From a virus (lineage: Duplodnaviria > Heunggongvirae > Uroviricota > Caudoviricetes): a stretch of DNA of 62,580 bases. The notes under the pieces were generated by a model. It had not been told where the DNA came from. It searched no databases and saw only the letters and a list, made by a program, of their open reading frames with translations. Position numbers and translations under genes: made by a program. The first letter of the stretch is position 1. Each line of letters opens with the position of its first letter. This document shows, piece after piece, positions 1-62,580 of the stretch. The DNA lies in IMG/VR virus record IMGVR_UViG_3300017963_002532, positions 64,001 to 126,580 of that record. One strand, written 5' to 3'.

Positions 1-445
1 CCAACCAGTGGTAATGAAAAAACTGTCCGAGGGTGAAGGTCGGCATCATCGCACGGATCTGGTGGAACTTGAACTTCAGCTTGGGAATATCAAACCCACC
101 GATATTGTAGCCGGAAGGAATCCACTGCTTATTGTGGCGCTCCTTCATCTTAATCCATTCCTGACAGAACTCGTAGAACGACGGAGCCGCGAGGACCTCT
201 GCCTTACGAGCAGCAAGGTGGTTCATAGCCAACGCTTGCTTGGCATCTACCGTCTCCAGAACCTCTGGAGCCGAGGGTGCGATGAGAGTGTGGATACTAT
301 CCTTCTCTTCAAGGGTATTACCGTCCAGCAGCACGCCGCCGAACTCAATAATCTCTGCTCGCAGGTCAAGTCCCGTGGTCTCCGTATCGAATACGAAGAT
401 ATCAAACTTGTCCCCCGGGGTCTTCCTGGTCTTTTTTTCTGCCAT
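1..445 (-). CDS. DEDDh 3'-5' exonuclease (DnaQ/epsilon-like), partial, runs off the left edge; absent from the ORF track
   Basis: Hand translation from ATG at 445: MAEKKTRKTPGDKFDIFVFDTETTGLDLRAEIIEFGGVLLD...SGYNIGGFDIPKL. Contains ExoI (DTETTG) and ExoII (YN..FD) motifs; GGAG upstream. Confidence 0.85.
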   Translation of the reverse strand, partial: MAEKKTRKTPGDKFDIFVFDTETTGLDLRAEIIEFGGVLLDGNTLEEKDSIHTLIAPSAPEVLETVDAKQALAMNHLAARKAEVLAAPSFYEFCQEWIKMKERHNKQWIPSGYNIGGFDIPKLKFKFHQIRAMMPTFTLGQFFHYHWL

Positions 446-1022
446 CACTATCTCCGTTGGTTCCACGCTTGCGGAACGTCCTAAAGGAAACCTTGCCTGC
501 TTCCACTAACTTCTTGACCTTCTTCTGGCGCGTTGATAGACCCGCATTGCCGCTCTTAACCTCGACCAGAATGATCTCGTCATCCTTGATCACGAGGTAG
601 TCGAACGTCTTGAACACGGGGATTACGTTGTCTTCAATAATGTCGCCGGGGAAGTCTTCGAACAGCGGGGCAACCTTCTCCAGAATATGCCCGGTGCGGA
701 CCTCGCTGCTCTTACGGTCTGCCAGATACCGGCGGCTCTTTTCCTTCTCACCGCGTAGCTCCTTCTCGTAGTAATCAGCCTTCTCGGTCATTTCTTTCTG
801 GCTACGCTCAAGGAGTTTACGTAGCTTCCGTGCGTATGATTCTTCAGCCTCCTGCTGAGCCTGCTTCATCTCTGCTTTGTGCTCTTTAAGCATAGCAACC
901 ATAACGTCACGACGATCGAGATTACGTCGGAGATGGTACACAGCGACGCCAAGACTGACAATGATAACGGTGGCAACAATTCCTAAGACTGGCACTAATT
1001 GACTATACGTCGCAGCTTCCAT
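402..1022 (-). CDS. Membrane-anchored endonuclease related to archaeal Holliday junction resolvase (PD-(D/E)XK)
   Basis: N-terminal hydrophobic helix (LGIVATVIIVSLGVAVY), coiled coil, then SSEVRTGHILEKVAP...FDYLVI...ILVEVKSGNAGLSTRQ. Confidence 0.7.
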   Translation of the reverse strand: MEAATYSQLVPVLGIVATVIIVSLGVAVYHLRRNLDRRDVMVAMLKEHKAEMKQAQQEAEESYARKLRKLLERSQKEMTEKADYYEKELRGEKEKSRRYLADRKSSEVRTGHILEKVAPLFEDFPGDIIEDNVIPVFKTFDYLVIKDDEIILVEVKSGNAGLSTRQKKVKKLVEAGKVSFRTFRKRGTNGDSDGRKKDQEDPGGQV

Positions 1023-2922
1023 TCTTGCAAGACCTTTCCTGACCCGAGCCCTCCTCAGCGAGTTGGATCAACTGTTTTACTTCGTCTTCGTCCATATCGT
1101 GGACGTTGATCGACTCCAGGGGCGCTCCGCCCCCTCCAAAGTCCCTACTTCCTTCGCGGTAGATTGTCCACCCCTTGATATGCTTCCCGTACTTTAGGAT
1201 GTACCGAGCGATGCTCTCGGGGGTCGTATTCTCAGCGACGTTCGTTGTCTTCGAGATCGACTGATCAATCCACTGCTGCACGCGGGCGATCATCTTCATG
1301 TGTTCCTCGGCGGACACCTGATGAGCGCCGACACAGTTAACCGTGTCTGCTTCTGCGCGGAACAATTCCTTGAACAACGGGTCAATCACGATGCGTTCTA
1401 CGATAGTGCCGTCCTTCCTGAAACGACGCTTGAACGCTGCGGCAAAGATCGGCTCAATACCGCTGGAACAACCAGCCAACATGCTGATCGTGCCAGTCGG
1501 TGCGATCGAGAGGATCACCGCATTACGAATGCCGTGCTCTTCGATCTCTTCCTGCACGTCCGGCGGCAACGCCTGGATGAAGTCACAGTCGAAGTGACGA
1601 TCAGGATCAAACCGCTCGAATGCACCCTTCTCTTTCGCCAACCTGATAGACGCCCTGAACGACTCGTCGCGGATGGTCTTCATCAGACGATCCACAAACT
1701 CAAGCGACTGATCCGAGCCGTAACGCATCCCCATTTTAATGAGTAAGTGCGCTAAGCCCATAACGCCAAGACCAATACGCCGCGAGTTGTGTGACACCGC
1801 ACGCATCTCGTCCAGCGGGTATTGATTCACGGTCAACACGTTGTCCAAGAATCGTACACCGGCGCGGATAGCCTTCGCCAACAGCTTCCAGTTGACGTCG
1901 TTGGTCTTCGGGTCATACATCTTCAGGAGGTTGACAGAGCCGAGGCAACAATTGCCCAGGTTCGGCAGTAGAGCCTCCGTGCATGGGTTCACCGAAGCGA
2001 ACTTCTCAAAGTACCACGTCGTAAAGTTACGCTTGATCAGGTCTTCATTGATGATGCCGGGTTCTCCTGACTTATGAGCGTTCTCTGCCAGAATCTCCAG
2101 GATCTCATGCGCACCGATCTCGCGCTCCGATAGCGCCGTGAACTTGTCTGACTCATCGATACGATAGTGAACGTCAGCCCGAATGACGGCGTCCTTCTTG
2201 TCAGTAGCAATGACCTCGATTTCATCTGACCGGCGCTTCCAGCCGCTTTCCTCATTGCGGTAGCCCGTGCGACGCACCTTATATAGTCTATACTCACGAC
2301 CCGAGAACTTGAACACCCACGGCTTTTTCTGTTTCGCAGCCTTCAAGAACTCGTCATTGATGATGATCGAGATGTTGTGGTTCGTTAGCTCGCCAAGATC
2401 CAGCTTCACCTTCAAGAACTCAAGAACATCTGGATGGCTAATGTGCAGAAGACCAATCAGCGCGGCTCTACGCGCCCCACCAGCCTTTACCTCATTACCA
2501 ATACAGTCGATCTTGCGCATCTCGCTGATGACGCCGGGCGCTTGACCGTGCATACCCTGAAGAGCATCGCCCTTCGGTCGAATACGCGAGTAGTTGATAC
2601 CACAGCCACCGAAATTGACCGACGTAATATATACGTCATGGAGTAGTTTGCCGATTGATTGTGCGTTGTCTTCTACCTGGAACGCAAAACAATTCAGTAG
2701 TTGGGGACGACTCCGTCCCGCACCATATAGCACGCGACCACCGGGCACGAAGAGCATATCATCCATGACTTCGTGGAACTGCTCGGCGACTTCTTGCTGC
2801 TTATCCGGCGACTCAACATTGACTACCCATTGAACAACTCGATTGACTACATCTTCCCATGTATTTTCAGTAGGTAAAGCATACCTACTCTTCAGGATCT
2901 CTAGCTGGAGCGGGTTCAGCAC
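1003..2922 (-). CDS. nrdJ: Class II (adenosylcobalamin-dependent) ribonucleotide reductase
   Basis: PGGRVL, LLNCF, GGARRAAL, GEPG, NPCTE, CCLGSVNL, RRIGLGVMG, IAPTGTIS, SSGIEP, TIYREGSR and C-terminal CKNGSC; no beta subunit nearby. Confidence 0.9.
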   Translation of the reverse strand: MLNPLQLEILKSRYALPTENTWEDVVNRVVQWVVNVESPDKQQEVAEQFHEVMDDMLFVPGGRVLYGAGRSRPQLLNCFAFQVEDNAQSIGKLLHDVYITSVNFGGCGINYSRIRPKGDALQGMHGQAPGVISEMRKIDCIGNEVKAGGARRAALIGLLHISHPDVLEFLKVKLDLGELTNHNISIIINDEFLKAAKQKKPWVFKFSGREYRLYKVRRTGYRNEESGWKRRSDEIEVIATDKKDAVIRADVHYRIDESDKFTALSEREIGAHEILEILAENAHKSGEPGIINEDLIKRNFTTWYFEKFASVNPCTEALLPNLGNCCLGSVNLLKMYDPKTNDVNWKLLAKAIRAGVRFLDNVLTVNQYPLDEMRAVSHNSRRIGLGVMGLAHLLIKMGMRYGSDQSLEFVDRLMKTIRDESFRASIRLAKEKGAFERFDPDRHFDCDFIQALPPDVQEEIEEHGIRNAVILSIAPTGTISMLAGCSSGIEPIFAAAFKRRFRKDGTIVERIVIDPLFKELFRAEADTVNCVGAHQVSAEEHMKMIARVQQWIDQSISKTTNVAENTTPESIARYILKYGKHIKGWTIYREGSRDFGGGGAPLESINVHDMDEDEVKQLIQLAEEGSGQERSCKNGSCDV

Positions 2923-4099
2923 CTTCTACACCCCCAAGGGACTCTTGTGTTAATACATCCTTCACGCGCTTCGCAGCCCTCTCCGCCCCTGCGAGAAAGA
3001 GATCAAGCACGCTGTATCCATAACCGGCGTTCAATACCACCTTGTTACTGCCAGGAGCAAGTCGAGTGAAGGGTAGGAGACTCATTGGCTTCCTGTAATT
3101 AGAAGACCAAATGTACTCTTGGTAATAGTGTCCTTTACTGAATGGCACGTATTGGGTCAGAAATCTCTGAGCCTTACGGATATCGTCGTCATTGTATCCG
3201 AAGTTACCGCCCTGTGTGGGACGCCCTCTAAACGAATAGATGAGACGTCCATCCTGAATAGACCACGCCTGGATGCCGGTGACCGTGCGTGCGGTCATCG
3301 GGATCTTACCCGCCACCTTTTCGATGGGAGAGGTCGTGAAGCATAGGCTGGCAGTCTCGGGTCCGAACAGTTCGGCTGGGTCCGTGTAAAAATGCGTGAG
3401 ATTGTCAGTGCAGATGACGGCTGTGCGAGCCTTAACCAGCATACCCTCATCCGACATGATATCTACACCGTCGTCAGTTTCCTCGATATGATCTACGGTG
3501 AAATACTCGACCGCCGAGTTGTTGACGAACGTTCCGTTGATCGCAATAAGTAGGTCGAGTAGCTTACTCGGGTTGATCGTTGCCTCACCCGGGTAATATA
3601 GTCCTGCTGTAAACTTGCCAGCCACAAGGTCGGCTACTTGCTTGTGATCGAGTTCGTCGCAAACAATGCCATTCTTGACTAGTAGCCCATGAAGGACCTC
3701 TAGCTGGGCAACCTGTGTCTCATTCGCGGCGAGATGCACGCCGCCGTTGCATACGAGATCCGCGTCGTAGCTAATCTCATGGATCAACTCTTTCAGCATG
3801 TCCCGGCTCTTCTCAGCCAGCCGGACACGCTCAATAATAACGTCCTCGCTATGCGTGTTCGGAGAGCAGTCGGGCACGGTGCAGACCGCGCCGATGTTAC
3901 GAGACGACTCTCCGCAGCCAAGTGTTCCGCGCTCCAGTATGATGCAGCGCAGGTTATACTGGCTTAAAAAGTACATTGTGGCGAGCCCTTTAAGCCCGCC
4001 ACCAATGATTGCAATATCCACTTCGTCTCGTGGAAAGCCGAATGCGTTATGGCTTCGCCTCTCCGTCGTCCAGAATGGTTTGTGCTTTATCGTCGCCAC
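2885..4099 (-). CDS. FAD-dependent oxidoreductase (DAO/glycine oxidase/PuuB-like)
   Basis: DIAIIGGGLKG Rossmann motif, ILERG, GESSRNIG, GGVHLA, EATINP, C-terminal NAGYG. Confidence 0.8.
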   Translation of the reverse strand: MATIKHKPFWTTERRSHNAFGFPRDEVDIAIIGGGLKGLATMYFLSQYNLRCIILERGTLGCGESSRNIGAVCTVPDCSPNTHSEDVIIERVRLAEKSRDMLKELIHEISYDADLVCNGGVHLAANETQVAQLEVLHGLLVKNGIVCDELDHKQVADLVAGKFTAGLYYPGEATINPSKLLDLLIAINGTFVNNSAVEYFTVDHIEETDDGVDIMSDEGMLVKARTAVICTDNLTHFYTDPAELFGPETASLCFTTSPIEKVAGKIPMTARTVTGIQAWSIQDGRLIYSFRGRPTQGGNFGYNDDDIRKAQRFLTQYVPFSKGHYYQEYIWSSNYRKPMSLLPFTRLAPGSNKVVLNAGYGYSVLDLFLAGAERAAKRVKDVLTQESLGGVEGAEPAPARDPEE

Positions 4100-4328
4100 G
4101 TTGCTCTTCCTTTAGCTGTCTGTAGTGCTCTCGTTCGATCTCTCTTCGGCGTCGTGAGTACTTCTTGTGGCAGTTGTTACATATTACACTGTGTTCTTTG
4201 ATGACCACCCCGTAATAAGTACGTCTCACTAATGTAGAGCGAGGAGGCTGCTCCTTCTTCCAGAGCAACCTCCGTTTTCCACACTCAGGGCAATCATAGA
4301 ACTTAAGTTCGTCGCCCTTATAGGTCAT
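4047..4328 (-). CDS. Small zinc-finger protein
   Basis: CPEC...CNNC; likely start ATG 4328, overlapping the dut stop (ATGA). Confidence 0.55.
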   Translation of the reverse strand: MTYKGDELKFYDCPECGKRRLLWKKEQPPRSTLVRRTYYGVVIKEHSVICNNCHKKYSRRRREIEREHYRQLKEEQRGDDKAQTILDDGEAKP

Positions 4329-4771
4329 TTTCCAGAACTCCCAAGGCACTGAGTGCCGCGCTCGGTATCGGATAGCTCATCCACTTCCTTTACGTCGTGT
4401 GTCGGCGTTGGAATTAGAATGAACTGCGCGATCTTGTCACCGGGCTCGATCTTATGACGAGGCATCGACTGATTACCGGCAAGGAGTTGCATCCACACGA
4501 TAACCTCACCGCGCCAATCTTCATCGACCACACCGGCACGAACCGCAATTCCCTTCGTCCCCATGCTGCCGCGCTCCTTGACAATGAAGCCGTAGCCGGG
4601 CGGCGGCTCGATGGCAATGCCAGTCTGAAATTCCTGGGGACCCATATCGTTCCACAGGGTAATAGCCTTACCATCTTTAGGGCAGAAGTAGATATCATAC
4701 CCCAGCGGGGTGTCGTACGCCCGAGACGGTAACTTCGCCTCGGGACGCAGCTTCTTGACCTTGATCGTCAT
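4325..4771 (-). CDS. dut: Trimeric dUTPase
   Basis: GYDIY, ERGSMG, GVVDEDWRGE, GDKIAQ, TERGTQCLGSSG (motifs I-V). Confidence 0.92.
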   Translation of the reverse strand: MTIKVKKLRPEAKLPSRAYDTPLGYDIYFCPKDGKAITLWNDMGPQEFQTGIAIEPPPGYGFIVKERGSMGTKGIAVRAGVVDEDWRGEVIVWMQLLAGNQSMPRHKIEPGDKIAQFILIPTPTHDVKEVDELSDTERGTQCLGSSGK

Positions 4772-5334
4772 TAGTCAGTTTTCCTCACAAACGTCTGAGC
4801 AGCGAAGTACTTGCTCATAGTAACACGAACGATCTCACGCAGAGCGATCTTCTCATGCGGCTTGAGATACGTCATAACCTTATTGTGACCCTTACCGGTG
4901 TTCTGAGACATCGATAGGATGGTGTCCTTGGTCTTGTCACTATTGTCGAGTGTCAGATCCTTGGTCATTTTCTCGTCCGCACCTGCGGGCTGATACTGGT
5001 GAACAATCTGAACCTCATCGATTCGGTTGCCCTTGGCGTCCTTGTGATACCCCTCCAGCATGACGAGCATCTGAGAAAGATCTACGAGATCCAAACAAAT
5101 GCGAATCGTCTCCGGGTGAGGTTTTCCGCCTTCGACAACCCAGACAAACGCAGAGTCCTTCGCGCCCTTGGCAGGCTTTGCCTTGGTCTGCGGCGCTGCG
5201 GTGACAAAGATACAGGGAGTCGGCAGCTTCTTGCCGCTGTTCTTCTTCTCACCGATTTCAAACTGAAATGCTGCGCCTCGACGGTTAGGATAATTGCCAT
5301 TCGGTTTATAGATATCAAATCGCCCCATGATCAC
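4771..5334 (-). CDS. Hypothetical protein, possible Whirly/PC4-fold ssDNA-binding protein
   Basis: Pattern FDIYK..AAFQFE / IFVTAAP / FVW / ICLDLVDLSQML / IVHQ / KDLTL / LSMSQN / terminal amphipathic helix parallels Whirly domains by eye. Confidence 0.45.
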   Translation of the reverse strand: MIMGRFDIYKPNGNYPNRRGAAFQFEIGEKKNSGKKLPTPCIFVTAAPQTKAKPAKGAKDSAFVWVVEGGKPHPETIRICLDLVDLSQMLVMLEGYHKDAKGNRIDEVQIVHQYQPAGADEKMTKDLTLDNSDKTKDTILSMSQNTGKGHNKVMTYLKPHEKIALREIVRVTMSKYFAAQTFVRKTD

Positions 5335-5978
5335 GCCTTCCTGTCGTTAATATAACGGCTAACCTTAGTTGCTTCGATACTCGAAAGCTTTTCCAGTTTA
5401 CGTTTAGCCGTCGTCTTCTTGGGAAACAAAGTCTCCAGGATTTCATCAATATCAAGCTTCCGGGTCTTCGCCATCGTCTTGATACCGCGAATCTGGAGGT
5501 CACTAATTAGTTCGTCCGGGTCCGCGAATGCGTCATGTGACGTCATCGGGTCCATCTCTTCCGCCGCTCGCTCGATGTTGAACGCACGGGCGAAGCAACG
5601 ACCCATCGCACGCGACGTAGCAGTCGCCACGGGGAAGTTGCCGTATTTCATACAGTTGCCGTAGTGACAATCTGCCGCATCCGAGACCTCAATCCCGTCG
5701 GCAAACTTCACACGCACGCTGACAAACGCCAGAGGAATCTCGACGGTCTCCCCCTTCTTGTACCGAGTAGATTGGTATGAAGTCACACCAAGATTGTCAA
5801 TTCGCATTTCTACGATGCCACGGATATTGGCAAGCCTTCTCAGCCCCTTGAGAATAGGAGCCTTGTCTTTGCCTTCACCGTCAAACTCATCACTGCGGAG
5901 GTACTGGAGCCAGTCGTGGCTCGGTTCCTCCTTCAAGAGTTTATGCATCTCATCTTGAGTCAGTTCTTTATCGCTCAT
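5331..5978 (-). CDS. Rad52/Sak-like single-strand annealing protein
   Basis: ILKGLRRLA, FVSVRVKF, SDAAD, ATATSRAMGRCFARAFNI...AEEM, followed by a helical C-terminal domain. Confidence 0.6.
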   Translation of the reverse strand: MSDKELTQDEMHKLLKEEPSHDWLQYLRSDEFDGEGKDKAPILKGLRRLANIRGIVEMRIDNLGVTSYQSTRYKKGETVEIPLAFVSVRVKFADGIEVSDAADCHYGNCMKYGNFPVATATSRAMGRCFARAFNIERAAEEMDPMTSHDAFADPDELISDLQIRGIKTMAKTRKLDIDEILETLFPKKTTAKRKLEKLSSIEATKVSRYINDRKA

Positions 5979-6004
5979 GAATCACTCCAAAAAGTGGACC
6001 GCTC

Positions 6005-6041
6005 CCATAAGTATTATGGCAATAGAGCTAGATTTCTTTCT
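6005..6041 (-). promoter_or_regulatory. Putative phage promoter, copy 1 of GAAA-N16-GCCATAAT-N3-TATRG
   Basis: Minus strand AGAAAG AAATCTAGCTCTATT GCCATAAT ACT TATGG, in the gap upstream of the annealase gene. Confidence 0.65.
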
Positions 6042-6631
6042 TAGTTATTTAGGGAATCCGGATCGAGTTTCGGATCGAGGCGAAGCGCCTCCTTGACGAT
6101 TACGATGGTGGGTACGCTGAACATGCGTGAGAGAACACGTTTGCCGAGATGAAGTCGATTGAGGAAACTTGCCTCATCCTTCTTCGGGATTCTGAAGTCG
6201 CGGTACATCTCGCTCTCAGCAACCAGTTGGAAGATCTTTTCACGACGCTTCTCAAGTTGCTTGGACTCAAAGCCCTCGAACTTAGCATTCACGACAGGAG
6301 AATCCGCAATCGTTTTCTCCGGTTTGGCGGGCGCGTCTTCCTGACGAGGAACCGGCATGGTGTTGTCCCTGCCAACTTCCTGTAGGCGTTCGCGGTCAAG
6401 CTGCTTGTCAAGCCGGGCAATAGCACGATTCATATCGCGGATAGTCTCTACCTCAAGTTCGCGCTTAAGGCGACCGATATCGCTCGGCAGCAAGTTCATC
6501 TTATTCTTGAACTCGAACTGAGATGCCTGACGCTTTAGCATCTCCAAAAACCTAATCTTCTGCTTGGTAGAAAGAACCCGTGCCTTTTCACTGGTCACCT
6601 GGGCTCTCTTAGCATCGTCTAAATGACTCAT
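6041..6631 (-). CDS. Hypothetical protein (charged, helical)
   Basis: Intact 196-aa ORF abutting the upstream gene; no recognised motif. Confidence 0.6.
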   Translation of the reverse strand: MSHLDDAKRAQVTSEKARVLSTKQKIRFLEMLKRQASQFEFKNKMNLLPSDIGRLKRELEVETIRDMNRAIARLDKQLDRERLQEVGRDNTMPVPRQEDAPAKPEKTIADSPVVNAKFEGFESKQLEKRREKIFQLVAESEMYRDFRIPKKDEASFLNRLHLGKRVLSRMFSVPTIVIVKEALRLDPKLDPDSLNN

Positions 6632-7749
6632 TACTTATACATCCCTTCAAGTAACTTCCTGTTATCTTTCACCCAGCGGTGAACTTGACGATAACCCTCT
6701 TCGATGGTCACCTTTGGTGTCCATCCGAACTCCTGAGAAACGGCGCTGATATCTGAGATATAGATACAGTGATCCGCCATTCTCTCTTCCTTATTATACG
6801 ATATTTGAAGCCGTTTACGACTGATTTTCTCGACAATCTGAGTGGCTTCTCGTAAAGAAAGAGTAGATCCCGCGCCGCCGCCGACATTGTAAACGGAGCC
6901 GATATACCGCTCCGGATCGGCGCTTAGGGCAATTGCCTGTAAGTGCATTAATGGGCAGAGGTCGTCCGTCCAGAGCACGTCCCGGACCTGTGCGCCCTGC
7001 CATCCGATGTACTCGATCGGGAGTCCCAGGAGCGCCGCGATCATCCACCACGCGACCCATCCCTGCTCCGGCTTGCCCCACTGACACGGTCCCGCGAGGC
7101 AGGAGAACCGGTTCACGATCGCCGGGATACCAAAGGCGTGGGACCACTCCCGCACCAGGATATCCGCAGACGCCTTAGAAGCCCCGTAGATGGACTTCTC
7201 AGCGCCGTTGATGGTCAGGTCAGACGAGTATCCAAGCGCCGGATCGAAGCCCTCTGGAGCCTCATAGCCGTCAGGGAAGGAGATATACGGGTTCTCGTCG
7301 TCGATGAGCGCCTGCCAGTCCCACACCCAACGGTCTCCTTCCAGCTTACGAGGAGCCTCGTTGATCACGTCGGCGCTGTAGACCTTATTCGTGGAGAAGA
7401 AGATCAAGGACTGAGCATTCCCGGCGCGGATATACTCCAGCGTATTCACGACGCCAGCCGTGTTGTTCGTGTAGTCATACTGCGGATTGTTATACCCGTC
7501 AACCGCCGTAGGTTGAGCGGCACAGTCAACGACTACGTTGTACTCACCCGGCAACCGTGCAAAGTCTTCCATACAACGCACGTCGCCATGAAAGAACCTA
7601 ATACCTAGCTTCTTGAACTCTGCTAGATTGTTATGAACACCGTAGCGGGTTAGATTGTCCATCACATGGACGTTGTAACCCTTCTTCACGAAAAAGCGGG
7701 CGATGTTCGACCCGATCGCGCCGCAACCCCCAAGAATGAGAACTCTCAT
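6631..7749 (-). CDS. NDP-sugar epimerase (extended SDR), CDP-paratose 2-epimerase/RfbE-like
   Basis: ILGGCGAIG, DNLTR, FFSTNKVY, YGASK, NRFSCLAGPCQWGKPEQGWVAWW, QVRDVL..DDL. Confidence 0.8.
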   Translation of the reverse strand: MRVLILGGCGAIGSNIARFFVKKGYNVHVMDNLTRYGVHNNLAEFKKLGIRFFHGDVRCMEDFARLPGEYNVVVDCAAQPTAVDGYNNPQYDYTNNTAGVVNTLEYIRAGNAQSLIFFSTNKVYSADVINEAPRKLEGDRWVWDWQALIDDENPYISFPDGYEAPEGFDPALGYSSDLTINGAEKSIYGASKASADILVREWSHAFGIPAIVNRFSCLAGPCQWGKPEQGWVAWWMIAALLGLPIEYIGWQGAQVRDVLWTDDLCPLMHLQAIALSADPERYIGSVYNVGGGAGSTLSLREATQIVEKISRKRLQISYNKEERMADHCIYISDISAVSQEFGWTPKVTIEEGYRQVHRWVKDNRKLLEGMYK

Positions 7750-7759
7750 ACTTCCCCCA

Positions 7760-8920
7760 TTACTTTTTGCACTTGCAACCGCCCTTACAGCGGGGCTTGT
7801 CTTCCAGAATCTTTTTGATCACTGCCACGATATTCTGCGACGGCGTATAGTCGTTGTAGGAGTCGTAGTAGTAATTATCCCATGCGCGGTTCATTGAACG
7901 CAGCGCACCATATAAGGCAACGTCATCCTGAATCCTCATAGTCCACAGAAACGCATTACCGTCGTCCGGATTGTTAGGAATCAGGGTTGTCGGACGCTCT
8001 GTAGAATCCCGTAGGATCAGGCATGGCTTCCGGAAGTAGTGAGACTCCTCAGATGAGGTAGAACCACTGTCGCTGACCACGACGTTACACCCGGCGACGA
8101 GCCGCAAGAAATCCTCCTGTGTCTGTGAGTCGAGAATCTCCACGCTGTCCGGAATGAAGTCGAGCAAACCGTACTTCTCTAGCTCCTTCCGTGTGCGCCC
8201 GTAACAGACGAACTTAGCCTTGCGCCCGCCCTGATAGATCTCGCGCAGTAGGTGAACGAAGTAGGTGAGGTTCTTCTCGTTCATGTTGTTGCCGCGATGG
8301 AACGACACAAGGTCATAGTCGCCCACGGTGGGTTGGATACCCCACTTGGTGACGTAGTAGTCCAGCGCCTCGATGATCGTATTCCCAACCACGTGGATCG
8401 TCTCTGGTAGATGACCCTCGCGGATTAGGTGTGGCACATACTCATGGAGATACACGAACTTGTGGTCCGCGATAGCGTCCATCGCCACCCGGTTGATCTC
8501 CTCCGGCAAGTCGAAGTTCTTATAGGCTGTCTCAAGTTTGCCCGACCGCATCGCGCACTCGATCCTGGCGTACTTGATACCCATGCGCTTCGCAATGAGA
8601 CCACTCAGGCACGGATTCATATCGCCCAGGTTGACGAAGAGGTCCGGCTTGATCTCTGCCAGCAACTCGGGTAGCCGATAGAATAGGCGGCTTAGCTGCT
8701 CATACCAGTTCTCGCCCTTCGCGCCGATGCCGAGGTTGTAGTCCGGCTCGCGCAATCCAAGGTTCTCAATAAACGCACGATCAAGCACGTCCGTATGAGA
8801 ATGCTGACCGCTGTTGATGAAGATACACTCGATATCTCGATCTGCGTCCAGGTTCTCAATCAGCCGCGCCAACCGAGCAAAGTCCGGTCGCCCGGCGGCA
8901 AAGACTACCACCTTCTTCAT
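7760..8920 (-). CDS. wecB: UDP-N-acetylglucosamine 2-epimerase (non-hydrolysing type)
   Basis: GRPDF, SGQH, GDMN, ECAMRS, PEEINR, VVGNTIIEAL, SFHR, VVSDSG, EE, LRDSTERP. Confidence 0.85.
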   Translation of the reverse strand: MKKVVVFAAGRPDFARLARLIENLDADRDIECIFINSGQHSHTDVLDRAFIENLGLREPDYNLGIGAKGENWYEQLSRLFYRLPELLAEIKPDLFVNLGDMNPCLSGLIAKRMGIKYARIECAMRSGKLETAYKNFDLPEEINRVAMDAIADHKFVYLHEYVPHLIREGHLPETIHVVGNTIIEALDYYVTKWGIQPTVGDYDLVSFHRGNNMNEKNLTYFVHLLREIYQGGRKAKFVCYGRTRKELEKYGLLDFIPDSVEILDSQTQEDFLRLVAGCNVVVSDSGSTSSEESHYFRKPCLILRDSTERPTTLIPNNPDDGNAFLWTMRIQDDVALYGALRSMNRAWDNYYYDSYNDYTPSQNIVAVIKKILEDKPRCKGGCKCKK

Positions 8921-9813
8921 GACGTATACCTCTTCTGAACGAGTTCTCGCACCTGATCAATGATGTGCGGAACAGTAAGCTGCATCATATACACCGGATA
9001 CTCTGTCTTCAGAGTCATCCACTTCTCTTGCGGAGCCTTGACAGGCTTAATATCCGCACACACCCGACCGACCCGGGCAAACTCTTTCTTGAATGCCCAT
9101 AGTAGGTTCTCTTTCGAGACCGGAAGAGATGGCATGTGCTGGATACCCGGCTTCCACCAGCCCATCTTCATGATCGTGTAAACGACCTTTGCCCACTGGT
9201 AGGTGGTCATCCCGTTCCAGTGATGATTGACGAAGCCATTGACCTCGCCATCCTGATCGAGATACCACTCAAGAAGCGACCGCTGGGTGTTCATCTCCGG
9301 ACCGACAATGGACGTGCGAATGTTCATCGCCTGCGGACACTCGCCGAGAACCTTTGAGCGCCCGTATACGTCAGTAGCATCCGGTAGGTCGCTTTCCTTA
9401 TACGGCATACGCTTGTCGCCACTGAACACGCAATCAGTGCTGGGGTGGAAAATCTTGCCACCGAACTCACCAGCCATCACGGCTAGCTCGTGCGGGAAGA
9501 TGGAGTTGAGGCGAATGGCATCCGCTACCGAGGCGGGATTCCCCTCATTGATCGTCGGCTTAATCGCACCGATGCAGTTGATGATGTATTCAAACGGACC
9601 GTGTTCCGTGAAGAGGTCGCGCAACTGGTCTTCGTGACCAAGCAGCACGTCCAACACGGCGTGGGTACGCCCGTACATCCGCTTCTGTATACGAGTATCG
9701 GGCTCACGACACGTCCCGACAACCTCGTATTCCGACCCATTATTCAAGTATTGAAATACCTGATGCCCGAGCATCCCCGTAGCACCAAGTACTAGAACCT
9801 TTGGCTTGCTCAT
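8917..9813 (-). CDS. rmlD: dTDP-4-dehydrorhamnose reductase family SDR
   Basis: VLGATGMLG, IINCIG, HPSTDCVFSG, DVYGRSK..GE, IRTSIVG; start placed at ATG 9813 (ATGA overlap). Confidence 0.8.
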   Translation of the reverse strand: MSKPKVLVLGATGMLGHQVFQYLNNGSEYEVVGTCREPDTRIQKRMYGRTHAVLDVLLGHEDQLRDLFTEHGPFEYIINCIGAIKPTINEGNPASVADAIRLNSIFPHELAVMAGEFGGKIFHPSTDCVFSGDKRMPYKESDLPDATDVYGRSKVLGECPQAMNIRTSIVGPEMNTQRSLLEWYLDQDGEVNGFVNHHWNGMTTYQWAKVVYTIMKMGWWKPGIQHMPSLPVSKENLLWAFKKEFARVGRVCADIKPVKAPQEKWMTLKTEYPVYMMQLTVPHIIDQVRELVQKRYTS

Positions 9814-10355
9814 CGTGGTTCTACGCTCCACACGTCGCCGAATAGGTCCGGCGGATATCGGAAGTCGTCGCCCTTACTTTGGTCAAACGTCGAAGACGAA
9901 AGAGAGAGTAATAGACAGTCATCCGTAAGGCTTACCCAGCCATTCGCATAGCCGGGCGGAATGATCAACATCTGCGGCTTACGCTCGGTAAGAACAAACG
10001 CATCCACGTTATTCTCGTCAAACGTATGCTTCTCTGGCTCGTCGCCGATCTGCTCTGTGCCAGTTGCCCGAACCGCGACGAACTTAGCCATCCCACGTAG
10101 TACGACAAAATACTTGGTCTCGTGATTGTGAAAGTGAAAGCCGCGAACCACCCCCTTCTGGCTGTTGTTGATGAAGTAGACACGCTTTACATCATCAAGA
10201 TCAATACCAGCACACGTCTTCGCATTAGCCCCGCTGACACGAAGCCCCTCATACTGATCGTCGTCTCCACGGCTCCAGTCATTCCAAACCGGAGTGAGAA
10301 TACCTCTATCGTCCGTATAAGACGGCAGGTCTCTCAATTCTAGCCTTTTACTCAC
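9810..10355 (-). CDS. Cupin NDP-4-keto-6-deoxyhexose 3,5-epimerase/isomerase (RmlC/FdtA-like)
   Basis: DDRG, RVYFI, VVRGFHFH..ETKYFVVLRG, LIIPPGYANGW; likely GTG start 10355. Confidence 0.75.
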   Translation of the reverse strand: MSKRLELRDLPSYTDDRGILTPVWNDWSRGDDDQYEGLRVSGANAKTCAGIDLDDVKRVYFINNSQKGVVRGFHFHNHETKYFVVLRGMAKFVAVRATGTEQIGDEPEKHTFDENNVDAFVLTERKPQMLIIPPGYANGWVSLTDDCLLLSLSSSTFDQSKGDDFRYPPDLFGDVWSVEPR

Positions 10356-11325
10356 TGAGTTTCTCCTCAATGTTCTTCTTGTTGTTGAAGATCGGGTGCC
10401 GGTGGTTCTTGATCCGGCGCGAAGCTACTGCTGCCGCGATCTCCGCAATAGCGCGTTCCAGCGAGTAATCAAACCCCAGCGGGAAATCACGCTTAAACTT
10501 CTCGGTTGACGCCGCGTAGTCTCGGGCATCCATTCCGTCGCCTTCACGCTCCGTGGTCTTAATCTCGCCAAAGTTCAGAGTCTCCTGGATTGTCTGTGCC
10601 AACTCGTCGATGCGACAGTTGCACTGCGCCACGTTGTAGATGCCGGTCATATCCTTACGCGCAGCGTAGGCAATAATCCGAGCAATGTCTTTCACGTGAA
10701 CGAGCGGGCGCATCTGATCGCCACCATGCACGGTTAGCTCGCCATTGCGCACCATATTGGCGGTCATGATATTGACCACGAGGTCGAAGCGCGGACGAGC
10801 GAACTTGTCACCAAGCCCATAGACGGTGCCAAGACGGAAGATGACGGCGTTCTTATCTTCAAGAAACCTTTCAGCCGCCAGTTTGGTCTTCGCATACTCA
10901 GACAGTGGATTAGTTCCAGCGTCTTCCTTGAGCAGCGTACCACGAGGCGCAGTACCATACACAGAACACGTGCTCATGAAGATGATACGGCGGTCGCCAG
11001 CCACGCTTGCCAGCCACTCTACCGAATCCTGGTTGATCTCTTTCGTCAGCGCCGGGTCAATACTACACGCCGGATCGCCAACCAGAGCCGCCAGCCATAC
11101 GATCGTGTCGAAGTCTTCACCTTCGATCAGCCTCAGTAGCTTATGGCGCTCGCGGATATCTCCATAGTGGAACTGCACGTCCTTGAGATACTGACGCTCG
11201 TAGAGAAGACTATCATACACGTGAATCTCAGTATGAGACGCATCTTTCTGGAAGTTCGCCGCACGTAGGATATCAACCAACGCGCCGCCGATGTAACCCG
11301 CACCCCCAACAATCAGAACCTTCAT
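10348..11325 (-). CDS. NAD-dependent NDP-sugar epimerase/reductase (extended SDR)
   Basis: GGAGYIG, WLAALVGDPAC, MSTCSVYG, YAKTK, RLGTVYG, RFDLVVN, RPLVHVKDIA. Confidence 0.85.
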   Translation of the reverse strand: MKVLIVGGAGYIGGALVDILRAANFQKDASHTEIHVYDSLLYERQYLKDVQFHYGDIRERHKLLRLIEGEDFDTIVWLAALVGDPACSIDPALTKEINQDSVEWLASVAGDRRIIFMSTCSVYGTAPRGTLLKEDAGTNPLSEYAKTKLAAERFLEDKNAVIFRLGTVYGLGDKFARPRFDLVVNIMTANMVRNGELTVHGGDQMRPLVHVKDIARIIAYAARKDMTGIYNVAQCNCRIDELAQTIQETLNFGEIKTTEREGDGMDARDYAASTEKFKRDFPLGFDYSLERAIAEIAAAVASRRIKNHRHPIFNNKKNIEEKLSE

Positions 11326-12054
11326 CTAAACCTCCGTCATATCGTAGCCCAGCCTCCGGGCTAACATTCGTATCTCCGCAGACACCGTATCCGACTGTTC
11401 TCTATTCTCCGGCTTCCTCCATTGTCCAATTCGGTCCGGCGATATCGGACGCTTGTGTGGCACTCCCCAGCCCCCCAAAGTATCCCACACGCGCTTACCA
11501 GCTAGCTCGGCGGAGTCGTGCTTCTGAAACTCCCGATCTACATCTTGTTCTTCATGAAACTTGTCATACCCTTCAATTACCTCCTCATGAAGAAAGTTAG
11601 CGATACGTCTCATTATGATGTCCGTATCAACCACGAGTTCTTCATATTTGATTACGAGAAGGTCGGGGTTGTTTTGATGTAATAGAATCTCGTTTGCCGT
11701 ACGCTCCCACGACTTTGGGTGCCAAAAGTATCTCTGCTCTGCGTGTGGATTATGTGATACCGCAACATCTCGGGGATCGCGGATGGTACAAATAATACGC
11801 TCGCCCCTATCAAAGAGATCTTGGAAACAATAGTTACCCCACTCTTCCCAAAAACCGAACGGCTGTTTCGTAACAACATAACGATCGTTATGAATATGGG
11901 CTAGTTCTAAGAACCTTTCCATATACCGCTCTCTCATCAATGGGTGCATTTCGCTCCTGGTATACACCTTACAGTTGGTGATATACGGCATAAGCATGAG
12001 CAACAGACTTGTGCCACTCCGCGCCGGTCCAGTAACAAAGATATGGTCAGGCAT
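11326..12054 (-). CDS. Sulfotransferase family protein
   Basis: 5'-PSB loop TGPARSGTSLL, 3'-PB motif IRDPRDVAVS, IKYEELV, C-terminal IGQWR. Confidence 0.75.
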   Translation of the reverse strand: MPDHIFVTGPARSGTSLLLMLMPYITNCKVYTRSEMHPLMRERYMERFLELAHIHNDRYVVTKQPFGFWEEWGNYCFQDLFDRGERIICTIRDPRDVAVSHNPHAEQRYFWHPKSWERTANEILLHQNNPDLLVIKYEELVVDTDIIMRRIANFLHEEVIEGYDKFHEEQDVDREFQKHDSAELAGKRVWDTLGGWGVPHKRPISPDRIGQWRKPENREQSDTVSAEIRMLARRLGYDMTEV

Positions 12055-12055
12055 T

Positions 12056-12535
12056 TTAGAACGTGCGCCCCTCTACCGGGTACTCGTACTTCGGTAGAAA
12101 CTTCTTAAGTGCCATGTTTAGGGCTGACTTCCCGTTACCCCGTAGCTCACACGCATCGCGGCTTACGCCATCCCACGCTGCAATGAGACCCACACGTGGC
12201 TCCGCGCCCTGAGCAACGCCCTTGTGTTCTTTGCGCTTCAAGTTCTCATACTGTGAGACAATACCCGCGCCCACGGAGATGTGGATCGCGCCGATCAACA
12301 CGTCAGCCAGATCGTCGCCCTGCTCGTGCTCTAGGCGTAGTCGCTCGCGCAGAACGCCCTCTTGGAAATCAGCAGTCTGACCCGCAGCCCCAGCCTTCTC
12401 CATGCACGCCTTGGCTGCGTCTTCATCTGCTGCCGTATAGGACTGGTAAATGAACTCGTGTACCTTGAGAATCTCAATCGCAATGCGGTCGATGATCTCT
12501 GCTACGTGAGCATACTTTACGATCTTATCAGGCAT
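12056..12535 (-). CDS. Hypothetical helical protein
   Basis: Start likely MPDKIV (12535); VAEIIDRIAIEILK resembles small proteins seen in sugar clusters (recollection only). Confidence 0.5.
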   Translation of the reverse strand: MPDKIVKYAHVAEIIDRIAIEILKVHEFIYQSYTAADEDAAKACMEKAGAAGQTADFQEGVLRERLRLEHEQGDDLADVLIGAIHISVGAGIVSQYENLKRKEHKGVAQGAEPRVGLIAAWDGVSRDACELRGNGKSALNMALKKFLPKYEYPVEGRTF

Positions 12536-12959
12536 CTGAATCACCCTTTGTCTTATATCCTTCTGCTTGCGGACACGACGCCTTGTGACGCCCCTTAAGT
12601 GAACAGCCACATGGACGCTTGTTCAGTTGATCTGCCCGCTCTTTCACTTTCTTCTTGCGCTTCGGGATGTAGAATTTACGCCGCTCTTTAGCGCGTTCCT
12701 TCCTCTCCTTTAGGCGCTCCTCTTTCATCTCCTCAGCAGTCTGAATTTGTAGTCTCTTGTCTGGTCCGTAAGAGGAACACTTCCAACAGATAGCCGCGAC
12801 AGCCTGCTCCCCAATCTCACGTATGCCATCCTTATTCTGCCACTCAGGAAAGAGAGGACGCCAGCACAGCGCGCAGTGGGTTTTCAGCATCGGATCTGGG
12901 TTTTCCAGATCAATCTCAACTGTCTTCCAATACTTATCGATTACGAGAGTCTTCGTCAT
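12528..12959 (-). CDS. Zinc-finger/basic hypothetical protein
   Basis: CALC...CWKC and C-terminal CGC..H..C; Lys/Arg-rich centre. Confidence 0.55.
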   Translation of the reverse strand: MTKTLVIDKYWKTVEIDLENPDPMLKTHCALCWRPLFPEWQNKDGIREIGEQAVAAICWKCSSYGPDKRLQIQTAEEMKEERLKERKERAKERRKFYIPKRKKKVKERADQLNKRPCGCSLKGRHKASCPQAEGYKTKGDSDA

Positions 12960-13578
12960 CACCATCGCCAATCAAAGTGGTGACCAGTGGCACGGTCAAC
13001 TTCGTTCCACGCGGGAGCCTGTGAACATGGCACCCAACGCTACGAGCAGCTTCCACGCCAAGTACGTCAGATTCAATAACCAGTGTCTCGTCAGGAGTCG
13101 TGCGACAATAGTGTAGGGCGACATCATAGCCGAACGCCGCCGGTTTGCCCATCGGAATCTGGTCTGGGGTGATAATATACTGTATACTCGGTAGAACTCC
13201 GCAACAGTCAAGTGCGAACAAAGCTACCTGATAGTCCTTATTCGTGACGCACACAAGGGAGAATCCGTGTTCGCGGATGTACTCCCCCACTAGTATTATG
13301 TCATTATCTGGCTTGATTCTTTCGGTAAAAATATCAAATATGCGCTCGTGGTACATGGCGCGTACTAACTCCAACTGATTCCACCAAATGGCGCCACTCA
13401 GGTTGAGTAGCGCAATCTTGGAATTGAAAGTTAGATTACCGAAGTCACGAATCTGTTCAGTTGGGCTAACGTTGACACCTGTGACGTGTTTCACGGCATA
13501 CTGAAATGCCTCAGCCTCCAAGTGTCTGATATCTACAAAAACCCCATCGAGTGCTCCGACGATAGCTTTTGGTACCAT
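12934..13578 (-). CDS. HAD-fold protein (beta-PGM-like) with degenerate motif I
   Basis: IVGALDGVFVD (nucleophile Asp missing), CVTN, GKP, VIESD; paralogous to 15798-16418. Confidence 0.65.
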   Translation of the reverse strand: MVPKAIVGALDGVFVDIRHLEAEAFQYAVKHVTGVNVSPTEQIRDFGNLTFNSKIALLNLSGAIWWNQLELVRAMYHERIFDIFTERIKPDNDIILVGEYIREHGFSLVCVTNKDYQVALFALDCCGVLPSIQYIITPDQIPMGKPAAFGYDVALHYCRTTPDETLVIESDVLGVEAARSVGCHVHRLPRGTKLTVPLVTTLIGDGDDEDSRNR

Positions 13579-13587
13579 TATCCCTCC

Positions 13588-14439
13588 CTAGACCGTCAGA
13601 CCAAAACGAGTCAGAACCTCTCTCTCTAAAGATAGTTGCGCCTCTCGGCTCTCCCATCCTTGTCCGCCGTTCGAGTCCGCGCCAACCGGGCGATCTAGAT
13701 GAGCAAACGGGAACCAGGATTGGTGGATACCCCACTGAGAACGTGAACCCTTGTTTAGTACGCCTGTCTCAAAGTCACGGTTGTCAGCAGCAAGAGCCAC
13801 ATTGATATTATCCAGCAGCGTCATCTCGGGACAGTCGGGACGCGTATTCACAGGATCGAGGAGGAACTTGGTGCGCTTCACAAAGCCCGGGTCTACCATG
13901 AAGACCTGTGGCATGATCTCTCGCCCGGTCCACTTCACCACGGGGTCGTCGTAGCCGCCCACCGTCTGACAAGCCATAGCCTTGCCGTTCACGAACATCT
14001 CCTTGGCGGCGTTGTAGATCCCCTCCTCTTGGAGTAAGAGGATGTTGGACTCACAGATCACCACCACATCCACGTCGTCAGCAACATCAAACAGCGCCTC
14101 TAGCCCGACCTTGTAGTTCCGCAGCATGGACTGACACATCGACTCCATCGCCTTGCCGTCGGCGGGTGCGCGGTAATGCCCTGCGCCGATACCGGGCGAG
14201 ATATCGAACGTCGCCGGGATGAAGTGCTCACGCAGATAGTCCAGGCTGATCGTAACGATATTCGGCACGACCACGTGACGGTCTACGTTTGTGGTATCGA
14301 ACTCACCCTCGGGGTCTCCACTCAGCACAGAAACGATAGGGCTGTCGGCGAACTTCTCCCACTGGTGCTTGATGATATTGGCAGTCCACTCTAGCTCAGT
14401 GAATTGATCGTAGCCAATGAATACGAATCCTACTTTCAT
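13588..14439 (-). CDS. Hypothetical protein, possible GT-A-fold glycosyltransferase
   Basis: Start ATG 14439 (ATGA overlap); beta-strand start KVGFVFIG, VVVICESN at the DXD-equivalent position; island context. Confidence 0.4.
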   Translation of the reverse strand: MKVGFVFIGYDQFTELEWTANIIKHQWEKFADSPIVSVLSGDPEGEFDTTNVDRHVVVPNIVTISLDYLREHFIPATFDISPGIGAGHYRAPADGKAMESMCQSMLRNYKVGLEALFDVADDVDVVVICESNILLLQEEGIYNAAKEMFVNGKAMACQTVGGYDDPVVKWTGREIMPQVFMVDPGFVKRTKFLLDPVNTRPDCPEMTLLDNINVALAADNRDFETGVLNKGSRSQWGIHQSWFPFAHLDRPVGADSNGGQGWESREAQLSLEREVLTRFGLTV

Positions 14440-15188
14440 TGTGGAACCTTTCCAAGCCAGTACATCATCTCGAACTTGCGCAGGTCTTCCGGCGTCCCAA
14501 CACCAGCCATGAATGATACCTCGTAAGGATAGATAGGACCATTGAGGTTGTTGAACGTCGGAGCCACGTAGAACTCGCCGTTGACGCGCAGGTTCAGCCT
14601 GATCATCTCGTCCGCCGCTGCAACGAAGTCGGAGCCCTTTTTCCACCAATATACGCCCACCGTAGCATTGTCACTGATCGGGTCCTTCTCAGCCACGTGG
14701 GTCACGCGACCGTTAACGTCCACCTTGGCGAATGACCACTTCGGGTGCCAGGACTTGAACGTGAGGATACCGGCGTTAGCCTTCTGCTCTTCCATCTCAT
14801 AGAAGAAGCTTTGTGGGTCCCAACGGAAATACTGGTCCGAGTTGACAACCAATAGCTGGCTGTCTTCCTTGTCGATGTAATCCCGCGTCAGCAGCACGGT
14901 GCAAGCCGCGCCCTCGGTAGTCTCATTCACAACCGTGTAGTTGACCATTACGGGATGATACTTCTCCAACATACGGTCGAGTACCTGATCGACCTTGTAT
15001 CGATCCACATGCTCTTGGCGCACGATGAAGTGCCAGCTAGCCCCGTGGATATTCACACAGTCGATAACCGACTTGATCATAGGGTTGCCATCTGGCATCT
15101 GGATGAGTGGCTTAGGAAAGGAGTAACCCTGCTGTGCGAAACGGCTCCCCTCGCCCGCCATAGGAACAACGATGTTTAGATTGGGCAT
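14436..15188 (-). CDS. Sugar-phosphate nucleotidyltransferase-like protein (NTP_transferase fold)
   Basis: VPMAGEGSRF..PKPLI, TEGAACTVL, VNSDQ, HPKWSFA, AEKDPISDNATVGVY, NGEFYVAP, GTPEDL. Confidence 0.8.
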   Translation of the reverse strand: MPNLNIVVPMAGEGSRFAQQGYSFPKPLIQMPDGNPMIKSVIDCVNIHGASWHFIVRQEHVDRYKVDQVLDRMLEKYHPVMVNYTVVNETTEGAACTVLLTRDYIDKEDSQLLVVNSDQYFRWDPQSFFYEMEEQKANAGILTFKSWHPKWSFAKVDVNGRVTHVAEKDPISDNATVGVYWWKKGSDFVAAADEMIRLNLRVNGEFYVAPTFNNLNGPIYPYEVSFMAGVGTPEDLRKFEMMYWLGKVPQ

Positions 15189-15796
15189 TTGACTCGTCCT
15201 ACAAAATAGCCTTCTAGTCCGTTAAACAACTGCCTGTGAACCCCGGCACCTACCTGCTCAGGCGTGATCTCATCAGCGATAAAGAAGTCAGCGAACTCGC
15301 CGGTGCGCCCCTTGACCGTGCAATACTCCGCCGATGGTGCCCTTGCGTATATATCGTGGATCATCACAACGCTGGTCTCGTGACACAGGTGGGGTAGTGC
15401 GTCGAGATAGCCATTCACGAACGTAACCTCGTGATGCTCTCCGTCGATGTGTACGAGGTCGAACTTCTGTGAGTTCTGCCGAAAGAACTCGAACATGCAC
15501 TGGTGATGAAATCGGAAGAGTGGATGTTGAAACTTGCTCACGAATGGCTGCGCGTTGATATCCACCCCTGTGTATTCCTGTAGCGAGGAGGGATAGGTTA
15601 AGAAAGAGATGGTTGAATATCCCTGGTCCACTCCAATCTCCAACATGGTCTTTGGCTTAAAAGCATCTAACACCATGCGCTGGAGCCTGAGATCCTCGGG
15701 CTGCTGTGCTTTTGGAATATGCACAAGCAGCGGATGATCGAATACGTCCTGCACTTCCGGCACAGCGACAGCAACAACCTCGTCTAGTAATGTCAT
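15176..15796 (-). CDS. Class I SAM-dependent methyltransferase (Methyltransf_24-like)
   Basis: MLEIGVDQGYST, GVDIN, FDLVHIDGEH, VMIHD. Confidence 0.8.
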   Translation of the reverse strand: MTLLDEVVAVAVPEVQDVFDHPLLVHIPKAQQPEDLRLQRMVLDAFKPKTMLEIGVDQGYSTISFLTYPSSLQEYTGVDINAQPFVSKFQHPLFRFHHQCMFEFFRQNSQKFDLVHIDGEHHEVTFVNGYLDALPHLCHETSVVMIHDIYARAPSAEYCTVKGRTGEFADFFIADEITPEQVGAGVHRQLFNGLEGYFVGRVKCPI

Positions 15797-15797
15797 C

Positions 15798-16418
15798 TTA
15801 CCTATCCATGAACTGATTGAAATTCGGAATTGTTAGTTCGTCTACCCCACGAACGTACCAGATATTCAGACAGCCAGTCCGTACTGCTGACTTGAATCCC
15901 TTATGAGAATCCTCCACGATCACGCACTCGCCGGGATGAACCCCGAACGCCCTCATCGCTTGCCAGTAGCCGTCTGGCTCCGGCTTCGGTGCGTCCATAT
16001 CCTCGTTTGAGATGATCGTGTCGATGTATGGGAAGATCCCACATGCTCGTAACAGCAAAATAGTAGAGTGGCGAATTGAGTTGGTGACGCAGGCTACCTT
16101 ATACCCTCGCTCTTTCCAGTATTCGCCCAGCCCCACGATAGTCTCGTCGCGCTCAATAATCTGCGGGATCAACTCCCACGTCTTGTCCTGCTTGATGCGG
16201 GAGATATCGTCGAACTCCTCGGGCTTCACGCGTCCTTGATCTACAAGGGCGCGCAGCTTTACCTTTGTAGGAAGCCCGTTGAAATCCTCGATATGCTCCT
16301 GGCGCGAGATTACCTTCCCCGTTACCTCCATCAGCGCCTCATTGAACGCCTGATAGTGGAGTTCCTTAGCGGGGACCAGTACTCCGTCCAGGTCGCATAG
16401 TATTGCCTTTACTGTCAT
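15798..16418 (-). CDS. HAD-family phosphatase (beta-PGM-like)
   Basis: ILCDLDGVLV, CVTNS, KPEPDGY, IVEDSHKG; start ATG 16418. Confidence 0.85.
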   Translation of the reverse strand: MTVKAILCDLDGVLVPAKELHYQAFNEALMEVTGKVISRQEHIEDFNGLPTKVKLRALVDQGRVKPEEFDDISRIKQDKTWELIPQIIERDETIVGLGEYWKERGYKVACVTNSIRHSTILLLRACGIFPYIDTIISNEDMDAPKPEPDGYWQAMRAFGVHPGECVIVEDSHKGFKSAVRTGCLNIWYVRGVDELTIPNFNQFMDR

Positions 16419-17061
16419 TGAAAAACTTCTCCGCTTCATCTGCGAACTTAGTACATACACCCCAAAAGTTCTTTTCACGCGCAAGAGACCAGACCGCCTC
16501 TCTCACGTGCGTCTTATACTCGCCATGTAGCTCTGGAGAGACGGCGACAATCTTGAGAGCGCCCTCATCTACGCGAGCCCGAGTGAGGTTCATCGTTAGC
16601 TCTTGGTATAGAGACGCAGGACTCACGGTCACATGAGGATACCAGTCGAACCAGATATACTCGCCCATAGGATACTCGATCCCGTATTGGCTCGCACGAG
16701 TGGCAAGCGGTAACCCCGCCTGAGCATAGATGGGAATCTCCGGCTGTGCCATATCAAAGCAGAAGTACTGGTCTTGCAGAATCCCGTGATGCTGTAAGAG
16801 TTCGTTCAGCATGGGAGCCAAGCCATCTTGTTTGACGTTAAGTGCAAGAAGATTCCTCTGCCCGACGTTGTCTCGCAACCACCCGGATAGAAAGGTCCCC
16901 AATGGCTCACCGCGCATTCCGCCATGAAGGTCATGCCGCAAAATCAAAAACGAATCACTCGGATCGCCGTCTTCGTCATCGCACAGGCGTACGTCGATCT
17001 CATAGGAGCCCAGCATGTTTCGACTTAATTGCTCCTGTCCCCTATGGCGAATGATTTTCAC
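16366..17061 (-). CDS. PI-PLC/GDPD-like TIM-barrel phosphodiesterase
   Basis: IIRHRG, EIDVR, LRHD, LALNVKQDGL, FCFDM, IWFDW, VSPELHG, VCTK. Confidence 0.65.
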   Translation of the reverse strand: MKIIRHRGQEQLSRNMLGSYEIDVRLCDDEDGDPSDSFLILRHDLHGGMRGEPLGTFLSGWLRDNVGQRNLLALNVKQDGLAPMLNELLQHHGILQDQYFCFDMAQPEIPIYAQAGLPLATRASQYGIEYPMGEYIWFDWYPHVTVSPASLYQELTMNLTRARVDEGALKIVAVSPELHGEYKTHVREAVWSLAREKNFWGVCTKFADEAEKFFNDSKGNTMRPGRSTGPR

Positions 17062-18161
17062 TGAATTGCCTCCTGCAATGCCGCGATGATCTGCGCCACG
17101 TCTTCGTCGCTCATCATCGGATGCGAGCCAACGTAGAAGCCGTGTTCGTTGATATACTTGGCGTTCGGGAACTTACCCTCTACGTCGTCACCAAAGTGCT
17201 TCTGCACCACCGGCTGCGACGTGATGGGCATCATCATGCGCGTCTCGATATCGCTAGCATTCAAACAGTCAACGATACGATCCCGGTCCATGCCCTGGTC
17301 GAGCAGAATCGGATACATCATATATGTGTTGTTCTCTACTGGCATCACGTGGACTCCCTGCTGGAAACCAAGTTCCTGAAGTCCGTGCGTCAGAAGCATC
17401 CCGATATACTGCCGTGCCTCAATGATGTTGTCCCGGTTGTAATGCTGGGCAAGACCAAGCGCCGCGTTCAGATCCGCATACTTCAACGAGTAACCCCACT
17501 CGTCAAACGTGAAGCGGTCCTTCAGGTTCGCCGTGGCAGTATAGTCGTCGTGTTTGACGCGACCGTGGTTGATCAACTTCCAGCACTTAAAGTAGAAATC
17601 ATCATCATTGCACATGATCGCCCCACCCATGCCGGTCGTGACCGTATGAGAGGAGTAGAAGGAAGTGCAAAGGATCTGACCGAAGCCTACGCCCGGGGCA
17701 TAGCACGCCTCGCACGCATCCTCGACAGAGATGTTCTTGAACGGATACGGGCGTGAGATAGCCGCGCCGAACAGGTGGACCGGCATGATGATGTCCACGT
17801 CTTCTGGCACCTGATCATAATCCATCTCGGCGTGAGGCTCTTTATGCACGTCCACGAGCACGGGCTCATTGCCGGACTGGATCACCGCCGCCAAGCTGGA
17901 GATGTAGGTGATTGCCGGGACAGCCACGCGCAGCGGACGACCCGACTGAAGACGCAGTGCCTCCAGGGCGATCATTAGGGCAGACTGCCCGCTATTCAAA
18001 CACAGCGCGTGCTTGTAGCCGTGGACTGCCGCCAACTCTCGTTCAAACGACTCGGTCAGCTTGCCTGGACCGATCGACCCGCGATCAATAGCGTGCGCAA
18101 CAAGTGCCGCCTCCATAGGAGACAGCATGACGCCGCCTACTCTAACTCTACTATCCTGCAT
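17058..18161 (-). CDS. DegT/DnrJ-family PLP/PMP enzyme with His at the Schiff-base Lys position (ColD/RfbH-type 3-dehydratase-like)
   Basis: NSGQSAL, VPAITY, MPVHLFG, EDACEA, SFYSSHTVTTGMGG, IETR, GFYVGSHP. Confidence 0.8.
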   Translation of the reverse strand: MQDSRVRVGGVMLSPMEAALVAHAIDRGSIGPGKLTESFERELAAVHGYKHALCLNSGQSALMIALEALRLQSGRPLRVAVPAITYISSLAAVIQSGNEPVLVDVHKEPHAEMDYDQVPEDVDIIMPVHLFGAAISRPYPFKNISVEDACEACYAPGVGFGQILCTSFYSSHTVTTGMGGAIMCNDDDFYFKCWKLINHGRVKHDDYTATANLKDRFTFDEWGYSLKYADLNAALGLAQHYNRDNIIEARQYIGMLLTHGLQELGFQQGVHVMPVENNTYMMYPILLDQGMDRDRIVDCLNASDIETRMMMPITSQPVVQKHFGDDVEGKFPNAKYINEHGFYVGSHPMMSDEDVAQIIAALQEAIQ

Positions 18162-19068
18162 TTTTGCATTCCTCAATGAAGGCTACGACTTTGTCCGCAT
18201 AGCTCTTCCAATCACCCAACTCCATAATCGCCTTGCGACGATACTCCCGCGCCTCTGCCCGCGTCTGTAAGATGTGGAGAAGAGCCTCCACATCCCCCGG
18301 CGGATAGCAATGCTCAGGCTGGATCTCATAGTTGAAGAGACCCACGTCTGAGGCGATGATCGGAAGCCCAGCTAAGTGAGCCTCCATCCCACAATACGGT
18401 CCGGCTGTCCAAAGGATCGGCACCAGGAGATAGTCTACCTGATGATATAGCTTGGCGTAGTCTTGTGGGTATGTGCAGTGGCTATCGGGGATGTGTAATA
18501 CCTCGATATTGTTCTGTTCGTACTTGTCTACTACGGGCTCCCAACCATTACCCACGAAGATGAGTTCATATCTCTCCTTCAGCAGCTTGCAGAACTCCTT
18601 GTGGTCTGGCAGATTAAGCATGAAGTCATGCCCGTAACCAGGAAAACCACCCCGGTTGGCGATCAGCAGCTTGATCTTCCGCAGCGGGAAGTCTTCCGCG
18701 ATTGCTGGCGGGGTGACGGTTGTGAGAGGACCACCGTAGCCGATCTCGCGGCACATCTTAGTATACCGCTCATTCATGGACTTGATGCCGTCCAGACCCC
18801 ACACGCCCTGGTTGTTGAACATATCGCGCAGCCAGTCTGCGCTGTCCTCGTGGGCGTGGGTGATATAGCCTACGTGGGTGGCGTCGGGATAGGTGACCTT
18901 GCCGTTACGATAACAGTTCTGAATATCGCAGTAGAAGTAGGCGTCAAATCCGGGGAATGCATTGTGAGAGATTGCATGGTCCCAACCTTCAGGGAGATTG
19001 GCTGCGAGACGTTCGGCAATCTTAGTTAATATCCATCCACTACTCACTGTCACTATATTTAATTTCAT
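18151..19068 (-). CDS. GT-B glycosyltransferase (GT4-like)
   Basis: DYLLVP..TAGPYCGMEAHLAGLPIIASDVG; start ATG 19068. Confidence 0.7.
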   Translation of the reverse strand: MKLNIVTVSSGWILTKIAERLAANLPEGWDHAISHNAFPGFDAYFYCDIQNCYRNGKVTYPDATHVGYITHAHEDSADWLRDMFNNQGVWGLDGIKSMNERYTKMCREIGYGGPLTTVTPPAIAEDFPLRKIKLLIANRGGFPGYGHDFMLNLPDHKEFCKLLKERYELIFVGNGWEPVVDKYEQNNIEVLHIPDSHCTYPQDYAKLYHQVDYLLVPILWTAGPYCGMEAHLAGLPIIASDVGLFNYEIQPEHCYPPGDVEALLHILQTRAEAREYRRKAIMELGDWKSYADKVVAFIEECKNAG

Positions 19069-19573
19069 CCTCATCTCCAAAATTTGTCTTAGCATATTCA
19101 CCATAATGTTGACGAGCAGCAGTGTCGTATGCTTTCGCAGCTTCAATATCAGAATTAAAACTACCAAGAGAAATTTTCTTATTATTCACATAAATGACAG
19201 CTCGCCAGCGCCCGTTGTCTAATGTCACACCCTTCAGAGGGGACTTGCCAGAATTTGTTTTTTGTTTCGCTCTATTACGGGCATTCTCAGCACGAGATGC
19301 TGAACGAAGATTGATTCTACGATTATCCAAACCGTTATGGTTGATATGGTCTACTTCGGGCGCATCCGGCAATATTATTCTGTGCATACTACGTTGAGGC
19401 TTATACCCACCAACGGCATAATAAGCGTTACCGACGCTATGAGCAGTCCATGTATAATCCCGCACCAAATCAAGATCTTGTCTATCTACTATGGCACGCA
19501 TACCATTACTAAGACAGAACTCTGCACGATCTGGATAGAGCAGAATTAGATTTCTTCTTGGTTTACCAGCCAT
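19040..19573 (-). mobile_element. Free-standing HNH-AP2 homing endonuclease gene
   Basis: MHRII..EVDHINHNGLDNRRINLR..ENARN, then AP2 domain KGV..GRWRAVI..SLGSF..EAAKAYD; visibly more AT-rich than neighbours. Confidence 0.85.
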
Positions 19574-20151
19574 TTATACATCCAAACCAGGGCGTTGGGA
19601 CTATTCTCAACATCGCAGGTAGAAATCTCTAGCCCAAGGTTCAAAGATGCGAAGACCTCTGGCGTAGGAACCACGATGCGGTGACGCTGCCACGGGTTAT
19701 GGTTACCAGCATCCTCGCCGTAGTAATTACCCCACGGTGTCCACGCTAAGAATAGCATATCGAGCCGGTCCAGGAGTTTCGGCATCAGGGTCTCGTGCTC
19801 TTCAATCCCAACATGCTCGGGTCCATGGCTCCAAATACACGTGTCGAATCCGCGCTCCCATAGCGCGTCATTGTCTACCGCCTCCTGGATGGACGATCCA
19901 ACAACCTCGATGCGCGGGTCGTTACGATACCACGCTCGTGCAATATGCGCATTGGACCTGTGTGCTTCGATAATCATAATGCGCTCGAAGCCGAGGTCGT
20001 CCTGGAACAAGTCTACCCACTGACGAGACGGGGTGTCATCATCCCACCCGATCGTTACAAGACTCTTCCCCATCTTCCCGGCATGGGTCCGCAGGAAGTT
20101 CATCAGAGGAGCATGGAATTGCTCTTGAAGTAAGTGATGAATGTGTTTCAT
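19546..20151 (-). CDS. Probable SAM-dependent methyltransferase-fold protein (divergent)
   Basis: LVTIGWD, MIIEAH, FDTCIWSHGPEH; start ATG 20151. Confidence 0.5.
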   Translation of the reverse strand: MKHIHHLLQEQFHAPLMNFLRTHAGKMGKSLVTIGWDDDTPSRQWVDLFQDDLGFERIMIIEAHRSNAHIARAWYRNDPRIEVVGSSIQEAVDNDALWERGFDTCIWSHGPEHVGIEEHETLMPKLLDRLDMLFLAWTPWGNYYGEDAGNHNPWQRHRIVVPTPEVFASLNLGLEISTCDVENSPNALVWMYKWLVNQEEI

Positions 20152-20972
20152 GATCCGTCCGCACACCTATAGTCATCGATCTGCCATTGCTGATCTAGTC
20201 CCAGCGCCGGATACTTACGGCGCAGATAGTCGAAGTTGATTTCCTGTGGTCTCGAACCCAACTCGGGGCAATAGTGCGACGGCATCCTGTCGTCTGCGAT
20301 TGGCATAAGGCTCATTTCCGCTGTGGAGATGAGACGCTCTAATGCCCAGCCGCGTTGACCACAGTGCCAATATTGTACATACTTCTGCTCGATTGCCTCG
20401 GGTGACGCAAAGCCGAGATGAATGATCTCGACATCCGACTGGTCCAGCATGTTCGACACGTCCGGCGTCTGCTTCTGGTGTAGCCCCGGACGCAGGTTAT
20501 ACTTCAGACCGGGCTCGATCTTGTAGATACACATCTGTCCGAACTCGTTAAACTGCTGGTCTGTTCTATACCAGCGCGGGTGTAAGTAGCTGTTCAGCCA
20601 ATGGGTTCCCCAACCCGTGACGCCCTCAGCCTCGCCGCGCTCGATCAACTCCATGATCTTACCCTCGTCGGTTCCTGCGCGGTCAAAGATCGTGTCGCCA
20701 TCCTGCCAGACAATCCAGTCGCCCTTGAGAACGTCGCGGGCATAGTCGAGAAGCTGCTGCTTGATAAACAACTCCCGGCAGAACTCGCCGCCGTGCCCTT
20801 GGATTACGTGACTGGTGTATTCCTTATAGACCTCTTGGGACCCGTCGTCGCTGCCATCATCATAGATGACGAAGTTATCGTCGCCCAGGATGAGGCGCAT
20901 ATTCTCCAGCACGCGACGCAGGTTGCCGTTCTGGAGTTCGTTCTTCAGTTGAAGATAGCCTACTGCTCTCAT
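20148..20972 (-). CDS. GT2-family glycosyltransferase (paralog A of three)
   Basis: YLQLKNE, VIYDDGSDDGS, WIVWQDGD, IIHLGF. Confidence 0.8.
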   Translation of the reverse strand: MRAVGYLQLKNELQNGNLRRVLENMRLILGDDNFVIYDDGSDDGSQEVYKEYTSHVIQGHGGEFCRELFIKQQLLDYARDVLKGDWIVWQDGDTIFDRAGTDEGKIMELIERGEAEGVTGWGTHWLNSYLHPRWYRTDQQFNEFGQMCIYKIEPGLKYNLRPGLHQKQTPDVSNMLDQSDVEIIHLGFASPEAIEQKYVQYWHCGQRGWALERLISTAEMSLMPIADDRMPSHYCPELGSRPQEINFDYLRRKYPALGLDQQWQIDDYRCADGS

Positions 20973-21571
20973 TGGTATTTCTGCCTAAAAATCTTGGTAT
21001 AAATCCACACGGCTTTGTGGTGACCAAACATCCAGAAGAGTTTACATAGGACACCCCGCCAGAAGAGAATCCGCCCCTCCTCTTTATACGAGAGACCAAG
21101 CTGGTTTGCGAGCACGTGGCATGACCTCGCGTAATGCTCTTCAAGCCCCGTCCCACGTGGTTGCTCAACATCTTCCATGAAGTCATAGAACAACTCAGCC
21201 TGTCTAGCGCATAGAGCATAACGGCTATATCCGAACTGACGTTCTTCCAAGTTGCCCGGTTTGAAATACCAGTCGGCAAACATGCCATTGTCAGGCGTTA
21301 GAAACTTGACATCAGTCAACTCCGGATGCTCGTCTAGATATTCTTTGATTTCATCAAGAATCTTCTGTGCCCTAATAACGTTATATTCAATCCATGTAAT
21401 CTCAGCATATGGCTCGAAGAAGAACCACCGGCAAGCATCCGGCACATCGTTGTGTTCGAGGATCTGCATGATCTGGTCTACATGGGGTACGTACTCTCGG
21501 CACTTCTCGAAATTACTCTTATAGTCAATCTCGATGCCGCCAAAGGTCACGCGGTAATTCGGAAGGTTCAT
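20969..21571 (-). CDS. Hypothetical protein
   Basis: Intact 200-aa ORF with ATGA overlaps on both sides; no motif recognised. Confidence 0.6.
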   Translation of the reverse strand: MNLPNYRVTFGGIEIDYKSNFEKCREYVPHVDQIMQILEHNDVPDACRWFFFEPYAEITWIEYNVIRAQKILDEIKEYLDEHPELTDVKFLTPDNGMFADWYFKPGNLEERQFGYSRYALCARQAELFYDFMEDVEQPRGTGLEEHYARSCHVLANQLGLSYKEEGRILFWRGVLCKLFWMFGHHKAVWIYTKIFRQKYQ

Positions 21572-22332
21572 GATTCATTCCTCAAATATGACCAATCCGG
21601 GATGACCGGCGGATCACCCTCCGGCTTCGGCTGGTAATGAGAAGGAAAGAGATAGTCCGGCATATAGGACAGCGACGGCTGGGTGGAAAGCATACGCTCC
21701 AACGCCCAGCCCGTCTGCCCCAGCGCCCGATACTGGCGGTACTTCCGCTCGATCTCCTCCTGGGATGAGAAGCCCAGGTGAATGATTTCGACCACGCGCT
21801 GGTCTTCCACCTGAGCCACCCCATTCGGAAACCGCTGACGATGAAGTCCCGGCGTCAAATCATACGCCAATTCTGGCGTCAAACGAAATAAACCGACGGT
21901 AAGCAAGTCGTCGAATCGATCGTCTACACGATACCAGCGCGGGCTGAGATACGTGTTAATCCAATGAATCGCATAGCCATCGCACCCATCTAATTTGTCT
22001 GCCTTCTCCATTAGGTCCCGGATTGCGCCCTCGTCTGTGGCGGCTCTATTGAACACGGCATCGCCGTCGATCCAAACCGCCCAATCTCCATTGAGTACGT
22101 CACGGCAGTAATCGAGTAACTGCTGGCTAATCTCCGCCTCGCGCTGGAACATACCGCCGGGACCCTGAATCACGTGGGGCGTGTACTTACGATAGATCTC
22201 TTGAGACCCGTCGTCGGAACCGTCGTCGTAGATAACAAAGTCGTCGCACACCAAGCTGAGGTTTTCAAGACAACGACGTAGGTGTCCTGAGCGACGCTCG
22301 TTCTTTAGCTGAACGTAGCCAACTAGTTTCAT
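21568..22332 (-). CDS. GT2-family glycosyltransferase (paralog B of three)
   Basis: YVQLKNE, VIYDDGSDDGS, WAVWIDGD, IIHLGF. Confidence 0.8.
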   Translation of the reverse strand: MKLVGYVQLKNERRSGHLRRCLENLSLVCDDFVIYDDGSDDGSQEIYRKYTPHVIQGPGGMFQREAEISQQLLDYCRDVLNGDWAVWIDGDAVFNRAATDEGAIRDLMEKADKLDGCDGYAIHWINTYLSPRWYRVDDRFDDLLTVGLFRLTPELAYDLTPGLHRQRFPNGVAQVEDQRVVEIIHLGFSSQEEIERKYRQYRALGQTGWALERMLSTQPSLSYMPDYLFPSHYQPKPEGDPPVIPDWSYLRNES

Positions 22333-22336
22333 GTTC

Positions 22337-23212
22337 TTATCCTAAGATACACTTGAGCGAAAGGTCCTTATTCCTTTGGGCTCTTCGCTGAAATTCATCA
22401 GGCTCGATATCCCGCAGCCCGTTGAGCACGTTGATATTCCTCTTGTGAAATGGACCGCCACGAAAGCGACCACTACTCTTGTGCCATAGATGATACGCTT
22501 GCATATCATCTACAACCTGAAGCTCTCCGCCAGCCTGCGCTAAGCGCAGCATCATGAAGTCATCTTCTGCCGCCCAACCGCTCATGAAGTCGATATCGAT
22601 CAACCCACTCTCTAGGAATAGGTCTTTCGCACAACCCCACACGTAGGGATAGAAGGGACTCCCCAGGTCTGACGCCACGAGGGCGGTGCCCACTTCCGCG
22701 TCTTGCGCGAGATGATACGACACGCCGGGCTGGTTCACGTGATATGCACGATGATCTAATAAGGGCGCATTATACTGAACGTCAACTACCATCTCCGGCG
22801 ACAACTTCGCCTGTCCACTGAACGTGTTAGCAAACGGCACCCGCTTGCCAAGGTCTTCGTTGCGCAGCATGAACGCAATGTTGTCTTTCAGGAAGAGTGT
22901 TTCTGGTTGGAACTTCAGTACGCGATTACCACCCGCCAACAGAAATGCCAGATTGGTTGTGATCGTCGCGCTGCCCGACACGATGTCCACCCCGGCTCTC
23001 TTCACGTCGATCTGGACGAGCCGGATAGTATTAAAGTAGTCGCGGACTTGCAGTAAAAGATCCTCTAGCCCGTCGGTGCTCTCTTCATCGATTACGAGTA
23101 GTTCAACCTCACTAGCCTTGAGCGCCTCGCTAGAATGATGAAGAACACTACTCAGCGTCAAGCCTAGCTGTTCTGCCCGATTCTTGATACCAACCGCAAT
23201 GGTCAACATCAC
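22337..23212 (-). CDS. GT2-family glycosyltransferase
   Basis: LTIAVGIKNR, LVIDEESTDG, GWAAEDDFMMLRL, YHLWH. Confidence 0.7.
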   Translation of the reverse strand: MMLTIAVGIKNRAEQLGLTLSSVLHHSSEALKASEVELLVIDEESTDGLEDLLLQVRDYFNTIRLVQIDVKRAGVDIVSGSATITTNLAFLLAGGNRVLKFQPETLFLKDNIAFMLRNEDLGKRVPFANTFSGQAKLSPEMVVDVQYNAPLLDHRAYHVNQPGVSYHLAQDAEVGTALVASDLGSPFYPYVWGCAKDLFLESGLIDIDFMSGWAAEDDFMMLRLAQAGGELQVVDDMQAYHLWHKSSGRFRGGPFHKRNINVLNGLRDIEPDEFQRRAQRNKDLSLKCILG

Positions 23213-24063
23213 ACCAACCCTATCTCACGGATCACCCAAAAGACGAAGCCATCAAACTCATGCGCGTTATCCGGCGTCAACTTACTATTGTATTCCTGGA
23301 AGAGTGGATGCCCACCGAATAGATGTACGCAGTATTGAGGGATCTCTCGATCCTCCCCCTCAAAGATTGAGGGGATCACGTCACAATTATACGGATACAG
23401 CGTCTCGCTGGGCACGATGCAAGAGTTGGGGAACCTGTCAACCAACACTTGGTCATATCGCGCAGAGAGTAGCCGAAACGAATTGTGCGGATCGCACCCT
23501 GGGTCCAACAACAAGTATAGCGCGTCTGTCCCACAAGACTGGTAGTGCTCCGGCTTAAAGCCGCCATGACTACTGGCAAGCAACTCCTTGAAGAACTCGC
23601 TGCCGGGGCTCGCTGCAAGGAATCCAATCTGGAAACCCTGTGCCACGCTGTATGTAATGACCGCGTCCTTGTCTTTCACAACGTCATATAGGTCATCGAT
23701 CGGACCCGTGAACAGCGTGTCTGTATCTACATAGATGCCGCCGTTCTTGTGTAGCTCTTGGAAGCGGAAGATGTCGCTGGAATGGACGGGAGCCTTGTCA
23801 TCGAGGAGGCGGCTCAATTCACCCTCCACAGGGATCACGTTGATACGCAGATCCTTCAGGAATGGAAGGTAGTCCTTCCCCTCGTAAACATGAAAGTCCT
23901 GCTTGCCGTCGCCGAGCCAAGTCTTCTCGGCATCTTTCGGACGCTGGAGGAATAGATCGATCTGCCAGTCTGGATGGAAGTGACGTATTGACTTCAGACA
24001 CAGGAACCGTAGATACGATAGCTTGTCCGCCGACCAAAAAAGAAAAAACCTGCGCGGGATCAT
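23209..24063 (-). CDS. DXD sugar-binding glycosyltransferase (GT32-like)
   Basis: MIPRRFFLFW, SDIFRFQELHKNGGIYVDTD, GFLAASPGSEFF, CVHLF. Confidence 0.75.
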   Translation of the reverse strand: MIPRRFFLFWSADKLSYLRFLCLKSIRHFHPDWQIDLFLQRPKDAEKTWLGDGKQDFHVYEGKDYLPFLKDLRINVIPVEGELSRLLDDKAPVHSSDIFRFQELHKNGGIYVDTDTLFTGPIDDLYDVVKDKDAVITYSVAQGFQIGFLAASPGSEFFKELLASSHGGFKPEHYQSCGTDALYLLLDPGCDPHNSFRLLSARYDQVLVDRFPNSCIVPSETLYPYNCDVIPSIFEGEDREIPQYCVHLFGGHPLFQEYNSKLTPDNAHEFDGFVFWVIREIGLV

Positions 24064-24824
24064 TACTCTTCCCTTAAATAATCGAAGTTGTGACTCGGCT
24101 TCTCGTCACAGGGGTCGGGTTGCCAGTGCGCCGGGAAAGTATCCTCCGGCAACTTCTGTAGTTCCATTCCCTCTGTGTCGATTAGTCGGTCGAGAGCCCA
24201 GCCGCTCTGGTGTGGTTTATACTGTCTATACTTGCCTTCAATCCACTCGGGAGATGCGAATCCCATGTGGATAATCTGAGTCTCGTTCTGGTCCCTCCAG
24301 TCACCTATGTTCGCCGGGTGCCTCGCCCGGTGCAGCCCTGGCGTCAGGTCAAACTGTAGCTCCGGTGTCAACCGGAACAGCGCCATGATCCATAGGTCGT
24401 TGAAGCTGTTGTCCATACGCTGCCACCACGGGCTCAGATACGTGTTGACGTAGTGAAACCTCCATGCGTGCATGGGGTATTGAGGACCGTCCGCGATCTC
24501 TATGAGTTTACGAATAGCACCCTCGTCTGTAGCAGCGCGATCAAAGATAGCATCGCAGTCCTGCCAGATGCACCAGTCGCCCTGGAGGACGTCGCGGCAA
24601 TAGTCCAAACATGCCTGACTAATCTTGGCTTCTTGCTTCCACTCGTTCCCCGGACCCTGGATTACGTGAGGCGTGTACTCGCGGTAGACCTCTTGGGACC
24701 CGTCGGTGCTGCCGTCGTCATAGATGACGAACTCGTCCACGACACGGCTGAAGTTCTCAAGAAAGCGACGCAAGTGTCCCCTGCTGAGTTCGTTCTTAGC
24801 CTGCGCGTATCCAACCAGCTTCAT
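24063..24824 (-). CDS. GT2-family glycosyltransferase (paralog C of three)
   Basis: YAQAKNE, VIYDDGSTDGS, WCIWQDCD, IIHMGF. Confidence 0.8.
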   Translation of the reverse strand: MKLVGYAQAKNELSRGHLRRFLENFSRVVDEFVIYDDGSTDGSQEVYREYTPHVIQGPGNEWKQEAKISQACLDYCRDVLQGDWCIWQDCDAIFDRAATDEGAIRKLIEIADGPQYPMHAWRFHYVNTYLSPWWQRMDNSFNDLWIMALFRLTPELQFDLTPGLHRARHPANIGDWRDQNETQIIHMGFASPEWIEGKYRQYKPHQSGWALDRLIDTEGMELQKLPEDTFPAHWQPDPCDEKPSHNFDYLREE

Positions 24825-25609
24825 TAGTATCCCTCGTGATCAAATCGATGCATGAACGGGTCTACACCCGGCGGATATACGTCTTCCGGACGACTATCTT
24901 CACAGAAGTAGAGTTTACGTGCCAATCGCTGACAGTATGCCAGCGCCCTTCGCTCCTCTACCGGGTCTGATCCGGTAAGCTGTCCTAGACTAAGCCGATA
25001 CTCCATCAGCATCTCATTCACAGCCTTGAACTGACCGAACTGACCAATGAGCACGGCGTTGGCGTAGTCTTCACAGATGCGACGCCAGTATGGTCCCGCC
25101 TTGTTCTTCGCCCACATACGAAACATGAACGCGGGTCCCACCTTATACTCGTCTACTAAGTGTTCCCTACCCAGGTCTTCGTGAACCATTGGTCCATGAA
25201 TCATCGCATCATGCTGGTTTACGTAGATGAAGTCACCATATACCATGACGATATCGTCAGACTCGCGGTCTAGCGCATCTACCAATGTAGACACAAAGCG
25301 GGGCTTATATAGGTTGTCGGCGCTGACCATCGTGCCGTAGTCATAGCCGCCCTCGCGGTTGATCGCGTCGAACGCAGTATTAAGAGCGCCGCCGGTTCCC
25401 ATGTTTTCCTGCTCGAAGATCTGAATCTTCTCTGGATACACTTGCTCCCACGCCTGTATAATCTTAAGTAGCTCGGGTCGCGCACCATCGCTTACGGCGA
25501 AGATCTTGTAGTTATCGTAATCCTGGCGCAGCAGCGTGTTCATCGCGGCGTCGGCAAAATCCACGCTCGCATAGAACGGCAGCGCCAAAGCAACTCTTCT
25601 ACTCGCCAT
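24824..25609 (-). CDS. GT2-family glycosyltransferase (pair, copy 1)
   Basis: LPFY, FAVSDGA, QENMGTGGALNTAF, MVSADN, CEDY; start ATG 25609. Confidence 0.85.
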   Translation of the reverse strand: MASRRVALALPFYASVDFADAAMNTLLRQDYDNYKIFAVSDGARPELLKIIQAWEQVYPEKIQIFEQENMGTGGALNTAFDAINREGGYDYGTMVSADNLYKPRFVSTLVDALDRESDDIVMVYGDFIYVNQHDAMIHGPMVHEDLGREHLVDEYKVGPAFMFRMWAKNKAGPYWRRICEDYANAVLIGQFGQFKAVNEMLMEYRLSLGQLTGSDPVEERRALAYCQRLARKLYFCEDSRPEDVYPPGVDPFMHRFDHEGY

Positions 25610-26015
25610 CAGTCTCTTCCGGGAACCATGCAAAACCCAGGCGGCGTAGGGCTTGATCATACACGCCGGAGCCTAGCTCACGCATACACTCGATACTGCG
25701 GTCATCAATAAACGCCACAGCATCGGGCTTACCAGTGCCGCCAGTAAAGATGGAATCATACTCCAGCCCGTGCTTCTTCATCCACTCGCGGATACACTCA
25801 GCGGCGAACTCCGGGCTCTGCCCGTGGAGATCCGTGAAGAACTGGTTAGTTCGGCACGTGTAGATCATCACCGTATACCGCGTGCGCAGGGTCATAAGCA
25901 TCTCTCTCGCGCCCGGGTATGGATCATTGAACGTGCGAAGCCCATCACTCCAGTCATTCGGCTGCGGAGCTAGGGTGCCGTCGAGGTCTACGCACACGAG
26001 AGGCTTAGACATCAT
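25599..26015 (-). CDS. Small HAD phosphatase (capsule-locus/PNKP phosphatase-like)
   Basis: VCVDLDGTL, PYPG, IYTCR, KPDAVAFIDDR. Confidence 0.75.
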   Translation of the reverse strand: MMSKPLVCVDLDGTLAPQPNDWSDGLRTFNDPYPGAREMLMTLRTRYTVMIYTCRTNQFFTDLHGQSPEFAAECIREWMKKHGLEYDSIFTGGTGKPDAVAFIDDRSIECMRELGSGVYDQALRRLGFAWFPEETDGE

Positions 26016-26814
26016 CCAACCCCTTCTTCTCAGCCGCCTCGTGGTCATAGCGGTGGATGTAGGGATCTACGTCGTCAGGATAGATATCGTCCAGTGTAAT
26101 ATCCTGCTCGCCCGACAGGGTGAGACGCGCCAGACGACGCGAGTGCTCCGCTGCCCTCTCCTCTTCTTCCTTATTAGAGCCGGTTAGCTGCTTGCCGGGG
26201 TTGTAGCGGAAGCCCATGAGAACAAGGCGCACTAGCTCAAAGTCCCCATACCGCGCCAGCCGGACTGCCATATCGTAGTCTTCACAGATACGACGCCAGT
26301 AGTCGCCAGCCGCACGCTTAGCGTCCATACGGAACATGAATGCCGGACCCTGATCATAACCATTTACCAAGTCCGACGTGGGCTTGAAGTCGTGGATGAC
26401 CGTCTCGATCACGCGATTGTTGACGTCGATATACTGGAAGTCCGCATACACCATCGCAACCTTTTTGGGCGAATGGTCGAGAGCCTTCACGAGACACGAC
26501 AGGAAGTTCGGGTAGTAGATATTATCACCCGATACCATCGTGCCATAATCGAAGCCACCCTTCTCAAACGCGGCGTCGAACCCCGTGTTGAGAGCACCAC
26601 CCGTGCCCTTGTTCTCTTGGCATAGGACGGTAATCTTCTCTGGATGGCGAGACTCCCACTCTTTCATGATGGGTAGGAGATTGCCCTCCGCGCCATCACT
26701 CACGGCGAAGATATGAAAGTTGTCGTACTCCTGGCTAATCAGGCTACGCATCATCATATGAATCCACCGCTCGCTGCGGTAGAACGGAAGGACTACTGCT
26801 ACGCGTCCACCCAT
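26005..26814 (-). CDS. GT2-family glycosyltransferase (pair, copy 2)
   Basis: LPFY, FAVSDGA, QENKGTGGALNTGF, MVSGDN, YWRRICEDY. Confidence 0.85.
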   Translation of the reverse strand: MGGRVAVVLPFYRSERWIHMMMRSLISQEYDNFHIFAVSDGAEGNLLPIMKEWESRHPEKITVLCQENKGTGGALNTGFDAAFEKGGFDYGTMVSGDNIYYPNFLSCLVKALDHSPKKVAMVYADFQYIDVNNRVIETVIHDFKPTSDLVNGYDQGPAFMFRMDAKRAAGDYWRRICEDYDMAVRLARYGDFELVRLVLMGFRYNPGKQLTGSNKEEEERAAEHSRRLARLTLSGEQDITLDDIYPDDVDPYIHRYDHEAAEKKGLDDV

Positions 26815-27359
26815 TATAGTACTCCCTTATCGGTCAGGTCCGAGATCACATCCTTGATCAGACCAATTGACTCGTCGTCGTCATTAGAGACCTTAATCAA
26901 TAGATCAAAACCATCTTCTACCTGTCGTGGAGGATTAGACTCCAACAACTCGTAATATTCAACTACCTTATCGTCCGGCTGCGACTCCTTGCGGCGCTTG
27001 TTCCGGCGCAGGCACGTGTTCAGATCCGCGTCAACAAAGAAGCCTACGACGCGGAAGTCGTCTACCGGCTTTCCGTGCGACCACGCCTTCACAACCCGAC
27101 ACGCCTCTTGACGTACGCGCTGCACCCGCGAACTCGTGTCTAAGACGTAAGAGATCCCTGTCTTCACACACTTGTATTGCTGTGCTACCGCATGAGCCCA
27201 ATTCTCGCACGCACGCTCCCACGAATAGGGCTCGCCCCTCTCCCAATAATCATCCGGGTTGATATAGTGCAAACCGAATTGTTGCGCCAGCAGCTTGGCG
27301 ACGGTGGTCTTGCCCGATCCCATTGCGCCGATCATGATGATCGCCGTGTGTTTTCTCAT
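26814..27359 (-). CDS. P-loop kinase (AAA_33/polynucleotide kinase-like)
   Basis: MIGAMGSGKT, INPDD, YVLDTS, CLRRNKRR lid. Confidence 0.75.
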   Translation of the reverse strand: MRKHTAIIMIGAMGSGKTTVAKLLAQQFGLHYINPDDYWERGEPYSWERACENWAHAVAQQYKCVKTGISYVLDTSSRVQRVRQEACRVVKAWSHGKPVDDFRVVGFFVDADLNTCLRRNKRRKESQPDDKVVEYYELLESNPPRQVEDGFDLLIKVSNDDDESIGLIKDVISDLTDKGVL

Positions 27360-27583
27360 AGTTCCCCCACTAGGTCGGAAGACTCGTCTGTCCCGTGTAG
27401 TCGTAGTTCCTTATCACAGCACGCCGAGGCATACTCAGGGTTATCTATGATGTATAGAAAGAACCCGCAATGGTTGGACCATAGAATCTCAACCACCTTC
27501 GCCGGTCCTACCCACTGCTGAATCGAGGGGTCAATGTAGTCTACCTCGTCGCCTATTTGAAACGCCTGTTCCACCTGTGGCAT
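27356..27583 (-). CDS. Small hypothetical protein (KOW/SH3-like start)
   Basis: FQIGDEV..AKVVEI; fills the gap between flanking genes with coupled start/stop. Confidence 0.45.
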   Translation of the reverse strand: MPQVEQAFQIGDEVDYIDPSIQQWVGPAKVVEILWSNHCGFFLYIIDNPEYASACCDKELRLHGTDESSDLVGEL

Positions 27584-28392
27584 TATGACTCGCCTTTACA
27601 TCTGTGTAGGGTGAAAGAGTTGGATAGTAATAGAGATGGAATCCCCTGCTGCTCGCCGCGATCGAAATACTCTACGTCGCCAGTCAAGCCGCCGGGACCC
27701 ACGTGATTCCAAAGAGCACCCAGGCGCTCGTAGGTATCGCGGCGCTGAATCCAGCTAGCGCCGACCGTGTGGAACATCCAGCCCCGAGTTGCGTGCCTGA
27801 ACGGCAGGGCATACTCGTCGTTAGTGAGTAGTCGGTCGGCAGAGATCGCCTGACAGAACGTATCGAACTTACCCCAATCGGGCTTATACATATCGTCCCA
27901 CCAACCGATGGGCATGATGTGACGCGAGCATGGCGCTCCATACGCCGCCTTAGATCCGTCCCACGACTCCATCGTATACAGGTGGTAGAATGCCGTCTGC
28001 TCGAAGTTGCCTTCGTCGTCAAGATTCTCATAAGGAAGAATCAACTTCATGGCGTCGCCGATAAAGCCACGACTGAAGATCTGGTCCGAGCCCGACCTGA
28101 ATACATACGTCGCCTGGGACATTTCGTATCCCAGGTTGAAGCAGTTGTAGAGGTTGAACACGAAGTGATGATGCGGATGCCCCTTGAACTCATGTTCCGC
28201 CGCCCTATAGATCACGTAGCGGATGCCGTGGTCTTCAGCATACTGGATGATGTCCGGCTCCGGGTCCCATAGAACGAGGTTGATTTCCATATTGTCGTAG
28301 CCCGCCCGATCCCGGACACACCTTACCCATTGATCGAGCAACTTTACGTTGCGTCCAATAACCGTGTAACAGGATACGAGCGGGTTGTTCAT
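27583..28392 (-). CDS. Probable GT-A glycosyltransferase
   Basis: LVSCYTVI, YVFRSGSDQIFS, GDVEYFDR, LHRC. Confidence 0.55.
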   Translation of the reverse strand: MNNPLVSCYTVIGRNVKLLDQWVRCVRDRAGYDNMEINLVLWDPEPDIIQYAEDHGIRYVIYRAAEHEFKGHPHHHFVFNLYNCFNLGYEMSQATYVFRSGSDQIFSRGFIGDAMKLILPYENLDDEGNFEQTAFYHLYTMESWDGSKAAYGAPCSRHIMPIGWWDDMYKPDWGKFDTFCQAISADRLLTNDEYALPFRHATRGWMFHTVGASWIQRRDTYERLGALWNHVGPGGLTGDVEYFDRGEQQGIPSLLLSNSFTLHRCKGES

Positions 28393-28394
28393 GA

Positions 28395-28652
28395 CTAATT
28401 CCCTGATGGCGGAGAAGCAGATGTGGTGATGTGAGTAATCTTACCATTGGCATCGACGTCAAACGTGAAGTTTACCGTCTTGCCGTCATCCCACTTACCA
28501 CGGATATACTTACCCTGCTCTACGATCTTCTCGTCCTTTGATTCACCGATTTGATCGTTGCCGTCTGCATCGGTGTAATAAATCTTTACGGTCCACCCCG
28601 TTAGGGTTGAACCAGTAACCGTTAGGCTACTAACGTCACTTTGGGTTGGCAT
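28395..28652 (-). CDS. Small hypothetical beta-rich protein
   Basis: 85-aa ORF filling the gap exactly. Confidence 0.45.
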   Translation of the reverse strand: MPTQSDVSSLTVTGSTLTGWTVKIYYTDADGNDQIGESKDEKIVEQGKYIRGKWDDGKTVNFTFDVDANGKITHITTSASPPSGN

Positions 28653-28653
28653 A

Positions 28654-29748
28654 CTATTCCCTCCAAGCCTGCCCTACCTGGTTACCCCATTCGTCGCGCT
28701 GTCCTGTGATTGTCATCACCCAAATTTGCGGGACCTTAGCCAAACAGTATGGCTGAGTATTGTCCCACTCGTCAAATTGTTTATCATGATAGAATGGATC
28801 ATGCCATCCATTAATAACCTTTAGAATATACGGCGCATCCTCGTCAAGTTGCGCGTGCATGAGTGCGTGTAGCCCTTGAGGAAAGACGCCGGTATAGCGA
28901 GCGATCGTAGTCAAATCCTCAGTATGGTTGAGATACTGCTCAGTCTTCTCTAGGTGAGACTCCACGCCCCTGTCTCCGTGCTTGGCTAACTCTTCCTCAT
29001 AGAACTTTGCCTTCGCCTTTTGCTCTTCTGGATCTTTGATGAAACCCAGGTGCCAGATATACATATCGTTCAGCACGAAACGATACGGCTGCACAGAGTC
29101 ATCGAAGTAACTACAGAACGCATTCGGATAGGACATCACGGGGTGAGCCCGGTAGTGCATTCCCTTGTAGTACTTAATGATTCGCTGGTGCTGAGGCTGA
29201 TGCTCCGGGTCCGCCTTCTTGATGTGCATCATATCCCGGTAGAAGTGGAGGAACAGCGGGACGAACTCGCGGGCTTGCGGGTAGATGTCGATCAACTCAC
29301 GCAGCCGGTGGATATCCTCGGGGCGGTAGAACTCATCAACGTCGTTTATGATCATCCAGTCGCCCTCATCGAGAAACCGTAGGAACGTGTTCTTGATCTC
29401 TTCCAGGTCCACAAATGGGCGGTCCTGCTGAATCAACTCCACCTTATCGTCGGGATCATTGTGCTCGATGAACTCAAGGATCTTCTCCACGGTGGCGTCA
29501 ACAGAGTGACCGTCTTCCGTGCGATTCGGACGAGCAATCGTCGCCCCCTCGATGACAAGGATCTTATCCACGGCGTCGTAGATCGACCCCATCGTGTACT
29601 GGATCAAGTGTTCTTCATTATGAGCCTGAATACACTGCACCAGCTTGGGGCGCATCTCTAACTCGTCCAGAATATGGTAAGAAGCCTTACTCTGCTCCTC
29701 TTCCTTAGCCTTCTGCTCTTCTGGAGTGAGTTCCTTTTCTTCACTCAT
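28654..29748 (-). CDS. GT2-like glycosyltransferase
   Basis: IQAHNEE, VIEG, WMIINDVDEFY, IWHLGF. Confidence 0.7.
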   Translation of the reverse strand: MSEEKELTPEEQKAKEEEQSKASYHILDELEMRPKLVQCIQAHNEEHLIQYTMGSIYDAVDKILVIEGATIARPNRTEDGHSVDATVEKILEFIEHNDPDDKVELIQQDRPFVDLEEIKNTFLRFLDEGDWMIINDVDEFYRPEDIHRLRELIDIYPQAREFVPLFLHFYRDMMHIKKADPEHQPQHQRIIKYYKGMHYRAHPVMSYPNAFCSYFDDSVQPYRFVLNDMYIWHLGFIKDPEEQKAKAKFYEEELAKHGDRGVESHLEKTEQYLNHTEDLTTIARYTGVFPQGLHALMHAQLDEDAPYILKVINGWHDPFYHDKQFDEWDNTQPYCLAKVPQIWVMTITGQRDEWGNQVGQAWRE

Positions 29749-30721
29749 ATGAACTTTCCTTAATCAGCTTCTCCCAACTCTCCTTGAACGCCTTCCTGCT
29801 GAAGTGCTGCTCCACAACCTTGCGGGAGGCAGAGCCGATCTTCTTCAACTGGTCAGGCGTTAGCTTGGATAGTCGGGCGGCTAGCTCGTTTGCGTCATTC
29901 ACGAAGATCATCGAGTTATCGTCGAATAGCTTCGTCAATGTAGGATTACGAACGGAAATCACGGGTAGACCGCGACCTGCTGCTTGTAACACAAGAAGCG
30001 GCAGGGGATCTGCCTCGTGGATGTTGATGAAGCCCGTGTGCCTCTCAAGTAGGGAGGCTTCCTCGACCTCCTGGGTTTCGTAATAGAGACAGCCGTTCCA
30101 GCCACGAACCTCGATCGGGAGATCCTTGCGGTCCCGGATATCCTTCCATAGCTCGGTCGGATTGAGGTCGATGTGATTGTACCACAGCAGCCACTTACTA
30201 CTCTTCGGTTTATACTTGCGATGCACCGCCGGAGCCCACTCCGGGATCACCACGCTGTCTTCATCTGTGTAGCCCCATGCCTCTTGTGCCTGGGCTGTCT
30301 TGAAGACAACGACGTCTACCTTCTCGTCCAGATCCTTCTTGAAACCCTCGATGTTATACTCGGGCTTCGGGAGGAAGTGCTCGACGTAGATCAGTGGGAA
30401 ACCCAGCGACTCTGCTACCATATGTAGCCTCTCAACATGCTGGTATCTATCATGCGCGATGGCAGCGTCAATATACCGATCGATTCCACGGATATCCATC
30501 AGAGCCTTCATGTTAGCTCGGTCGTTGGCATAGCGAGGATCGTAGTAGTATTGCAAGCCCGGGATCATCGGAGCCCAATGGAAGAAGTCCGCCTGCATCC
30601 CGTCTGCCATCATGAGTTGATACCGCTGGTTCCCATCCATCGTGAGAATGGATGGTCTCTCTTCACGCACGTTGGCTGTATTCACAATCCAAAAGATCTG
30701 TGCGCCGGAATCAGTACTCAT
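29741..30721 (-). CDS. GT-B glycosyltransferase (divergent)
   Basis: FINIHEADPLPLLVLQAAGRGLPVIS, SRKVVEQHFSRKAFKESW; likely start ATG 30721. Confidence 0.6.
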   Translation of the reverse strand: MSTDSGAQIFWIVNTANVREERPSILTMDGNQRYQLMMADGMQADFFHWAPMIPGLQYYYDPRYANDRANMKALMDIRGIDRYIDAAIAHDRYQHVERLHMVAESLGFPLIYVEHFLPKPEYNIEGFKKDLDEKVDVVVFKTAQAQEAWGYTDEDSVVIPEWAPAVHRKYKPKSSKWLLWYNHIDLNPTELWKDIRDRKDLPIEVRGWNGCLYYETQEVEEASLLERHTGFINIHEADPLPLLVLQAAGRGLPVISVRNPTLTKLFDDNSMIFVNDANELAARLSKLTPDQLKKIGSASRKVVEQHFSRKAFKESWEKLIKESSYE

Positions 30722-30725
30722 CCAC

Positions 30726-31856
30726 TTACTCCTTGAGTAGAGATTCAAGAATCTCTTTGAACATCGGTCCCACGTGCTCGTGGTCGAATCGGTCCAGCCC
30801 CGTCACCTTGCGCAGCTTACCCTCCTTGTGGTCTTCATAGGCAAGGCGCATCTGCTCGATCATAGAGTTCACAGACGGCTCCGCCCATTGCTCCTGGCTG
30901 GTGAAGAGATACGGAAGCGGGTGACGCATATCGTATACGGGCTCGATACTATGACGAACCTCGTAAATCTCGTCCCGCTTCAAGTATGCCTCGGGTCCAC
31001 CCCACAGAGGAGAGACGATGCCGTTGCCGAATGCCGCCGCCTCGAAGAGCGGGATTCCCCACCCCTCGCCGTTGCTTGCGTTGACGTAGACGTCCGCCGT
31101 CGCGTGAATACGATCGACCTGCTCCCGGCTGAGGATCTGTGAGATGACTACGAGCGGAGGACACTTGGGATACCTCATGCCATCGTTGACGTCATTCACA
31201 AAACTCATGATCTGCTCTTCCTCATTGGAGCGGGTCATCTGGTTAAAGTAACCCTTGAGGATAAGCAATACCTTTTCGCCGTCCTGGAACGCACCCGCGT
31301 ATGCACGCAGTAGCTTGTCGATCCCCTTCTTCTTCGAGATCTGCGAGACGTTGTAGAAGATGAGGGGCTTCTCGTCGTCGGTCAGCTTCTCACCGGCAAT
31401 ATCGTCAATGAGTTCGACCTCGCGGGAATACCTCTCCATCTCGAACGTATGTGGCACAACAAACACGGGCTTGTCGCAACCACCCTTCTTGATAGCCTCT
31501 GCGCTCATAGGGCAGAACGTAACCACCGCGTCCATACGGTTGAGAGACTCAGCCCATGCCTGGGGAATCTTGTCCGTCTCGGTAGCAATCATACCCACGT
31601 ACTTCGCCCGCTTGTCACCGTCCCGCACCGCCATCTCATTCGGAGTTAAGTGCTGGATGATGATATCAACATTGTCGGGCGAGCGCGTGAACAGCTTCCG
31701 CTCCCACGGCTCTAGCTGATGCTCGTGTCCGTCGTCGTACTTGACGTTACGAAGAACGAGGTCCACGCCAACCTTATTGAGCGCGGCAACGTAGTCCCGG
31801 GCTGCTGTAGAATAACCAGAGAAGCCCAGGTATGGACTAATGTATAGGACTTTCAC
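30726..31856 (-). CDS. GT4-family glycosyltransferase
   Basis: SGYSTAAR, ETDKIP, KKGIDKLLRAY, DVYVNASNGEGWGIPLFEAAAFG. Confidence 0.85.
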   Translation of the reverse strand: MKVLYISPYLGFSGYSTAARDYVAALNKVGVDLVLRNVKYDDGHEHQLEPWERKLFTRSPDNVDIIIQHLTPNEMAVRDGDKRAKYVGMIATETDKIPQAWAESLNRMDAVVTFCPMSAEAIKKGGCDKPVFVVPHTFEMERYSREVELIDDIAGEKLTDDEKPLIFYNVSQISKKKGIDKLLRAYAGAFQDGEKVLLILKGYFNQMTRSNEEEQIMSFVNDVNDGMRYPKCPPLVVISQILSREQVDRIHATADVYVNASNGEGWGIPLFEAAAFGNGIVSPLWGGPEAYLKRDEIYEVRHSIEPVYDMRHPLPYLFTSQEQWAEPSVNSMIEQMRLAYEDHKEGKLRKVTGLDRFDHEHVGPMFKEILESLLKE

Positions 31857-32047
31857 TTCTCTTCCTCTTCCTTTTTCTCTAACATTTTCTTCCAGGCTCT
31901 TTCTGGCACAGCACTCATAAACTTGTCTTCATCGGTGAGCAGAGATGTAGGAAGACTATGTTGAAATACATCAAAGCCGCCGTGGTGGTTCTTGAATATA
32001 CAAGTATGACCTGAATCAGATATCAGATTACCATCGACCCACTTCAT
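31853..32047 (-). CDS. Small hypothetical protein
   Basis: 64-aa ORF with RBS and GTGA overlap with the next gene. Confidence 0.45.
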   Translation of the reverse strand: MKWVDGNLISDSGHTCIFKNHHGGFDVFQHSLPTSLLTDEDKFMSAVPERAWKKMLEKKEEEEK

Positions 32048-32055
32048 GTTAGCCC

Positions 32056-33921
32056 TTACGACTTAATGATCATTGCCTGCACGCCGTCCTTCTTCTTCTC
32101 ATCAGCCTCCACGGTCTCACCACGGAAACGCTTCTGAGCCTCATTCAGACGCTTGGCAACCTCGTACTCTTGCATCCCTTGTTCAATGAAGAACTTGTAG
32201 ATGCCGTCGATCGTGTTCCTACCCTGTTGGAGAGTGGCGAGCCAGAACTGCTTACCCTGCTCGTCCACCGCACGCTTCAGGATATACTGATAGCACCAGT
32301 CGATGAACTCGGGGGCATTCATACCCGGCGGGGGCGGGTCCATACCCGGCTTGACCGGATTCTGCTCGGCTTCCCAACCCTCAGAGCGCGGCTTCTCGTC
32401 GATGTTGTCGAAGACGAACATCCAACGATCTACCATATCGCCCTCGGTGTAGTTGTCCATAACGCACTTACGCGCATCTTCACCCATCTGCTCGCGTAGC
32501 TCGTCGTTGCAGAGTAGCTCCTGCATCTTCTCAGCGCAGTCATTAATATCTGGTAGAGCACGCTTCTGAGAAGTCTCCGGCTCGTAATACCAACGGTCTA
32601 CCTCGATCGGCATTCCACCCAGGTGGACGGTGTATTCGTCCTTGTTGATATACGGGAAGTTCGGGATGCGCACCTTCTCCGTTAGGGCGGAGTAGTCCAG
32701 TGCCAGCACCGGGACGCCGCAAGCCTTCGCCTCGATGGGCGGGATTCCCTCACCCTCGGCGATTGAAAGCTGGACGTAGAGGTCGGCACAGTTGTAGATC
32801 TGCGCGAGAATATCACGACTCACACCACCATGAGTGTTCGGGCAAGACGCGGTGTGGCGTCCGCACTTCGCACACTGCACGCTGATCGTCTTGTTGCCGT
32901 TGATGGTCTCGACCGGCTTGTTAGCCAGCGCAACAGCCGGAGCGACAAAGATGTGATTGCACGCACGACACATGAACGTGTTGTACACGAATGCATGTAG
33001 GTCATGGCACGTATGCTCAACGCCGTAGTAGCCCTTCGAGATGCGCTCGATGTGCTTGGGATAGTTGTAGGACTGAGCGTTGTCAGGATAGCTCGTATGC
33101 AACCAGAGGATAGCCTTATCCACCCTGGCGTTGCCACGATATTTGTTCTTCATCTGCGCAAAGGCGTCGATCAGATCCGGGAACAGCTTACGCGCCTGAT
33201 TACGCATGGTGCTGAGGATCACGCCGCGATCTTCGATGCGGTCGTTGAAGACCTGATTGCCAACGATGACCGGCGTGTTGGAGCGAACCTGTAGCCACTC
33301 GCGCTTGAGTTCTTCCTTGTCCGCCCCCATAGGACGGAACGTGTCCACGTCGATCGGGGTGCGAAGTGGAACCTTGTGGAGACGAGACCGCTGCTTGCCC
33401 AGGACCGTGCTGTTACGAGCGAGAGTATCGATACCGAAATCGGTATAGCTCATCACGTAGTCGCACGACTCGTAGGTCTTGATCCAGTCTTCGTCCTGCG
33501 GGCAGGAGTCTACTGTCGGCATCCACAGCCACTTGAAGCAGCCGCGATACGGAGACCGCTTAATCCACTGGTCCATCCAGTGGTCCCTGTTGCAGACGAC
33601 AAAGTCCGGCTGGAAGTCGAGAACTACCTCGTCAAACTTCCAAGCGCCGAACTGGTTAATCAACTGCCCCTTGTCTTCCGGGAACGGGGAGGGGGTCATG
33701 TAGACGCGCTTCTCTTCCTCGTTCGTCGGCATACAGAAGTACTGCTTCCAGGGATTGGTATGACGACGCGGATCATTAGCATATCCATAGCTGCCGAACT
33801 CAGCGATCTCATACTTTCCTGTCGCGTACAGCCCCTTTAGCAACCGCTGATTGTATGTTGAGAAACCAGTAGCGAGAAAAGATGACTCGCTTACAATCAA
33901 TATTCTTTTTTTACGTTCCAT
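32056..33921 (-). CDS. GT4-family glycosyltransferase with zinc-ribbon insertion and C-terminal DUF4214-like helical domain
   Basis: TGFSTY, RNQARK, CRAC..CAKC, DLYVQLSIAEGEGIPPIEAKACG; C-terminal FIDWCYQYILKRAVDEQGKQFW. Confidence 0.8.
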   Translation of the reverse strand: MERKKRILIVSESSFLATGFSTYNQRLLKGLYATGKYEIAEFGSYGYANDPRRHTNPWKQYFCMPTNEEEKRVYMTPSPFPEDKGQLINQFGAWKFDEVVLDFQPDFVVCNRDHWMDQWIKRSPYRGCFKWLWMPTVDSCPQDEDWIKTYESCDYVMSYTDFGIDTLARNSTVLGKQRSRLHKVPLRTPIDVDTFRPMGADKEELKREWLQVRSNTPVIVGNQVFNDRIEDRGVILSTMRNQARKLFPDLIDAFAQMKNKYRGNARVDKAILWLHTSYPDNAQSYNYPKHIERISKGYYGVEHTCHDLHAFVYNTFMCRACNHIFVAPAVALANKPVETINGNKTISVQCAKCGRHTASCPNTHGGVSRDILAQIYNCADLYVQLSIAEGEGIPPIEAKACGVPVLALDYSALTEKVRIPNFPYINKDEYTVHLGGMPIEVDRWYYEPETSQKRALPDINDCAEKMQELLCNDELREQMGEDARKCVMDNYTEGDMVDRWMFVFDNIDEKPRSEGWEAEQNPVKPGMDPPPPGMNAPEFIDWCYQYILKRAVDEQGKQFWLATLQQGRNTIDGIYKFFIEQGMQEYEVAKRLNEAQKRFRGETVEADEKKKDGVQAMIIKS

Positions 33922-34555
33922 ACTGATCTAACTCCCACTTCCTTCGCAGATTGGGACGAATATTCTTAGGCATACTATCACACTTAGATCTATTTTCAAT
34001 AGGGTCTAGTGGCTGGCAATTCTCAATACACATCCCATTTTCTGGATTCTTCCATTTAGACAGGGGAATAATATGATCGATTTCAAATTTGATGCCATAA
34101 TCGTCCCATGTCCATTCTGGACTCCATGTCGGACGCAATTGCATTTCAGACATAAACTCTAGCGTACTACCTACCCCTAATAGAAGTAACGTACTTTTAT
34201 TCTTCTTCCGCCCGGTGGTGCGAAGCATTTTACCAATACGTCCGCGTAGATTTTTGATCAACCTATACCCAGGATCAGATCGCCTACGTTCTAAATCATA
34301 TTTGCGTTTACGAGTACGAATTACGTTAGAATTCTTCTCTCTGTATTTCTTCACGGTATTTTTCACGGCATCTGCATTATTCCAATAGTATTGGCGTTTC
34401 TGCCGTCGTAAACGTTCAGCATGTTTTTGTCGGTACTTATCCTGATATTGTTTACAACACAACTTACAAGAAGGATATATACCTCCCTTGTGAGCCTTGC
34501 TATTATGGAAGTCAGACTCCAACTTAACCTTACCGCATTTACTACAGGTCTTCAT
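33911..34555 (-). mobile_element. Free-standing HNH homing endonuclease-like gene
   Basis: N-terminal CSKC..CKLC, basic linker, WTWDDYG..FEIDHIIPLS..ENCQPL..ENRSK; AT-rich; likely start ATG 34555. Confidence 0.7.
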
Positions 34556-34559
34556 AATA

Positions 34560-34595
34560 CAAAGAAAGTGGGCGACAGCATACACCGCCGCCCAC
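34560..34595 (-). terminator. Intrinsic terminator downstream of ssb
   Basis: Minus strand GTGGGCGGCGG-TGTATG-CTGTCGCCCAC (11-bp stem with two G-U pairs) followed by TTTCTTTG, starting 8 nt after the ssb stop. Confidence 0.75.
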
Positions 34596-34603
34596 CGTGT
34601 TAC

Positions 34604-34978
34604 TTAAAACGGGACGTCATCATCGTCGGCTGGCTTTGCCTTCGGCGGTCCGCCCTTGGGCTCGATGAACTGGAAGCCCTCCATGTGGACGCGAATCCGG
34701 CTTCGCTTCTCACCATCCTTCTCCCACGTCTCCAGCTTCAGCCGACCCTCGACGTGAAGGCGATGCCCCTTCTTTACGCTGCCGTGGATTAGCTCTGCCT
34801 GAGCGCCCCACGCAACGATATCGACAAAGAGCGTCTCTTCCTGCTGCTCTCCGCCTTGGTTCTTCCAAACACGAGTGACCGCGAGACCGAAGTCGGTGAC
34901 CGACGTGCCACCAGTGGTCTTGCGGAGTTCCGGGTCACGAGTCAGGCGACCGAGTAGAATTACCTTGTTGTAGTTCAT
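34604..34978 (-). CDS. ssb: Single-stranded DNA-binding protein
   Basis: NKVILLGRLTRDPELR, FGLAV, FVDIVAWG, VEGRLKLETWE, acidic tail DDDDVPF. Confidence 0.95.
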   Translation of the reverse strand: MNYNKVILLGRLTRDPELRKTTGGTSVTDFGLAVTRVWKNQGGEQQEETLFVDIVAWGAQAELIHGSVKKGHRLHVEGRLKLETWEKDGEKRSRIRVHMEGFQFIEPKGGPPKAKPADDDDVPF

Positions 34979-35493
34979 TGACTTCTCTCCAATTGCGTAA
35001 CTAGAATAAACCTCTCGAAATTCAAGAGACTGACAAAATCGAACAGCACATCGTCCTTGCGAGCGGTATCGATATGCTGCACATCCAATTCTCTGTTATT
35101 GCGATACTCTCCCCATATACCACTAAGTGCGGCTTGGGCAGAGACAAACTCTTCAACATCGTCTTCGTTGATGACACATGGCGGCATGAATACGGGACCT
35201 GATAGGCGCACACCGTGTTCAGTGGTGTACTGGATATCAGTGCTGCCCATGATCCGACCGATGCCATGAATGATCTCATGTAGGAAGATCTCAGCCGCAA
35301 GATCAGTGATGGTGATAAACATATCCTTTTGCAGCAACAGAGACTCAAAGGAATTTTCAACCACGTAAAATCCTTCAAGTCCATTCTCATTGCCTCGCCA
35401 CTTAAGGCGGAGTTCACAGATTTCACCATCTTCAGAGCCGGAAACCGTGACCGATCCAGCGGTTAGGTTTATCTGAACTAATACAGATGCCAT
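34975..35493 (-). CDS. Hypothetical protein
   Basis: 172-aa ORF, ATGA overlap with ssb; contains HEIIH. Confidence 0.55.
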   Translation of the reverse strand: MASVLVQINLTAGSVTVSGSEDGEICELRLKWRGNENGLEGFYVVENSFESLLLQKDMFITITDLAAEIFLHEIIHGIGRIMGSTDIQYTTEHGVRLSGPVFMPPCVINEDDVEEFVSAQAALSGIWGEYRNNRELDVQHIDTARKDDVLFDFVSLLNFERFILVTQLERSQ

Positions 35494-35507
35494 ATGGATT
35501 CATCCCT

Positions 35508-35544
35508 CTATATATATTATGGCGTTTGCGCCTAAAAACTTTCA
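35508..35544 (-). promoter_or_regulatory. Putative phage promoter, copy 2
   Basis: Minus strand TGAAAG TTTTTAGGCGCAAAC GCCATAAT ATA TATAG, between dnaE and the 35493 gene. Confidence 0.65.
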
Positions 35545-38500
35545 GACTTTACCTTAGAAATTTGCTGAATTTTCCAGGCTTTGACACCATCATTGTAGAA
35601 GCACCATAGCCGAACGATGCTATTTGGGACGAGTAGTTCTCCATACTTCGAGTACGTCTTCGGGAAGACGACCACGTCCTTCAAACCATAGGATCGATCG
35701 CTGACAGACAAGAACGCCATCGGCTTCCTGTCCTTCTTCGTGTGAACGACGCGAACATCATCAATCTGGACACAAAGCTGGAATCGTTCGTCGTTCTCCA
35801 TCGATAAAGTATCAAGACAGTTGTGCCCCGTGTTGGGTAGCGACGTGAAGATATCTTCAAAATTGCCGCTCAGGGGACAGCCAAGATACTTGTGTTCGTT
35901 CTGAAGATTCCACTCCTTGTCGTCACTGAACACCGACTCCTGGTACAGTTTCTCATACAGGACTCTTAGCTTAGCTCGACGATTCTTGTTGGGCACGAAC
36001 TCCTTCTTACTCTTACGGTCATCTACCGTATCCTCGTCGCCCATCGCTTCGATCAGCGGGACGAGCCCGTCAGTAGCGATATTGGCAAAGGCGTGCTCGC
36101 GCTCACGCTTCGGCAAGTCCTGAATGGTCTCGTATTCGAGTTCCATCTGCTTACGCGGCATACCGAACACGTCACACGCTCCACTACGAATCAAGCCCTC
36201 CATGACGCGACGGTTGACCCTGTGCTCATTCGCCAGTCGAACGAAGTGATAGAAGTCAGTCGCAGCACTGCACTTCTGGACCGTGCGCAGCCCGCCGATG
36301 CCCACGCCGTGGATGTGAGATAGACCGAACGCGATAGAACTCTCGCTCGTGATCTCGAAGTCCATGTTGCATACTGTCACCGACGGTGGAGTTACCCGAA
36401 TACCCGCGATCTTGGCGTCATTGATAAGTTCCTTGATGCGCTCTAAGGACTTCTGCTTATCGCCCAGGTTGGCGCACTTGATCATGTTGGCGCAGTAGAA
36501 CTCCGCCGGATAGTTCGCCTTCAAGAAGGCGTTCTTGTAAGAAAGAAGAGAATACGCCACCGAGTGAGACTTGTTGAATCCGTAGCCCGCGCCCTCTTTG
36601 ATGTAGTTCCAAAGCTGCTCAGCGATATCTTCGTAGCCGTTCTGCTTGGCTAGCTCGATGAAGCGAGCCTCCTGCTTGGCAAGTAGCTCCGGCTTCTTCT
36701 TGCCGATCGCCTTACGCACGATATCCGCCTCGCTCAACGTCATACCAACCATCGCGCACATCTGTAGCGCCTGCTCTTGATAGACGTAGACCGAGTGGGT
36801 CGGTCCAAGGACCGGCTTCAGGTCGTCGTGGATATATGCCTCTTCCTCTTCGCCGTGCTTGATCCGGGCGTAGCGCCTCGTCATCCCAGCGTCGAGGCAC
36901 GCCGGACGGATCAGGGCGGCGATGGCAGAGATCTCTTCAACGTTCGTGGGCGCAATAGACTTACACCAAGTCCTACCCAGGTTAGAACGCATCTGGAAGA
37001 TACCCTCTGTCCGACCATCGGCGAGCATCTGAAATGCTCTCTTGTTACCCTGTGGGAATCCCTCGAAGTCAATATCGACACCGTGGCGTTCCTTCACAAG
37101 ACCCAGGGCGTGGTGGATGATATCCAACTCGTTGAGCCCAAGGATATCCAGCTTGAGATAGCCGAGTTCATCAACCTCTTCCATCGACCAGCCGCAGATC
37201 AGCTTCTTGCCGCTCTTGTCTCGCACGAGCGGTAGGTTGCCGGTATCAAACGATACGTCGTTGATGATAACGGCGGCAGCGTGGACACCATAGCCGCGAT
37301 ACTTCCCCTCCAGCTTACGAGCGATCTCGAACACCTTGGGATACAGCTTCTCTGCTGCTGCAAGCTGAGGGTTGATATCGAACGCTTCCTTTAGGGAGAT
37401 ATCCGTGGCGTGGTCGTCGTTCTTCGGCGGGATCAATCCTGTCACACGGTTCGCCTCGTCAAACGGGACGCCCTGTGTGCGCATTACATCCTTCAGCACG
37501 GAGCGGGCAGTCATGCGACCGAAGGTAATCAACTGAGACACGCGGTCATCACCGAATCGTTCAGCGATGTATTGGATCACGTCTTCCCGATATTCCTTGG
37601 CAACATCAATATCCACATCCGGGAATGAATGAGAACGACCAACGTTGTAGAACCGCTCCCACACCAAGCCCCACTCGATGGGATCGAGATCCTTACCAGT
37701 CACGCCGAGTAGATAGAGGGTGAGCGAACCACCCGCTGATCCACGACCAGAACCGAACGGAATGCCACGAGCCTTACCCCACGACACCACGTCGTGGACA
37801 AGGAGGAAGTATTCCGCCATACCCGCTTGTTCAATGTCGGCGAGTTCTTTCTTCATGCGTGCCGCATACTCATCCTTATTAGGGCGGCTGCTGATATCAA
37901 ACTTCTTCCAACCCTCCAGAGCGAGTTGACGTAGCTGCTCAATAGGAGTATCGTTCGAGTCGTTGCTGATAGTCGGTAGGTGACGTCCACCGACACCGAC
38001 CTCGAACTCCTCGATACGCTCAGCGATACGTTGGGTCTCGTCGATCTCCTGGGGTGTGCAGTCAAACTGGAGGCACTCTTCGCTGGTCTTAAGGTATAGT
38101 TCACCGGCGTAGTCAGAGTAGCTCTCCTTAACCTCGTTGATGTGACGCGCAGTCATAATACCGATCAGGTGTAGGTGAGCCTCGTGATCCTCCTTTTTGG
38201 AGAAGTGGGCGTCCATTGTATATACGGTCGGACGACCGTACAACTTCGCCATCTTACGCATGAACGCGTTGATCTTCGCCTGATCGCAGTCAAGATCCCG
38301 GCATCCGATATCCTGGACCTCGAAGTAGAGGTTGTCGCCAAACTCTTTGACCATTAGACCAGCACGCTGAGTAGCTAGAGATTCATCACCCTCGCGGAAC
38401 GGCTTGCTGACCAGCCCTTTGGGGCATCCACTCAGAATGATCAAGCCCTCTTTGTTTGCTACCAGAGATCCCCAATCAATCCGTGGCTCGTAATGGAAGA

Positions 38501-38861
38501 ACTCAGGGGAGTTGGAGATGGAGACCAGCCGCATCATATTGTGCCAGCCCGTCTCGTTCTGCGCCAGCACAGTGATATGGAATGACTTGCCGCGCCCGAA
38601 CCCCTGGTCTTTCTGAGTCTTGGCGTCCGGGATGAGATAGAACTCGCATCCCAGGATAGGCTTCACGCCCTCTTTCTTGCACGCCTTCCAGAAGGCGATA
38701 TGGGCTGCAACGTTACCGTGGTCCGTGACCGCGATAGCTCCCGCACCTGTCTTCTTTGCGAACTTCGCCAGATCGTCAGGAGTATTTAGTCCATCAATCG
38801 AGTGCATGGTGCTGGCGCTCGTATGACAGTGAAGGTGTACGATTGGTTTAGATGTGTTCAT
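35532..38861 (-). CDS. dnaE: DNA polymerase III alpha subunit (family C)
   Basis: PHP HLHCHT and TDHG, GRGSAGGS, PDVDID, GVHAAAV, KLDILGL, GFNKSHS, C-terminal OB fold; likely start ATG 38861; no intein seen. Confidence 0.95.
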   Translation of the reverse strand: MNTSKPIVHLHCHTSASTMHSIDGLNTPDDLAKFAKKTGAGAIAVTDHGNVAAHIAFWKACKKEGVKPILGCEFYLIPDAKTQKDQGFGRGKSFHITVLAQNETGWHNMMRLVSISNSPEFFHYEPRIDWGSLVANKEGLIILSGCPKGLVSKPFREGDESLATQRAGLMVKEFGDNLYFEVQDIGCRDLDCDQAKINAFMRKMAKLYGRPTVYTMDAHFSKKEDHEAHLHLIGIMTARHINEVKESYSDYAGELYLKTSEECLQFDCTPQEIDETQRIAERIEEFEVGVGGRHLPTISNDSNDTPIEQLRQLALEGWKKFDISSRPNKDEYAARMKKELADIEQAGMAEYFLLVHDVVSWGKARGIPFGSGRGSAGGSLTLYLLGVTGKDLDPIEWGLVWERFYNVGRSHSFPDVDIDVAKEYREDVIQYIAERFGDDRVSQLITFGRMTARSVLKDVMRTQGVPFDEANRVTGLIPPKNDDHATDISLKEAFDINPQLAAAEKLYPKVFEIARKLEGKYRGYGVHAAAVIINDVSFDTGNLPLVRDKSGKKLICGWSMEEVDELGYLKLDILGLNELDIIHHALGLVKERHGVDIDFEGFPQGNKRAFQMLADGRTEGIFQMRSNLGRTWCKSIAPTNVEEISAIAALIRPACLDAGMTRRYARIKHGEEEEAYIHDDLKPVLGPTHSVYVYQEQALQMCAMVGMTLSEADIVRKAIGKKKPELLAKQEARFIELAKQNGYEDIAEQLWNYIKEGAGYGFNKSHSVAYSLLSYKNAFLKANYPAEFYCANMIKCANLGDKQKSLERIKELINDAKIAGIRVTPPSVTVCNMDFEITSESSIAFGLSHIHGVGIGGLRTVQKCSAATDFYHFVRLANEHRVNRRVMEGLIRSGACDVFGMPRKQMELEYETIQDLPKREREHAFANIATDGLVPLIEAMGDEDTVDDRKSKKEFVPNKNRRAKLRVLYEKLYQESVFSDDKEWNLQNEHKYLGCPLSGNFEDIFTSLPNTGHNCLDTLSMENDERFQLCVQIDDVRVVHTKKDRKPMAFLSVSDRSYGLKDVVVFPKTYSKYGELLVPNSIVRLWCFYNDGVKAWKIQQISKVKSESF

Positions 38862-38874
38862 TTCTATCTTCCAG

Positions 38875-39312
38875 CTATTTGTCGTCTGACTTCTTTGCAA
38901 TCTCATCCACGTTGACGCGATCCTTCGCTACGTCGGGTAGCTTGTCGAGATCTTGCTTGGAGACGTGATCGCCGCGCCTCTTGGTCGGCTTGAAGTCCTT
39001 AGTCCGACCCTTCTTCATGTCTTCCTTGTTCAACTTGTCATCGCGCTCTTTGATCGCCTTCTCTCGCATGGCGCGGACACGCTGGGCGTTGACCTTGTGG
39101 TAATCAGGATCTTCAGGGTCCATCCAACCCATCTGCTTCCAGAGGTCTTCCATACGCTTCCCGGTCTTGATGTTCGGAGCAGAATCACCCGTCCACGTAC
39201 GACGGAACTCTCCCTGACACTGAGGACACTCTATCACGGGTTGATAGTCATCCATCTTCATGAAGACCTCGGCTGCGTATCCACATTCACACGCAAAGTT
39301 GTAAGTAGGCAT
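38875..39312 (-). CDS. FmdB-type zinc-ribbon protein
   Basis: MPTYNFACECG..CPQC; start ATG 39312 with GGAG RBS. Confidence 0.7.
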   Translation of the reverse strand: MPTYNFACECGYAAEVFMKMDDYQPVIECPQCQGEFRRTWTGDSAPNIKTGKRMEDLWKQMGWMDPEDPDYHKVNAQRVRAMREKAIKERDDKLNKEDMKKGRTKDFKPTKRRGDHVSKQDLDKLPDVAKDRVNVDEIAKKSDDK

Positions 39313-39320
39313 TACTCCCC

Positions 39321-39530
39321 CTATCCTGAATGCACTACGTGGTAGGTACCACAGATAGTACATTTGGCGCTTGTTTCCCACGGCGCAGTAATGAGCACAT
39401 GGAAAGATATAGATCCACACTCACACTTGAGACCGACGTGTTCCACATAGTCGCCGGTCACCCTACCGTTGTCGGTTTCTACGCCACCATCATGATACTT
39501 TTCTTCTAATTCATAGCGAATCTTTGCCAT
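39321..39530 (-). CDS. Small zinc-finger protein
   Basis: CECG..CTIC; GGGGAG RBS. Confidence 0.5.
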   Translation of the reverse strand: MAKIRYELEEKYHDGGVETDNGRVTGDYVEHVGLKCECGSISFHVLITAPWETSAKCTICGTYHVVHSG

Positions 39531-39538
39531 ATCTCCCC

Positions 39539-39955
39539 CTAAATCCAAATGATGACAACCGGCTTACATGCCTGTCGTGCATAGTTTACAGTACTCTCGG
39601 TACCTTTTGACTTTCCGTCCCAAAACGCAACGATGAAATCAGAGGCAGCCACAATCTCCCGGTTACGAGCATGCGCCGCAGCAGCAAACCCCCGGTCTTC
39701 AATGATGCGTTGCTCCGGCTCGTATATCCACGGCTCGTCATGATAAAACTTAGCAGCAAATTGTTCAGCCAGGGTATCCGTACCCGCAGCTCCGCCACTC
39801 ACTACCACTACGTCACGGACCTTGTCATCAGGCTCTAGCGGAACAAAGCGTAGAATCTGCTCAAAGAAATAACGCTTATCCGTGAAGTCTCTACCACCCA
39901 CGATACCAATATAAGTCTTACCCGATTGCCTTTCGGAACTTCTCCCATTGATCAT
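39539..39955 (-). CDS. SLOG-superfamily protein (YspA/DUF2493-like)
   Basis: IVGGRDF, VSGGAAGTD, RNREIV, VAFWDGKSKGT; start position uncertain. Confidence 0.8.
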   Translation of the reverse strand: MINGRSSERQSGKTYIGIVGGRDFTDKRYFFEQILRFVPLEPDDKVRDVVVVSGGAAGTDTLAEQFAAKFYHDEPWIYEPEQRIIEDRGFAAAAHARNREIVAASDFIVAFWDGKSKGTESTVNYARQACKPVVIIWI

Positions 39956-40838
39956 CGCAAATATCCTCCTTGCATAAGAATTTACAGATCTTCGGCAGAT
40001 CTGCCTGACCGTCTCGGATTCGTTCTGCCGCGACCTCAAACTCCTCATGGAATCGTGCAATCTCATCCCACGTCTTGCTGAGGTTGTAACGAATCTTGGC
40101 GATCTCCGCTGGCGTATACCACACGGTAATCGGACGGTTCATAAAGAAATGGAACGTCAGAATGGTCGGCGTATCTGGATATAGGTGGTCGAGTGCCACG
40201 GCATACATCTGCGCCTGGATATCTTCCTTGATCGCCTGCTCGTTCTGTGACGGCTCCCACTTACGACCGGTCTTGTAGTCGATCATGTGGATGACGCCAT
40301 CGTCCTTGTAAGCGAAATCGATATACCCGCGCATGTGCTTGCCCGGCTCGAACTCAATCCGGAAGTCTAGCTCCACGCCGACGATCTCTTTGTCGTAGAC
40401 GTCGCCATGACTGGCAAGGAACTTCTCCATGAGGCGCACAGACGCGCCGTATAGGAGACGACCACAGCCGGACAGCTTCTCTACTTCCACCCCCTCGATC
40501 GCACAGATCCCGTCCATGTAGTGCTCGCACCCAGCGGTGAGACACTTGTGCAGCGGGCGTGGCTTCGTATAGTCGCCCGGCTTTGCCTGTTGAAGCAACC
40601 TCTTGTTATACCTCTTGTCTACCAGGAGATACTCGGCAAGTAGGTTCTTCTTCCAGTCGCGGTCGCCGTTGGCGTATGCCTCAAGAACGTTGTGGATAGC
40701 CGTGCCATGACAAGCGCCCCAATTCGTGCCAAGATCCACCCGGGGGTCTAGCACGTAGTTCATGAAGTACTTGAATAGGCACATCTTGAACGTCTTGATG
40801 CGACTGGCAGACAGGCTCGTTAGTCCCTTAGTCTCCAC
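39918..40838 (-). CDS. PD-(D/E)XK exonuclease, Cas4/AddB-like
   Basis: LSASRI..C, GTAIH, RGYID, IDYKTG, QAQMY, C-terminal CKFLC..C. Confidence 0.85.
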   Translation of the reverse strand: METKGLTSLSASRIKTFKMCLFKYFMNYVLDPRVDLGTNWGACHGTAIHNVLEAYANGDRDWKKNLLAEYLLVDKRYNKRLLQQAKPGDYTKPRPLHKCLTAGCEHYMDGICAIEGVEVEKLSGCGRLLYGASVRLMEKFLASHGDVYDKEIVGVELDFRIEFEPGKHMRGYIDFAYKDDGVIHMIDYKTGRKWEPSQNEQAIKEDIQAQMYAVALDHLYPDTPTILTFHFFMNRPITVWYTPAEIAKIRYNLSKTWDEIARFHEEFEVAAERIRDGQADLPKICKFLCKEDICDDQWEKFRKAIG

Positions 40839-41442
40839 GTGTCAGCCTTTCCGCGATCACGGCGGCAATCTTCTTTGCCTCATTGGCGAGATCTTCTTCT
40901 GTGCCGGAATTATCTACGATGAAGTCGTCATCCTCGAAATCGTCAAGTGCTCGCTCAGAGATGTGTCCATCTCCATCGAACCCCGGTCGCTCAACCTTGA
41001 TAATAAAAGAGTGGTGCTGGAGCAATTGGTCTGCTTCGTTCGGAAAGCGTAGGTCAGTGATAAAGCAGAGTGCATTATCGTGCTCACGCTCAACCTCGGT
41101 AAACGGCGCTCTCGCCCAGCAGTCGTTATCCATCTCGCGGCAGACTTCGCTACCAAAGTATTGTAGTAGCTCTCTACCGGTAAGAGGCTTTTCCTCGTCA
41201 AACATATGTCTACCCGGCAGCGGATACACGTGCGTCACAAACGGCTTAAACTCGTCAGAGAACACAAACTCTGGATCAAACCCGAAGATCTGCGCGACCG
41301 CCAAGCGTAGATTCTTAGCAAATGACGTGCGCACAATAGACCTACTAATGAGGTGGATTACCAACTCGGACACTAGATAGTTCGTGAACGTATCTTTGCC
41401 CGAGCGTTTCGCGCCACGAACGCCGATGTATGCGTTACCCAT
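40828..41442 (-). CDS. Deoxynucleoside monophosphate kinase (phage type)
   Basis: GAKRSGKDT, GRELLQYFGSE, ITDLRFPNE, HISE; start ATG 41442. Confidence 0.85.
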   Translation of the reverse strand: MGNAYIGVRGAKRSGKDTFTNYLVSELVIHLISRSIVRTSFAKNLRLAVAQIFGFDPEFVFSDEFKPFVTHVYPLPGRHMFDEEKPLTGRELLQYFGSEVCREMDNDCWARAPFTEVEREHDNALCFITDLRFPNEADQLLQHHSFIIKVERPGFDGDGHISERALDDFEDDDFIVDNSGTEEDLANEAKKIAAVIAERLTRGD

Positions 41443-41974
41443 CAATCTCATACCTTTCGTCCAGTGGACGCCAACCCTTCGGCTTCCACTCCCCGCGCTG
41501 GAGGCGCTTGAGGTTCTCAACGACCTCCTCGATATTCTCGTGCATCATCTCGTGTCCGATGCGACCGACAATCCATGCCGGGCACTTGTCCTGCCACTCG
41601 TTCATAGCCAGAAAGACGGGCTTACGCTGCAAGCACGCCATAAATACCTCGTCCCAGGTGCCGCAAGTCTGCACGCCATGAAATAGGTGTCCAACAAGAA
41701 TATCGCACAGATCAACGTAGCGAAGGTCGTGCTGGACGATCTTTTTAGCCAACGCCTGGAACCCATCCCAATCGCGTTCGCCGCGAAGGCGGTCAAGTTC
41801 CTGGTATTCGCCCTCCGGCTGACGCTCTACCGGATCAACGATGTTCTTCTTCTGGAATCCCAGGTCCAACAGCATCGGCTTCAGGCGATTCCGCCAATGA
41901 GCCTGCTTGTCCCTCATCGACTCCATCGGTCCCGGTAGATACACTCTCGTGTCTGCGAAGTTGTACAAAGTCAT
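41435..41974 (-). CDS. Nucleoside 2'-deoxyribosyltransferase/N-glycosidase-like protein
   Basis: VYLPGPM, DLRYVDLCDILV, GTWDE, KPV. Confidence 0.75.
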   Translation of the reverse strand: MTLYNFADTRVYLPGPMESMRDKQAHWRNRLKPMLLDLGFQKKNIVDPVERQPEGEYQELDRLRGERDWDGFQALAKKIVQHDLRYVDLCDILVGHLFHGVQTCGTWDEVFMACLQRKPVFLAMNEWQDKCPAWIVGRIGHEMMHENIEEVVENLKRLQRGEWKPKGWRPLDERYEIDG

Positions 41975-43001
41975 GTAATATCTCCTCGATCTCGTTTGGT
42001 TTCAAGTCTCCTGGGTCTTTGCCTGCTGGTAATCTGATCGTTCTCACTGATAGTAGGTCGTTTTGTTTGAATCTGTCTTGCATCCCCTTGATGGTTTTCT
42101 CTCCAGCCGCGTCCGCGTCGAATAGGGGGATGATTATCCGCGCTCCCATCTTACGAATCATCATCTCCTGCTGACGACTCAACTGTGTGCCAAGCACCGC
42201 GCATACATTATGGATGCCCGCGTCCTGAAGACGTAGCACGTCGATCGGTCCCTCGACCAAGATGATCGTTCCGCCCGGCGTGAAGTTCTTCGCCTGATGA
42301 CAATTATATAGGATCGACTTCTTCGCAAGGCTGTAGTGACGGTGTAACCCACCGCTATGTAACCACTTAGAGACGCCACGCTTCTTCCGCTCGTCGGCGT
42401 CGTCCAGCGTTGTGCGCCCCGTGAACCCTACGATCTCGCCGTCAAGATCACGAATGGGGAAAATAATCCTCCCTCTCATAAAGGAAGAAGAATCCCGCCC
42501 GCCGTAGTAGCCCACGCTATTGAACCGTAGCACAGACGGACTGAACCCGCGCTCCTGCATGTATTGGTGGTCTAAGTCTAACTCCTGTAGGCACGCTGGG
42601 TCGATAGTCTCTAGTCTCTCTGGTCTTGCTTTGTTTAAGAGATCCTTCAAAGACTTCTGGCGACTAACCTCCTTGAGATTCTTTAGCTCCTCGTCACCCG
42701 CCAATGCGCGAGCGATGATGTTGCACGCCTCCTGCATCCCACAGCCGGTGAACGCCCGAATGAACCCGATGGCGTCTCGACCGAACTCTTCATGACAACC
42801 GTGGCTCCAGCACGCCCACGTGTGTTTATCACGCGACCATGAGAACGCCTTGTCATTCGTCCGATCCCCCGGGTGGCTCGGCATCGGGCACGGTCCCGCC
42901 ATCCCCTGATGCGTCTCCTCCAGGTCCGGTATCTCCAGCGCCCGGAGGATCTTGGGTAGGTGCTTGCTGCCCAGGTCCGTTAGTTGTTCCCTGCTGACCA
43001 T
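41835..43001 (-). CDS. dnaG: DnaG-type primase
   Basis: Zn-binding CPMPSH..CWSHGC, GRIIFPI..IVGFTGR, KWLHS, Toprim VEGPIDV, FDADAAG, KDPGD; likely start ATG 43001 with GGAGG. Confidence 0.88.
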   Translation of the reverse strand: MVSREQLTDLGSKHLPKILRALEIPDLEETHQGMAGPCPMPSHPGDRTNDKAFSWSRDKHTWACWSHGCHEEFGRDAIGFIRAFTGCGMQEACNIIARALAGDEELKNLKEVSRQKSLKDLLNKARPERLETIDPACLQELDLDHQYMQERGFSPSVLRFNSVGYYGGRDSSSFMRGRIIFPIRDLDGEIVGFTGRTTLDDADERKKRGVSKWLHSGGLHRHYSLAKKSILYNCHQAKNFTPGGTIILVEGPIDVLRLQDAGIHNVCAVLGTQLSRQQEMMIRKMGARIIIPLFDADAAGEKTIKGMQDRFKQNDLLSVRTIRLPAGKDPGDLKPNEIEEILHDFVQLRRHESVSTGTDGVDEGQAGSLAESPEADAVGPGIPEEEHR

Positions 43002-44424
43002 TCTGGATTCTGCCTCCAACACCTAATTCTTGGATTCTGCCACGCTCTGCGTTGAACTCATAGTTGACGTATGTGCCCTCGCGCAGACCGCCGCGTCTTG
43101 ATTTACTTAGAATGAATTTGTAGTTGCCCTGTGGGTCTTCACGAAAATCCTCGATGTTCTTTCTCACCATGATCGTCACCGAGGTCGCCGTGTTCTTCAG
43201 GCGCTTCGCGCCCTCAACCTCTCCACCGGCATTCGTCTGACCCAGGGCAAGGACCGGGATATTCATATCGTGTGCGAAGTCGTGTAGCTTGCTCATCTCC
43301 ACGCCGAGATACTGAAACTCCTGAAGGTTGACCGCAGCCAACTCCCCCGGGTCCTGTAGTTTGATCTGGTCCACTACAAGGAAGCATTGCGGCTCACGAG
43401 AGTTCGGGTCACGATCCTTCACAGACGTCATAATCAGACGACGAACATGCTTGAGCGACTGAGACAGTGGTGTTCCGCGAATGTCCAGGTAGATGAAGTT
43501 CTTACCATAGACCTTATAGAACAACTTCCAGTTTGCCTCGTTCTCGTAGATCGCCTTGCACCGCATGACGTCATCGATCAGCGGTCCATCCATCCCCATG
43601 TTGGCGAGGGCGGCACGACTCTTACTCCACCACCCATAGTCGATGTAGTCGTATGGGATGTCGTGGACAATACAGAACCCACGCACGGTAGCGATCTCGG
43701 CGTCCATTTCTGTATCAAGATAGATCACCGGCATCTTTCGCGCAGCCTTCATCGCGGCACGTAAACCAATCTGGCTCTTCCCTGTGCCGGTGTAGCCTAC
43801 GAAGAAGTGGACGCTGCGATTGCGCAACTGCCCGACCGCCTTCTGCCAGATCGGGAAGCCGACATCCACGCCAGTCAGGGGATTAACCGCCAACTCTTCA
43901 ATGACTTCTTTCGTCTTCATGAAGATGCGTTCACCCATCTGCCGCGTATTCGTTGTCGCCTCACCCAGCCGAACTACAGTGCCCTCGACCTTCTCGATTA
44001 CTTCTTCTACGTCGTCCTTGGTTGTATTCACATAGGAATACAGGCGACGGAACTCGTCAATCGCCGTACGCTTGTATGATTCACCCTTAACGATACGTAG
44101 CCACTTGAGGATATCCTCGTGCTTCGCGTCGTAGTAGATAATCTGGTCAACAGACAAGCCACCATCTGTGACCTCGATGAACTTCTGCTCGTCAATACCT
44201 AACTCGTCTACGGCTGCAAACACGTGCTCGCGGTCGATCGAGTCGATATCCTTTTCATATAGGTGATGAAAGATCCTGAACATCATACTGTGAAGGGGAT
44301 CGGTAAAATCCTCCTCGCCCAGCAGGTTCTCGATCAAAGAGTACTCGGCTGGCTGATTATACAAGATCGCCAGGAGCATCATCTCCGCCACAGGATTCGT
44401 GTGACGGTTATCACTCTTCGTCAT
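42853..44424 (-). CDS. dnaB: DnaB-like replicative helicase (divergent)
   Basis: N-terminal AEMMLLAIL..EEDF, Walker A GYTGTGKS, LDTEM, VVDQIKL, GQTN, KSRRG. Confidence 0.82.
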   Translation of the reverse strand: MTKSDNRHTNPVAEMMLLAILYNQPAEYSLIENLLGEEDFTDPLHSMMFRIFHHLYEKDIDSIDREHVFAAVDELGIDEQKFIEVTDGGLSVDQIIYYDAKHEDILKWLRIVKGESYKRTAIDEFRRLYSYVNTTKDDVEEVIEKVEGTVVRLGEATTNTRQMGERIFMKTKEVIEELAVNPLTGVDVGFPIWQKAVGQLRNRSVHFFVGYTGTGKSQIGLRAAMKAARKMPVIYLDTEMDAEIATVRGFCIVHDIPYDYIDYGWWSKSRAALANMGMDGPLIDDVMRCKAIYENEANWKLFYKVYGKNFIYLDIRGTPLSQSLKHVRRLIMTSVKDRDPNSREPQCFLVVDQIKLQDPGELAAVNLQEFQYLGVEMSKLHDFAHDMNIPVLALGQTNAGGEVEGAKRLKNTATSVTIMVRKNIEDFREDPQGNYKFILSKSRRGGLREGTYVNYEFNAERGRIQELGVGGRIQNGQQGTTNGPGQQAPTQDPPGAGDTGPGGDASGDGGTVPDAEPPGGSDE

Positions 44425-44830
44425 TGAGTAGCCCCACAATATCTACCGAGTCTACGTCGGTATCTTTTACACACATCAACTTGATGTTGTTGATCTCACA
44501 CCAGCGCCGCTTTCTGGAGTCATTCATCTTCTGCTTGCGAAACCCAGCCTGCGTGCCGTGATAGTGTTTAACGAACTTGGAATGCTGCGCACCCTGAACC
44601 TCAAAAGCAAAACCCTCATCAGGTAGCCAGAAATCCAGTGCTAACGCACCCGTGTTCGGCAGTCCAAACTCCTCCAGGATCTTGCTGTGAGGAAAGATTT
44701 CCTTGAGCCGCTGACCAAACCGAAACTGCGCGTTAGATTTACATTCCTCTTTACTCTTGAGTCTGTACTTGGACGGCAGGAGATCCATCTTCGTCTCCGT
44801 CCCGTCCAGGTTCTTGAACGTAGTTCCCAT
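44411..44830 (-). CDS. Vsr/DUF559-like endonuclease
   Basis: LDFWLP..AFEVQGAQH..F..ND..K..WC..NNIKL. Confidence 0.7.
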   Translation of the reverse strand: MGTTFKNLDGTETKMDLLPSKYRLKSKEECKSNAQFRFGQRLKEIFPHSKILEEFGLPNTGALALDFWLPDEGFAFEVQGAQHSKFVKHYHGTQAGFRKQKMNDSRKRRWCEINNIKLMCVKDTDVDSVDIVGLLNDEE

Positions 44831-45899
44831 ATAGTGTGCCCTTCAATTCTTCGTATAGCACAGAAACGGCTTCCGGATTGTCGTCCAGCCATGTTACTAC
44901 TTGGCTCTGAAACACGCTGGTCTCACCATCACACTTGAACGGAGGGTCAAACTTAGCCATAGCCTCCGGCATGACGATACGCCCACGGTCCCTTGCCTCG
45001 ATGATGCCAAACTGGATGCAAGTTGTCAGCGCGTCGAGCGAGGACCAGACCCCGTAACCAAAGCGGATAGGGAAGCGACCCTTCACGTAGGGCGCGGCGC
45101 ACTTGTTCTTCTTGACGAAGAAGTCCACCCACTGCCCCACCACGCGACCGTCATCCTCGGTGATGTAGTTCTTCTTGTAGATCTCACCCAACTGGATGCG
45201 CTGGACGGCATAGAACCCCATCGCCATACCGCCCGGCAGCGCCGTGTTGTCCCCGAACATCACACCCGGGTTCTTGCGGATCTGGTTGATGAAGACGATC
45301 GTGGACCGGTTCTTACGTAGGATATCCTTGAGATCACGGCACGCCGCACTCATTAGCTTCGCCAGCTTCGCCATGTGCTGCTTGCTGAGCGGACCGCCAG
45401 CCACCGCCTCCGGGACGAGGCTGTCGATCGAGTCCACAACGCAGACTGAGTTGGGGATCTTGGCAAATGCCTTGACGGCATCCAGACAGTCTTCGCCGGT
45501 ATCCGCCTCAATCATATGGAAGGTCTTGTTGCCGAACTCATCTTCGGCTTCCAGGTCGATCGTCGGGATCGATTCAACCAGCGAGCGGTTGATGCTCCCC
45601 TCCATATTGGCGTAGGCGACGTGCTTGCCTGCACGCTGGGCGATTCCCGCCACGGATAGGGCGAGGGTGGTCTTGCCGGATGAGGCTTCACCATATACTT
45701 CGTGCATTCCGCCGTCGGCAAACGGGATGTGTAGCTGGATGTCCAGCCCGGCTGACCCTGTAAAGTTCGGGTCGGGATCAATCACCGTATTCATCGGGCG
45801 GATCTTGGCGGAGTCGATCTTCTTGGCTTCTGCCACAAAGATCTTGTATACGTCAAGCTGTGCCTGGGCTGCGGTGTCCTTATTCTTCCTCTTCGCCAT
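44751..45899 (-). CDS. recA: RecA recombinase
   Basis: GSAGLD, EVYGEASSGKTT, VVDSI, FINQIR, PGG.A.GFYA, KNKCAAP. Confidence 0.92.
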   Translation of the reverse strand: MAKRKNKDTAAQAQLDVYKIFVAEAKKIDSAKIRPMNTVIDPDPNFTGSAGLDIQLHIPFADGGMHEVYGEASSGKTTLALSVAGIAQRAGKHVAYANMEGSINRSLVESIPTIDLEAEDEFGNKTFHMIEADTGEDCLDAVKAFAKIPNSVCVVDSIDSLVPEAVAGGPLSKQHMAKLAKLMSAACRDLKDILRKNRSTIVFINQIRKNPGVMFGDNTALPGGMAMGFYAVQRIQLGEIYKKNYITEDDGRVVGQWVDFFVKKNKCAAPYVKGRFPIRFGYGVWSSLDALTTCIQFGIIEARDRGRIVMPEAMAKFDPPFKCDGETSVFQSQVVTWLDDNPEAVSVLYEELKGTLYGNYVQEPGRDGDEDGSPAVQVQTQE

Positions 45900-46299
45900 G
45901 ATCTTTCTTCCTTAAGAGCTTATTGATGTTGACTTTTTCTCGTGGTTTAACCTCGGCATCAGTATGCAACTCCTGTAGCTCCAGCAGCTTACGTTCGAGA
46001 TCCAGATCCTCGAAGTAGGAGTTGTCGATGTGCCAATAGATTAACCCGATCTTGTTCCAAGCTAAAGTTAGACCTTGCCTGAGAACGAGATCGAGTATCT
46101 CGGTGGCTGACGCATCTCTTGTTTTCACCAGTCTGCGAACCAGCGACAGCGACGTGCCCCATTCTTTGGCAAAACCACTGGCTTTGCGCCACGGGAAGCG
46201 AGGCAGAGACCCATGCTTTTGCAGCATGTAGACCTCAACCACCGCCTGTTCTGTGCTGTGCTGGACCGAGGGCGTACTTATGCTTTGGTACTTCTTCAT
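45880..46299 (-). CDS. Hypothetical protein
   Basis: 139-aa ORF starting immediately after promoter copy 3. Confidence 0.55.
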   Translation of the reverse strand: MKKYQSISTPSVQHSTEQAVVEVYMLQKHGSLPRFPWRKASGFAKEWGTSLSLVRRLVKTRDASATEILDLVLRQGLTLAWNKIGLIYWHIDNSYFEDLDLERKLLELQELHTDAEVKPREKVNINKLLRKKDHGEEEE

Positions 46300-46300
46300 C

Positions 46301-46337
46301 CTATAGTAATTATGGCATCTGATCGAAAGTTATTTCG
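46301..46337 (-). promoter_or_regulatory. Putative phage promoter, copy 3 (possibly a near-leaderless transcript)
   Basis: Minus strand CGAAAT AACTTTCGATCAGAT GCCATAAT TAC TATAG, then G and ATG at 46299. Confidence 0.65.
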
Positions 46338-46346
46338 TGATTTCTG

Positions 46347-46808
46347 CTATTTTTTCACAAAAATCAGAGCGTCATGATCCTTACTCATGGGGCGCGGCTC
46401 TTGTCCCTTAAGGTTGCCGCTCATATCAAACCAGAAGATGGTCGCGGACGAAGTTTCTTCGTCGAACAACCCAACTCCAGTGAGATCCATGTTGATAACG
46501 CCGCGATGAATCTTCTTCAAGATGAAGTAAGCATTCGCGGTAGGAACGTTGAAGATCTCCTCGCCGCACTGAAGGCGCAGGCGTGTGATCTGAACGTCTT
46601 TATCGGCAAGGTAAGCTTTGAGTCGCATCCAGGCTAGTCGAACCTCGGGAACGTTGTTCTCGAACACGGTTCTACCGTCAGAAAGAGATGCGATCCATCT
46701 ACAAGGTGGGACGGTCTTATCGACCGAAAAGGCAAGTTTCTCACAATTCATGTCGCTGATTCCTAAATAATCAACCCTATGAACGAAACATGTATCCGAC
46801 GAGAACAT
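46347..46808 (-). CDS. Hypothetical protein
   Basis: ORF of up to 153 aa; start uncertain. Confidence 0.5.
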   Translation of the reverse strand: MFSSDTCFVHRVDYLGISDMNCEKLAFSVDKTVPPCRWIASLSDGRTVFENNVPEVRLAWMRLKAYLADKDVQITRLRLQCGEEIFNVPTANAYFILKKIHRGVINMDLTGVGLFDEETSSATIFWFDMSGNLKGQEPRPMSKDHDALIFVKK

Positions 46809-46841
46809 CTCATCAGAACCACAGCTCTATCAACGAGCTTC

Positions 46842-47435
46842 TTAGAAGTATTCCACACTGAAGTGGAAACCCCAACTGTTCTTGACACCGGTTGTCAACG
46901 GCTTAATGGAGACACCGATATGCCAATCGTGGATAGCAGCGGTTGTGGTGTGGTTAGCCACACTCATGGAGTTCGATCCGTCACTCGAAAGATCAGAGAA
47001 CGCACTATCTTGGTCAACCTCTGCAACCTGCGTGGTCATATTGTCCGGAGCCTCGCCGAGAGTCACACCAGACGCCGCAGTTAGAGCAACCGCGTAGAAC
47101 AGACCGTTCTGCGTCTGAACAGAACTACCAGCAGTCAACCGAACTACGAGGCTACCGCTACCAACAGCCACCGGTAGAGACGCGTTTCCGCCTCCGTCGA
47201 TCGATACCGTGTTAGCATCGATGTACTTGAAGTTGATACCAGTACCCTTGTCGGTACCAGCCGAATCAACCCGATACGTGGTGTCCTGGTAGGAGCCAAC
47301 AGACACGCTATTACCCGGTCCACCCGCACCGAAGAATCCTAAGAAGGATGGATCGGCGGTGTTACCGGCAATCAGCCCGCTGACCTCAGTAAAGCCTTCA
47401 GGGCAACCGCTAGGCAAATGGAATGTAATACTCAT
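46842..47435 (-). CDS. Putative virion structural protein
   Basis: G/S/T-rich beta-type composition, GGAGG RBS, within the structural block. Confidence 0.55.
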   Translation of the reverse strand: MSITFHLPSGCPEGFTEVSGLIAGNTADPSFLGFFGAGGPGNSVSVGSYQDTTYRVDSAGTDKGTGINFKYIDANTVSIDGGGNASLPVAVGSGSLVVRLTAGSSVQTQNGLFYAVALTAASGVTLGEAPDNMTTQVAEVDQDSAFSDLSSDGSNSMSVANHTTTAAIHDWHIGVSIKPLTTGVKNSWGFHFSVEYF

Positions 47436-47450
47436 GAATTACACCTCCTC

Positions 47451-49682
47451 TCATACATTCATAAAAACTTCTGGTGATGCACTAGATTGTAGAATCTGGT
47501 ACAAGCACTCTACAAGTTGAATCTCAAACGAGCCAGTATCTAGTTCCGCACGGCACAAGAACCGGCGTCCGTCATCAAGACCGACAACCAGCCAGTCACC
47601 CTCGGTGATACCTTCATCGTTAGAGCCGACAAACATCGTGTGACCGATGAAGTTGTTGATATCTGCTACGTCGAACGGGATGATATTTGAATCGCCCGTA
47701 ACCGTATACTGATTCAGCAACACAAGGTTGAAGTTGTGGGACGTGCCTAGGCGCAACTCCCAGAATGAGAACACGCCAGCCGCCACGTCAACCGCCCGGC
47801 GAGCGAACGACTTACTACCGATGCCGATCGGCTGAACGATCTCGGTGCCGCCCGCAGAACTCTCATAGAATGTTCCGCCGTCCGGGTCTCCAACGATCCT
47901 GAATGCCTCGAACTGATGGCTGTCAAGGCTTCTACCTCCCACGCCAAACCAGCCGTAGTTTCTACTCCAGGCAATACCATTAATGGCGTAGCTGCCGTGA
48001 TTGCCGATGTGGTTGAAACCCACCTGGCTCCGCTCAACTGCCCGCGTATTCAGGTTCACCTTCAGGAAGTGATACTCTGTCGTCTGACCTAGACCAGCCG
48101 TCGCGCCCGTGTCTGTTGACGGGTCCGGTGCTGGCGGTAGCTGCTGTGAACTATACGAGCGGAACGACCACTGGTTCTTAACGAATGCAAACGCAGTACT
48201 CGAACCCTCCTCTTGGATCATCTCACCAGCATTTCGCCAATACAGCGACGGGGTATCATATGACTGACGCCAAACGTAGGTGATGCCCGGGGGCGGCTGC
48301 GTCGTAAAGTATGCCGACGTCTGAGCCCCGGTGCCACCAAGGTTATCATTCCTCACCGGGCTGAGAAGTAATGCCGCGCCATTGAACGGCGAAATATTCA
48401 GAACACCGCTGCTGTTGCGACCACCAAATAGTTCATCACAGATGTGAATACCTTTAGATCTCTGTGGTGTTACTGAGTAGCCGTTATCAACCAGTGCGTA
48501 TGATTCCTGCGGCTCACCAGATGTACTATTGCGAACAATAGAATATGTGTCATCCTCGTTCATGGCGACAATGCCGCTCAACCAACCGGTTACGTGATAG
48601 TCGTCCTCGCTGTTCGGATAGACGCTGAGCACGCCGCTCGGTCCGTAGCCTGTGTTACTATCAGATACGATAATTCTGTGGACTCCGTGCAGTAATTCTG
48701 GACTTTGTGCAACAAAATTCATGAACGCCATACCCACCGTACGCGGGTGTCCTGACGCCGCTGGGATCTGGGTGTTACGGTCTGCCCAATCCCCGATCCA
48801 GCGTTCGCCCGCCGCCACAGCCGTCAAAGGATCGTTCTCTTCACTTATAATGCGTAGCTGAGTGGTCTCACTGAAGCCATCTCCACAGAGCCTCATAACG
48901 CCAGAAGCCAGGACCGCCGGGCTGAAACCGGACGACTGAGGGGCTCCCAGCTCCCCGTAGTTAAACGCGTTCATATCCCCTACGTCGGGACCCGCCGTGT
49001 AGGAATCGCCCCCAGGCGTAATTAGCGCCGGAAATACGGGGGCTGTCTCATAGGTTACATTGAATGCGAACCGCTCTCCACGCCTGGAGAAGCGGGCGTA
49101 CGGCTGGTAGCTGATTTCCCTGATCGTTTGGGTGTCCATATATCCCGATGCGCCGATAATTCCACTGGCGCTGACAGCGTTGTCTCCGAAGATCGACCCG
49201 AAATCGAGCACCTTCTCTGGGAGGCGGTATTGGTAGTCTCCACTTGCGCCGCTTGGTAGCGGACTGAAGGATGTCCTTAGATAGTCCGTTCTCGCTATGT
49301 GCTGGGTCGAGTCCGTGTCCCACGCTACCGAGGTGAAGATCTGGTCCATAGAGTTCCGCAGATCCTCGATATAGTTGAGGCAGTAGGGATTGCCACTCGC
49401 CGATACAAACGCACCGCTCGGGTCCGGGTCGGCTACCTCCTGCTTGGCAACCTCTGTTGGGATCGCCGAACGGTAGTTGTAGAAGGTCGGGTCGGACTCT
49501 ATTCCATATTTACGGATCTCGGCTAGGTGAACATACATAGCCTGCTCATATAGAAATCCACTGATCTCGGGGATTGGCTGAGCTTGATCTGACCAACCTA
49601 CGCTGGGATTGCCGAACCTACCGAGAAAAGTAAATGGGATATCTATATATTGGTACGGTAGAACACCGCTTGCTACACTCAT
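47451..49682 (-). CDS. Putative virion/tail protein
   Basis: 743 aa, beta-rich; about 15 SG dipeptides concentrated in the first ~430 residues. Confidence 0.55.
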   Translation of the reverse strand: MSVASGVLPYQYIDIPFTFLGRFGNPSVGWSDQAQPIPEISGFLYEQAMYVHLAEIRKYGIESDPTFYNYRSAIPTEVAKQEVADPDPSGAFVSASGNPYCLNYIEDLRNSMDQIFTSVAWDTDSTQHIARTDYLRTSFSPLPSGASGDYQYRLPEKVLDFGSIFGDNAVSASGIIGASGYMDTQTIREISYQPYARFSRRGERFAFNVTYETAPVFPALITPGGDSYTAGPDVGDMNAFNYGELGAPQSSGFSPAVLASGVMRLCGDGFSETTQLRIISEENDPLTAVAAGERWIGDWADRNTQIPAASGHPRTVGMAFMNFVAQSPELLHGVHRIIVSDSNTGYGPSGVLSVYPNSEDDYHVTGWLSGIVAMNEDDTYSIVRNSTSGEPQESYALVDNGYSVTPQRSKGIHICDELFGGRNSSGVLNISPFNGAALLLSPVRNDNLGGTGAQTSAYFTTQPPPGITYVWRQSYDTPSLYWRNAGEMIQEEGSSTAFAFVKNQWSFRSYSSQQLPPAPDPSTDTGATAGLGQTTEYHFLKVNLNTRAVERSQVGFNHIGNHGSYAINGIAWSRNYGWFGVGGRSLDSHQFEAFRIVGDPDGGTFYESSAGGTEIVQPIGIGSKSFARRAVDVAAGVFSFWELRLGTSHNFNLVLLNQYTVTGDSNIIPFDVADINNFIGHTMFVGSNDEGITEGDWLVVGLDDGRRFLCRAELDTGSFEIQLVECLYQILQSSASPEVFMNV

Positions 49683-50167
49683 GTGGCAAATCTTCCAAAT
49701 CCGTGAATCGGTAATTCGACGAATGAAACCGTAACCCTAGTTCCTGACATGCCGGACGGCACTGAGGCGGAATAATACATGCCACGCATACCCACTGTCG
49801 CCAGATGACGCCACGGGCGCGGGACTACGCTTGTGAATGTCGTACCGCTTGGGCTAACAACCCCCTCGTTGTTACACTCCTGTACGGTTACGAGCGCACC
49901 GGACGTTCCCTGATCTGAGACAGCCATAATCTCGACCGGTCGCACAATCGAGGTGGGGGTCGTAGACTGAATGAACATCGAACCGCTGGAGAGTTGAAAA
50001 TCTGCGCCGATCGTCTGAGTAAGCTGAGGGTTCTCTGTTAGAATAGTGACACGCTTACCGACGTCAACGACGTCTCCATCGTTGAGGGGAGGTACGTTGC
50101 TGATCTGTCGTCTTGCGCCGCTAGTCTTCGCTTCGTCAACTAGCTGGACCGTATATCGCTTAGCCAT
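49679..50167 (-). CDS. Putative virion protein
   Basis: 162 aa, six SG dipeptides, coupled to its neighbours. Confidence 0.5.
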   Translation of the reverse strand: MAKRYTVQLVDEAKTSGARRQISNVPPLNDGDVVDVGKRVTILTENPQLTQTIGADFQLSSGSMFIQSTTPTSIVRPVEIMAVSDQGTSGALVTVQECNNEGVVSPSGTTFTSVVPRPWRHLATVGMRGMYYSASVPSGMSGTRVTVSFVELPIHGFGRFAT

Positions 50168-52984
50168 TTATACCTCCTCCTCCGAGATAACCTCTACTAC
50201 ACGAGCATTGAGTGCATGACCCCCCGTGAAGTAATAGAATGTTACGGAGGTGCCAGTGCCCCTTCCTTCCTCCTGGTAGTTGAACACCGCCGGGTCGCCC
50301 TCATTCAAAAAGCCGTCGATACACTCAGTACCATCGGACATCAGGCGTCCATCATTGCGGCGGTTCTTGTTAGGATACGTCACGCCGTTATTCGTCTGAC
50401 CGAAATATCTCTCCGGCTCCACGGACGCGCCACCCAACTCTACATTGAGTAGGTTGTTCACCGTGGTGATCTCAACCTTCTTAGAAAATGATTCCGGCTC
50501 TGTGTAATACTGCGTCTGCGGCGGCGTGAGTCCAATACTCCTCACTGGTCCCACGTTGAAATCGAAGATGTCGAAGTCAATTGGGTTAATACCACCCTGG
50601 AATGCCGGGAACTCCCTATCGCCCAGCGGCGGGATCTTGGTATATGCCGCATAGAAGTCGTTGATACGGTATGTGGTGATAATCCCCCCGGTACCAAATG
50701 AGAACGACATCGAGGCGATACCATTGTCACGCACGCCATATAAGCCGCTACTATTCGCATCCTGGCTCGCAAAGCTGTCGAAGTCCAATGCCGGGAAGCC
50801 GGGCTGTCGAATCTCAGCATAGCGTGAGTTGAGGGCATCGATGAATAGACCACGTAGGCGACGCTTGGCGCGAATATCCATGATACGCACGCCATTCTGG
50901 TTACCAGCCGGATAGAAGTTCCACGGAGCAAATTGTTCGTCAGACACGAACTGCTCACCCAGCACCGGGTGTAGCGTGCCAGACACCCACACGTCCGGGA
51001 ATCCATCTCCATAGCGATCATTTGTTTCAGTCGGAATAGCAACACCGCTGATCTCGGAGTATACGTTGACTAAGATGTTCGGACTATAGAGATCAAACTC
51101 GCCCGATGTATTCGCGTTGTTGATACTTTCAATCATGGTCGCTAGTGTATCTAGAACCGTTCCACTGCCCTTACTCTGTCCAACAATAGCAGGGAACTGG
51201 CACCATACTGTGCCATCCGGGAACAACTGAAATCCATATTCGTCGGAAGAATCACGAGGATCTCGAATTTGCTGCCCAACCTCACGAAGCTGCACGGGCA
51301 CATAGTGTTCCCTGGTTCCAGAAGTACTGAACGGCGGCACATCCTCGCTCCAGTTGCCGAATGACGCAGGGACATCCTCACCCTCTGGACCATAGATTGT
51401 GCTTGACGGCAATACGCAGTGCGCCGCCACGCGGAAGTCCTGCTGGATAAAGGGACTCACAGGACCCAAGGTCTTGTTGATCTCATACCCCTGGATAAAC
51501 GGACCATTCGAGCCACTCTGACTTAAGGCGTGTCCTTCGACTTGGTTTTCGACATTCGCCCAGGCTGCGCCAACTACCCGTAAATAACCAGATGCCTGAT
51601 TATATAGAAGCCCAGACGCAACATACGAACGACCAAAGTGACGCTGTGCGTGATCATTCACACGATTATGGAAGTTGATTACCCAGTTATCCGTCGCATC
51701 TCGGCGGTTGTTGATAACGCGCAAGTTGCCAGACGGATTAGCTAGTAGCTCTGACAGAGGCTCGGTCGGATCTAGACGACTCTGGAACTCCGGATGCTGC
51801 GCCGCGATCGAACCCGCATCCCCGTCCATCTCGAACCCCGGCGGAGTCGCGCCCGAAGCCGCTGTCTGATAGATCTTGAAGTACGTCCACTGCTCAATTC
51901 CCGCCAACGCCATCTGTAGCTCTCGGTCACTTGGGATGTAGGAACGTAGCTGACCGGCAGCATCAACGAACTGCACAGTAATACCATGCCATGCCGGAGT
52001 AAAGACAATGCCGCTCGACGGCAGGTCTACGCCATCGATGGGGCTGAGTAGTCGTGAGTTCCAGAATCCCTGTGTCCGCGCACCAAGAAGGCGTACACGG
52101 GAGGGTTCTTGCACTGCGTCCTTACCAAAACGTAGCGTAGTATAGTTGCTATCGCCCAAGGAGTCGAACAAAGCATTCTCATCGATCTTGAACGGCACCT
52201 TGCGGTTGACGACGTTGACCTCATCCTGCGACATATTCCAGTACCAGTCATACGCCGAATCCTGCATCACCTGATTCACAACGGAATCAAGCGTGTCGAA
52301 GTCAAACTGGAAACGGACCGCTGCCGCATCAGCACCACCCATGTTACCCGCAATGACTGCCGGGCTTGGTAGCTTCGATGGATCTATGTTGATTCTGTCA
52401 TTATCATAGGCATTTTGCAGAGCCGTATAGATCTCTGCGTAGGTAGCACCGCGCTCCAAGATCTTACGATACTCCCAGGTAATAGGATCTCTTTCTTGGG
52501 TTACCTGGAAAGTATATAGGTCCCGGAGTTCCGCCGGAATGGAAACAATACCACTTGGTCTACTAGCGCCAAGGTCGTCTGTGGTGATCTTCACACGACG
52601 AAGCGTCCTGCGACGGTCCTCCATCGTAATCTCAACAGTGACGCCACCCTGACCAACGCTGTACTCGGAGTGAGTGACAAAGCCACGAAGGAAGAATGAA
52701 CCAATCGTCATAGACAATTCAGTATTGATATTCGGAGTCTGTCCAGATGCACCGTGTAGATCGGCACGCTCGCCCTGGGACACGAATGTCAGGTTGAACT
52801 GGTGAGGCGAATCGTTAAATCCAAAGGTGGACGAAAAGCCCTGTAGTACGGCATCTAGGTCTGATCCGGGCAGACCTTCGGTAACCTGTCCGCTCGGGAA
52901 ATAGATCGCCGAGTTGACGCCAGATCCGCTTACTCCTACAACACCCATCATTGATTGACTCCTACTACCAAGCTGTCGCACCAA
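50168..52984 (-). CDS. Putative tail/baseplate hub-like protein
   Basis: 938 aa; N-terminal region (FLRGFVTH..VTVEITMEDRR..YDWYW) recalls tail hub proteins; context only. Confidence 0.45.
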   Translation of the reverse strand: MVRQLGSRSQSMMGVVGVSGSGVNSAIYFPSGQVTEGLPGSDLDAVLQGFSSTFGFNDSPHQFNLTFVSQGERADLHGASGQTPNINTELSMTIGSFFLRGFVTHSEYSVGQGGVTVEITMEDRRRTLRRVKITTDDLGASRPSGIVSIPAELRDLYTFQVTQERDPITWEYRKILERGATYAEIYTALQNAYDNDRINIDPSKLPSPAVIAGNMGGADAAAVRFQFDFDTLDSVVNQVMQDSAYDWYWNMSQDEVNVVNRKVPFKIDENALFDSLGDSNYTTLRFGKDAVQEPSRVRLLGARTQGFWNSRLLSPIDGVDLPSSGIVFTPAWHGITVQFVDAAGQLRSYIPSDRELQMALAGIEQWTYFKIYQTAASGATPPGFEMDGDAGSIAAQHPEFQSRLDPTEPLSELLANPSGNLRVINNRRDATDNWVINFHNRVNDHAQRHFGRSYVASGLLYNQASGYLRVVGAAWANVENQVEGHALSQSGSNGPFIQGYEINKTLGPVSPFIQQDFRVAAHCVLPSSTIYGPEGEDVPASFGNWSEDVPPFSTSGTREHYVPVQLREVGQQIRDPRDSSDEYGFQLFPDGTVWCQFPAIVGQSKGSGTVLDTLATMIESINNANTSGEFDLYSPNILVNVYSEISGVAIPTETNDRYGDGFPDVWVSGTLHPVLGEQFVSDEQFAPWNFYPAGNQNGVRIMDIRAKRRLRGLFIDALNSRYAEIRQPGFPALDFDSFASQDANSSGLYGVRDNGIASMSFSFGTGGIITTYRINDFYAAYTKIPPLGDREFPAFQGGINPIDFDIFDFNVGPVRSIGLTPPQTQYYTEPESFSKKVEITTVNNLLNVELGGASVEPERYFGQTNNGVTYPNKNRRNDGRLMSDGTECIDGFLNEGDPAVFNYQEEGRGTGTSVTFYYFTGGHALNARVVEVISEEEV

Positions 52985-55900
52985 AACCGACCGTTGTCAT
53001 CTCTGACGATCCAGACCGGGATATAGTTTCCGACCGAATGGTAGAGGTGTGTCGGATCATCATAGTGCGAGAGTGTACGATCACCGAAGTTGATGATCGA
53101 TTCCTTTACTCCCACCGGCTGCACACCATACGCCTGCGTGAAGGCGATCGTGTGTGGTACTACACCACTCTGTGGCGTGCCGGTTAGTTCCAGCGTTATC
53201 TTCTCGTCTGCGGCTAGACCAACCGATAGGTCAACGCGCTTGCGGCAGCTACCGTGCGTGCCCTGCTTATCAATGGCGTCAGCACGAATGATGTATACAC
53301 CAGACGATGTGAACGTGTGCTCGACCTCAAACACGCCGTCGCTCGGCGTCACGTCCTGCTGACCACTCATGTTACCAAACTGGATCCAGACACTCTCGAT
53401 CTCGTTTGCCGCACCATTCTGGATGGTCTCATCGCCCACGGTCACAGTACCAGATACCGTGACGTGATAGTAACCGTCGAGAGTGCCGGAGCCAGTAACA
53501 TAGCAGGTCACTGTCGGCGGTGTATACTGCCTCAAGACCTGAAGTGTCGCATCGAAGTCATTCGACATCGCGCTACCGATCCTGGCGATTAGATCAAAGT
53601 CGATATCTTCCGGCACAACATATGTGAACATCGAGAGGAAGGATGCGTCGTCATCCACGCTAACCGCGTTTAGATAGCCTCCGACCTGACCCGAGCCAGT
53701 CTCCTGGGTATATGTGACGTATCCGCCAATCTGACCCGACGCTGATTCTAGATCGTATGTTGTGTATCCGCCAATCTGACCCGACGACCCTGTCGGCGAA
53801 TCTAGCTGCTCTAGGTAGCCACCAACCTCGCCCGATGCCGATAGCTGGACGCCGTCCGTGTAGCCACCGACCTGACCAGACACGCCCGTCGCCGAGTCCG
53901 GCGCTGCCATGTAGCCGCCAATCTGACCCGACGCACCCGTGGCAATCACTATCGGCAAGCCGATCTTCACGACGGATAGAATCTCTCCAGACGACAGAGC
54001 CCGCTGGATGAAGTAAACTTCGTCTAAATCGCCGTCGTATGGCTGTTGGTTCGTCGGAGATGCGCCGACATGGAACGGTTCGGTTGTTGTGTCCTGTGCC
54101 TTGGACGAATCCGGCAGAGCACCACTACCAATAATAGTCGGGATGTAGTCGGAGCCCGTGCGGTAGATATACTGGACCTCGTTATCGCGGTCAACCACCC
54201 AATCGATATGCTGCCACTCGTTAGCGATCAGGCTGCTCGGCTGTGTCGAAACAACGTAGCCGATGCCGTCGATACTTACCTGACCCCAGACCTCGCCTTC
54301 TTCGTCCATATATAGGACATACTGATCATAAGAACCCTTGCCCGCAAGCTGCGCATAGCGTTCATACGCCACGCCGCTGGGCTTCGCCCACAGACCCATT
54401 GTCCAAGATGACGCCGTTGGGCTAAGCCCGGTGGACACGCCACTACCAGTACGTTGTAGTGACGGGAAGGGGTTAACCCAATGCTCAAATCTTGTGCCAT
54501 TGTTTCTACGAGCTGCAACCTGTTTCGGTGATCCTGTAATCACATTGAGGTGATTGCTCTTGCCGCTACTGTCTAGGCGCGTATCGTTGTCGCCTAACTC
54601 ATCAAGCCTCCAGACCCCCTGCATCTGCTCTTCTGTAGCAGTTACGCTGGTCACGAATGCATCGAGATAGCCACCAATGGATTCACCAGCAGAAGGTACG
54701 GGACCGACTCCGGACTCGGCTACATATGCAACCTCTCCGCTTGACAATGCGCGGCTGATGAACATGATGTCGTTGGCAGCGCCCGTGAAGTCTGTGTTCG
54801 CCGGGTTGGGATTACCCTGGAGGGCTAGCTCATCCGCAGAACCAGAACCCATAACGCCCGTGATCGCGCCGGAGCCAACAATGCCGCCATTGACGTAGAG
54901 AATAACCTCTCCGCCAGTCTTATTGTATGTAGCTGCAATATGAACAAATTGACCGCTTGGAACCGCGCCGTGCGCCGTAGTGACGTAATCGATTTCCGCA
55001 GAGCCCGCACCCCACCTGTGTGCCACCTGTAGCCTATCGACCGGCTTGCCAGCCGAACCAACAACCTGTATTGCGAAACGCGCACTGTTATTGAATGTCT
55101 GATCGTCCCGCATGATTAGGACAACCGGCTGCGTCTCCTGTAGGTGACCGCCGCTCGGATATATCCAACCCTGCCAGGTAAAGTTCTCCGCCGACCCCGT
55201 GTACTGCTCCCCAATATCGACACCACGGAACTTCGCATTTGTGCCAGTACCAGCGTTCTTCGTTACACGCGCATTCTCTCTCTGGATATTAGCTGTCTGA
55301 ACACCGCTTGTAAGAATACCCTGGTTGACAGGAGTAAGGGCAACAAGGTCGTTACCCAGGTCTCCGTAATCAACAAGAGCGTCGCCCGGAGAGTCCTCGT
55401 TGCCATACCACCAACTCTGGATGGCTGGATCAATCTTAGTGAAGACCTCTGGTGTCGCACCAGGATATACTTGTAGATAGCCACCAATCTGTCCAGATGA
55501 TTCTGGACTAAAGGCTGGAACATAGCCACCGATCTCACCAGACGTTGGTGTCGGTGCGGCACCAGCCTCAATATAGCCACCAATCTCACCAGACGTAGAA
55601 ACAGCCACGCCGTTAACGTAGCCGCCAATCTCGCCGGTAGTCACCTGAAGACCGGAGTATGTCGCATAGATGTTAAAGTTATCTACCTGAACAACTACAT
55701 TAGTACCATCACCATCAAAGTTCAGCGCACCACTTGGCGTTTGGTCATTAAGCGAATTGTCATACAGGCTATGAGTTTCCTCCCAAATGCCCGAGTTCTT
55801 CGCTTTAACATGGCACTGAATCAAATCACCGTCATCAACTACACGTAGACGAGCAGAGGTGATAGTATAGTCGTCAGTCAGGTAGGCAAGAGCCTGAACG

Positions 55901-57030
55901 TTACCGCCGTTCAACAACTCCTGAAGAACAAAACGATCCTGACCCGAGAGGCGTCGCCAGTATCCGAAACGCCATGTAGTGAGGTTGTTCGCCATTCCAC
56001 TCTTAGGACGGAATAGAATGTCGGCTTTGCACTGGCTAGTCGCAGCCTGATCGGGCGCGACGTCTAACTCATATCGTAAAGAACTAGCATTGGTGGGAAC
56101 GCCCGAGTTAAGTACGGCGATGATCGCCTTACCCGGGAACGCCACGGCATCGGCACGACGCCACATCACTAGACCGCTACCAGGGTCGCTTTTGATGTAT
56201 GCGTCATTAGCTGCGGTAGGCTTACCGTTGCTGGTCAGGGTCCACCAGTCGTCTGGCTGGCTGTCAGTTAGTAAGTTGCCGTCTGTGTAGTTCTCAAAGT
56301 CGATATCGAGGATACATCGTTCCTCGAAGTTGTGGACGTAGGCACCAATCTGACCCGAGGTCGCGGTTGCATTATTCACGCCGTATATGGTGACATCGCC
56401 AATACCGTGAATAAGACCCGCTTCGTCAGTACGCAACTGGAATGCGCCGCTAGTTGGGAGGTAGTTATACGTCGTAGTCGCTTCTTGATGGATAAACTCC
56501 CAGGTACCAGAGGCGTTAGCCCATATAGTGATATTACTATCATCATCCTCTACTAATAGGCGTAGACTTTCTACCCTATCAATATTGAATGAGTCTAGGT
56601 TAGTAATCGCACCGTTGTCTAGACGGTCGAATGTTAGTGTGTCTGCTGCGCCAGTGTTGTGTTCCCACTCAACACGATAACCATATAGTGTATCATTCGT
56701 CGCTCCGCTCGGTCGAATGAGCATAATGGAGCGACCTTCTAGCTGGTTCATGATCATACCAGCTTCAATCGACACCTTATCATACGCAGAACGATCTACG
56801 CCACTGCCGTCTAGAACCATGACGGCGCGGCGGTCGTCAGACACAGTGCCAGGATTGTTCCGCATAGCGATCTGACCGCTAGGCGCACCAACCTCTGTAA
56901 TGATTACGGAATCAAAGCCAACTGGGCGCACACCATCCTCGTTCTGGACCCTCCATCCATTCTGACCATGTAGATCACCAGTGGAGAAATCCTCCCAATC
57001 AATGAGGGCGAGGATGCCAGATGTAGCCAT
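52948..57030 (-). CDS. Large virion surface/tail-fibre-like protein with concanavalin A/LamG domains, SG[QE][IV]GGY repeats and C-terminal PKD-like domains
   Basis: LamG hallmarks FTWQGWIYP, HIAATY..LYVNG, WTMGLWAKP, GDLDEV; PKD-like end INFGD..THLY. Confidence 0.7.
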   Translation of the reverse strand: MATSGILALIDWEDFSTGDLHGQNGWRVQNEDGVRPVGFDSVIITEVGAPSGQIAMRNNPGTVSDDRRAVMVLDGSGVDRSAYDKVSIEAGMIMNQLEGRSIMLIRPSGATNDTLYGYRVEWEHNTGAADTLTFDRLDNGAITNLDSFNIDRVESLRLLVEDDDSNITIWANASGTWEFIHQEATTTYNYLPTSGAFQLRTDEAGLIHGIGDVTIYGVNNATATSGQIGAYVHNFEERCILDIDFENYTDGNLLTDSQPDDWWTLTSNGKPTAANDAYIKSDPGSGLVMWRRADAVAFPGKAIIAVLNSGVPTNASSLRYELDVAPDQAATSQCKADILFRPKSGMANNLTTWRFGYWRRLSGQDRFVLQELLNGGNVQALAYLTDDYTITSARLRVVDDGDLIQCHVKAKNSGIWEETHSLYDNSLNDQTPSGALNFDGDGTNVVVQVDNFNIYATYSGLQVTTGEIGGYVNGVAVSTSGEIGGYIEAGAAPTPTSGEIGGYVPAFSPESSGQIGGYLQVYPGATPEVFTKIDPAIQSWWYGNEDSPGDALVDYGDLGNDLVALTPVNQGILTSGVQTANIQRENARVTKNAGTGTNAKFRGVDIGEQYTGSAENFTWQGWIYPSGGHLQETQPVVLIMRDDQTFNNSARFAIQVVGSAGKPVDRLQVAHRWGAGSAEIDYVTTAHGAVPSGQFVHIAATYNKTGGEVILYVNGGIVGSGAITGVMGSGSADELALQGNPNPANTDFTGAANDIMFISRALSSGEVAYVAESGVGPVPSAGESIGGYLDAFVTSVTATEEQMQGVWRLDELGDNDTRLDSSGKSNHLNVITGSPKQVAARRNNGTRFEHWVNPFPSLQRTGSGVSTGLSPTASSWTMGLWAKPSGVAYERYAQLAGKGSYDQYVLYMDEEGEVWGQVSIDGIGYVVSTQPSSLIANEWQHIDWVVDRDNEVQYIYRTGSDYIPTIIGSGALPDSSKAQDTTTEPFHVGASPTNQQPYDGDLDEVYFIQRALSSGEILSVVKIGLPIVIATGASGQIGGYMAAPDSATGVSGQVGGYTDGVQLSASGEVGGYLEQLDSPTGSSGQIGGYTTYDLESASGQIGGYVTYTQETGSGQVGGYLNAVSVDDDASFLSMFTYVVPEDIDFDLIARIGSAMSNDFDATLQVLRQYTPPTVTCYVTGSGTLDGYYHVTVSGTVTVGDETIQNGAANEIESVWIQFGNMSGQQDVTPSDGVFEVEHTFTSSGVYIIRADAIDKQGTHGSCRKRVDLSVGLAADEKITLELTGTPQSGVVPHTIAFTQAYGVQPVGVKESIINFGDRTLSHYDDPTHLYHSVGNYIPVWIVRDDNGRFWCDSLVVGVNQ
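53670..53945 (-). repeat. Six degenerate ~15-codon repeats encoding xSG[QE][IV]GGY
   Basis: Plus-strand near-copies such as tatccgccaatctgacccgacg and tagccgccaatctgacccgacg. Confidence 0.8.
55480..55645 (-). repeat. Four degenerate repeats encoding G[EQ]IGGY
   Basis: Plus-strand near-copies tagccaccaatct, tagccaccgatctcaccagacgt and tagccaccaatctcaccagacgt. Confidence 0.75.
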
Positions 57031-57470
57031 TACATCACCTTAGAATCGCCTAGAAACGGATCAATGCGCAACCTCTTAACCAAAGAGGCACCACGGCGGA
57101 CGTCGATATTGATGAAGTGACGACGCACCGCTTCCGGGATATCTTTAACAACTAGCCAGCGCGGCTTGTCGTTAAGATCATAGGTTTCAATAAGGAAGGC
57201 TGTCTGGTTGGGAACGATGACACCGCAAACGCGGCGATCAGGAAAGCACCTGTCTCCGATCTGCACGTCGCAGTATTCCTTGCCATCGTCTTCTTTGGTG
57301 TAGACTGCCAGCACCTTGACAGGATACGTAAGCACCTGGTTTGAGGCGGTACCGCCAATCTCAAAGGAGTGTCCTTCTTCCTTATCGAATGTGAACTCGA
57401 CTTGCTCACCACTATACGCCTGAAGCGTCGCGGTGATCGTATTTCCTTTTTCTTGCGTCTCAAACATTCA
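57030..57470 (-). CDS. Hypothetical protein
   Basis: ~145-aa ORF with GGAGAG RBS. Confidence 0.55.
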
Positions 57471-57488
57471 TCTCTCCATAAAATGAAT

Positions 57489-57517
57489 CCGGGGCTGAAG
57501 ATAAACCCCAGCCCCGG
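57489..57517 (-). terminator. GC-rich hairpin, possible terminator or RNA-processing stem
   Basis: CCGGGGCTG-11 nt-CAGCCCCGG perfect 9-bp stem; only a weak U-rich tail (ATTCATTTAT). Confidence 0.45.
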
Positions 57518-57548
57518 GCGTGTGGAGATTTCTCCCAGGACTAGGAGA

Positions 57549-57740
57549 TTAGGATGTGGCGTTTGTGAACGGGTTAGTGAGAGTCGCCTCCTGCTTGAAG
57601 CCAGATAGACGGCTGATCAGAGCACCACGTCCATAGGACGCACTAACCTTGCGATCAGTGTAACGAAGTACACGTAGACCCGTACGCATAAGTACTAGGT
57701 TAGCATCGTTGGTATCAGAGTTGTAGTTGATAGTTGCCAT
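57549..57740 (-). CDS. Small hypothetical protein (63 aa)
   Basis: Strong GGAGG RBS; followed by the hairpin. Confidence 0.55.
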   Translation of the reverse strand: MATINYNSDTNDANLVLMRTGLRVLRYTDRKVSASYGRGALISRLSGFKQEATLTNPFTNATS

Positions 57741-57765
57741 GTGTTAACACCTCCTCCGTGTTGGC

Positions 57766-58557
57766 TTAAGAGAGTTTGCGAATATGACGCCCCGGATGGC
57801 TACGTATGAAACCATCCATACCTCCTACTAGGTCGGAGGCGGGTGTTGCTTCTATTTGTATCTGTGCGTCTGAGATGTATTCATCCCAGACCTTTACGTC
57901 TGTGATACTGCCGATTAGGTTGCGGTCAATTACCTCGGTGGCAGTAGACTTACGACCACCAATAATCCACCAGTCCTCGACACCAGAGATTTTGAGCTGC
58001 GATAGATTATGAGACTCTTCATCTTTCAAAATTCCGTCAACCCATAGTTGGGCAACCCCATCTGATGTAGCATCGTCTGAGGATGGCTGGAATCGAATCA
58101 GGATATTGTGCCAAGCACCATCTCGGAATCCCGGCTGCGGATTATCATCACGCCATTCGAGTTCGAAGTTAACGTTGTCTGGACGTCGAAAAAAACAGCG
58201 CAGCCACACAAAGTTTTCTACAGCACCCTCTTCCCAGCCAAACGAGAAGTTGCCGCCACCACGAGTAACCATCTCTTTCTGTGGGTCTGGTGCCGGAGCG
58301 CCAGGAAACGTCTGTGTCGTATTCACCCATACGCTCACCGATAGATTGCCCGAGATCATCGTCTCAGACTTCTCAGGGAAGCGTACGATACTACCGCCCT
58401 CTAGCCCGTTGAAGTCCAGGTATGTGCTACGTGGTCCGCCGCCCTGCCACGTCGGAATACCAGACCCCTCCAGCACGCCGCTGTGCGTCGGATCGACGTC
58501 ATTGACAGTCTGGGTCCCAGCCATCTCACTGAATTTTGCATGTAATACAAGAGTCAT
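57766..58557 (-). CDS. LamG/concanavalin A-like domain protein
   Basis: YLDFNG, LSVSVWVN, DGAWHNILI, LWVDG, IGG, GSITDVKVWD. Confidence 0.75.
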   Translation of the reverse strand: MTLVLHAKFSEMAGTQTVNDVDPTHSGVLEGSGIPTWQGGGPRSTYLDFNGLEGGSIVRFPEKSETMISGNLSVSVWVNTTQTFPGAPAPDPQKEMVTRGGGNFSFGWEEGAVENFVWLRCFFRRPDNVNFELEWRDDNPQPGFRDGAWHNILIRFQPSSDDATSDGVAQLWVDGILKDEESHNLSQLKISGVEDWWIIGGRKSTATEVIDRNLIGSITDVKVWDEYISDAQIQIEATPASDLVGGMDGFIRSHPGRHIRKLS

Positions 58558-58559
58558 GG

Positions 58560-59138
58560 CTATGGTCCCGTATAATCGTAGGTCACTCTGTGCTCAAACC
58601 GACCAAACGAGCCAGCATCACCCGCGCCATACCGACCATTCGGAAAGGCTGCGCCGAGGATGAGGCTCACATACACGTACTGAGAGACGTCTGGGTCCAG
58701 GGTGCCACTCATGCTGGCATCGCCATTCTGTACAAAGAGATTCTGCGACCCTGGCAGAGATGTGGGGACTTCTATCATGCCAGCCTGACCGCTGGCAGCT
58801 TGGGCGGGGTATGCAGCCCAGACGCCTGAAGTGGCAAATTGCAAGTGGGATGAACCTGGAGAGAGGGCACTTTGGTCAGGAACATAGTACCTCATATTAT
58901 ATATACGATAATTTAGTGAAGAAGTCCTGAAAATAAAGACTTTTGTTTTGGCTCCGTAGTACCAATCCTCTTCGGTGAAGGTATCGAACTCCAGGTAGGC
59001 TGACTGCGTACCGCTCCCAAGTGTCTTCACATATGCTGCCGACCCACTAGCGATGTGGCGCGTCGGCGCAGGTGAAGTCTCGCTGATGTTAAATTCATAT
59101 AAATGAACAGTTGGAGCGTCAACCATCATGCCGTCCAT
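58560..59138 (-). CDS. Putative virion protein (paralog of 59721-60233)
   Basis: Shared TKV..MRYY/MRFY..VP.SLPGSQN.F..G.YG..YDY pattern. Confidence 0.6.
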   Translation of the reverse strand: MDGMMVDAPTVHLYEFNISETSPAPTRHIASGSAAYVKTLGSGTQSAYLEFDTFTEEDWYYGAKTKVFIFRTSSLNYRIYNMRYYVPDQSALSPGSSHLQFATSGVWAAYPAQAASGQAGMIEVPTSLPGSQNLFVQNGDASMSGTLDPDVSQYVYVSLILGAAFPNGRYGAGDAGSFGRFEHRVTYDYTGP

Positions 59139-59141
59139 TCG

Positions 59142-59717
59142 CTAGTTTGCGTCGATGTGTTCATACCAGCTAAGCGCCATATTAACCACGTTGTCGGCTG
59201 TTAGACTAGACAACCTAAGTAGGTATACTGTATTCTGCTTCAATACCCACTCCGAGTCCGCGCGAGCAGTGCCGCCGCCGGTGACTCGATTTGCGCCACC
59301 TCCAGTATCTACACCAAACTCAGTTTCAAATAGTAAGGTGCCGTCGTCTCCGTCATCCGCATGTTCTGTGATAATCAAACCCGGTCCATTGGCACTATTC
59401 CTATTGTTATTGTGAATTGGCATATGAATGCCAGACGTGTGAGTAGCTCCTTCAAAGAATTCGAACCTAGTATGTAGAGCCCCATACACGTTACCAAGCA
59501 GGTGAGCCCACCGCTCTGTATCCGGCGTATGAATAAGATACTCTAGCGGAGTCCCGATATCTAGGTCTCCACTAGTTGCAGAGAATGTAAAATGTCTACC
59601 GCTGTGAACCTCGTGGTGAGCGTAGTCCACAGTACGCAGCGCAGTTGTAGCACCATCGACCGCATTGGCAATATTAGGATCGACTCCCGCGCCCGGAAAA
59701 ACCTCTACCATGACCAC
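59142..59717 (-). CDS. Putative virion protein
   Basis: 191-aa beta-rich ORF; HHEVHSGRHF. Confidence 0.5.
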   Translation of the reverse strand: MVMVEVFPGAGVDPNIANAVDGATTALRTVDYAHHEVHSGRHFTFSATSGDLDIGTPLEYLIHTPDTERWAHLLGNVYGALHTRFEFFEGATHTSGIHMPIHNNNRNSANGPGLIITEHADDGDDGTLLFETEFGVDTGGGANRVTGGGTARADSEWVLKQNTVYLLRLSSLTADNVVNMALSWYEHIDAN

Positions 59718-59720
59718 TCC

Positions 59721-60233
59721 TTAATAGTAATCGTAGCGGAAACGATAGCGCAAAGTGCCAGCGCCCAAGCCGCCATAAGTGCCATCTGGCACGTCTGTCC
59801 CTGCAAAAATGGCAAGATACGCCCACTGCCCTAATCCGTCTACCTGACCAGAGCCGGTAATCTGCGCACCTCCCCCATGCCTGAAATAGTTCTGCGAACC
59901 GGGTAGCGAAATCGGGACATCGTCTGCCCCAGTCGTCAACTGCTTATTCTGAGCCCACGTATTAGTCAATTCCATAAGGAACTGATACGTGCCCTGGCTA
60001 AAGGCAGTAGTCGCTACCGCATAGAAACGCATGTCTTCGATAACTGTGTTACCATTGAACTCGACGCCACTCATGGCGACGACCTTAGTATCACTCACCA
60101 AGCCCGAGACGCTGTTATCGATCTGCCCAAAGTCTAGAGCCTGGGTTGTTGTATCTACGAACCCCGACCACGTGCCACTAGTCGCAGCAGCCACATCGAA
60201 CTGAACGATCTTGACTTCAGGCGGAAGTACCAT
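59721..60233 (-). CDS. Putative virion protein (paralog of 58560-59138)
   Basis: Same shared pattern as 58560-59138. Confidence 0.6.
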   Translation of the reverse strand: MVLPPEVKIVQFDVAAATSGTWSGFVDTTTQALDFGQIDNSVSGLVSDTKVVAMSGVEFNGNTVIEDMRFYAVATTAFSQGTYQFLMELTNTWAQNKQLTTGADDVPISLPGSQNYFRHGGGAQITGSGQVDGLGQWAYLAIFAGTDVPDGTYGGLGAGTLRYRFRYDYY

Positions 60234-61708
60234 TACAAGCCTCCCTGGTAACGCGGAAGAGAAATACTGCCGCTGGCAGAGTTCACGCCCGCCAAGTCTA
60301 GGATGAACGAATACTGAATCGACGCCGAGGCAACCCTACTCTTGATATCGTAGTTCAGAGAGGGCTGTCCCACTAGGTCTAGGCGTATAAACTCAGAACT
60401 GTTTGGATCTGGCTTCACCGCGTTAAGGTCTGACTCTACCTGGGCGATGGCGCGGTTGACGTCCGCCGACTCATCCCCGGTGTTAGTTGCCCTGGCGCGA
60501 GCACTCACGCTGATGCTACCGTCTAGCGTTGTTCCCATCTCTTGTACGATGGAGCCAAGCTGTCTGAACGGAATTGTAAAGCGAGCCAATAGCTCGGTCG
60601 GATCTCGACGATCATAGGTCACAGACCTTTCGGCGATACCTGACGGCAGGTCGTCTGCCGGATCGTCGGTATATGTAACGTCATAGTCTACCGTGCCAAG
60701 AAACTCGGACTCTGCCACAGACTGCGCGATCCTCTTGTTATTCAGCGACAGCGAATAGCCCAACCCTGTATAGAATGCCGCAGCATCAACATATAGGTTC
60801 GGCTTCACATGGTTCAGCCAGCCAGAGGTGGCATTGTCGAAGCCAACGTTGCCGCTCGGCGCAACGTCTGTTCTACCTAGACCCTGGATCTTACCCTGAA
60901 GCTGGATAGAGGTAATGCCTGCCCGGTCGGTACTCACCGAGATAGAGCGCGAATGATTCCAAGGATAGATGCCCGACGTAACAATGAACGCCTCTGTGGC
61001 ATCATACGAACCACGGGTTAGGCTGACGGACTCTGTGCGCTGAGTAGAGATCTCATACAGGGGCGCTTCGCTCTGATGCACGTGAACCGGGAAGTTCGCC
61101 GGAGCCTTAGCCAGCCCCAGCAGGGTCCTGCCGTAATCCCGGGCATTCTCATGCGCGTTGTTGGTCTCGCCACTCTGAGCCGTGTTCTTGCCCACGATAG
61201 AAATCGAGTGTTCGATCCTGACCCTTTGGGACTCATCAACCTCATTGTAGGACCACGTGTTATCTTCGCTTTCAATTAAGCCGCTAGCGCCAATGTCGTC
61301 TTCGTCGTATTCAAGGACAACGGTGTAGATGAACTTATCATACTGGAGGTCTTCCGGCAACGAGATGCTACGCACCTTGGGATAGATGCCGCTGGCGATA
61401 TATTCACCAGGGGCAATCACCGTGTTAGATGGTCCCGCCCGTAAAGAGAAATGCTTCCCATCTGTTGCGAAGATGGACAGCAATTGCTCCTGCGCCGCGT
61501 AGACATCGTTGTAGGTTCCGCTCGGCGAGTTGATCCACGTGCCGTTCAGTGTGATTACACGGGTAGCAGCGATCTTCTCTTCGTTACCAGACTCTACGTA
61601 GTCGCGGTCCCAAGAGATAAGGGGTGTAGGCGGACCGATCCGGTCGTCGCCATACCAAATCTCGACCCAGGACTGTGAGTTCCCCGGGACGACTGACGAT
61701 AGGTGCAT
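60233..61708 (-). CDS. Putative tail protein downstream of the tape-measure-like gene
   Basis: 491 aa, beta-rich, ten SG dipeptides; position typical of distal tail genes. Confidence 0.5.
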   Translation of the reverse strand: MHLSSVVPGNSQSWVEIWYGDDRIGPPTPLISWDRDYVESGNEEKIAATRVITLNGTWINSPSGTYNDVYAAQEQLLSIFATDGKHFSLRAGPSNTVIAPGEYIASGIYPKVRSISLPEDLQYDKFIYTVVLEYDEDDIGASGLIESEDNTWSYNEVDESQRVRIEHSISIVGKNTAQSGETNNAHENARDYGRTLLGLAKAPANFPVHVHQSEAPLYEISTQRTESVSLTRGSYDATEAFIVTSGIYPWNHSRSISVSTDRAGITSIQLQGKIQGLGRTDVAPSGNVGFDNATSGWLNHVKPNLYVDAAAFYTGLGYSLSLNNKRIAQSVAESEFLGTVDYDVTYTDDPADDLPSGIAERSVTYDRRDPTELLARFTIPFRQLGSIVQEMGTTLDGSISVSARARATNTGDESADVNRAIAQVESDLNAVKPDPNSSEFIRLDLVGQPSLNYDIKSRVASASIQYSFILDLAGVNSASGSISLPRYQGGL

Positions 61709-61724
61709 TACAACCCCCTATTCT

Positions 61725-62580
61725 TTACTCGCCTGTTGCCGGAATACTTGGTAGCTGTGCTCTCAGGTTCGGCGGGAACGCGCCTGCCCCAATACCAGCC
61801 TCGACCATTGCCCGGATGATGACGCCCAGATTCTTGATGAATGTCGCAGAGTCCTTTACGTCCGGGTGGTTCTTTACTACGTCCGCCATAGCTGCCGGTA
61901 GTTCGGCGAGCCCCGTAATCTCTAGCTTCTCGATAGTTTCGCCTGCTAGCTTGATCAATACCTCTGTCGGCACCCTGCCACCGTTATTGGCTAGAGCCGC
62001 CTCGATGTTCTTGATCATAACGCCAAGCTCTTGTGAGTTGAATCCCTTTTCCCCGGTTAGAGGACGTAGAACCTCGATAAGATCCAGAAGCGCCTTCTCA
62101 ACCGGCACCTGTGTCGTGGAGCCAGCCGCCTTGCCCTTGGCAATGGCGAAGCCCGGCGTACCACTACCTACCTTGGCGAGATCCGCAGCCCTACCCTGCT
62201 CGAACAACTGGTTGAGAGATGTGACTGTCCTACCCATTTTAAGGAAGCCCTCGTTGAGTGCGGCAATCGATGTATCGTTTTCCTTAATAGCCTGATTGAA
62301 TCTCTCGTAGCGTTCCTGTAGAACGCCCATAGTCTCTGCCGTGCCCCTGCCAGACTCTAGGTTTTCTTGCGCTAGATCCAGGATGTTTGTCATAGCTGTC
62401 TGGAATGCCTGAATCCTAGCCATGCTCGCACGACCAAGGACAGCGTTAGTACCCATCGCCGGACCGGTCGGGCGGTTCTGCCTACGGATGAAATCCATCT
62501 CTGCCATGATACCTGCGCGGCGTGTGCCCTGCTCAGATGTTAGAGCAGCCAACTGCTGACGCGCAACCTCTACCTGGATA
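61725..62580 (-). CDS. C-terminal part of a long helical protein, probably tape measure (partial)
   Basis: Frame stays open beyond the track start to the window edge (IQVEVARQQLAALTSEQ); Ala/Leu-rich helical composition. Confidence 0.5.
   Translation of the reverse strand, partial: IQVEVARQQLAALTSEQGTRRAGIMAEMDFIRRQNRPTGPAMGTNAVLGRASMARIQAFQTAMTNILDLAQENLESGRGTAETMGVLQERYERFNQAIKENDTSIAALNEGFLKMGRTVTSLNQLFEQGRAADLAKVGSGTPGFAIAKGKAAGSTTQVPVEKALLDLIEVLRPLTGEKGFNSQELGVMIKNIEAALANNGGRVPTEVLIKLAGETIEKLEITGLAELPAAMADVVKNHPDVKDSATFIKNLGVIIRAMVEAGIGAGAFPPNLRAQLPSIPATGE

What the first reader, a model, noticed from the sequence alone, without database searches (positions are those of the whole stretch)
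6631..33921. A ~27-kb all-cytoplasmic glycan-building island in a tailed phage
Seen: about 12-13 glycosyltransferases (GT2-like, GT4-like, GT32-like), WecB, RmlC/RmlD-like enzymes, two SDR epimerases, a PMP dehydratase-like enzyme, a nucleotidyltransferase, a sulfotransferase, two methyltransferase-fold proteins and HAD phosphatases. Not seen: Wzx/Wzy, GtrA/GtrB, an undecaprenyl-phosphate initiating transferase or any polytopic membrane GT, which argues against classic host serotype conversion. Also not seen: a dCMP/dUMP hydroxymethylase or TET, which argues against T4-style DNA glucosylation being the main job. Established: chloroviruses and mimiviruses build their own capsid/fibril glycans, and some mycobacteriophages glycosylate virion proteins with a few GTs. 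Inference: giant-virus-scale autonomous virion glycosylation in a bacteriophage.
Basis: partly seen in the sequence, partly recalled or inferred. Interest (0 to 1): 0.8.

Follow-up and report, generated by a model that had tools for sequence, protein, structure and literature searches.

The report
Phage sugar-building island, soluble enzymes only
An uncultured ~170-kb tailed phage carries about 14 soluble sugar-adding enzymes plus the enzymes that make unusual activated sugars, built around a three-enzyme core shared by a whole phage clade; phage DNA is an unlikely target and virion proteins are the best guess, but the target is unproven.

Summary
Window 6631-33921 holds 12 Pfam-supported glycosyltransferases (GTs), one more GT-A by ESM Atlas and one probable. 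It also holds WecB, three SDRs, a cupin, a ColD-like PMP 3-dehydratase (catalytic Lys replaced by His), a nucleotidyltransferase, a sulfotransferase, a methyltransferase and HADs. A GDP-mannose 4,6-dehydratase and another GT2 lie just outside the window.

I rebuilt the missing 43 kb to give a 169.6-kb genome with terminase and tape measure. No frame anywhere has more than 3 hydrophobic segments, and there is no PglC/WbaP-type transferase or ABC transporter.

DNA glycosylation is unlikely. The single ThyA is canonical (L143, D169, N177), there is no TET/JBP, TGT or C5-methylase, and restriction sites are strongly avoided (GGCC 0 seen, 638 expected).

Three enzymes (621-aa GT4, 376-aa GT4, 364-aa GT-A) are core genes of a large uncultured phage clade, and some homologs carry inteins. 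Relatives have 4-7 GTs in about 4-9 kb, so this phage has a lineage-specific expansion with tandem paralogs. The closest solved folds are a chlorovirus GT and peptide S-glycosyltransferase SunS.

Virion glycosylation is the best reading (about 0.4) but unproven; host-surface remodelling through host carriers is not excluded. P-SSM2's 24 'LPS genes' are a precedent in scale. The scan noted a look-alike cassette on another genome (e1-5436536).

The parts
32056..33921 (-). Core GT 'GT621': GT4/GT-B enzyme with an invariant Cys4 insert and a C-terminal DUF4214 domain
   Evidence: Pfam Glycos_transf_1 and DUF4214. More than 120 full-length homologs, all on contigs of 183 kb or less, and 55 IMG/VR loci. 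Invariant C318/C321/C350/C353 and E389...E397. AF2 model pLDDT 85; best PDB match 3OY2, Z 29.6, rmsd 2.6 over 376 aa. Homologs carry inteins.
30726..31856 (-). Core GT 'GT376': GT4/GT-B
   Evidence: Pfam Glycos_transf_1. Homolog found next to GT621 in 49 of 57 relatives' loci.
29741..30748 (-). GT-B enzyme, CgeB-like (Glyco_trans_1_2); present only in the nearer relatives
   Evidence: Pfam. Best-hit homolog in 5 loci only.
28654..29748 (-). Core GT-A 'p364'
   Evidence: Weak Pfam GT2/GT92 hits. Homolog in 44 of 57 loci at 38-52% identity. AF2 model pLDDT 85. Nearest folds are SunS/ThuS peptide S-glycosyltransferases (Foldseek E 2e-10; VIA Z 14.7 over 231 aa) and WrtF (Z 14.8). The homolog in L015 carries an intein.
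27583..28392 (-). GT-A fold protein with no Pfam hit
   Evidence: ESM Atlas features 0.98 to viral GT2 clusters; structure TM 0.70-0.75 to GT2 clusters.
26814..27359 (-). P-loop kinase (AAA_33/dNK/SKI/zeta-like); role in glycan or RNA repair unresolved
   Evidence: Pfam. Conserved after p364 in L015.
24824..26814 (-). GT2 paralog pair (24824-25660 and 26005-26814) with a small HAD-like ORF between them (25599-26048)
   Evidence: Pfam. The pair is 51% identical. A DxDGT motif is seen in the translation of the small ORF.
20148..24824 (-). GT2 paralog trio (20148-20972, 21568-22332, 24063-24824), a GT32-like gene (23209-24063), a weak GT2 (22337-23212) and an unknown ORF (20969-21571)
   Evidence: Pfam. 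The trio is 51-58% identical.
19040..19573 (-). HNH-AP2 homing endonuclease inserted in the island
   Evidence: Pfam HNH_3 and AP2. A paralog lies at genome 29991-30668.
18151..19167 (-). GT4-like GT-B enzyme
   Evidence: Pfam Glyco_trans_1_4.
17058..18176 (-). DegT-family, ColD/E1-like PMP-dependent 3-dehydratase
   Evidence: Pfam DegT (189 bits). The best PDB match is GDP-perosamine synthase, but its catalytic Lys (motif FGNK) aligns with His here (SSH).
12934..17061 (-). Donor-making cassette: unknown 231-aa ORF, HAD, Methyltransf_24, NTP-transferase, probable GT-A (13588-14439), HAD paralog
   Evidence: Pfam. HAD pair 31% identical. Atlas lead for 13588-14439. A look-alike cassette was noted on another genome.
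11326..12054 (-). Sulfotransferase
   Evidence: Pfam Sulfotransfer_1, 41.9 bits.
6631..11325 (-). Nucleotide-sugar tailoring run: SDR, RmlC/FdtA-like cupin, RmlD-like, WecB, 4,6-dehydratase-like SDR
   Evidence: Pfam and NCBIfam. The SDR-cupin-RmlD trio recurs in relative L064.
35508..35523 (-). Promoter-like motif GCCATAATN3TATRG heading the block p172-SSB-HNH-island
   Evidence: Three exact matches in the window (6005, 35508, 46301) against 0.09 expected; aligned. No further copy in the record or the missing piece.

Best explanation
This is a phage-autonomous, fully cytoplasmic glycan assembly line in two layers.

Layer 1 is a conserved core: GT621 (GT4 with a Cys4 insert and DUF4214), GT376 (GT4) and p364 (GT-A). 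It sits right after SSB in the replication-type transcription block and is shared by a whole clade of uncultured ~165-183-kb tailed phages. I infer that it starts and builds the inner glycan on an acceptor that is the same across the clade, most likely a phage-encoded protein of the virion.

Layer 2 is a lineage-specific expansion of about 20 kb. It supplies unusual donors and about ten further GTs, several of them tandem paralogs, that elaborate a complex outer glycan, probably methylated and sulfated. The predicted donors are a GDP-3,6-dideoxyhexose made by Gmd plus the ColD-like dehydratase, 6-deoxyhexoses, a ManNAc-type sugar made by WecB, and an NDP-sugar from the HAD/nucleotidyltransferase cassette.

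Shown here: gene content, solubility, absence of export and base-hydroxylating genes, core-versus-accessory structure. Inferred: the acceptor and the sugar identities.
For: - Gene content.
- No membrane or export component in the complete 169.6-kb genome, nor in 57 relatives' loci.
- The core is conserved like replication genes: GT621 in 55, GT376 in 49 and p364 in 44 of 57 loci.
- The acceptor-side N-domain of GT621 is the best conserved part (0.73 majority fraction, 46 invariant residues), in phages whose GC ranges from 36 to 55%. This argues for an invariant, probably phage-encoded acceptor.
- Inteins sit in GT621 and p364 homologs.
- The nearest ESM Atlas clusters of GT621 are 95-100% viral.
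- Best solved folds: chlorovirus NY-2A B736L (3OY2), a GT discussed as a capsid-glycan enzyme (PMC4691112), and the peptide glycosyltransferases SunS/ThuS.
- Ser-Gly pairs are 2.1-fold over expectation in structural proteins (154 seen, 73.7 expected) but not in non-structural ones (115 seen, 109 expected).
- DNA is an unlikely target.
Against: - No result places the glycan on virions.
- Head and tail proteins lack the Ser/Thr-rich C-terminal tails seen on glycosylated mycobacteriophage subunits.
- Ser-Gly enrichment could simply reflect turns in beta-rich fibre proteins.
- The fold matches are fold-level only (12-16% identity). For p364 they are tied with WrtF and close to TarS/TarP, which act on glycan or teichoic-acid acceptors.
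- The island is transcribed with SSB under the replication-type motif, not with the structural genes.
- Soluble GTs could equally act on host lipid-linked intermediates.
Confidence: 0.4

Rival explanations
1. Host-surface remodelling. The soluble phage GTs and donor enzymes act in the cytoplasm on host undecaprenyl-linked O-antigen, capsule or teichoic-acid intermediates, and the host's own initiating transferase, flippase, polymerase or ABC exporter does the rest. This would change the infected cell's surface, for example to exclude superinfecting phages or prevent progeny re-adsorption.
For: [quoted passage not shown]
- Structural neighbours of p364 include TarS/TarP (Z 13.6-13.8), and those of GT621 include WaaG, PimA/B, PglA and TarM.
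- The accessory sugar genes are shuffled among relatives like O-antigen loci.
- Early or middle-type transcription with SSB.
- The sugars predicted (colitose-like 3,6-dideoxyhexose, ManNAc, 6-deoxyhexoses) are typical O-antigen sugars.
Against: - A host-specific lipid-linked acceptor fits poorly with a core whose acceptor-side domain is highly conserved across phages of 36-55% GC.
- GT621's nearest protein clusters are almost purely viral.
- Not one of 57 relatives' loci or the whole genome brings any membrane component.
- The core behaves as an essential, intein-invaded gene set rather than an accessory moron.
Confidence: 0.27
2. Another cytoplasmic acceptor. The core GTs glycosylate a non-virion phage protein, a host protein, or a small molecule or soluble polymer, as BshA, MshA, sucrose-phosphate synthase and methylmannose-polysaccharide enzymes do. 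Different parts of the island may serve different targets.
For: - Top structural neighbours of GT621 after 3OY2 are soluble-acceptor GT4 enzymes: SPS, BshA, the MMP mannosyltransferase and GlgM.
- No sequence feature ties the system to virions.
- A kinase and a small HAD inside the island may belong to the phage's RNA-repair set instead.
Against: 4-7 GTs in every relative and about 14 here imply an oligo- or polysaccharide, not a single regulatory sugar. The donor diversity and sulfation resemble exposed surface glycans.
Confidence: 0.2
3. DNA hypermodification. The GTs decorate phage DNA bases with sugars, as in T4, RB69/DLP3 or RL38JI.
For: - The island lies between replication genes and nucleotide-metabolism genes.
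- A ThyA-family gene sits directly beside a GT2 and a methyltransferase just outside the window.
- A dNMP kinase is present.
- Poly-glycosylated bases and phage-encoded NDP-sugar synthesis are now known (PMC13326640).
Against: - The only ThyA-family gene passes NCBIfam equivalog cut-offs for thymidylate synthase (468 bits against a cut-off of 327). It keeps L143, D169 and N177, the residues that are changed in hydroxymethylases and 5hodCMP synthases (criteria from PMC13326640).
- No TET/JBP, TGT or C5-methylase.
- Restriction-site avoidance is extreme: GGCC 0 seen against 638 expected, CTCGAG 0 against 63, AGCGCT 0 against 46. CTCGAG is missing in nearly all relatives. This is not expected for DNA shielded by bulky adducts.
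Confidence: 0.05

Closest known systems
Autonomous glycosylation of chloroviruses and mimiviruses (PBCV-1 Vp54 glycans; NY-2A B736L, PDB 3OY2)
   Same: Virus-encoded soluble GTs together with virus-encoded nucleotide-sugar enzymes, including GDP-mannose 4,6-dehydratase, and no membrane machinery. GT621's best solved structural neighbour is B736L (Z 29.6). Some nearby Atlas clusters are from Nucleocytoviricota.
   Different: This is a bacteriophage with a prokaryotic host. Sequence identity to B736L is only 14%. GT621 adds a Cys4 insert and a DUF4214 domain. Attachment to the capsid is not shown here.
Mycobacteriophage virion O-glycosylation (Che8 and Corndog; Freeman et al. 2023, cited in PMC12619734)
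   Same: Tailed phage with its own GTs; a proposed virion protein target.
   Different: Those phages use a few GTs and host donors, and carry Ser/Thr-rich C-terminal tails on capsid and tail-tube subunits. Here there are about 14 GTs plus donor synthesis, and no such tails.
Cyanomyovirus P-SSM2 'LPS' gene clusters (24 genes; PMC1079782)
   Same: [quoted passage not shown]
   Different: P-SSM2 is a T4-like cyanophage, and its clusters are absent from the related P-SSM4. Here a three-GT core is clade-wide, carries inteins, and is embedded in the replication-type block. This phage is unrelated: TerL is about 25% identical to Bacillus siphophage terminases, and GT621 has no match in 50,697 GenBank phage records.
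Phage DNA glycosylation (T4 alpha/beta-GT; RB69/DLP3 arabinosyl-5hoC; RL38JI; PMC13326640)
   Same: Cytoplasmic GTs; phage-encoded NDP-sugar synthesis; genes located near nucleotide-metabolism genes.
   Different: The base-activating enzyme is missing (canonical ThyA, no TET/JBP), and the genome avoids restriction sites strongly.
Serotype conversion and teichoic-acid glycosylation by temperate phages (Gtr systems; TarP)
   Same: Phage GTs that alter host surface glycans. TarP shows that a soluble GT-A enzyme suffices.
   Different: No GtrA/GtrB-type membrane proteins. The gene number is far larger. The genes sit in a large genome dominated by replication and nucleotide-metabolism genes.

Membership tests
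Giant-virus-type autonomous virion glycosylation | Virus-encoded soluble GTs, no membrane or export machinery | tested here: met
   No ORF with more than 3 hydrophobic segments in the 169.6-kb genome; no Bac_transf or ABC transporter.
Giant-virus-type autonomous virion glycosylation | Virus-encoded nucleotide-sugar synthesis (for example GMD) | tested here: met
   Gmd (387 bits), ColD-like dehydratase, WecB, SDRs and an NTP-transferase.
Giant-virus-type autonomous virion glycosylation | Glycan chemically shown on the capsid or fibril proteins | not testable with these tools
   Needs virions. The phage is uncultured and has no GenBank relative.
Giant-virus-type autonomous virion glycosylation | GTs homologous to the giant-virus GTs | tested here: inconclusive
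   3OY2 is the top match in Foldseek and VIA (Z 29.6 against 26.9 for the next), but at 14% identity within the common GT4 fold.
Mycobacteriophage virion O-glycosylation | Ser/Thr-rich C-terminal extensions on capsid and tail-tube subunits | tested here: not met
   No head or tail-module protein has such a tail; the maximum S+T in any 30-aa window is 0.33.
Mycobacteriophage virion O-glycosylation | Phage-encoded GTs | tested here: met
Phage DNA glycosylation (T4 / RB69 / TET routes) | ThyA homolog with N177D, L143D/E or D169N | tested here: not met
   There is a single ThyA-family gene. Its motifs MALPPCH and QRSCDVFLGVPFNIAS keep L143, D169 and N177, and it passes the equivalog cut-offs.
Phage DNA glycosylation (T4 / RB69 / TET routes) | C5-methylase plus TET/JBP dioxygenase | tested here: not met
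   PF12851 and PF00145 are absent from the record, and neither is listed for the missing 43 kb.
Phage DNA glycosylation (T4 / RB69 / TET routes) | DNA shielded from restriction, so no need for site avoidance | tested here: not met
   GGCC 0 seen against 638 expected (z -33); many 6-bp palindromes occur 0-4 times against 45-68 expected. The link from avoidance to unshielded DNA is an inference.
Wzy/ABC-dependent or Gtr-type host glycan modification | Phage-encoded initiating transferase, flippase, polymerase, exporter or GtrA/B | tested here: not met
   Use of the host's own machinery is not excluded.
P-SSM2-type 'LPS' gene cluster | [quoted passage not shown] | tested here: met
   compared with PMC1079782.
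P-SSM2-type 'LPS' gene cluster | T4-like cyanomyovirus backbone | tested here: not met
   The polymerase is DnaE-type. TerL is about 25% identical to Bacillus siphophage terminases. PHROGs recognises none of the tail proteins.

The most novel reading that the evidence does not exclude
A whole clade of uncultured ~170-kb phages runs its own cytoplasmic protein-glycosylation system. A three-enzyme core, essential enough to host inteins, primes virion proteins. Individual lineages such as this one have expanded it to giant-virus scale, with about 14 GTs and home-made dideoxy, methylated and sulfated sugars, giving virions a complex and variable glycan coat.
Probability: 0.35. Interest if true: 0.8.

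Novelty: new variant of a known kind. Interest (0 to 1): 0.62.

Why it matters
If the acceptor is the virion, this would be the largest self-contained glycosylation system known in a bacteriophage. It would extend 'autonomous viral glycosylation' from giant eukaryotic viruses to phages, with consequences for adsorption, defence evasion and virion stability.

Whatever the target, three points stand. The three-GT core is a new hallmark of a widespread uncultured phage clade. Inteins in glycosyltransferases are unusual. The core-plus-variable-periphery layout gives a compact system that can be expressed to find out what such phage GT clusters do, a question open since the P-SSM2 'LPS genes' of 2005.

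Tried and rejected
- PHROGs on ten tail-region proteins gave one unnamed hit only.
- The search for related loci with single proteins (GT621, DnaE) found nothing; an alignment query was needed.
- The genome search could not open the JGI contig behind L009, so I walked it with the look-up of encoding contigs instead. The look-up of P0008 failed.
- Host inference from Gmd failed: homologs sit at about 50% identity across many phyla. There are no tRNAs.
- phmmer against PDB for four unknown island ORFs gave nothing.
- Literature searches on DUF4214 and S-CBWM1 were uninformative.
- TibC/Aah heptosyltransferases and the T4 alpha/beta-glucosyltransferases were not among the 50 best structural neighbours of GT621. 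That is not an exclusion.
- Complex prediction was not run. An enzyme-substrate pair is a poor case for it, and I had no single well-founded acceptor candidate.
- Chimeric contig or host island was rejected: composition is uniform, the same order appears in independent assemblies, and the core is shared with 55 viral contigs.

Full report
**What the window is**

The window is the second half of an IMG/VR viral record of 126,580 bp that CheckV rates 75% complete. The DnaE homolog P0001 led to a 169,698-bp JGI contig of the same phage. Walking that contig with exact-protein look-ups recovered the missing 42,974 bp. Record plus missing piece comes to 169,554 bp, and the record runs across the JGI contig's ends, which fits a circular or circularly permuted genome.

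The missing part holds small early genes, a sigma70_r2 factor, a large terminase, a probable portal, head and tail genes and a 1261-aa PhageMin_Tail tape measure. The window ends inside the tape measure gene. It is therefore a tailed phage.

It has no cultured relatives. TerL is about 25% identical to Bacillus siphophage terminases. PHROGs does not recognise the tail proteins.

**Checking the observation**

Every gene in the window is on the minus strand, and GC and skew are even throughout.

- There are 12 Pfam-supported GTs: four GT-B/GT4-like, seven GT2-like and one GT32-like.
- 27583-28392 is a 13th, GT-A by Atlas features and structure. 13588-14439 is a probable 14th.
- p364 (28654-29748) has only weak Pfam hits, but its model is a clear GT-A fold.
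- The DegT-family protein aligns best with GDP-perosamine synthase, yet has His where the catalytic Lys sits. That is the signature of the ColD/E1 PMP-dependent 3-dehydratases (established knowledge of that family).
- A GDP-mannose 4,6-dehydratase lies 8 kb outside the window. Together with the ColD-like enzyme it predicts a GDP-3,6-dideoxyhexose of the colitose type.
- WecB, three SDRs, a cupin, a sulfotransferase, a nucleotidyltransferase, Methyltransf_24 and two HADs are confirmed.
- An HNH-AP2 homing endonuclease interrupts the island.
- A further GT2 and Methyltransf_24 sit next to ThyA outside the window.

**The 'not seen' claims, tested genome-wide**

A hydropathy scan of all six frames of the full 169.6 kb finds no ORF with more than three hydrophobic segments. 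Bac_transf (PglC/WbaP-type) is absent, and ABC_tran gives only sub-threshold P-loop matches. Across 57 relatives' loci, about 20 kb each around the core GT, no ORF has more than four such segments. Those with four are short ORFs, mostly on the opposite strand.

**DNA as target**

The genome has one ThyA-family gene.

- It passes NCBIfam equivalog cut-offs for thymidylate synthase and scores 391 bits to E. coli ThyA.
- It keeps L143, D169 and N177. PMC13326640 identifies these positions as changed in dCMP hydroxymethylases (N177D, L143D/E) and 5hodCMP synthases (D169N).
- TET/JBP, TGT and C5-methylase are absent.
- Independently, the genome avoids restriction sites to an extreme degree. GGCC occurs 0 times against 638 expected (z -33). 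CTCGAG, AGCGCT, CCGCGG, TCGCGA and GTCGAC occur 0-1 times against 45-68 expected. Random 6-mers average z -0.08.
- CTCGAG is also missing from nearly all relatives' loci.

I infer that the DNA is exposed to restriction enzymes and is not shielded by bulky sugars.

**Comparative anatomy**

GT621 has more than 120 full-length homologs at 38-68% identity, all on contigs of 183 kb or less, and 55 loci in IMG/VR. It has none in 50,697 GenBank phage records. The alignment shows an invariant Cys4 insert and the EX7E motif. The acceptor-side N-domain is the most conserved region.

In relatives the gene order is DnaE, small ORF, sigma-like or SSB, GT621, GT376, p364. Then come 1-4 further GTs and a ~230-aa unknown, then GMP reductase, which begins 3.9-8.7 kb after GT621. 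In this phage that distance is 32.9 kb.

The extra genes are found in at most one other locus each. L064 shares the SDR-cupin-RmlD trio, and L065 has a Gmd and a B12-radical-SAM enzyme. Inside the island there is a GT2 trio (51-58% identical), a GT2 pair (51%) and a HAD pair (31%), which indicates expansion by duplication.

GT621 homologs in at least seven clusters carry inteins, as does the p364 homolog in L015. This marks them as conserved, important genes.

**Transcription context**

The motif GCCATAATN3TATRG occurs exactly three times in the window against 0.09 expected, and nowhere else in the genome. It heads three blocks: replication (from 46.3 kb), p172-SSB-HNH plus the whole island (from 35.5 kb), and recombination/nucleotide metabolism (from 6.0 kb). 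Within the part of the island that was scanned (5.0-24.9 kb), promoter- and terminator-like sites do not exceed chance. The island is therefore probably one long unit, co-expressed with replication functions.

**Structures**

The GT621 model (pLDDT 85) matches the chlorovirus NY-2A putative GT B736L best in both Foldseek (E 6e-16, TMt 0.81) and VIA-align (Z 29.6, rmsd 2.6 over 376 aa). Soluble-acceptor and lipid-acceptor GT4 enzymes follow at Z 24-27. B736L binds GDP-mannose best and has been proposed to add a GDP-sugar to the capsid glycan (PMC4691112).

p364 matches the peptide S-glycosyltransferases SunS/ThuS best in Foldseek. In VIA it is tied with WrtF, and TarS/TarP follow closely. GT621's nearest Atlas clusters are 95-100% viral, mostly Uroviricota with some Nucleocytoviricota. 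These are fold-level resemblances and do not prove function.

**The target**

For virion proteins:
- The acceptor appears conserved across phages of very different GC.
- The GT family is virus-specific.
- The fold neighbours are a virus GT and peptide GTs.
- Ser-Gly pairs show a 2.1-fold excess that is confined to structural proteins. It is strongest in the 1360-aa Laminin_G_3 protein, with 40 seen against 13.2 expected.

Against:
- There is no direct evidence.
- There are no Ser/Thr-rich C-terminal tails of the mycobacteriophage kind.
- Ser-Gly may be structural.
- Soluble GTs can serve host lipid-linked pathways.

My odds are: virion proteins about 0.4, host-surface remodelling about 0.27, another cytoplasmic acceptor about 0.2, DNA about 0.05.

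**Novelty**

Large sugar-gene clusters in lytic phages have been known since P-SSM2, with 24 genes (PMC1079782). Virion glycosylation is known in mycobacteriophages, and autonomous glycosylation in giant viruses. New here are:
- the clade-wide three-GT core carrying inteins;
- the size and donor autonomy of this lineage's expansion;
- the genome-wide demonstration that no membrane or base-activating partner exists;
- the restriction-avoidance argument against a DNA target.

I class it as a new variant of a known kind.

Noticed in passing
Relatives: L015:15446-18514 and L015:21618-23984; proteins P0122, P0123, P0127, P0134, P0170, P0190, P0203: Inteins (Hom_end, LAGLIDADG, Intein_splicing or Hint domains) interrupt homologs of the GT4 enzyme GT621, and in L015 also the GT-A p364. 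DnaE carries inteins in the same phages. In this phage a free-standing HNH gene (window 33911-34585) sits directly upstream of GT621 instead.
   Followed up: partly
Whole genome (window 1-62580 plus L002-L005, L009, L012, L013): Extreme palindrome avoidance: GGCC 0 seen against 638 expected, CTCGAG 0 against 63, AGCGCT 0 against 46, CCGCGG 1 against 68. CTCGAG is absent from almost all 57 relatives' loci. GGCC is also absent in L015 and L065. This points to hosts rich in these restriction systems.
   Followed up: partly
window 6005-6020, 35508-35523, 46301-46316 (minus strand): The motif GCCATAATN3TATRG, with a conserved GAAA about 17 nt upstream, occurs exactly three times in the 169.6-kb genome, each time at the head of a non-structural gene block. 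The phage encodes its own sigma70_r2 factor (L012:10492-11100).
   Followed up: partly
L003:4480-5610, L003:6101-7417, L004:4587-5702, L004:8191-9372; window 26814-27359 and 25599-26048: An unusually rich nucleic-acid repair set: RtcB, two RNA ligases of different families, an ATP-dependent DNA ligase, and a split PNK-like kinase and HAD phosphatase lying inside the glycan island. This suggests a counter-defence against tRNA or RNA nucleases.
   Followed up: no
L012:7333-7464 (= L013:17020-17151): A 43-aa ORF with a weak Acb2_Tad1_hairpin Pfam hit in the early region, a possible anti-CBASS or anti-Thoeris sponge fragment.
   Followed up: no
L003:630-4180: An AAA_5 (MoxR/CobS-like) ATPase followed by a 702-aa DUF2201_N protein, a CobS/CobT-like pair as seen in some large phages.
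   Followed up: no
L065:17922-19493: A relative's glycan module contains a B12-binding radical SAM enzyme next to a Gmd homolog, so other lineages tailor their sugars differently.
   Followed up: no
window 52948-57030 and 57766-58557: Tail-tip proteins with Laminin_G_3 (ConA-like lectin) and PKD domains. The 1360-aa protein has 40 Ser-Gly pairs against 13.2 expected.
   Followed up: partly

Follow-up and report, generated by a model that had tools for sequence, protein, structure and literature searches.

Why do the tail-tip proteins of a phage carry the dipeptide Ser-Gly (SG) so much more often than their composition predicts, and could these serines be sites of modification? The question is raised by a stretch of 62,580 nucleotides (the window) from an uncultured phage with a genome of about 170 kb. 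An earlier note on this DNA had counted SG by hand and proposed that a 27-kb island in the window installs a sulfated and methylated deoxysugar at dozens of such sites, giving a glycosylated coat comparable to animal proteoglycans.

The Ser-Gly excess in the window

The proteins concerned form a 12-protein block, listed here with the number of SG observed and the number expected for each protein from composition-preserving shuffles:

61725..62579, minus strand: ORF running off the contig at its 5' end, probably the tape-measure C-terminus; SG 2 against 1.0, no excess
60233..61708, minus strand: 491-aa protein in the Dit position, the first of the tail-tip proteins to follow the tape measure; SG 10 against 4.4, z 2.9
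59721..60233, minus strand: 170-aa tail-tip protein; SG 5 against 1.3, z 3.6
59142..59717, minus strand: 191-aa protein, phrog_5335 (unknown function); SG 3 against 1.0
58560..59138, minus strand: 192-aa tail-tip protein; SG 5 against 2.1, z 2.3
57766..58557, minus strand: 263-aa LamG-domain protein; SG 4 against 2.4
57030..57467, minus strand: 145-aa protein; SG 1 against 0.3, no excess
52948..57030, minus strand: 1360-aa fibre/adhesin with two LamG domains and one PKD domain; SG 40 against 13.2, z 8.1
50168..52984, minus strand: 938-aa baseplate hub / Tal, N-terminal gp27 / Mu gp44 / VgrG fold; SG 17 against 7.6, z 3.9
49679..50167, minus strand: 162-aa protein; SG 6 against 1.6, z 3.9
47451..49682, minus strand: 743-aa tail-tip protein; SG 15 against 7.8, z 2.95
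46842..47435, minus strand: 197-aa protein that ends the block; SG 4 against 3.3

The hand counts were exact (40, 17, 15, 10, 6, 5 and 5 SG in the 1360-, 938-, 743-, 491-, 162-, 170- and 192-aa proteins, and five each in DnaE, 1124 aa, and NrdJ, 639 aa), and the excess in the seven tail-tip proteins survives the correction for composition, which rules out a composition artefact. The 1360-aa protein has 40 SG and 18 GS, in agreement with the claimed ratio of about two to one, and a small residue (A, T, P, S or G) does precede SG at 73% of the sites against a background of 39%. Over the whole block we found 112 SG against 45.8 expected (O/E 2.45, z = 10.9), which places SG at the top of all 400 dipeptides, the runner-up being PS with z = 3.5; GS is enriched in none of the shuffled block proteins. 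SG density is 2.18 per 100 aa in the block compared with 0.37 in non-structural genes, and the 53 non-structural proteins of the window contain 56 SG against 53.1 expected. The statement that SG saturates the virion proteins is thus too broad: only in the tail-tip block, which lies downstream of the tape-measure gene, is SG in excess.

A tandem repeat, SG[QE][IV]GGY, accounts for 9 SG sites in the block, with two arrays in the 1360-aa protein (residues 480-518 and 1034-1119). With tandem repeats masked, 103 SG remain against 42.5 expected (z = 10.2), so that internal repeats are ruled out as the sole cause. A cause at the DNA level is ruled out likewise, because all six Ser codons occur at SG and conserved columns mix AGY and TCN codons; Tandem Repeats Finder detected no DNA repeats within the block.

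Several of the proteins can be followed into related phages. The 491-aa protein is 35-38% identical to the ORF directly after the tape-measure gene in two relatives (G004 and G023), and its family has 10 conserved SG columns; a pattern search of viral contigs returned no relative of it. The ORF at 61725..62579, which had no sequence match at 1e-5, is probably the tape-measure C-terminus by position only, given that in G004 the tape-measure gene directly precedes the 491-aa homologue. At 9 of the 17 sites in the 938-aa hub, no fewer than 72% of the homologues (~43% identity) also have SG. The 162-aa protein is joined to the hub C-terminus in relatives, and the family of the 197-aa protein has 5 conserved SG columns.

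Conservation and context of the sites

The tail-tip proteins of this phage and of its relatives contain SG at 2 to 2.5 times the level expected by chance. Pooled over 44 related viral contigs, 3227 SG were found against 1543 expected (z ~43), with an O/E of 2.09 for SG, 1.08 for NG, 1.05 for GS, 1.01 for DG and 0.78 for TG; in the non-structural genes of the same genomes the O/E of SG is 1.03-1.05. The terminase, portal, probable major head protein and tape measure of the complete relative G004 show no SG excess, the probable major head (capsid) protein containing no SG at all, and a glycosylated coat does not agree with this distribution. The excess begins directly after the tape-measure gene, in the hub, the LamG fibre and the baseplate proteins, and spans different folds: a gp27-like hub, a LamG/PKD fibre and several unrelated small proteins.

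Conserved alignment columns include 30 with SG against 4 with NG, 3 with DG and 2 with TG (GS, DG, NG and TG all fall within 2-4), and 11 of 16 conserved SG columns use AGY as well as TCN serine codons. Conserved columns and mixed codons together show selection on the protein, and, judging from these alignments, the SG signal is directional, Ser-specific and tied to fixed positions. Among lineage-specific ("young") columns, SG (193) is not above GS (212), so there is no sign of selection for additional sites. Hub orthologues at ~30% identity have DN, NN, DG or TD at the SG positions and no SG excess, which indicates that the fold does not require SG; their neighbouring proteins are SG-rich, and two N-terminal hub sites, S19 and S31, are retained even at this distance.

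Tail proteins of control phages have an SG O/E of 1.04 (T4), 1.20 (T5), 1.28 (Che8) and 1.58 (lambda), with values of about 2 in lambda J and H, and no control protein exceeds z 2.4. These controls largely rule out a generic property of phage tails, a mild bias remaining. Neither megablast nor tblastn matched the block or the hub in cultured relatives, and the terminase is just 24% identical to Bacillus siphophage terminases. Our search of the literature on an SG acceptor motif in phage tails found nothing relevant and no description of the pattern.

At the 44 loci the charged residues D, E, K and R occur less often than expected between -3 and +2 of the SG sites (D 0.18x at -1; in the window D at -1 occurs 0 times against 7.3). 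V or I is found at -3, A or P before the serine, and V, I or L and then Y or F after the glycine, the two positions after Gly being 54-60% hydrophobic. The SG-rich proteins are poor in lysine (2.2% vs 6.2%). Of the 15 SG sites modelled in the hub, 12 lie in coil and 3 at strand edges, three are at most two residues before a strand, and S646-G647 resembles a classic G1 bulge. All this fits a view of the SG sites as conserved turns just before beta-strands, compatible with their being candidate sites of sugar attachment.

With these flanks the analogy with animal proteoglycans breaks down. The sites share with the acceptors of proteoglycan xylosyltransferase the Ser-Gly dipeptide and a strict preference for Ser over Thr, but the proteoglycan sequon requires acidic flanks, whereas SG here is flanked by A/P and V/I/L/Y/F, with acidic residues depleted; no GT14-type xylosyltransferase is among the Pfam families of the island ORFs (2885-34978). 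Avoidance of labile Asn-Gly or Asp-Gly is a weak explanation, since neither NG nor DG is depleted in the pooled data.

The island and its conserved glycosyltransferases

The glycosyltransferase (GT) island contains the following features:

6631..28392, minus strand: variable island cargo, comprising NDP-sugar enzymes, sulfotransferase, methyltransferase and ~8 GTs
28654..29748, minus strand: 364-aa GT2-like GT, conserved in relatives
30726..31856, minus strand: 376-aa conserved GT4 enzyme, sole PDB sequence match chlorovirus B736L
32056..33921, minus strand: 621-aa GT4 enzyme conserved in relatives, with a four-Cys ribbon as an insertion and DUF4214 at the C-terminus; candidate for modifying the SG sites

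The whole 27-kb island had been taken as the partner of the sequon, a role that the relatives do not bear out. Most cargo genes have no counterpart in three complete relatives (three genes have one isolated match each), so that this lineage-specific cargo is not tied to the clade-wide SG trait. The sulfotransferase, methyltransferase and GT2 genes lack a counterpart even in a near relative, so that the sulfated and methylated deoxysugar loses its support, its modifying genes not being conserved with the trait. The part of the island that is conserved with the trait consists only of the three GTs at 28654-33921, which are syntenic wherever the trait occurs, directly adjoin SSB and DnaE and are, replication genes aside, the only conserved enzymes near the block. 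A Pfam scan of the island ORFs at 2885-34978 returned only GT2, GT1/GT4 and GT32-like (Gly_transf_sug) families.

All nine near-complete relatives carry GTs (GT2 genes), the three relative contigs with no GT match are 45-59% fragments, and an island-free relative, sought among the related contigs, was not found. A test of correlation between GTs and SG is therefore confounded by phylogeny, and the co-occurrence of the two is fully confounded by shared ancestry.

The 621-aa GT belongs to Pfam PF00534 (Glycos_transf_1) and possesses an E-x7-E motif with invariant E389 and E397 as well as four invariant Cys. Foldseek comparison with the PDB assigns it a GT-B fold (TM 0.69-0.76 to GT4 structures), and the closest solved structure among the matches listed is B736L (3oy2; TM 0.76, E 5e-16, 13% identity). 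TibC, GtfA and OGT are absent from the best 50 matches listed, and since these are GT4 enzymes, an interpretation of the four-Cys insertion as a TibC-like iron finger is unsupported. The family has no match in any cultured phage. Inteins occur in it, which suggests that the gene is important.

Possible roles of the Ser-Gly sites

The SG excess can have several explanations. The one that we put first, tentatively and at somewhat less than an even chance, is that the sites are acceptors for a covalent modification of serine, most likely O-glycosylation by one or more of the conserved phage GTs. The host cytoplasm would be the place of modification, and the 621-, 376- and 364-aa GTs, singly or together, the enzymes. 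What the enzyme recognises would be [V/I/P]-A-[P/A]-S-G in an uncharged short loop that runs directly into a hydrophobic beta-strand, an element carried by tail-tip proteins that would face outwards and have unrelated folds (hub, LamG fibre, small baseplate proteins). The rest of the island, which varies, would then build a lineage-specific glycan upon this primer. A fuller proposal, which we hold with more reserve, is a phage-encoded, cytoplasmic, SG-directed O-glycosylation of the tail tip at dozens of fixed beta-turn sites, in which GT4 enzymes would prime serine and the hypervariable cargo would make the glycan differ from one close relative to the next, in the manner of bacterial O-antigen loci. 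It is from the statistical, evolutionary and syntenic pattern described above that we infer the attachment of a sugar, the GT responsible and the nature of its glycan.

Within that pattern, glycosylation is favoured by SG being the sole outlier among the 400 dipeptides, both in the window and pooled, by its specificity for residue and direction, by selection on the protein where the fold itself does not require SG, by the restriction of the signal to one module of one lineage, in which it yet spans several folds, and by the conservation and synteny of the three GTs with the trait, the nearest structure to the 621-aa enzyme being that of a chlorovirus GT. A precedent for dense cytoplasmic O-glycosylation of serine exists in the heptosyltransferases Aah and TibC, which modify ~19 Ser per adhesin at a strand-loop-strand element of AIDA-I and TibA (PMC3835316). 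Both cases involve beta-rich surface proteins with many serines, set here among small uncharged residues, Gly and a hydrophobic strand. However, Aah follows no sequence consensus, in contrast to the strict Ser-Gly pair of the phage proteins; the candidate enzyme is a GT4 protein of GT-B fold with TibC not among its best 50 structural matches listed; and the putative substrates are phage tail-tip proteins.

GTs of the mycobacteriophages Che8, Corndog and Myrna glycosylate the phages' own virion proteins in the cytoplasm; by the summary of Freeman et al. 2023 in PMC12619734, capsid and tail-tube subunits carry the glycans at their C-termini. The GTs are phage-encoded here too, but the candidate serines, dozens of them, sit in internal turns of tail-tip proteins, the relative's probable major capsid protein is devoid of SG, and the tail proteins of Che8 have no comparable excess. 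Chloroviruses (PBCV-1 / NY-2A) glycosylate their capsid by virus-encoded cytoplasmic GTs, with N-linked glycans at atypical sites of the major capsid protein. The likeness lies in B736L, the nearest listed structure to the 621-aa GT and the sole PDB sequence match of the 376-aa GT; it amounts to a generic GT4 fold at 13% identity.

Other observations count against glycosylation. Young SG columns are not above GS, the hydrophobic flanks and strand-edge sites fit a structural turn equally well, and lambda J and H show that phages lacking a GT island can have a mild bias of SG over GS. The acceptors of GT4 enzymes are mostly sugars, lipids and small molecules, and TibC, GtfA and OGT are missing from the best 50 matches listed for the 621-aa enzyme, whose family is found in no cultured phage and whose co-occurrence with SG is confounded by ancestry. 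The lack of SG in the probable major capsid protein of the relative is likewise unlike the mycobacteriophage case.

The main rival, in our view a serious possibility if not the probable answer, is that SG is a lineage-specific structural habit, a tight turn or beta-bulge before a beta-strand in uncharged, Lys-poor, beta-rich tail-tip proteins, with nothing attached and the GTs serving another purpose. The coil and strand-edge positions in the hub model, the hydrophobic residues after Gly and the unusual composition of the proteins are as this reading would have them, as are the location of the excess in old, positionally fixed columns, the persistence of S19 and S31 in distant homologues and the weak generic bias in the tails of lambda, Che8 and T5. 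The position of the sites where coil passes into strand, with hydrophobic strand residues after Gly, also recalls the type I beta-turn with G1 bulge or a tight hairpin. Such turns usually have Asn, Asp, Ser or Thr before Gly, whereas the enrichment here is limited to Ser, to a single module and to a single phage lineage; flat DG, NG and GS together with depleted TG are unlike the prediction from a generic turn preference. Moreover, the orthologues maintain the fold with DN, NN, DG or TD, T4 has beta-rich fibres and a baseplate with no excess, and the habit would need a parallel origin in several unrelated folds of one module in this lineage only.

A role of the conserved GTs in glycosylating DNA of the phage or an envelope glycan of the host, with the SG excess unrelated to them, is unlikely. 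The adjoining SSB and DnaE genes, the four-Cys ribbon of the 621-aa GT (a motif that often binds nucleic acids) and the presence of a dNMP kinase and a ThyA-family enzyme are in line with such a role, and DNA-hypermodifying phage GTs are on record (bioRxiv 10.1101/2023.12.21.572611). Yet within the 75% of the genome examined the precursor enzymes were not found: there is no C5 methyltransferase, the sole thymidylate-synthase-family gene scores as canonical ThyA (E 2.6e-128), and no route to a hydroxymethyl-pyrimidine acceptor is visible. A search for TET/JBP gave no match, but control genomes were equally silent and the result carries no weight. The SG pattern itself would be left unexplained. 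Less probable still is a reading of the serines by a factor other than a GT, through phosphorylation, acylation, ADP-ribosylation or similar, or through an assembly chaperone docking on the uncharged [P/A]-S-G-hydrophobic element: a conserved signal specific for residue, direction, module and lineage would require a lineage-specific trans-acting reader of one kind or another, but no conserved kinase, acyltransferase or ADP-ribosyltransferase was seen beside the block, where the three GTs stand alone apart from replication genes.

Whatever its cause, the SG pattern is a means of spotting the outer virion proteins of genomes in which homology searches come up empty, and even if it is purely structural, a lineage- and residue-specific dipeptide "code" across unrelated folds needs explaining. 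Should the serines prove to be glycosylated, bacterial viruses would have their first O-glycosylation sequon defined by sequence, and glycoengineering would gain a minimal O-sequon of bacterial type together with a soluble enzyme. A large and widespread group of uncultured phages would then cover its host-recognition end, at sites specified by its genes, with a glycan of its own making, which would bear on host recognition, on resistance to proteases and grazers, and on the evasion of receptor-mimic or lectin-type defences.

Ser-Gly pairs in the tail-tip block

The source is one linear IMG/VR viral contig of 126,580 bases, estimated to be 75% complete; the window covers its second half (64001-126580), and every long ORF in the window is encoded on the minus strand. 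The features under study are:

46842-61708, minus strand: eleven ORFs of 197, 743, 162, 938, 1360, 145, 263, 192, 191, 170 and 491 aa
50168-52984, minus strand: the 938-aa protein (hub)
52948-57030, minus strand: the 1360-aa protein (fibre)
next to 46842-61708: a 5'-open ORF that extends off the contig end

Searches of Pfam and PHROG gave almost no matches for the ORFs in this interval; the exceptions were LamG and PKD domains, in the proteins of 1360 and 263 aa, and a single PHROG of unknown function. Nucleotide and protein searches of about 50,700 GenBank phage records gave no match to the block. An AlphaFold model of the hub (30 homologues as input, mean pLDDT 76) predicts a gp27 / Mu gp44 / VgrG baseplate-hub fold for the N-terminal ~300 residues, with Foldseek probability 1.0 against many solved baseplates. 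In G004, a complete relative of 183,100 bp with terminal repeats, the homologue of the 491-aa protein lies directly after a 1812-aa tape-measure protein (PHROG, E 1e-40), so that the interval is the tail-tip, baseplate and fibre module; the head genes are past the contig end.

The earlier note had read Ser-Gly (SG) as a candidate O-glycosylation sequon served by the glycan island and producing a proteoglycan-like coat. Its SG counts proved exact on recount, and the excess persists under composition-preserving shuffles: the block holds 112 SG against 45.8 expected (observed/expected, O/E, 2.45; z = 10.9), with z of 8.1 (1360 aa), 3.9 (938), 2.95 (743), 3.9 (162), 3.6 (170) and 2.9 (491), and the same shuffles reveal GS enrichment in none of the block proteins. 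SG ranks first of 400 dipeptides in the block, followed by PS at z = 3.5. Across the whole contig the excess is limited to this one block, and the window's 53 non-structural proteins show none (56 against 53.1). Most pairs do follow a small residue, as had been noted (A, T, P, S or G precedes 73% of sites, the background being 39%).

The fibre carries [S/T]SG[QE][IV]GGY arrays at residues 480-518 and 1034-1119, flanking LamG domains. Nine SG sites fall within these two arrays of a 15-17-residue SG[QE][IV]GGY repeat, and two more in a LamG 'RALSSGE' ending. Tandem Repeats Finder detected no DNA repeat at the arrays, and the repeat is therefore kept at protein level. Internal repeats as the sole source of the excess are ruled out by masking the arrays (103 SG against 42.5, z = 10.2), and a DNA word is ruled out by the use of all six serine codons at the SG sites of the block.

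The claim of a glycosylated coat finds no counterpart in the head proteins. In G004 the SG counts, observed and expected, are:

terminase: 2 and 2.4
portal: 4 and 5.0
probable major head protein (weak PHROG match): 0 and 1.1
tape measure: 8 and 8.9

None of the four has an excess, which starts at the ORF directly downstream of the tape measure, and the pattern is repeated in the complete relatives G015 and G023 and in fragmentary loci. SG-rich ORFs also occur beyond the tail-tip block (G004 81714-82739 and 160771-163357; G015 39761-42391; G023 131964-135218). Among these extras of the relatives are a 341-aa ORF between head genes and tape measure and two paired ORFs weakly similar to head-decoration proteins; they may represent additional outer virion proteins. 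The fair scope of the excess is the tail tip and some accessory surface proteins, not the coat.

Conservation and specificity across the clade

Full-length hub homologues of 41-46% identity were found on 31 contigs in IMG/VR, the longest of 183 kb (near tier), and homologues of ~25-33% identity from 13 further contigs (distant tier). Every near homologue has the one-directional excess (SG O/E 1.5-2.5, GS flat). Nine of the 17 SG sites in the window's hub are kept as exact S-G in at least 72% of homologues (eight in at least 80%), and the conservation of hub serines in SG is double that of the remaining serines (0.54 against 0.27, p = 0.004). At 11 of 16 conserved SG columns both the AGY and the TCN serine codon families occur among the homologues; because a switch between them needs two base changes, selection acts at the amino-acid level. 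Conserved columns of five ortholog families comprise 30 SG, 4 GS, 3 DG, 4 NG and 2 TG, and lineage-specific columns show no SG excess (193 SG against 212 GS).

Pooled over all 44 loci, the non-redundant ORFs of the structural strand (~203,000 residues) hold 3227 SG against 1543.5 (O/E 2.09, z ~43; runner-up dipeptide z ~10), with GS at 1.05 and TG at 0.78; opposite-strand ORFs of these loci have no excess (1.03). SG alone is raised among xG pairs (DG 1.01, NG 1.08). The pooled motif is [V/I/P]-A-[P/A]-S-G-[V/I/L/T]-[Y/F/I/L], and K, R, D and E are scarcer at -3 to +2; the analogy with proteoglycans breaks down at this point, acidic flanks being absent. Lys makes up 2.2% of the SG-rich tail-tip proteins (46842-61708 and related loci) against 6.2% of SG-poor proteins from the same loci, and Glu and Arg are also strongly depleted in this comparison. 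The strict serine specificity (TG depleted, DG and NG flat) and the codon-family and turnover tests are new.

The carriers of the excess differ by lineage. Hubs of several distant phages have no excess (4-7 SG observed against 5-7 expected) beside neighbour proteins of z = 4-9, and positions that are invariant SG in the near clade are DN, NN, DG, TD or DT in the distant orthologues. The hub fold therefore does not need Ser-Gly at these positions, which are polar and turn-forming, and orthologous hubs with and without the excess provide a natural experiment within the family, likewise new.

Among the structural proteins of control phages, SG O/E is 1.04 in T4 (20 proteins, all fibres and baseplate included), 1.20 in T5, 1.28 in Che8, a phage with a glycosylated virion, and 1.58 in lambda; GS is ~1.0 throughout, and the highest single control protein is not above z = 2.4. 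Tail proteins in general thus have a weak SG-over-GS tendency, and nothing near this clade's level. In lambda (locus L046, 10542-18903), tape measure H (10 SG against 5.0) and tip protein J (12 against 6.4) have a moderate SG-over-GS bias, despite the lack of a glycosyltransferase (GT) island.

The glycan island and its conserved glycosyltransferases

The ~27-kb island (6631-33921) is a real gene set, with ~12 GTs (GT2, GT1/GT4, one GT32-like), SDR epimerases/dehydratases, a UDP-GlcNAc 2-epimerase, RmlC- and RmlD-like enzymes, a DegT aminotransferase, a nucleotidyltransferase, a sulfotransferase, a methyltransferase and HAD phosphatases. As a whole it does not hold up as the partner of SG, since comparison with three complete relatives reveals a mosaic in which only three GTs are conserved, all at its replication-proximal end:

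32056-33921, minus strand: GT, 621 aa
30726-31856, minus strand: GT, 376 aa
28654-29748, minus strand: GT, 364 aa

The order DnaE ... GT621-GT376-GT364 is kept in G004 and G023, and the trio (28654-33921) is syntenic with DnaE/SSB in relatives. Within 6631-28392 three genes have an isolated match, each in one relative only:

epimerase: 23% to G015
nucleotidyltransferase: 25% to G004
DegT aminotransferase: 36% to G023

None of the three complete relatives, the near one included, has a counterpart of the sulfotransferase, methyltransferase or GT2 genes, and the variability of 6631-28392 resembles the hypervariability of O-antigen loci. Because the island varies outside the three GTs, a clade-wide sequon cannot be paired with it as a whole; an enzyme reading SG, if any, would be among the 621-, 376- and 364-aa GTs. 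This mosaic with a conserved three-GT core is new. GT2-family genes occur in every one of the nine relatives with a completeness of 90% or more, an association with the SG trait that is perfect but phylogenetically confounded.

For the 621-aa GT family there are 903 homologues; many lie on contigs of 160-183 kb, and none was found in cultured phages. Several members reach ~1000 aa through inteins, which suggests that the gene is important to the phage. The intein-bearing homologues (P0044, P0045, P0049, P0056, P0092, P0112) have Hom_end, LAGLIDADG_3 or intein-splicing Pfam domains, unusual for a GT; the G015 DnaE homologue (85719-92642; 2307 aa, about twice the usual length) probably contains inteins too. 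E389/E397 (E-x7-E) are invariant, as are C318, C321, C350 and C353, which form an inserted ribbon, and a DUF4214 follows at the C-terminus. This CxxC...CPxC ribbon (residues 318-353) sits in the GT4 fold's C-terminal Rossmann half, shortly before E-x7-E. The confident model (pLDDT 85.8, pTM 0.83) best matches chlorovirus GT B736L among solved structures (3oy2; TM 0.76, E 5e-16), then generic GT4 enzymes; the 50 best structural matches listed include neither TibC nor GtfA nor OGT. B736L is also the sole PDB sequence match of the 376-aa GT.

One HNH endonuclease gene interrupts the island (19040-19573) and another lies between RecA/UvsX-like and DnaB-like genes (44411-44830); one of the two has an AP2 domain. 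Outside the window, at 18-48 kb of the contig (loci L001 and L002), lies a dense RNA-repair set of RtcB ligase, two RNA ligases (one of T4 Rnl1 / tail-fibre-attachment type) and an ATP-dependent DNA ligase.

A possible reader for Ser-Gly

A pattern specific to residue, direction, module and lineage, independent of fold and conserved at protein level, points to a lineage-specific trans-acting reader of Ser-Gly pairs set in uncharged strand-loop-strand surroundings. Apart from the three GTs, no conserved lineage-specific enzyme lies near the module.

On the other hand, the SG pairs could be a structural idiom, an explanation only slightly less likely than O-glycosylation. The sites are old and fixed, young ones have no excess, and a weaker echo exists in lambda, which has no GT island. 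They also hug strand starts: two hub sites lie in the disordered N-terminus, and the model puts three of the other 15 at strand edges and 12 in coil. A strand follows within two residues at three sites (S144-G145, strand from 146; S324, from 327; S646-G647, from 648), and S646-G647 has the look of a G1 bulge. Flanks are hydrophobic: of the residues at the two positions that follow Gly, 54-60% are hydrophobic and 2-11% charged, and conserved pairs score 0.80-0.82 in conservation against flanks at the family average of 0.49-0.61. Less likely possibilities are another Ser-directed reader, or GTs that modify DNA or host glycans. Glycosylation of DNA is disfavoured: searches of the contig, estimated 75% complete, gave no C5 methyltransferase, and the sole thymidylate-synthase-family gene scores as canonical ThyA.

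Tentatively, the single most likely mechanism is that the conserved GT4 enzymes O-glycosylate SG. A literature search found no account of phage tail proteins with an acceptor motif of the SG type. Aah/TibC, which glycosylate beta-rich surface proteins densely at Ser in the cytoplasm (PMC3835316), are a precedent for dense Ser O-glycosylation at a strand-loop-strand element. Mycobacteriophages, in which phage-encoded machinery glycosylates the virion (summarised in PMC12619734), are a precedent for a phage that glycosylates its own virion. In the present clade, the conserved GT4 enzymes would attach a sugar to the Ser of SG.
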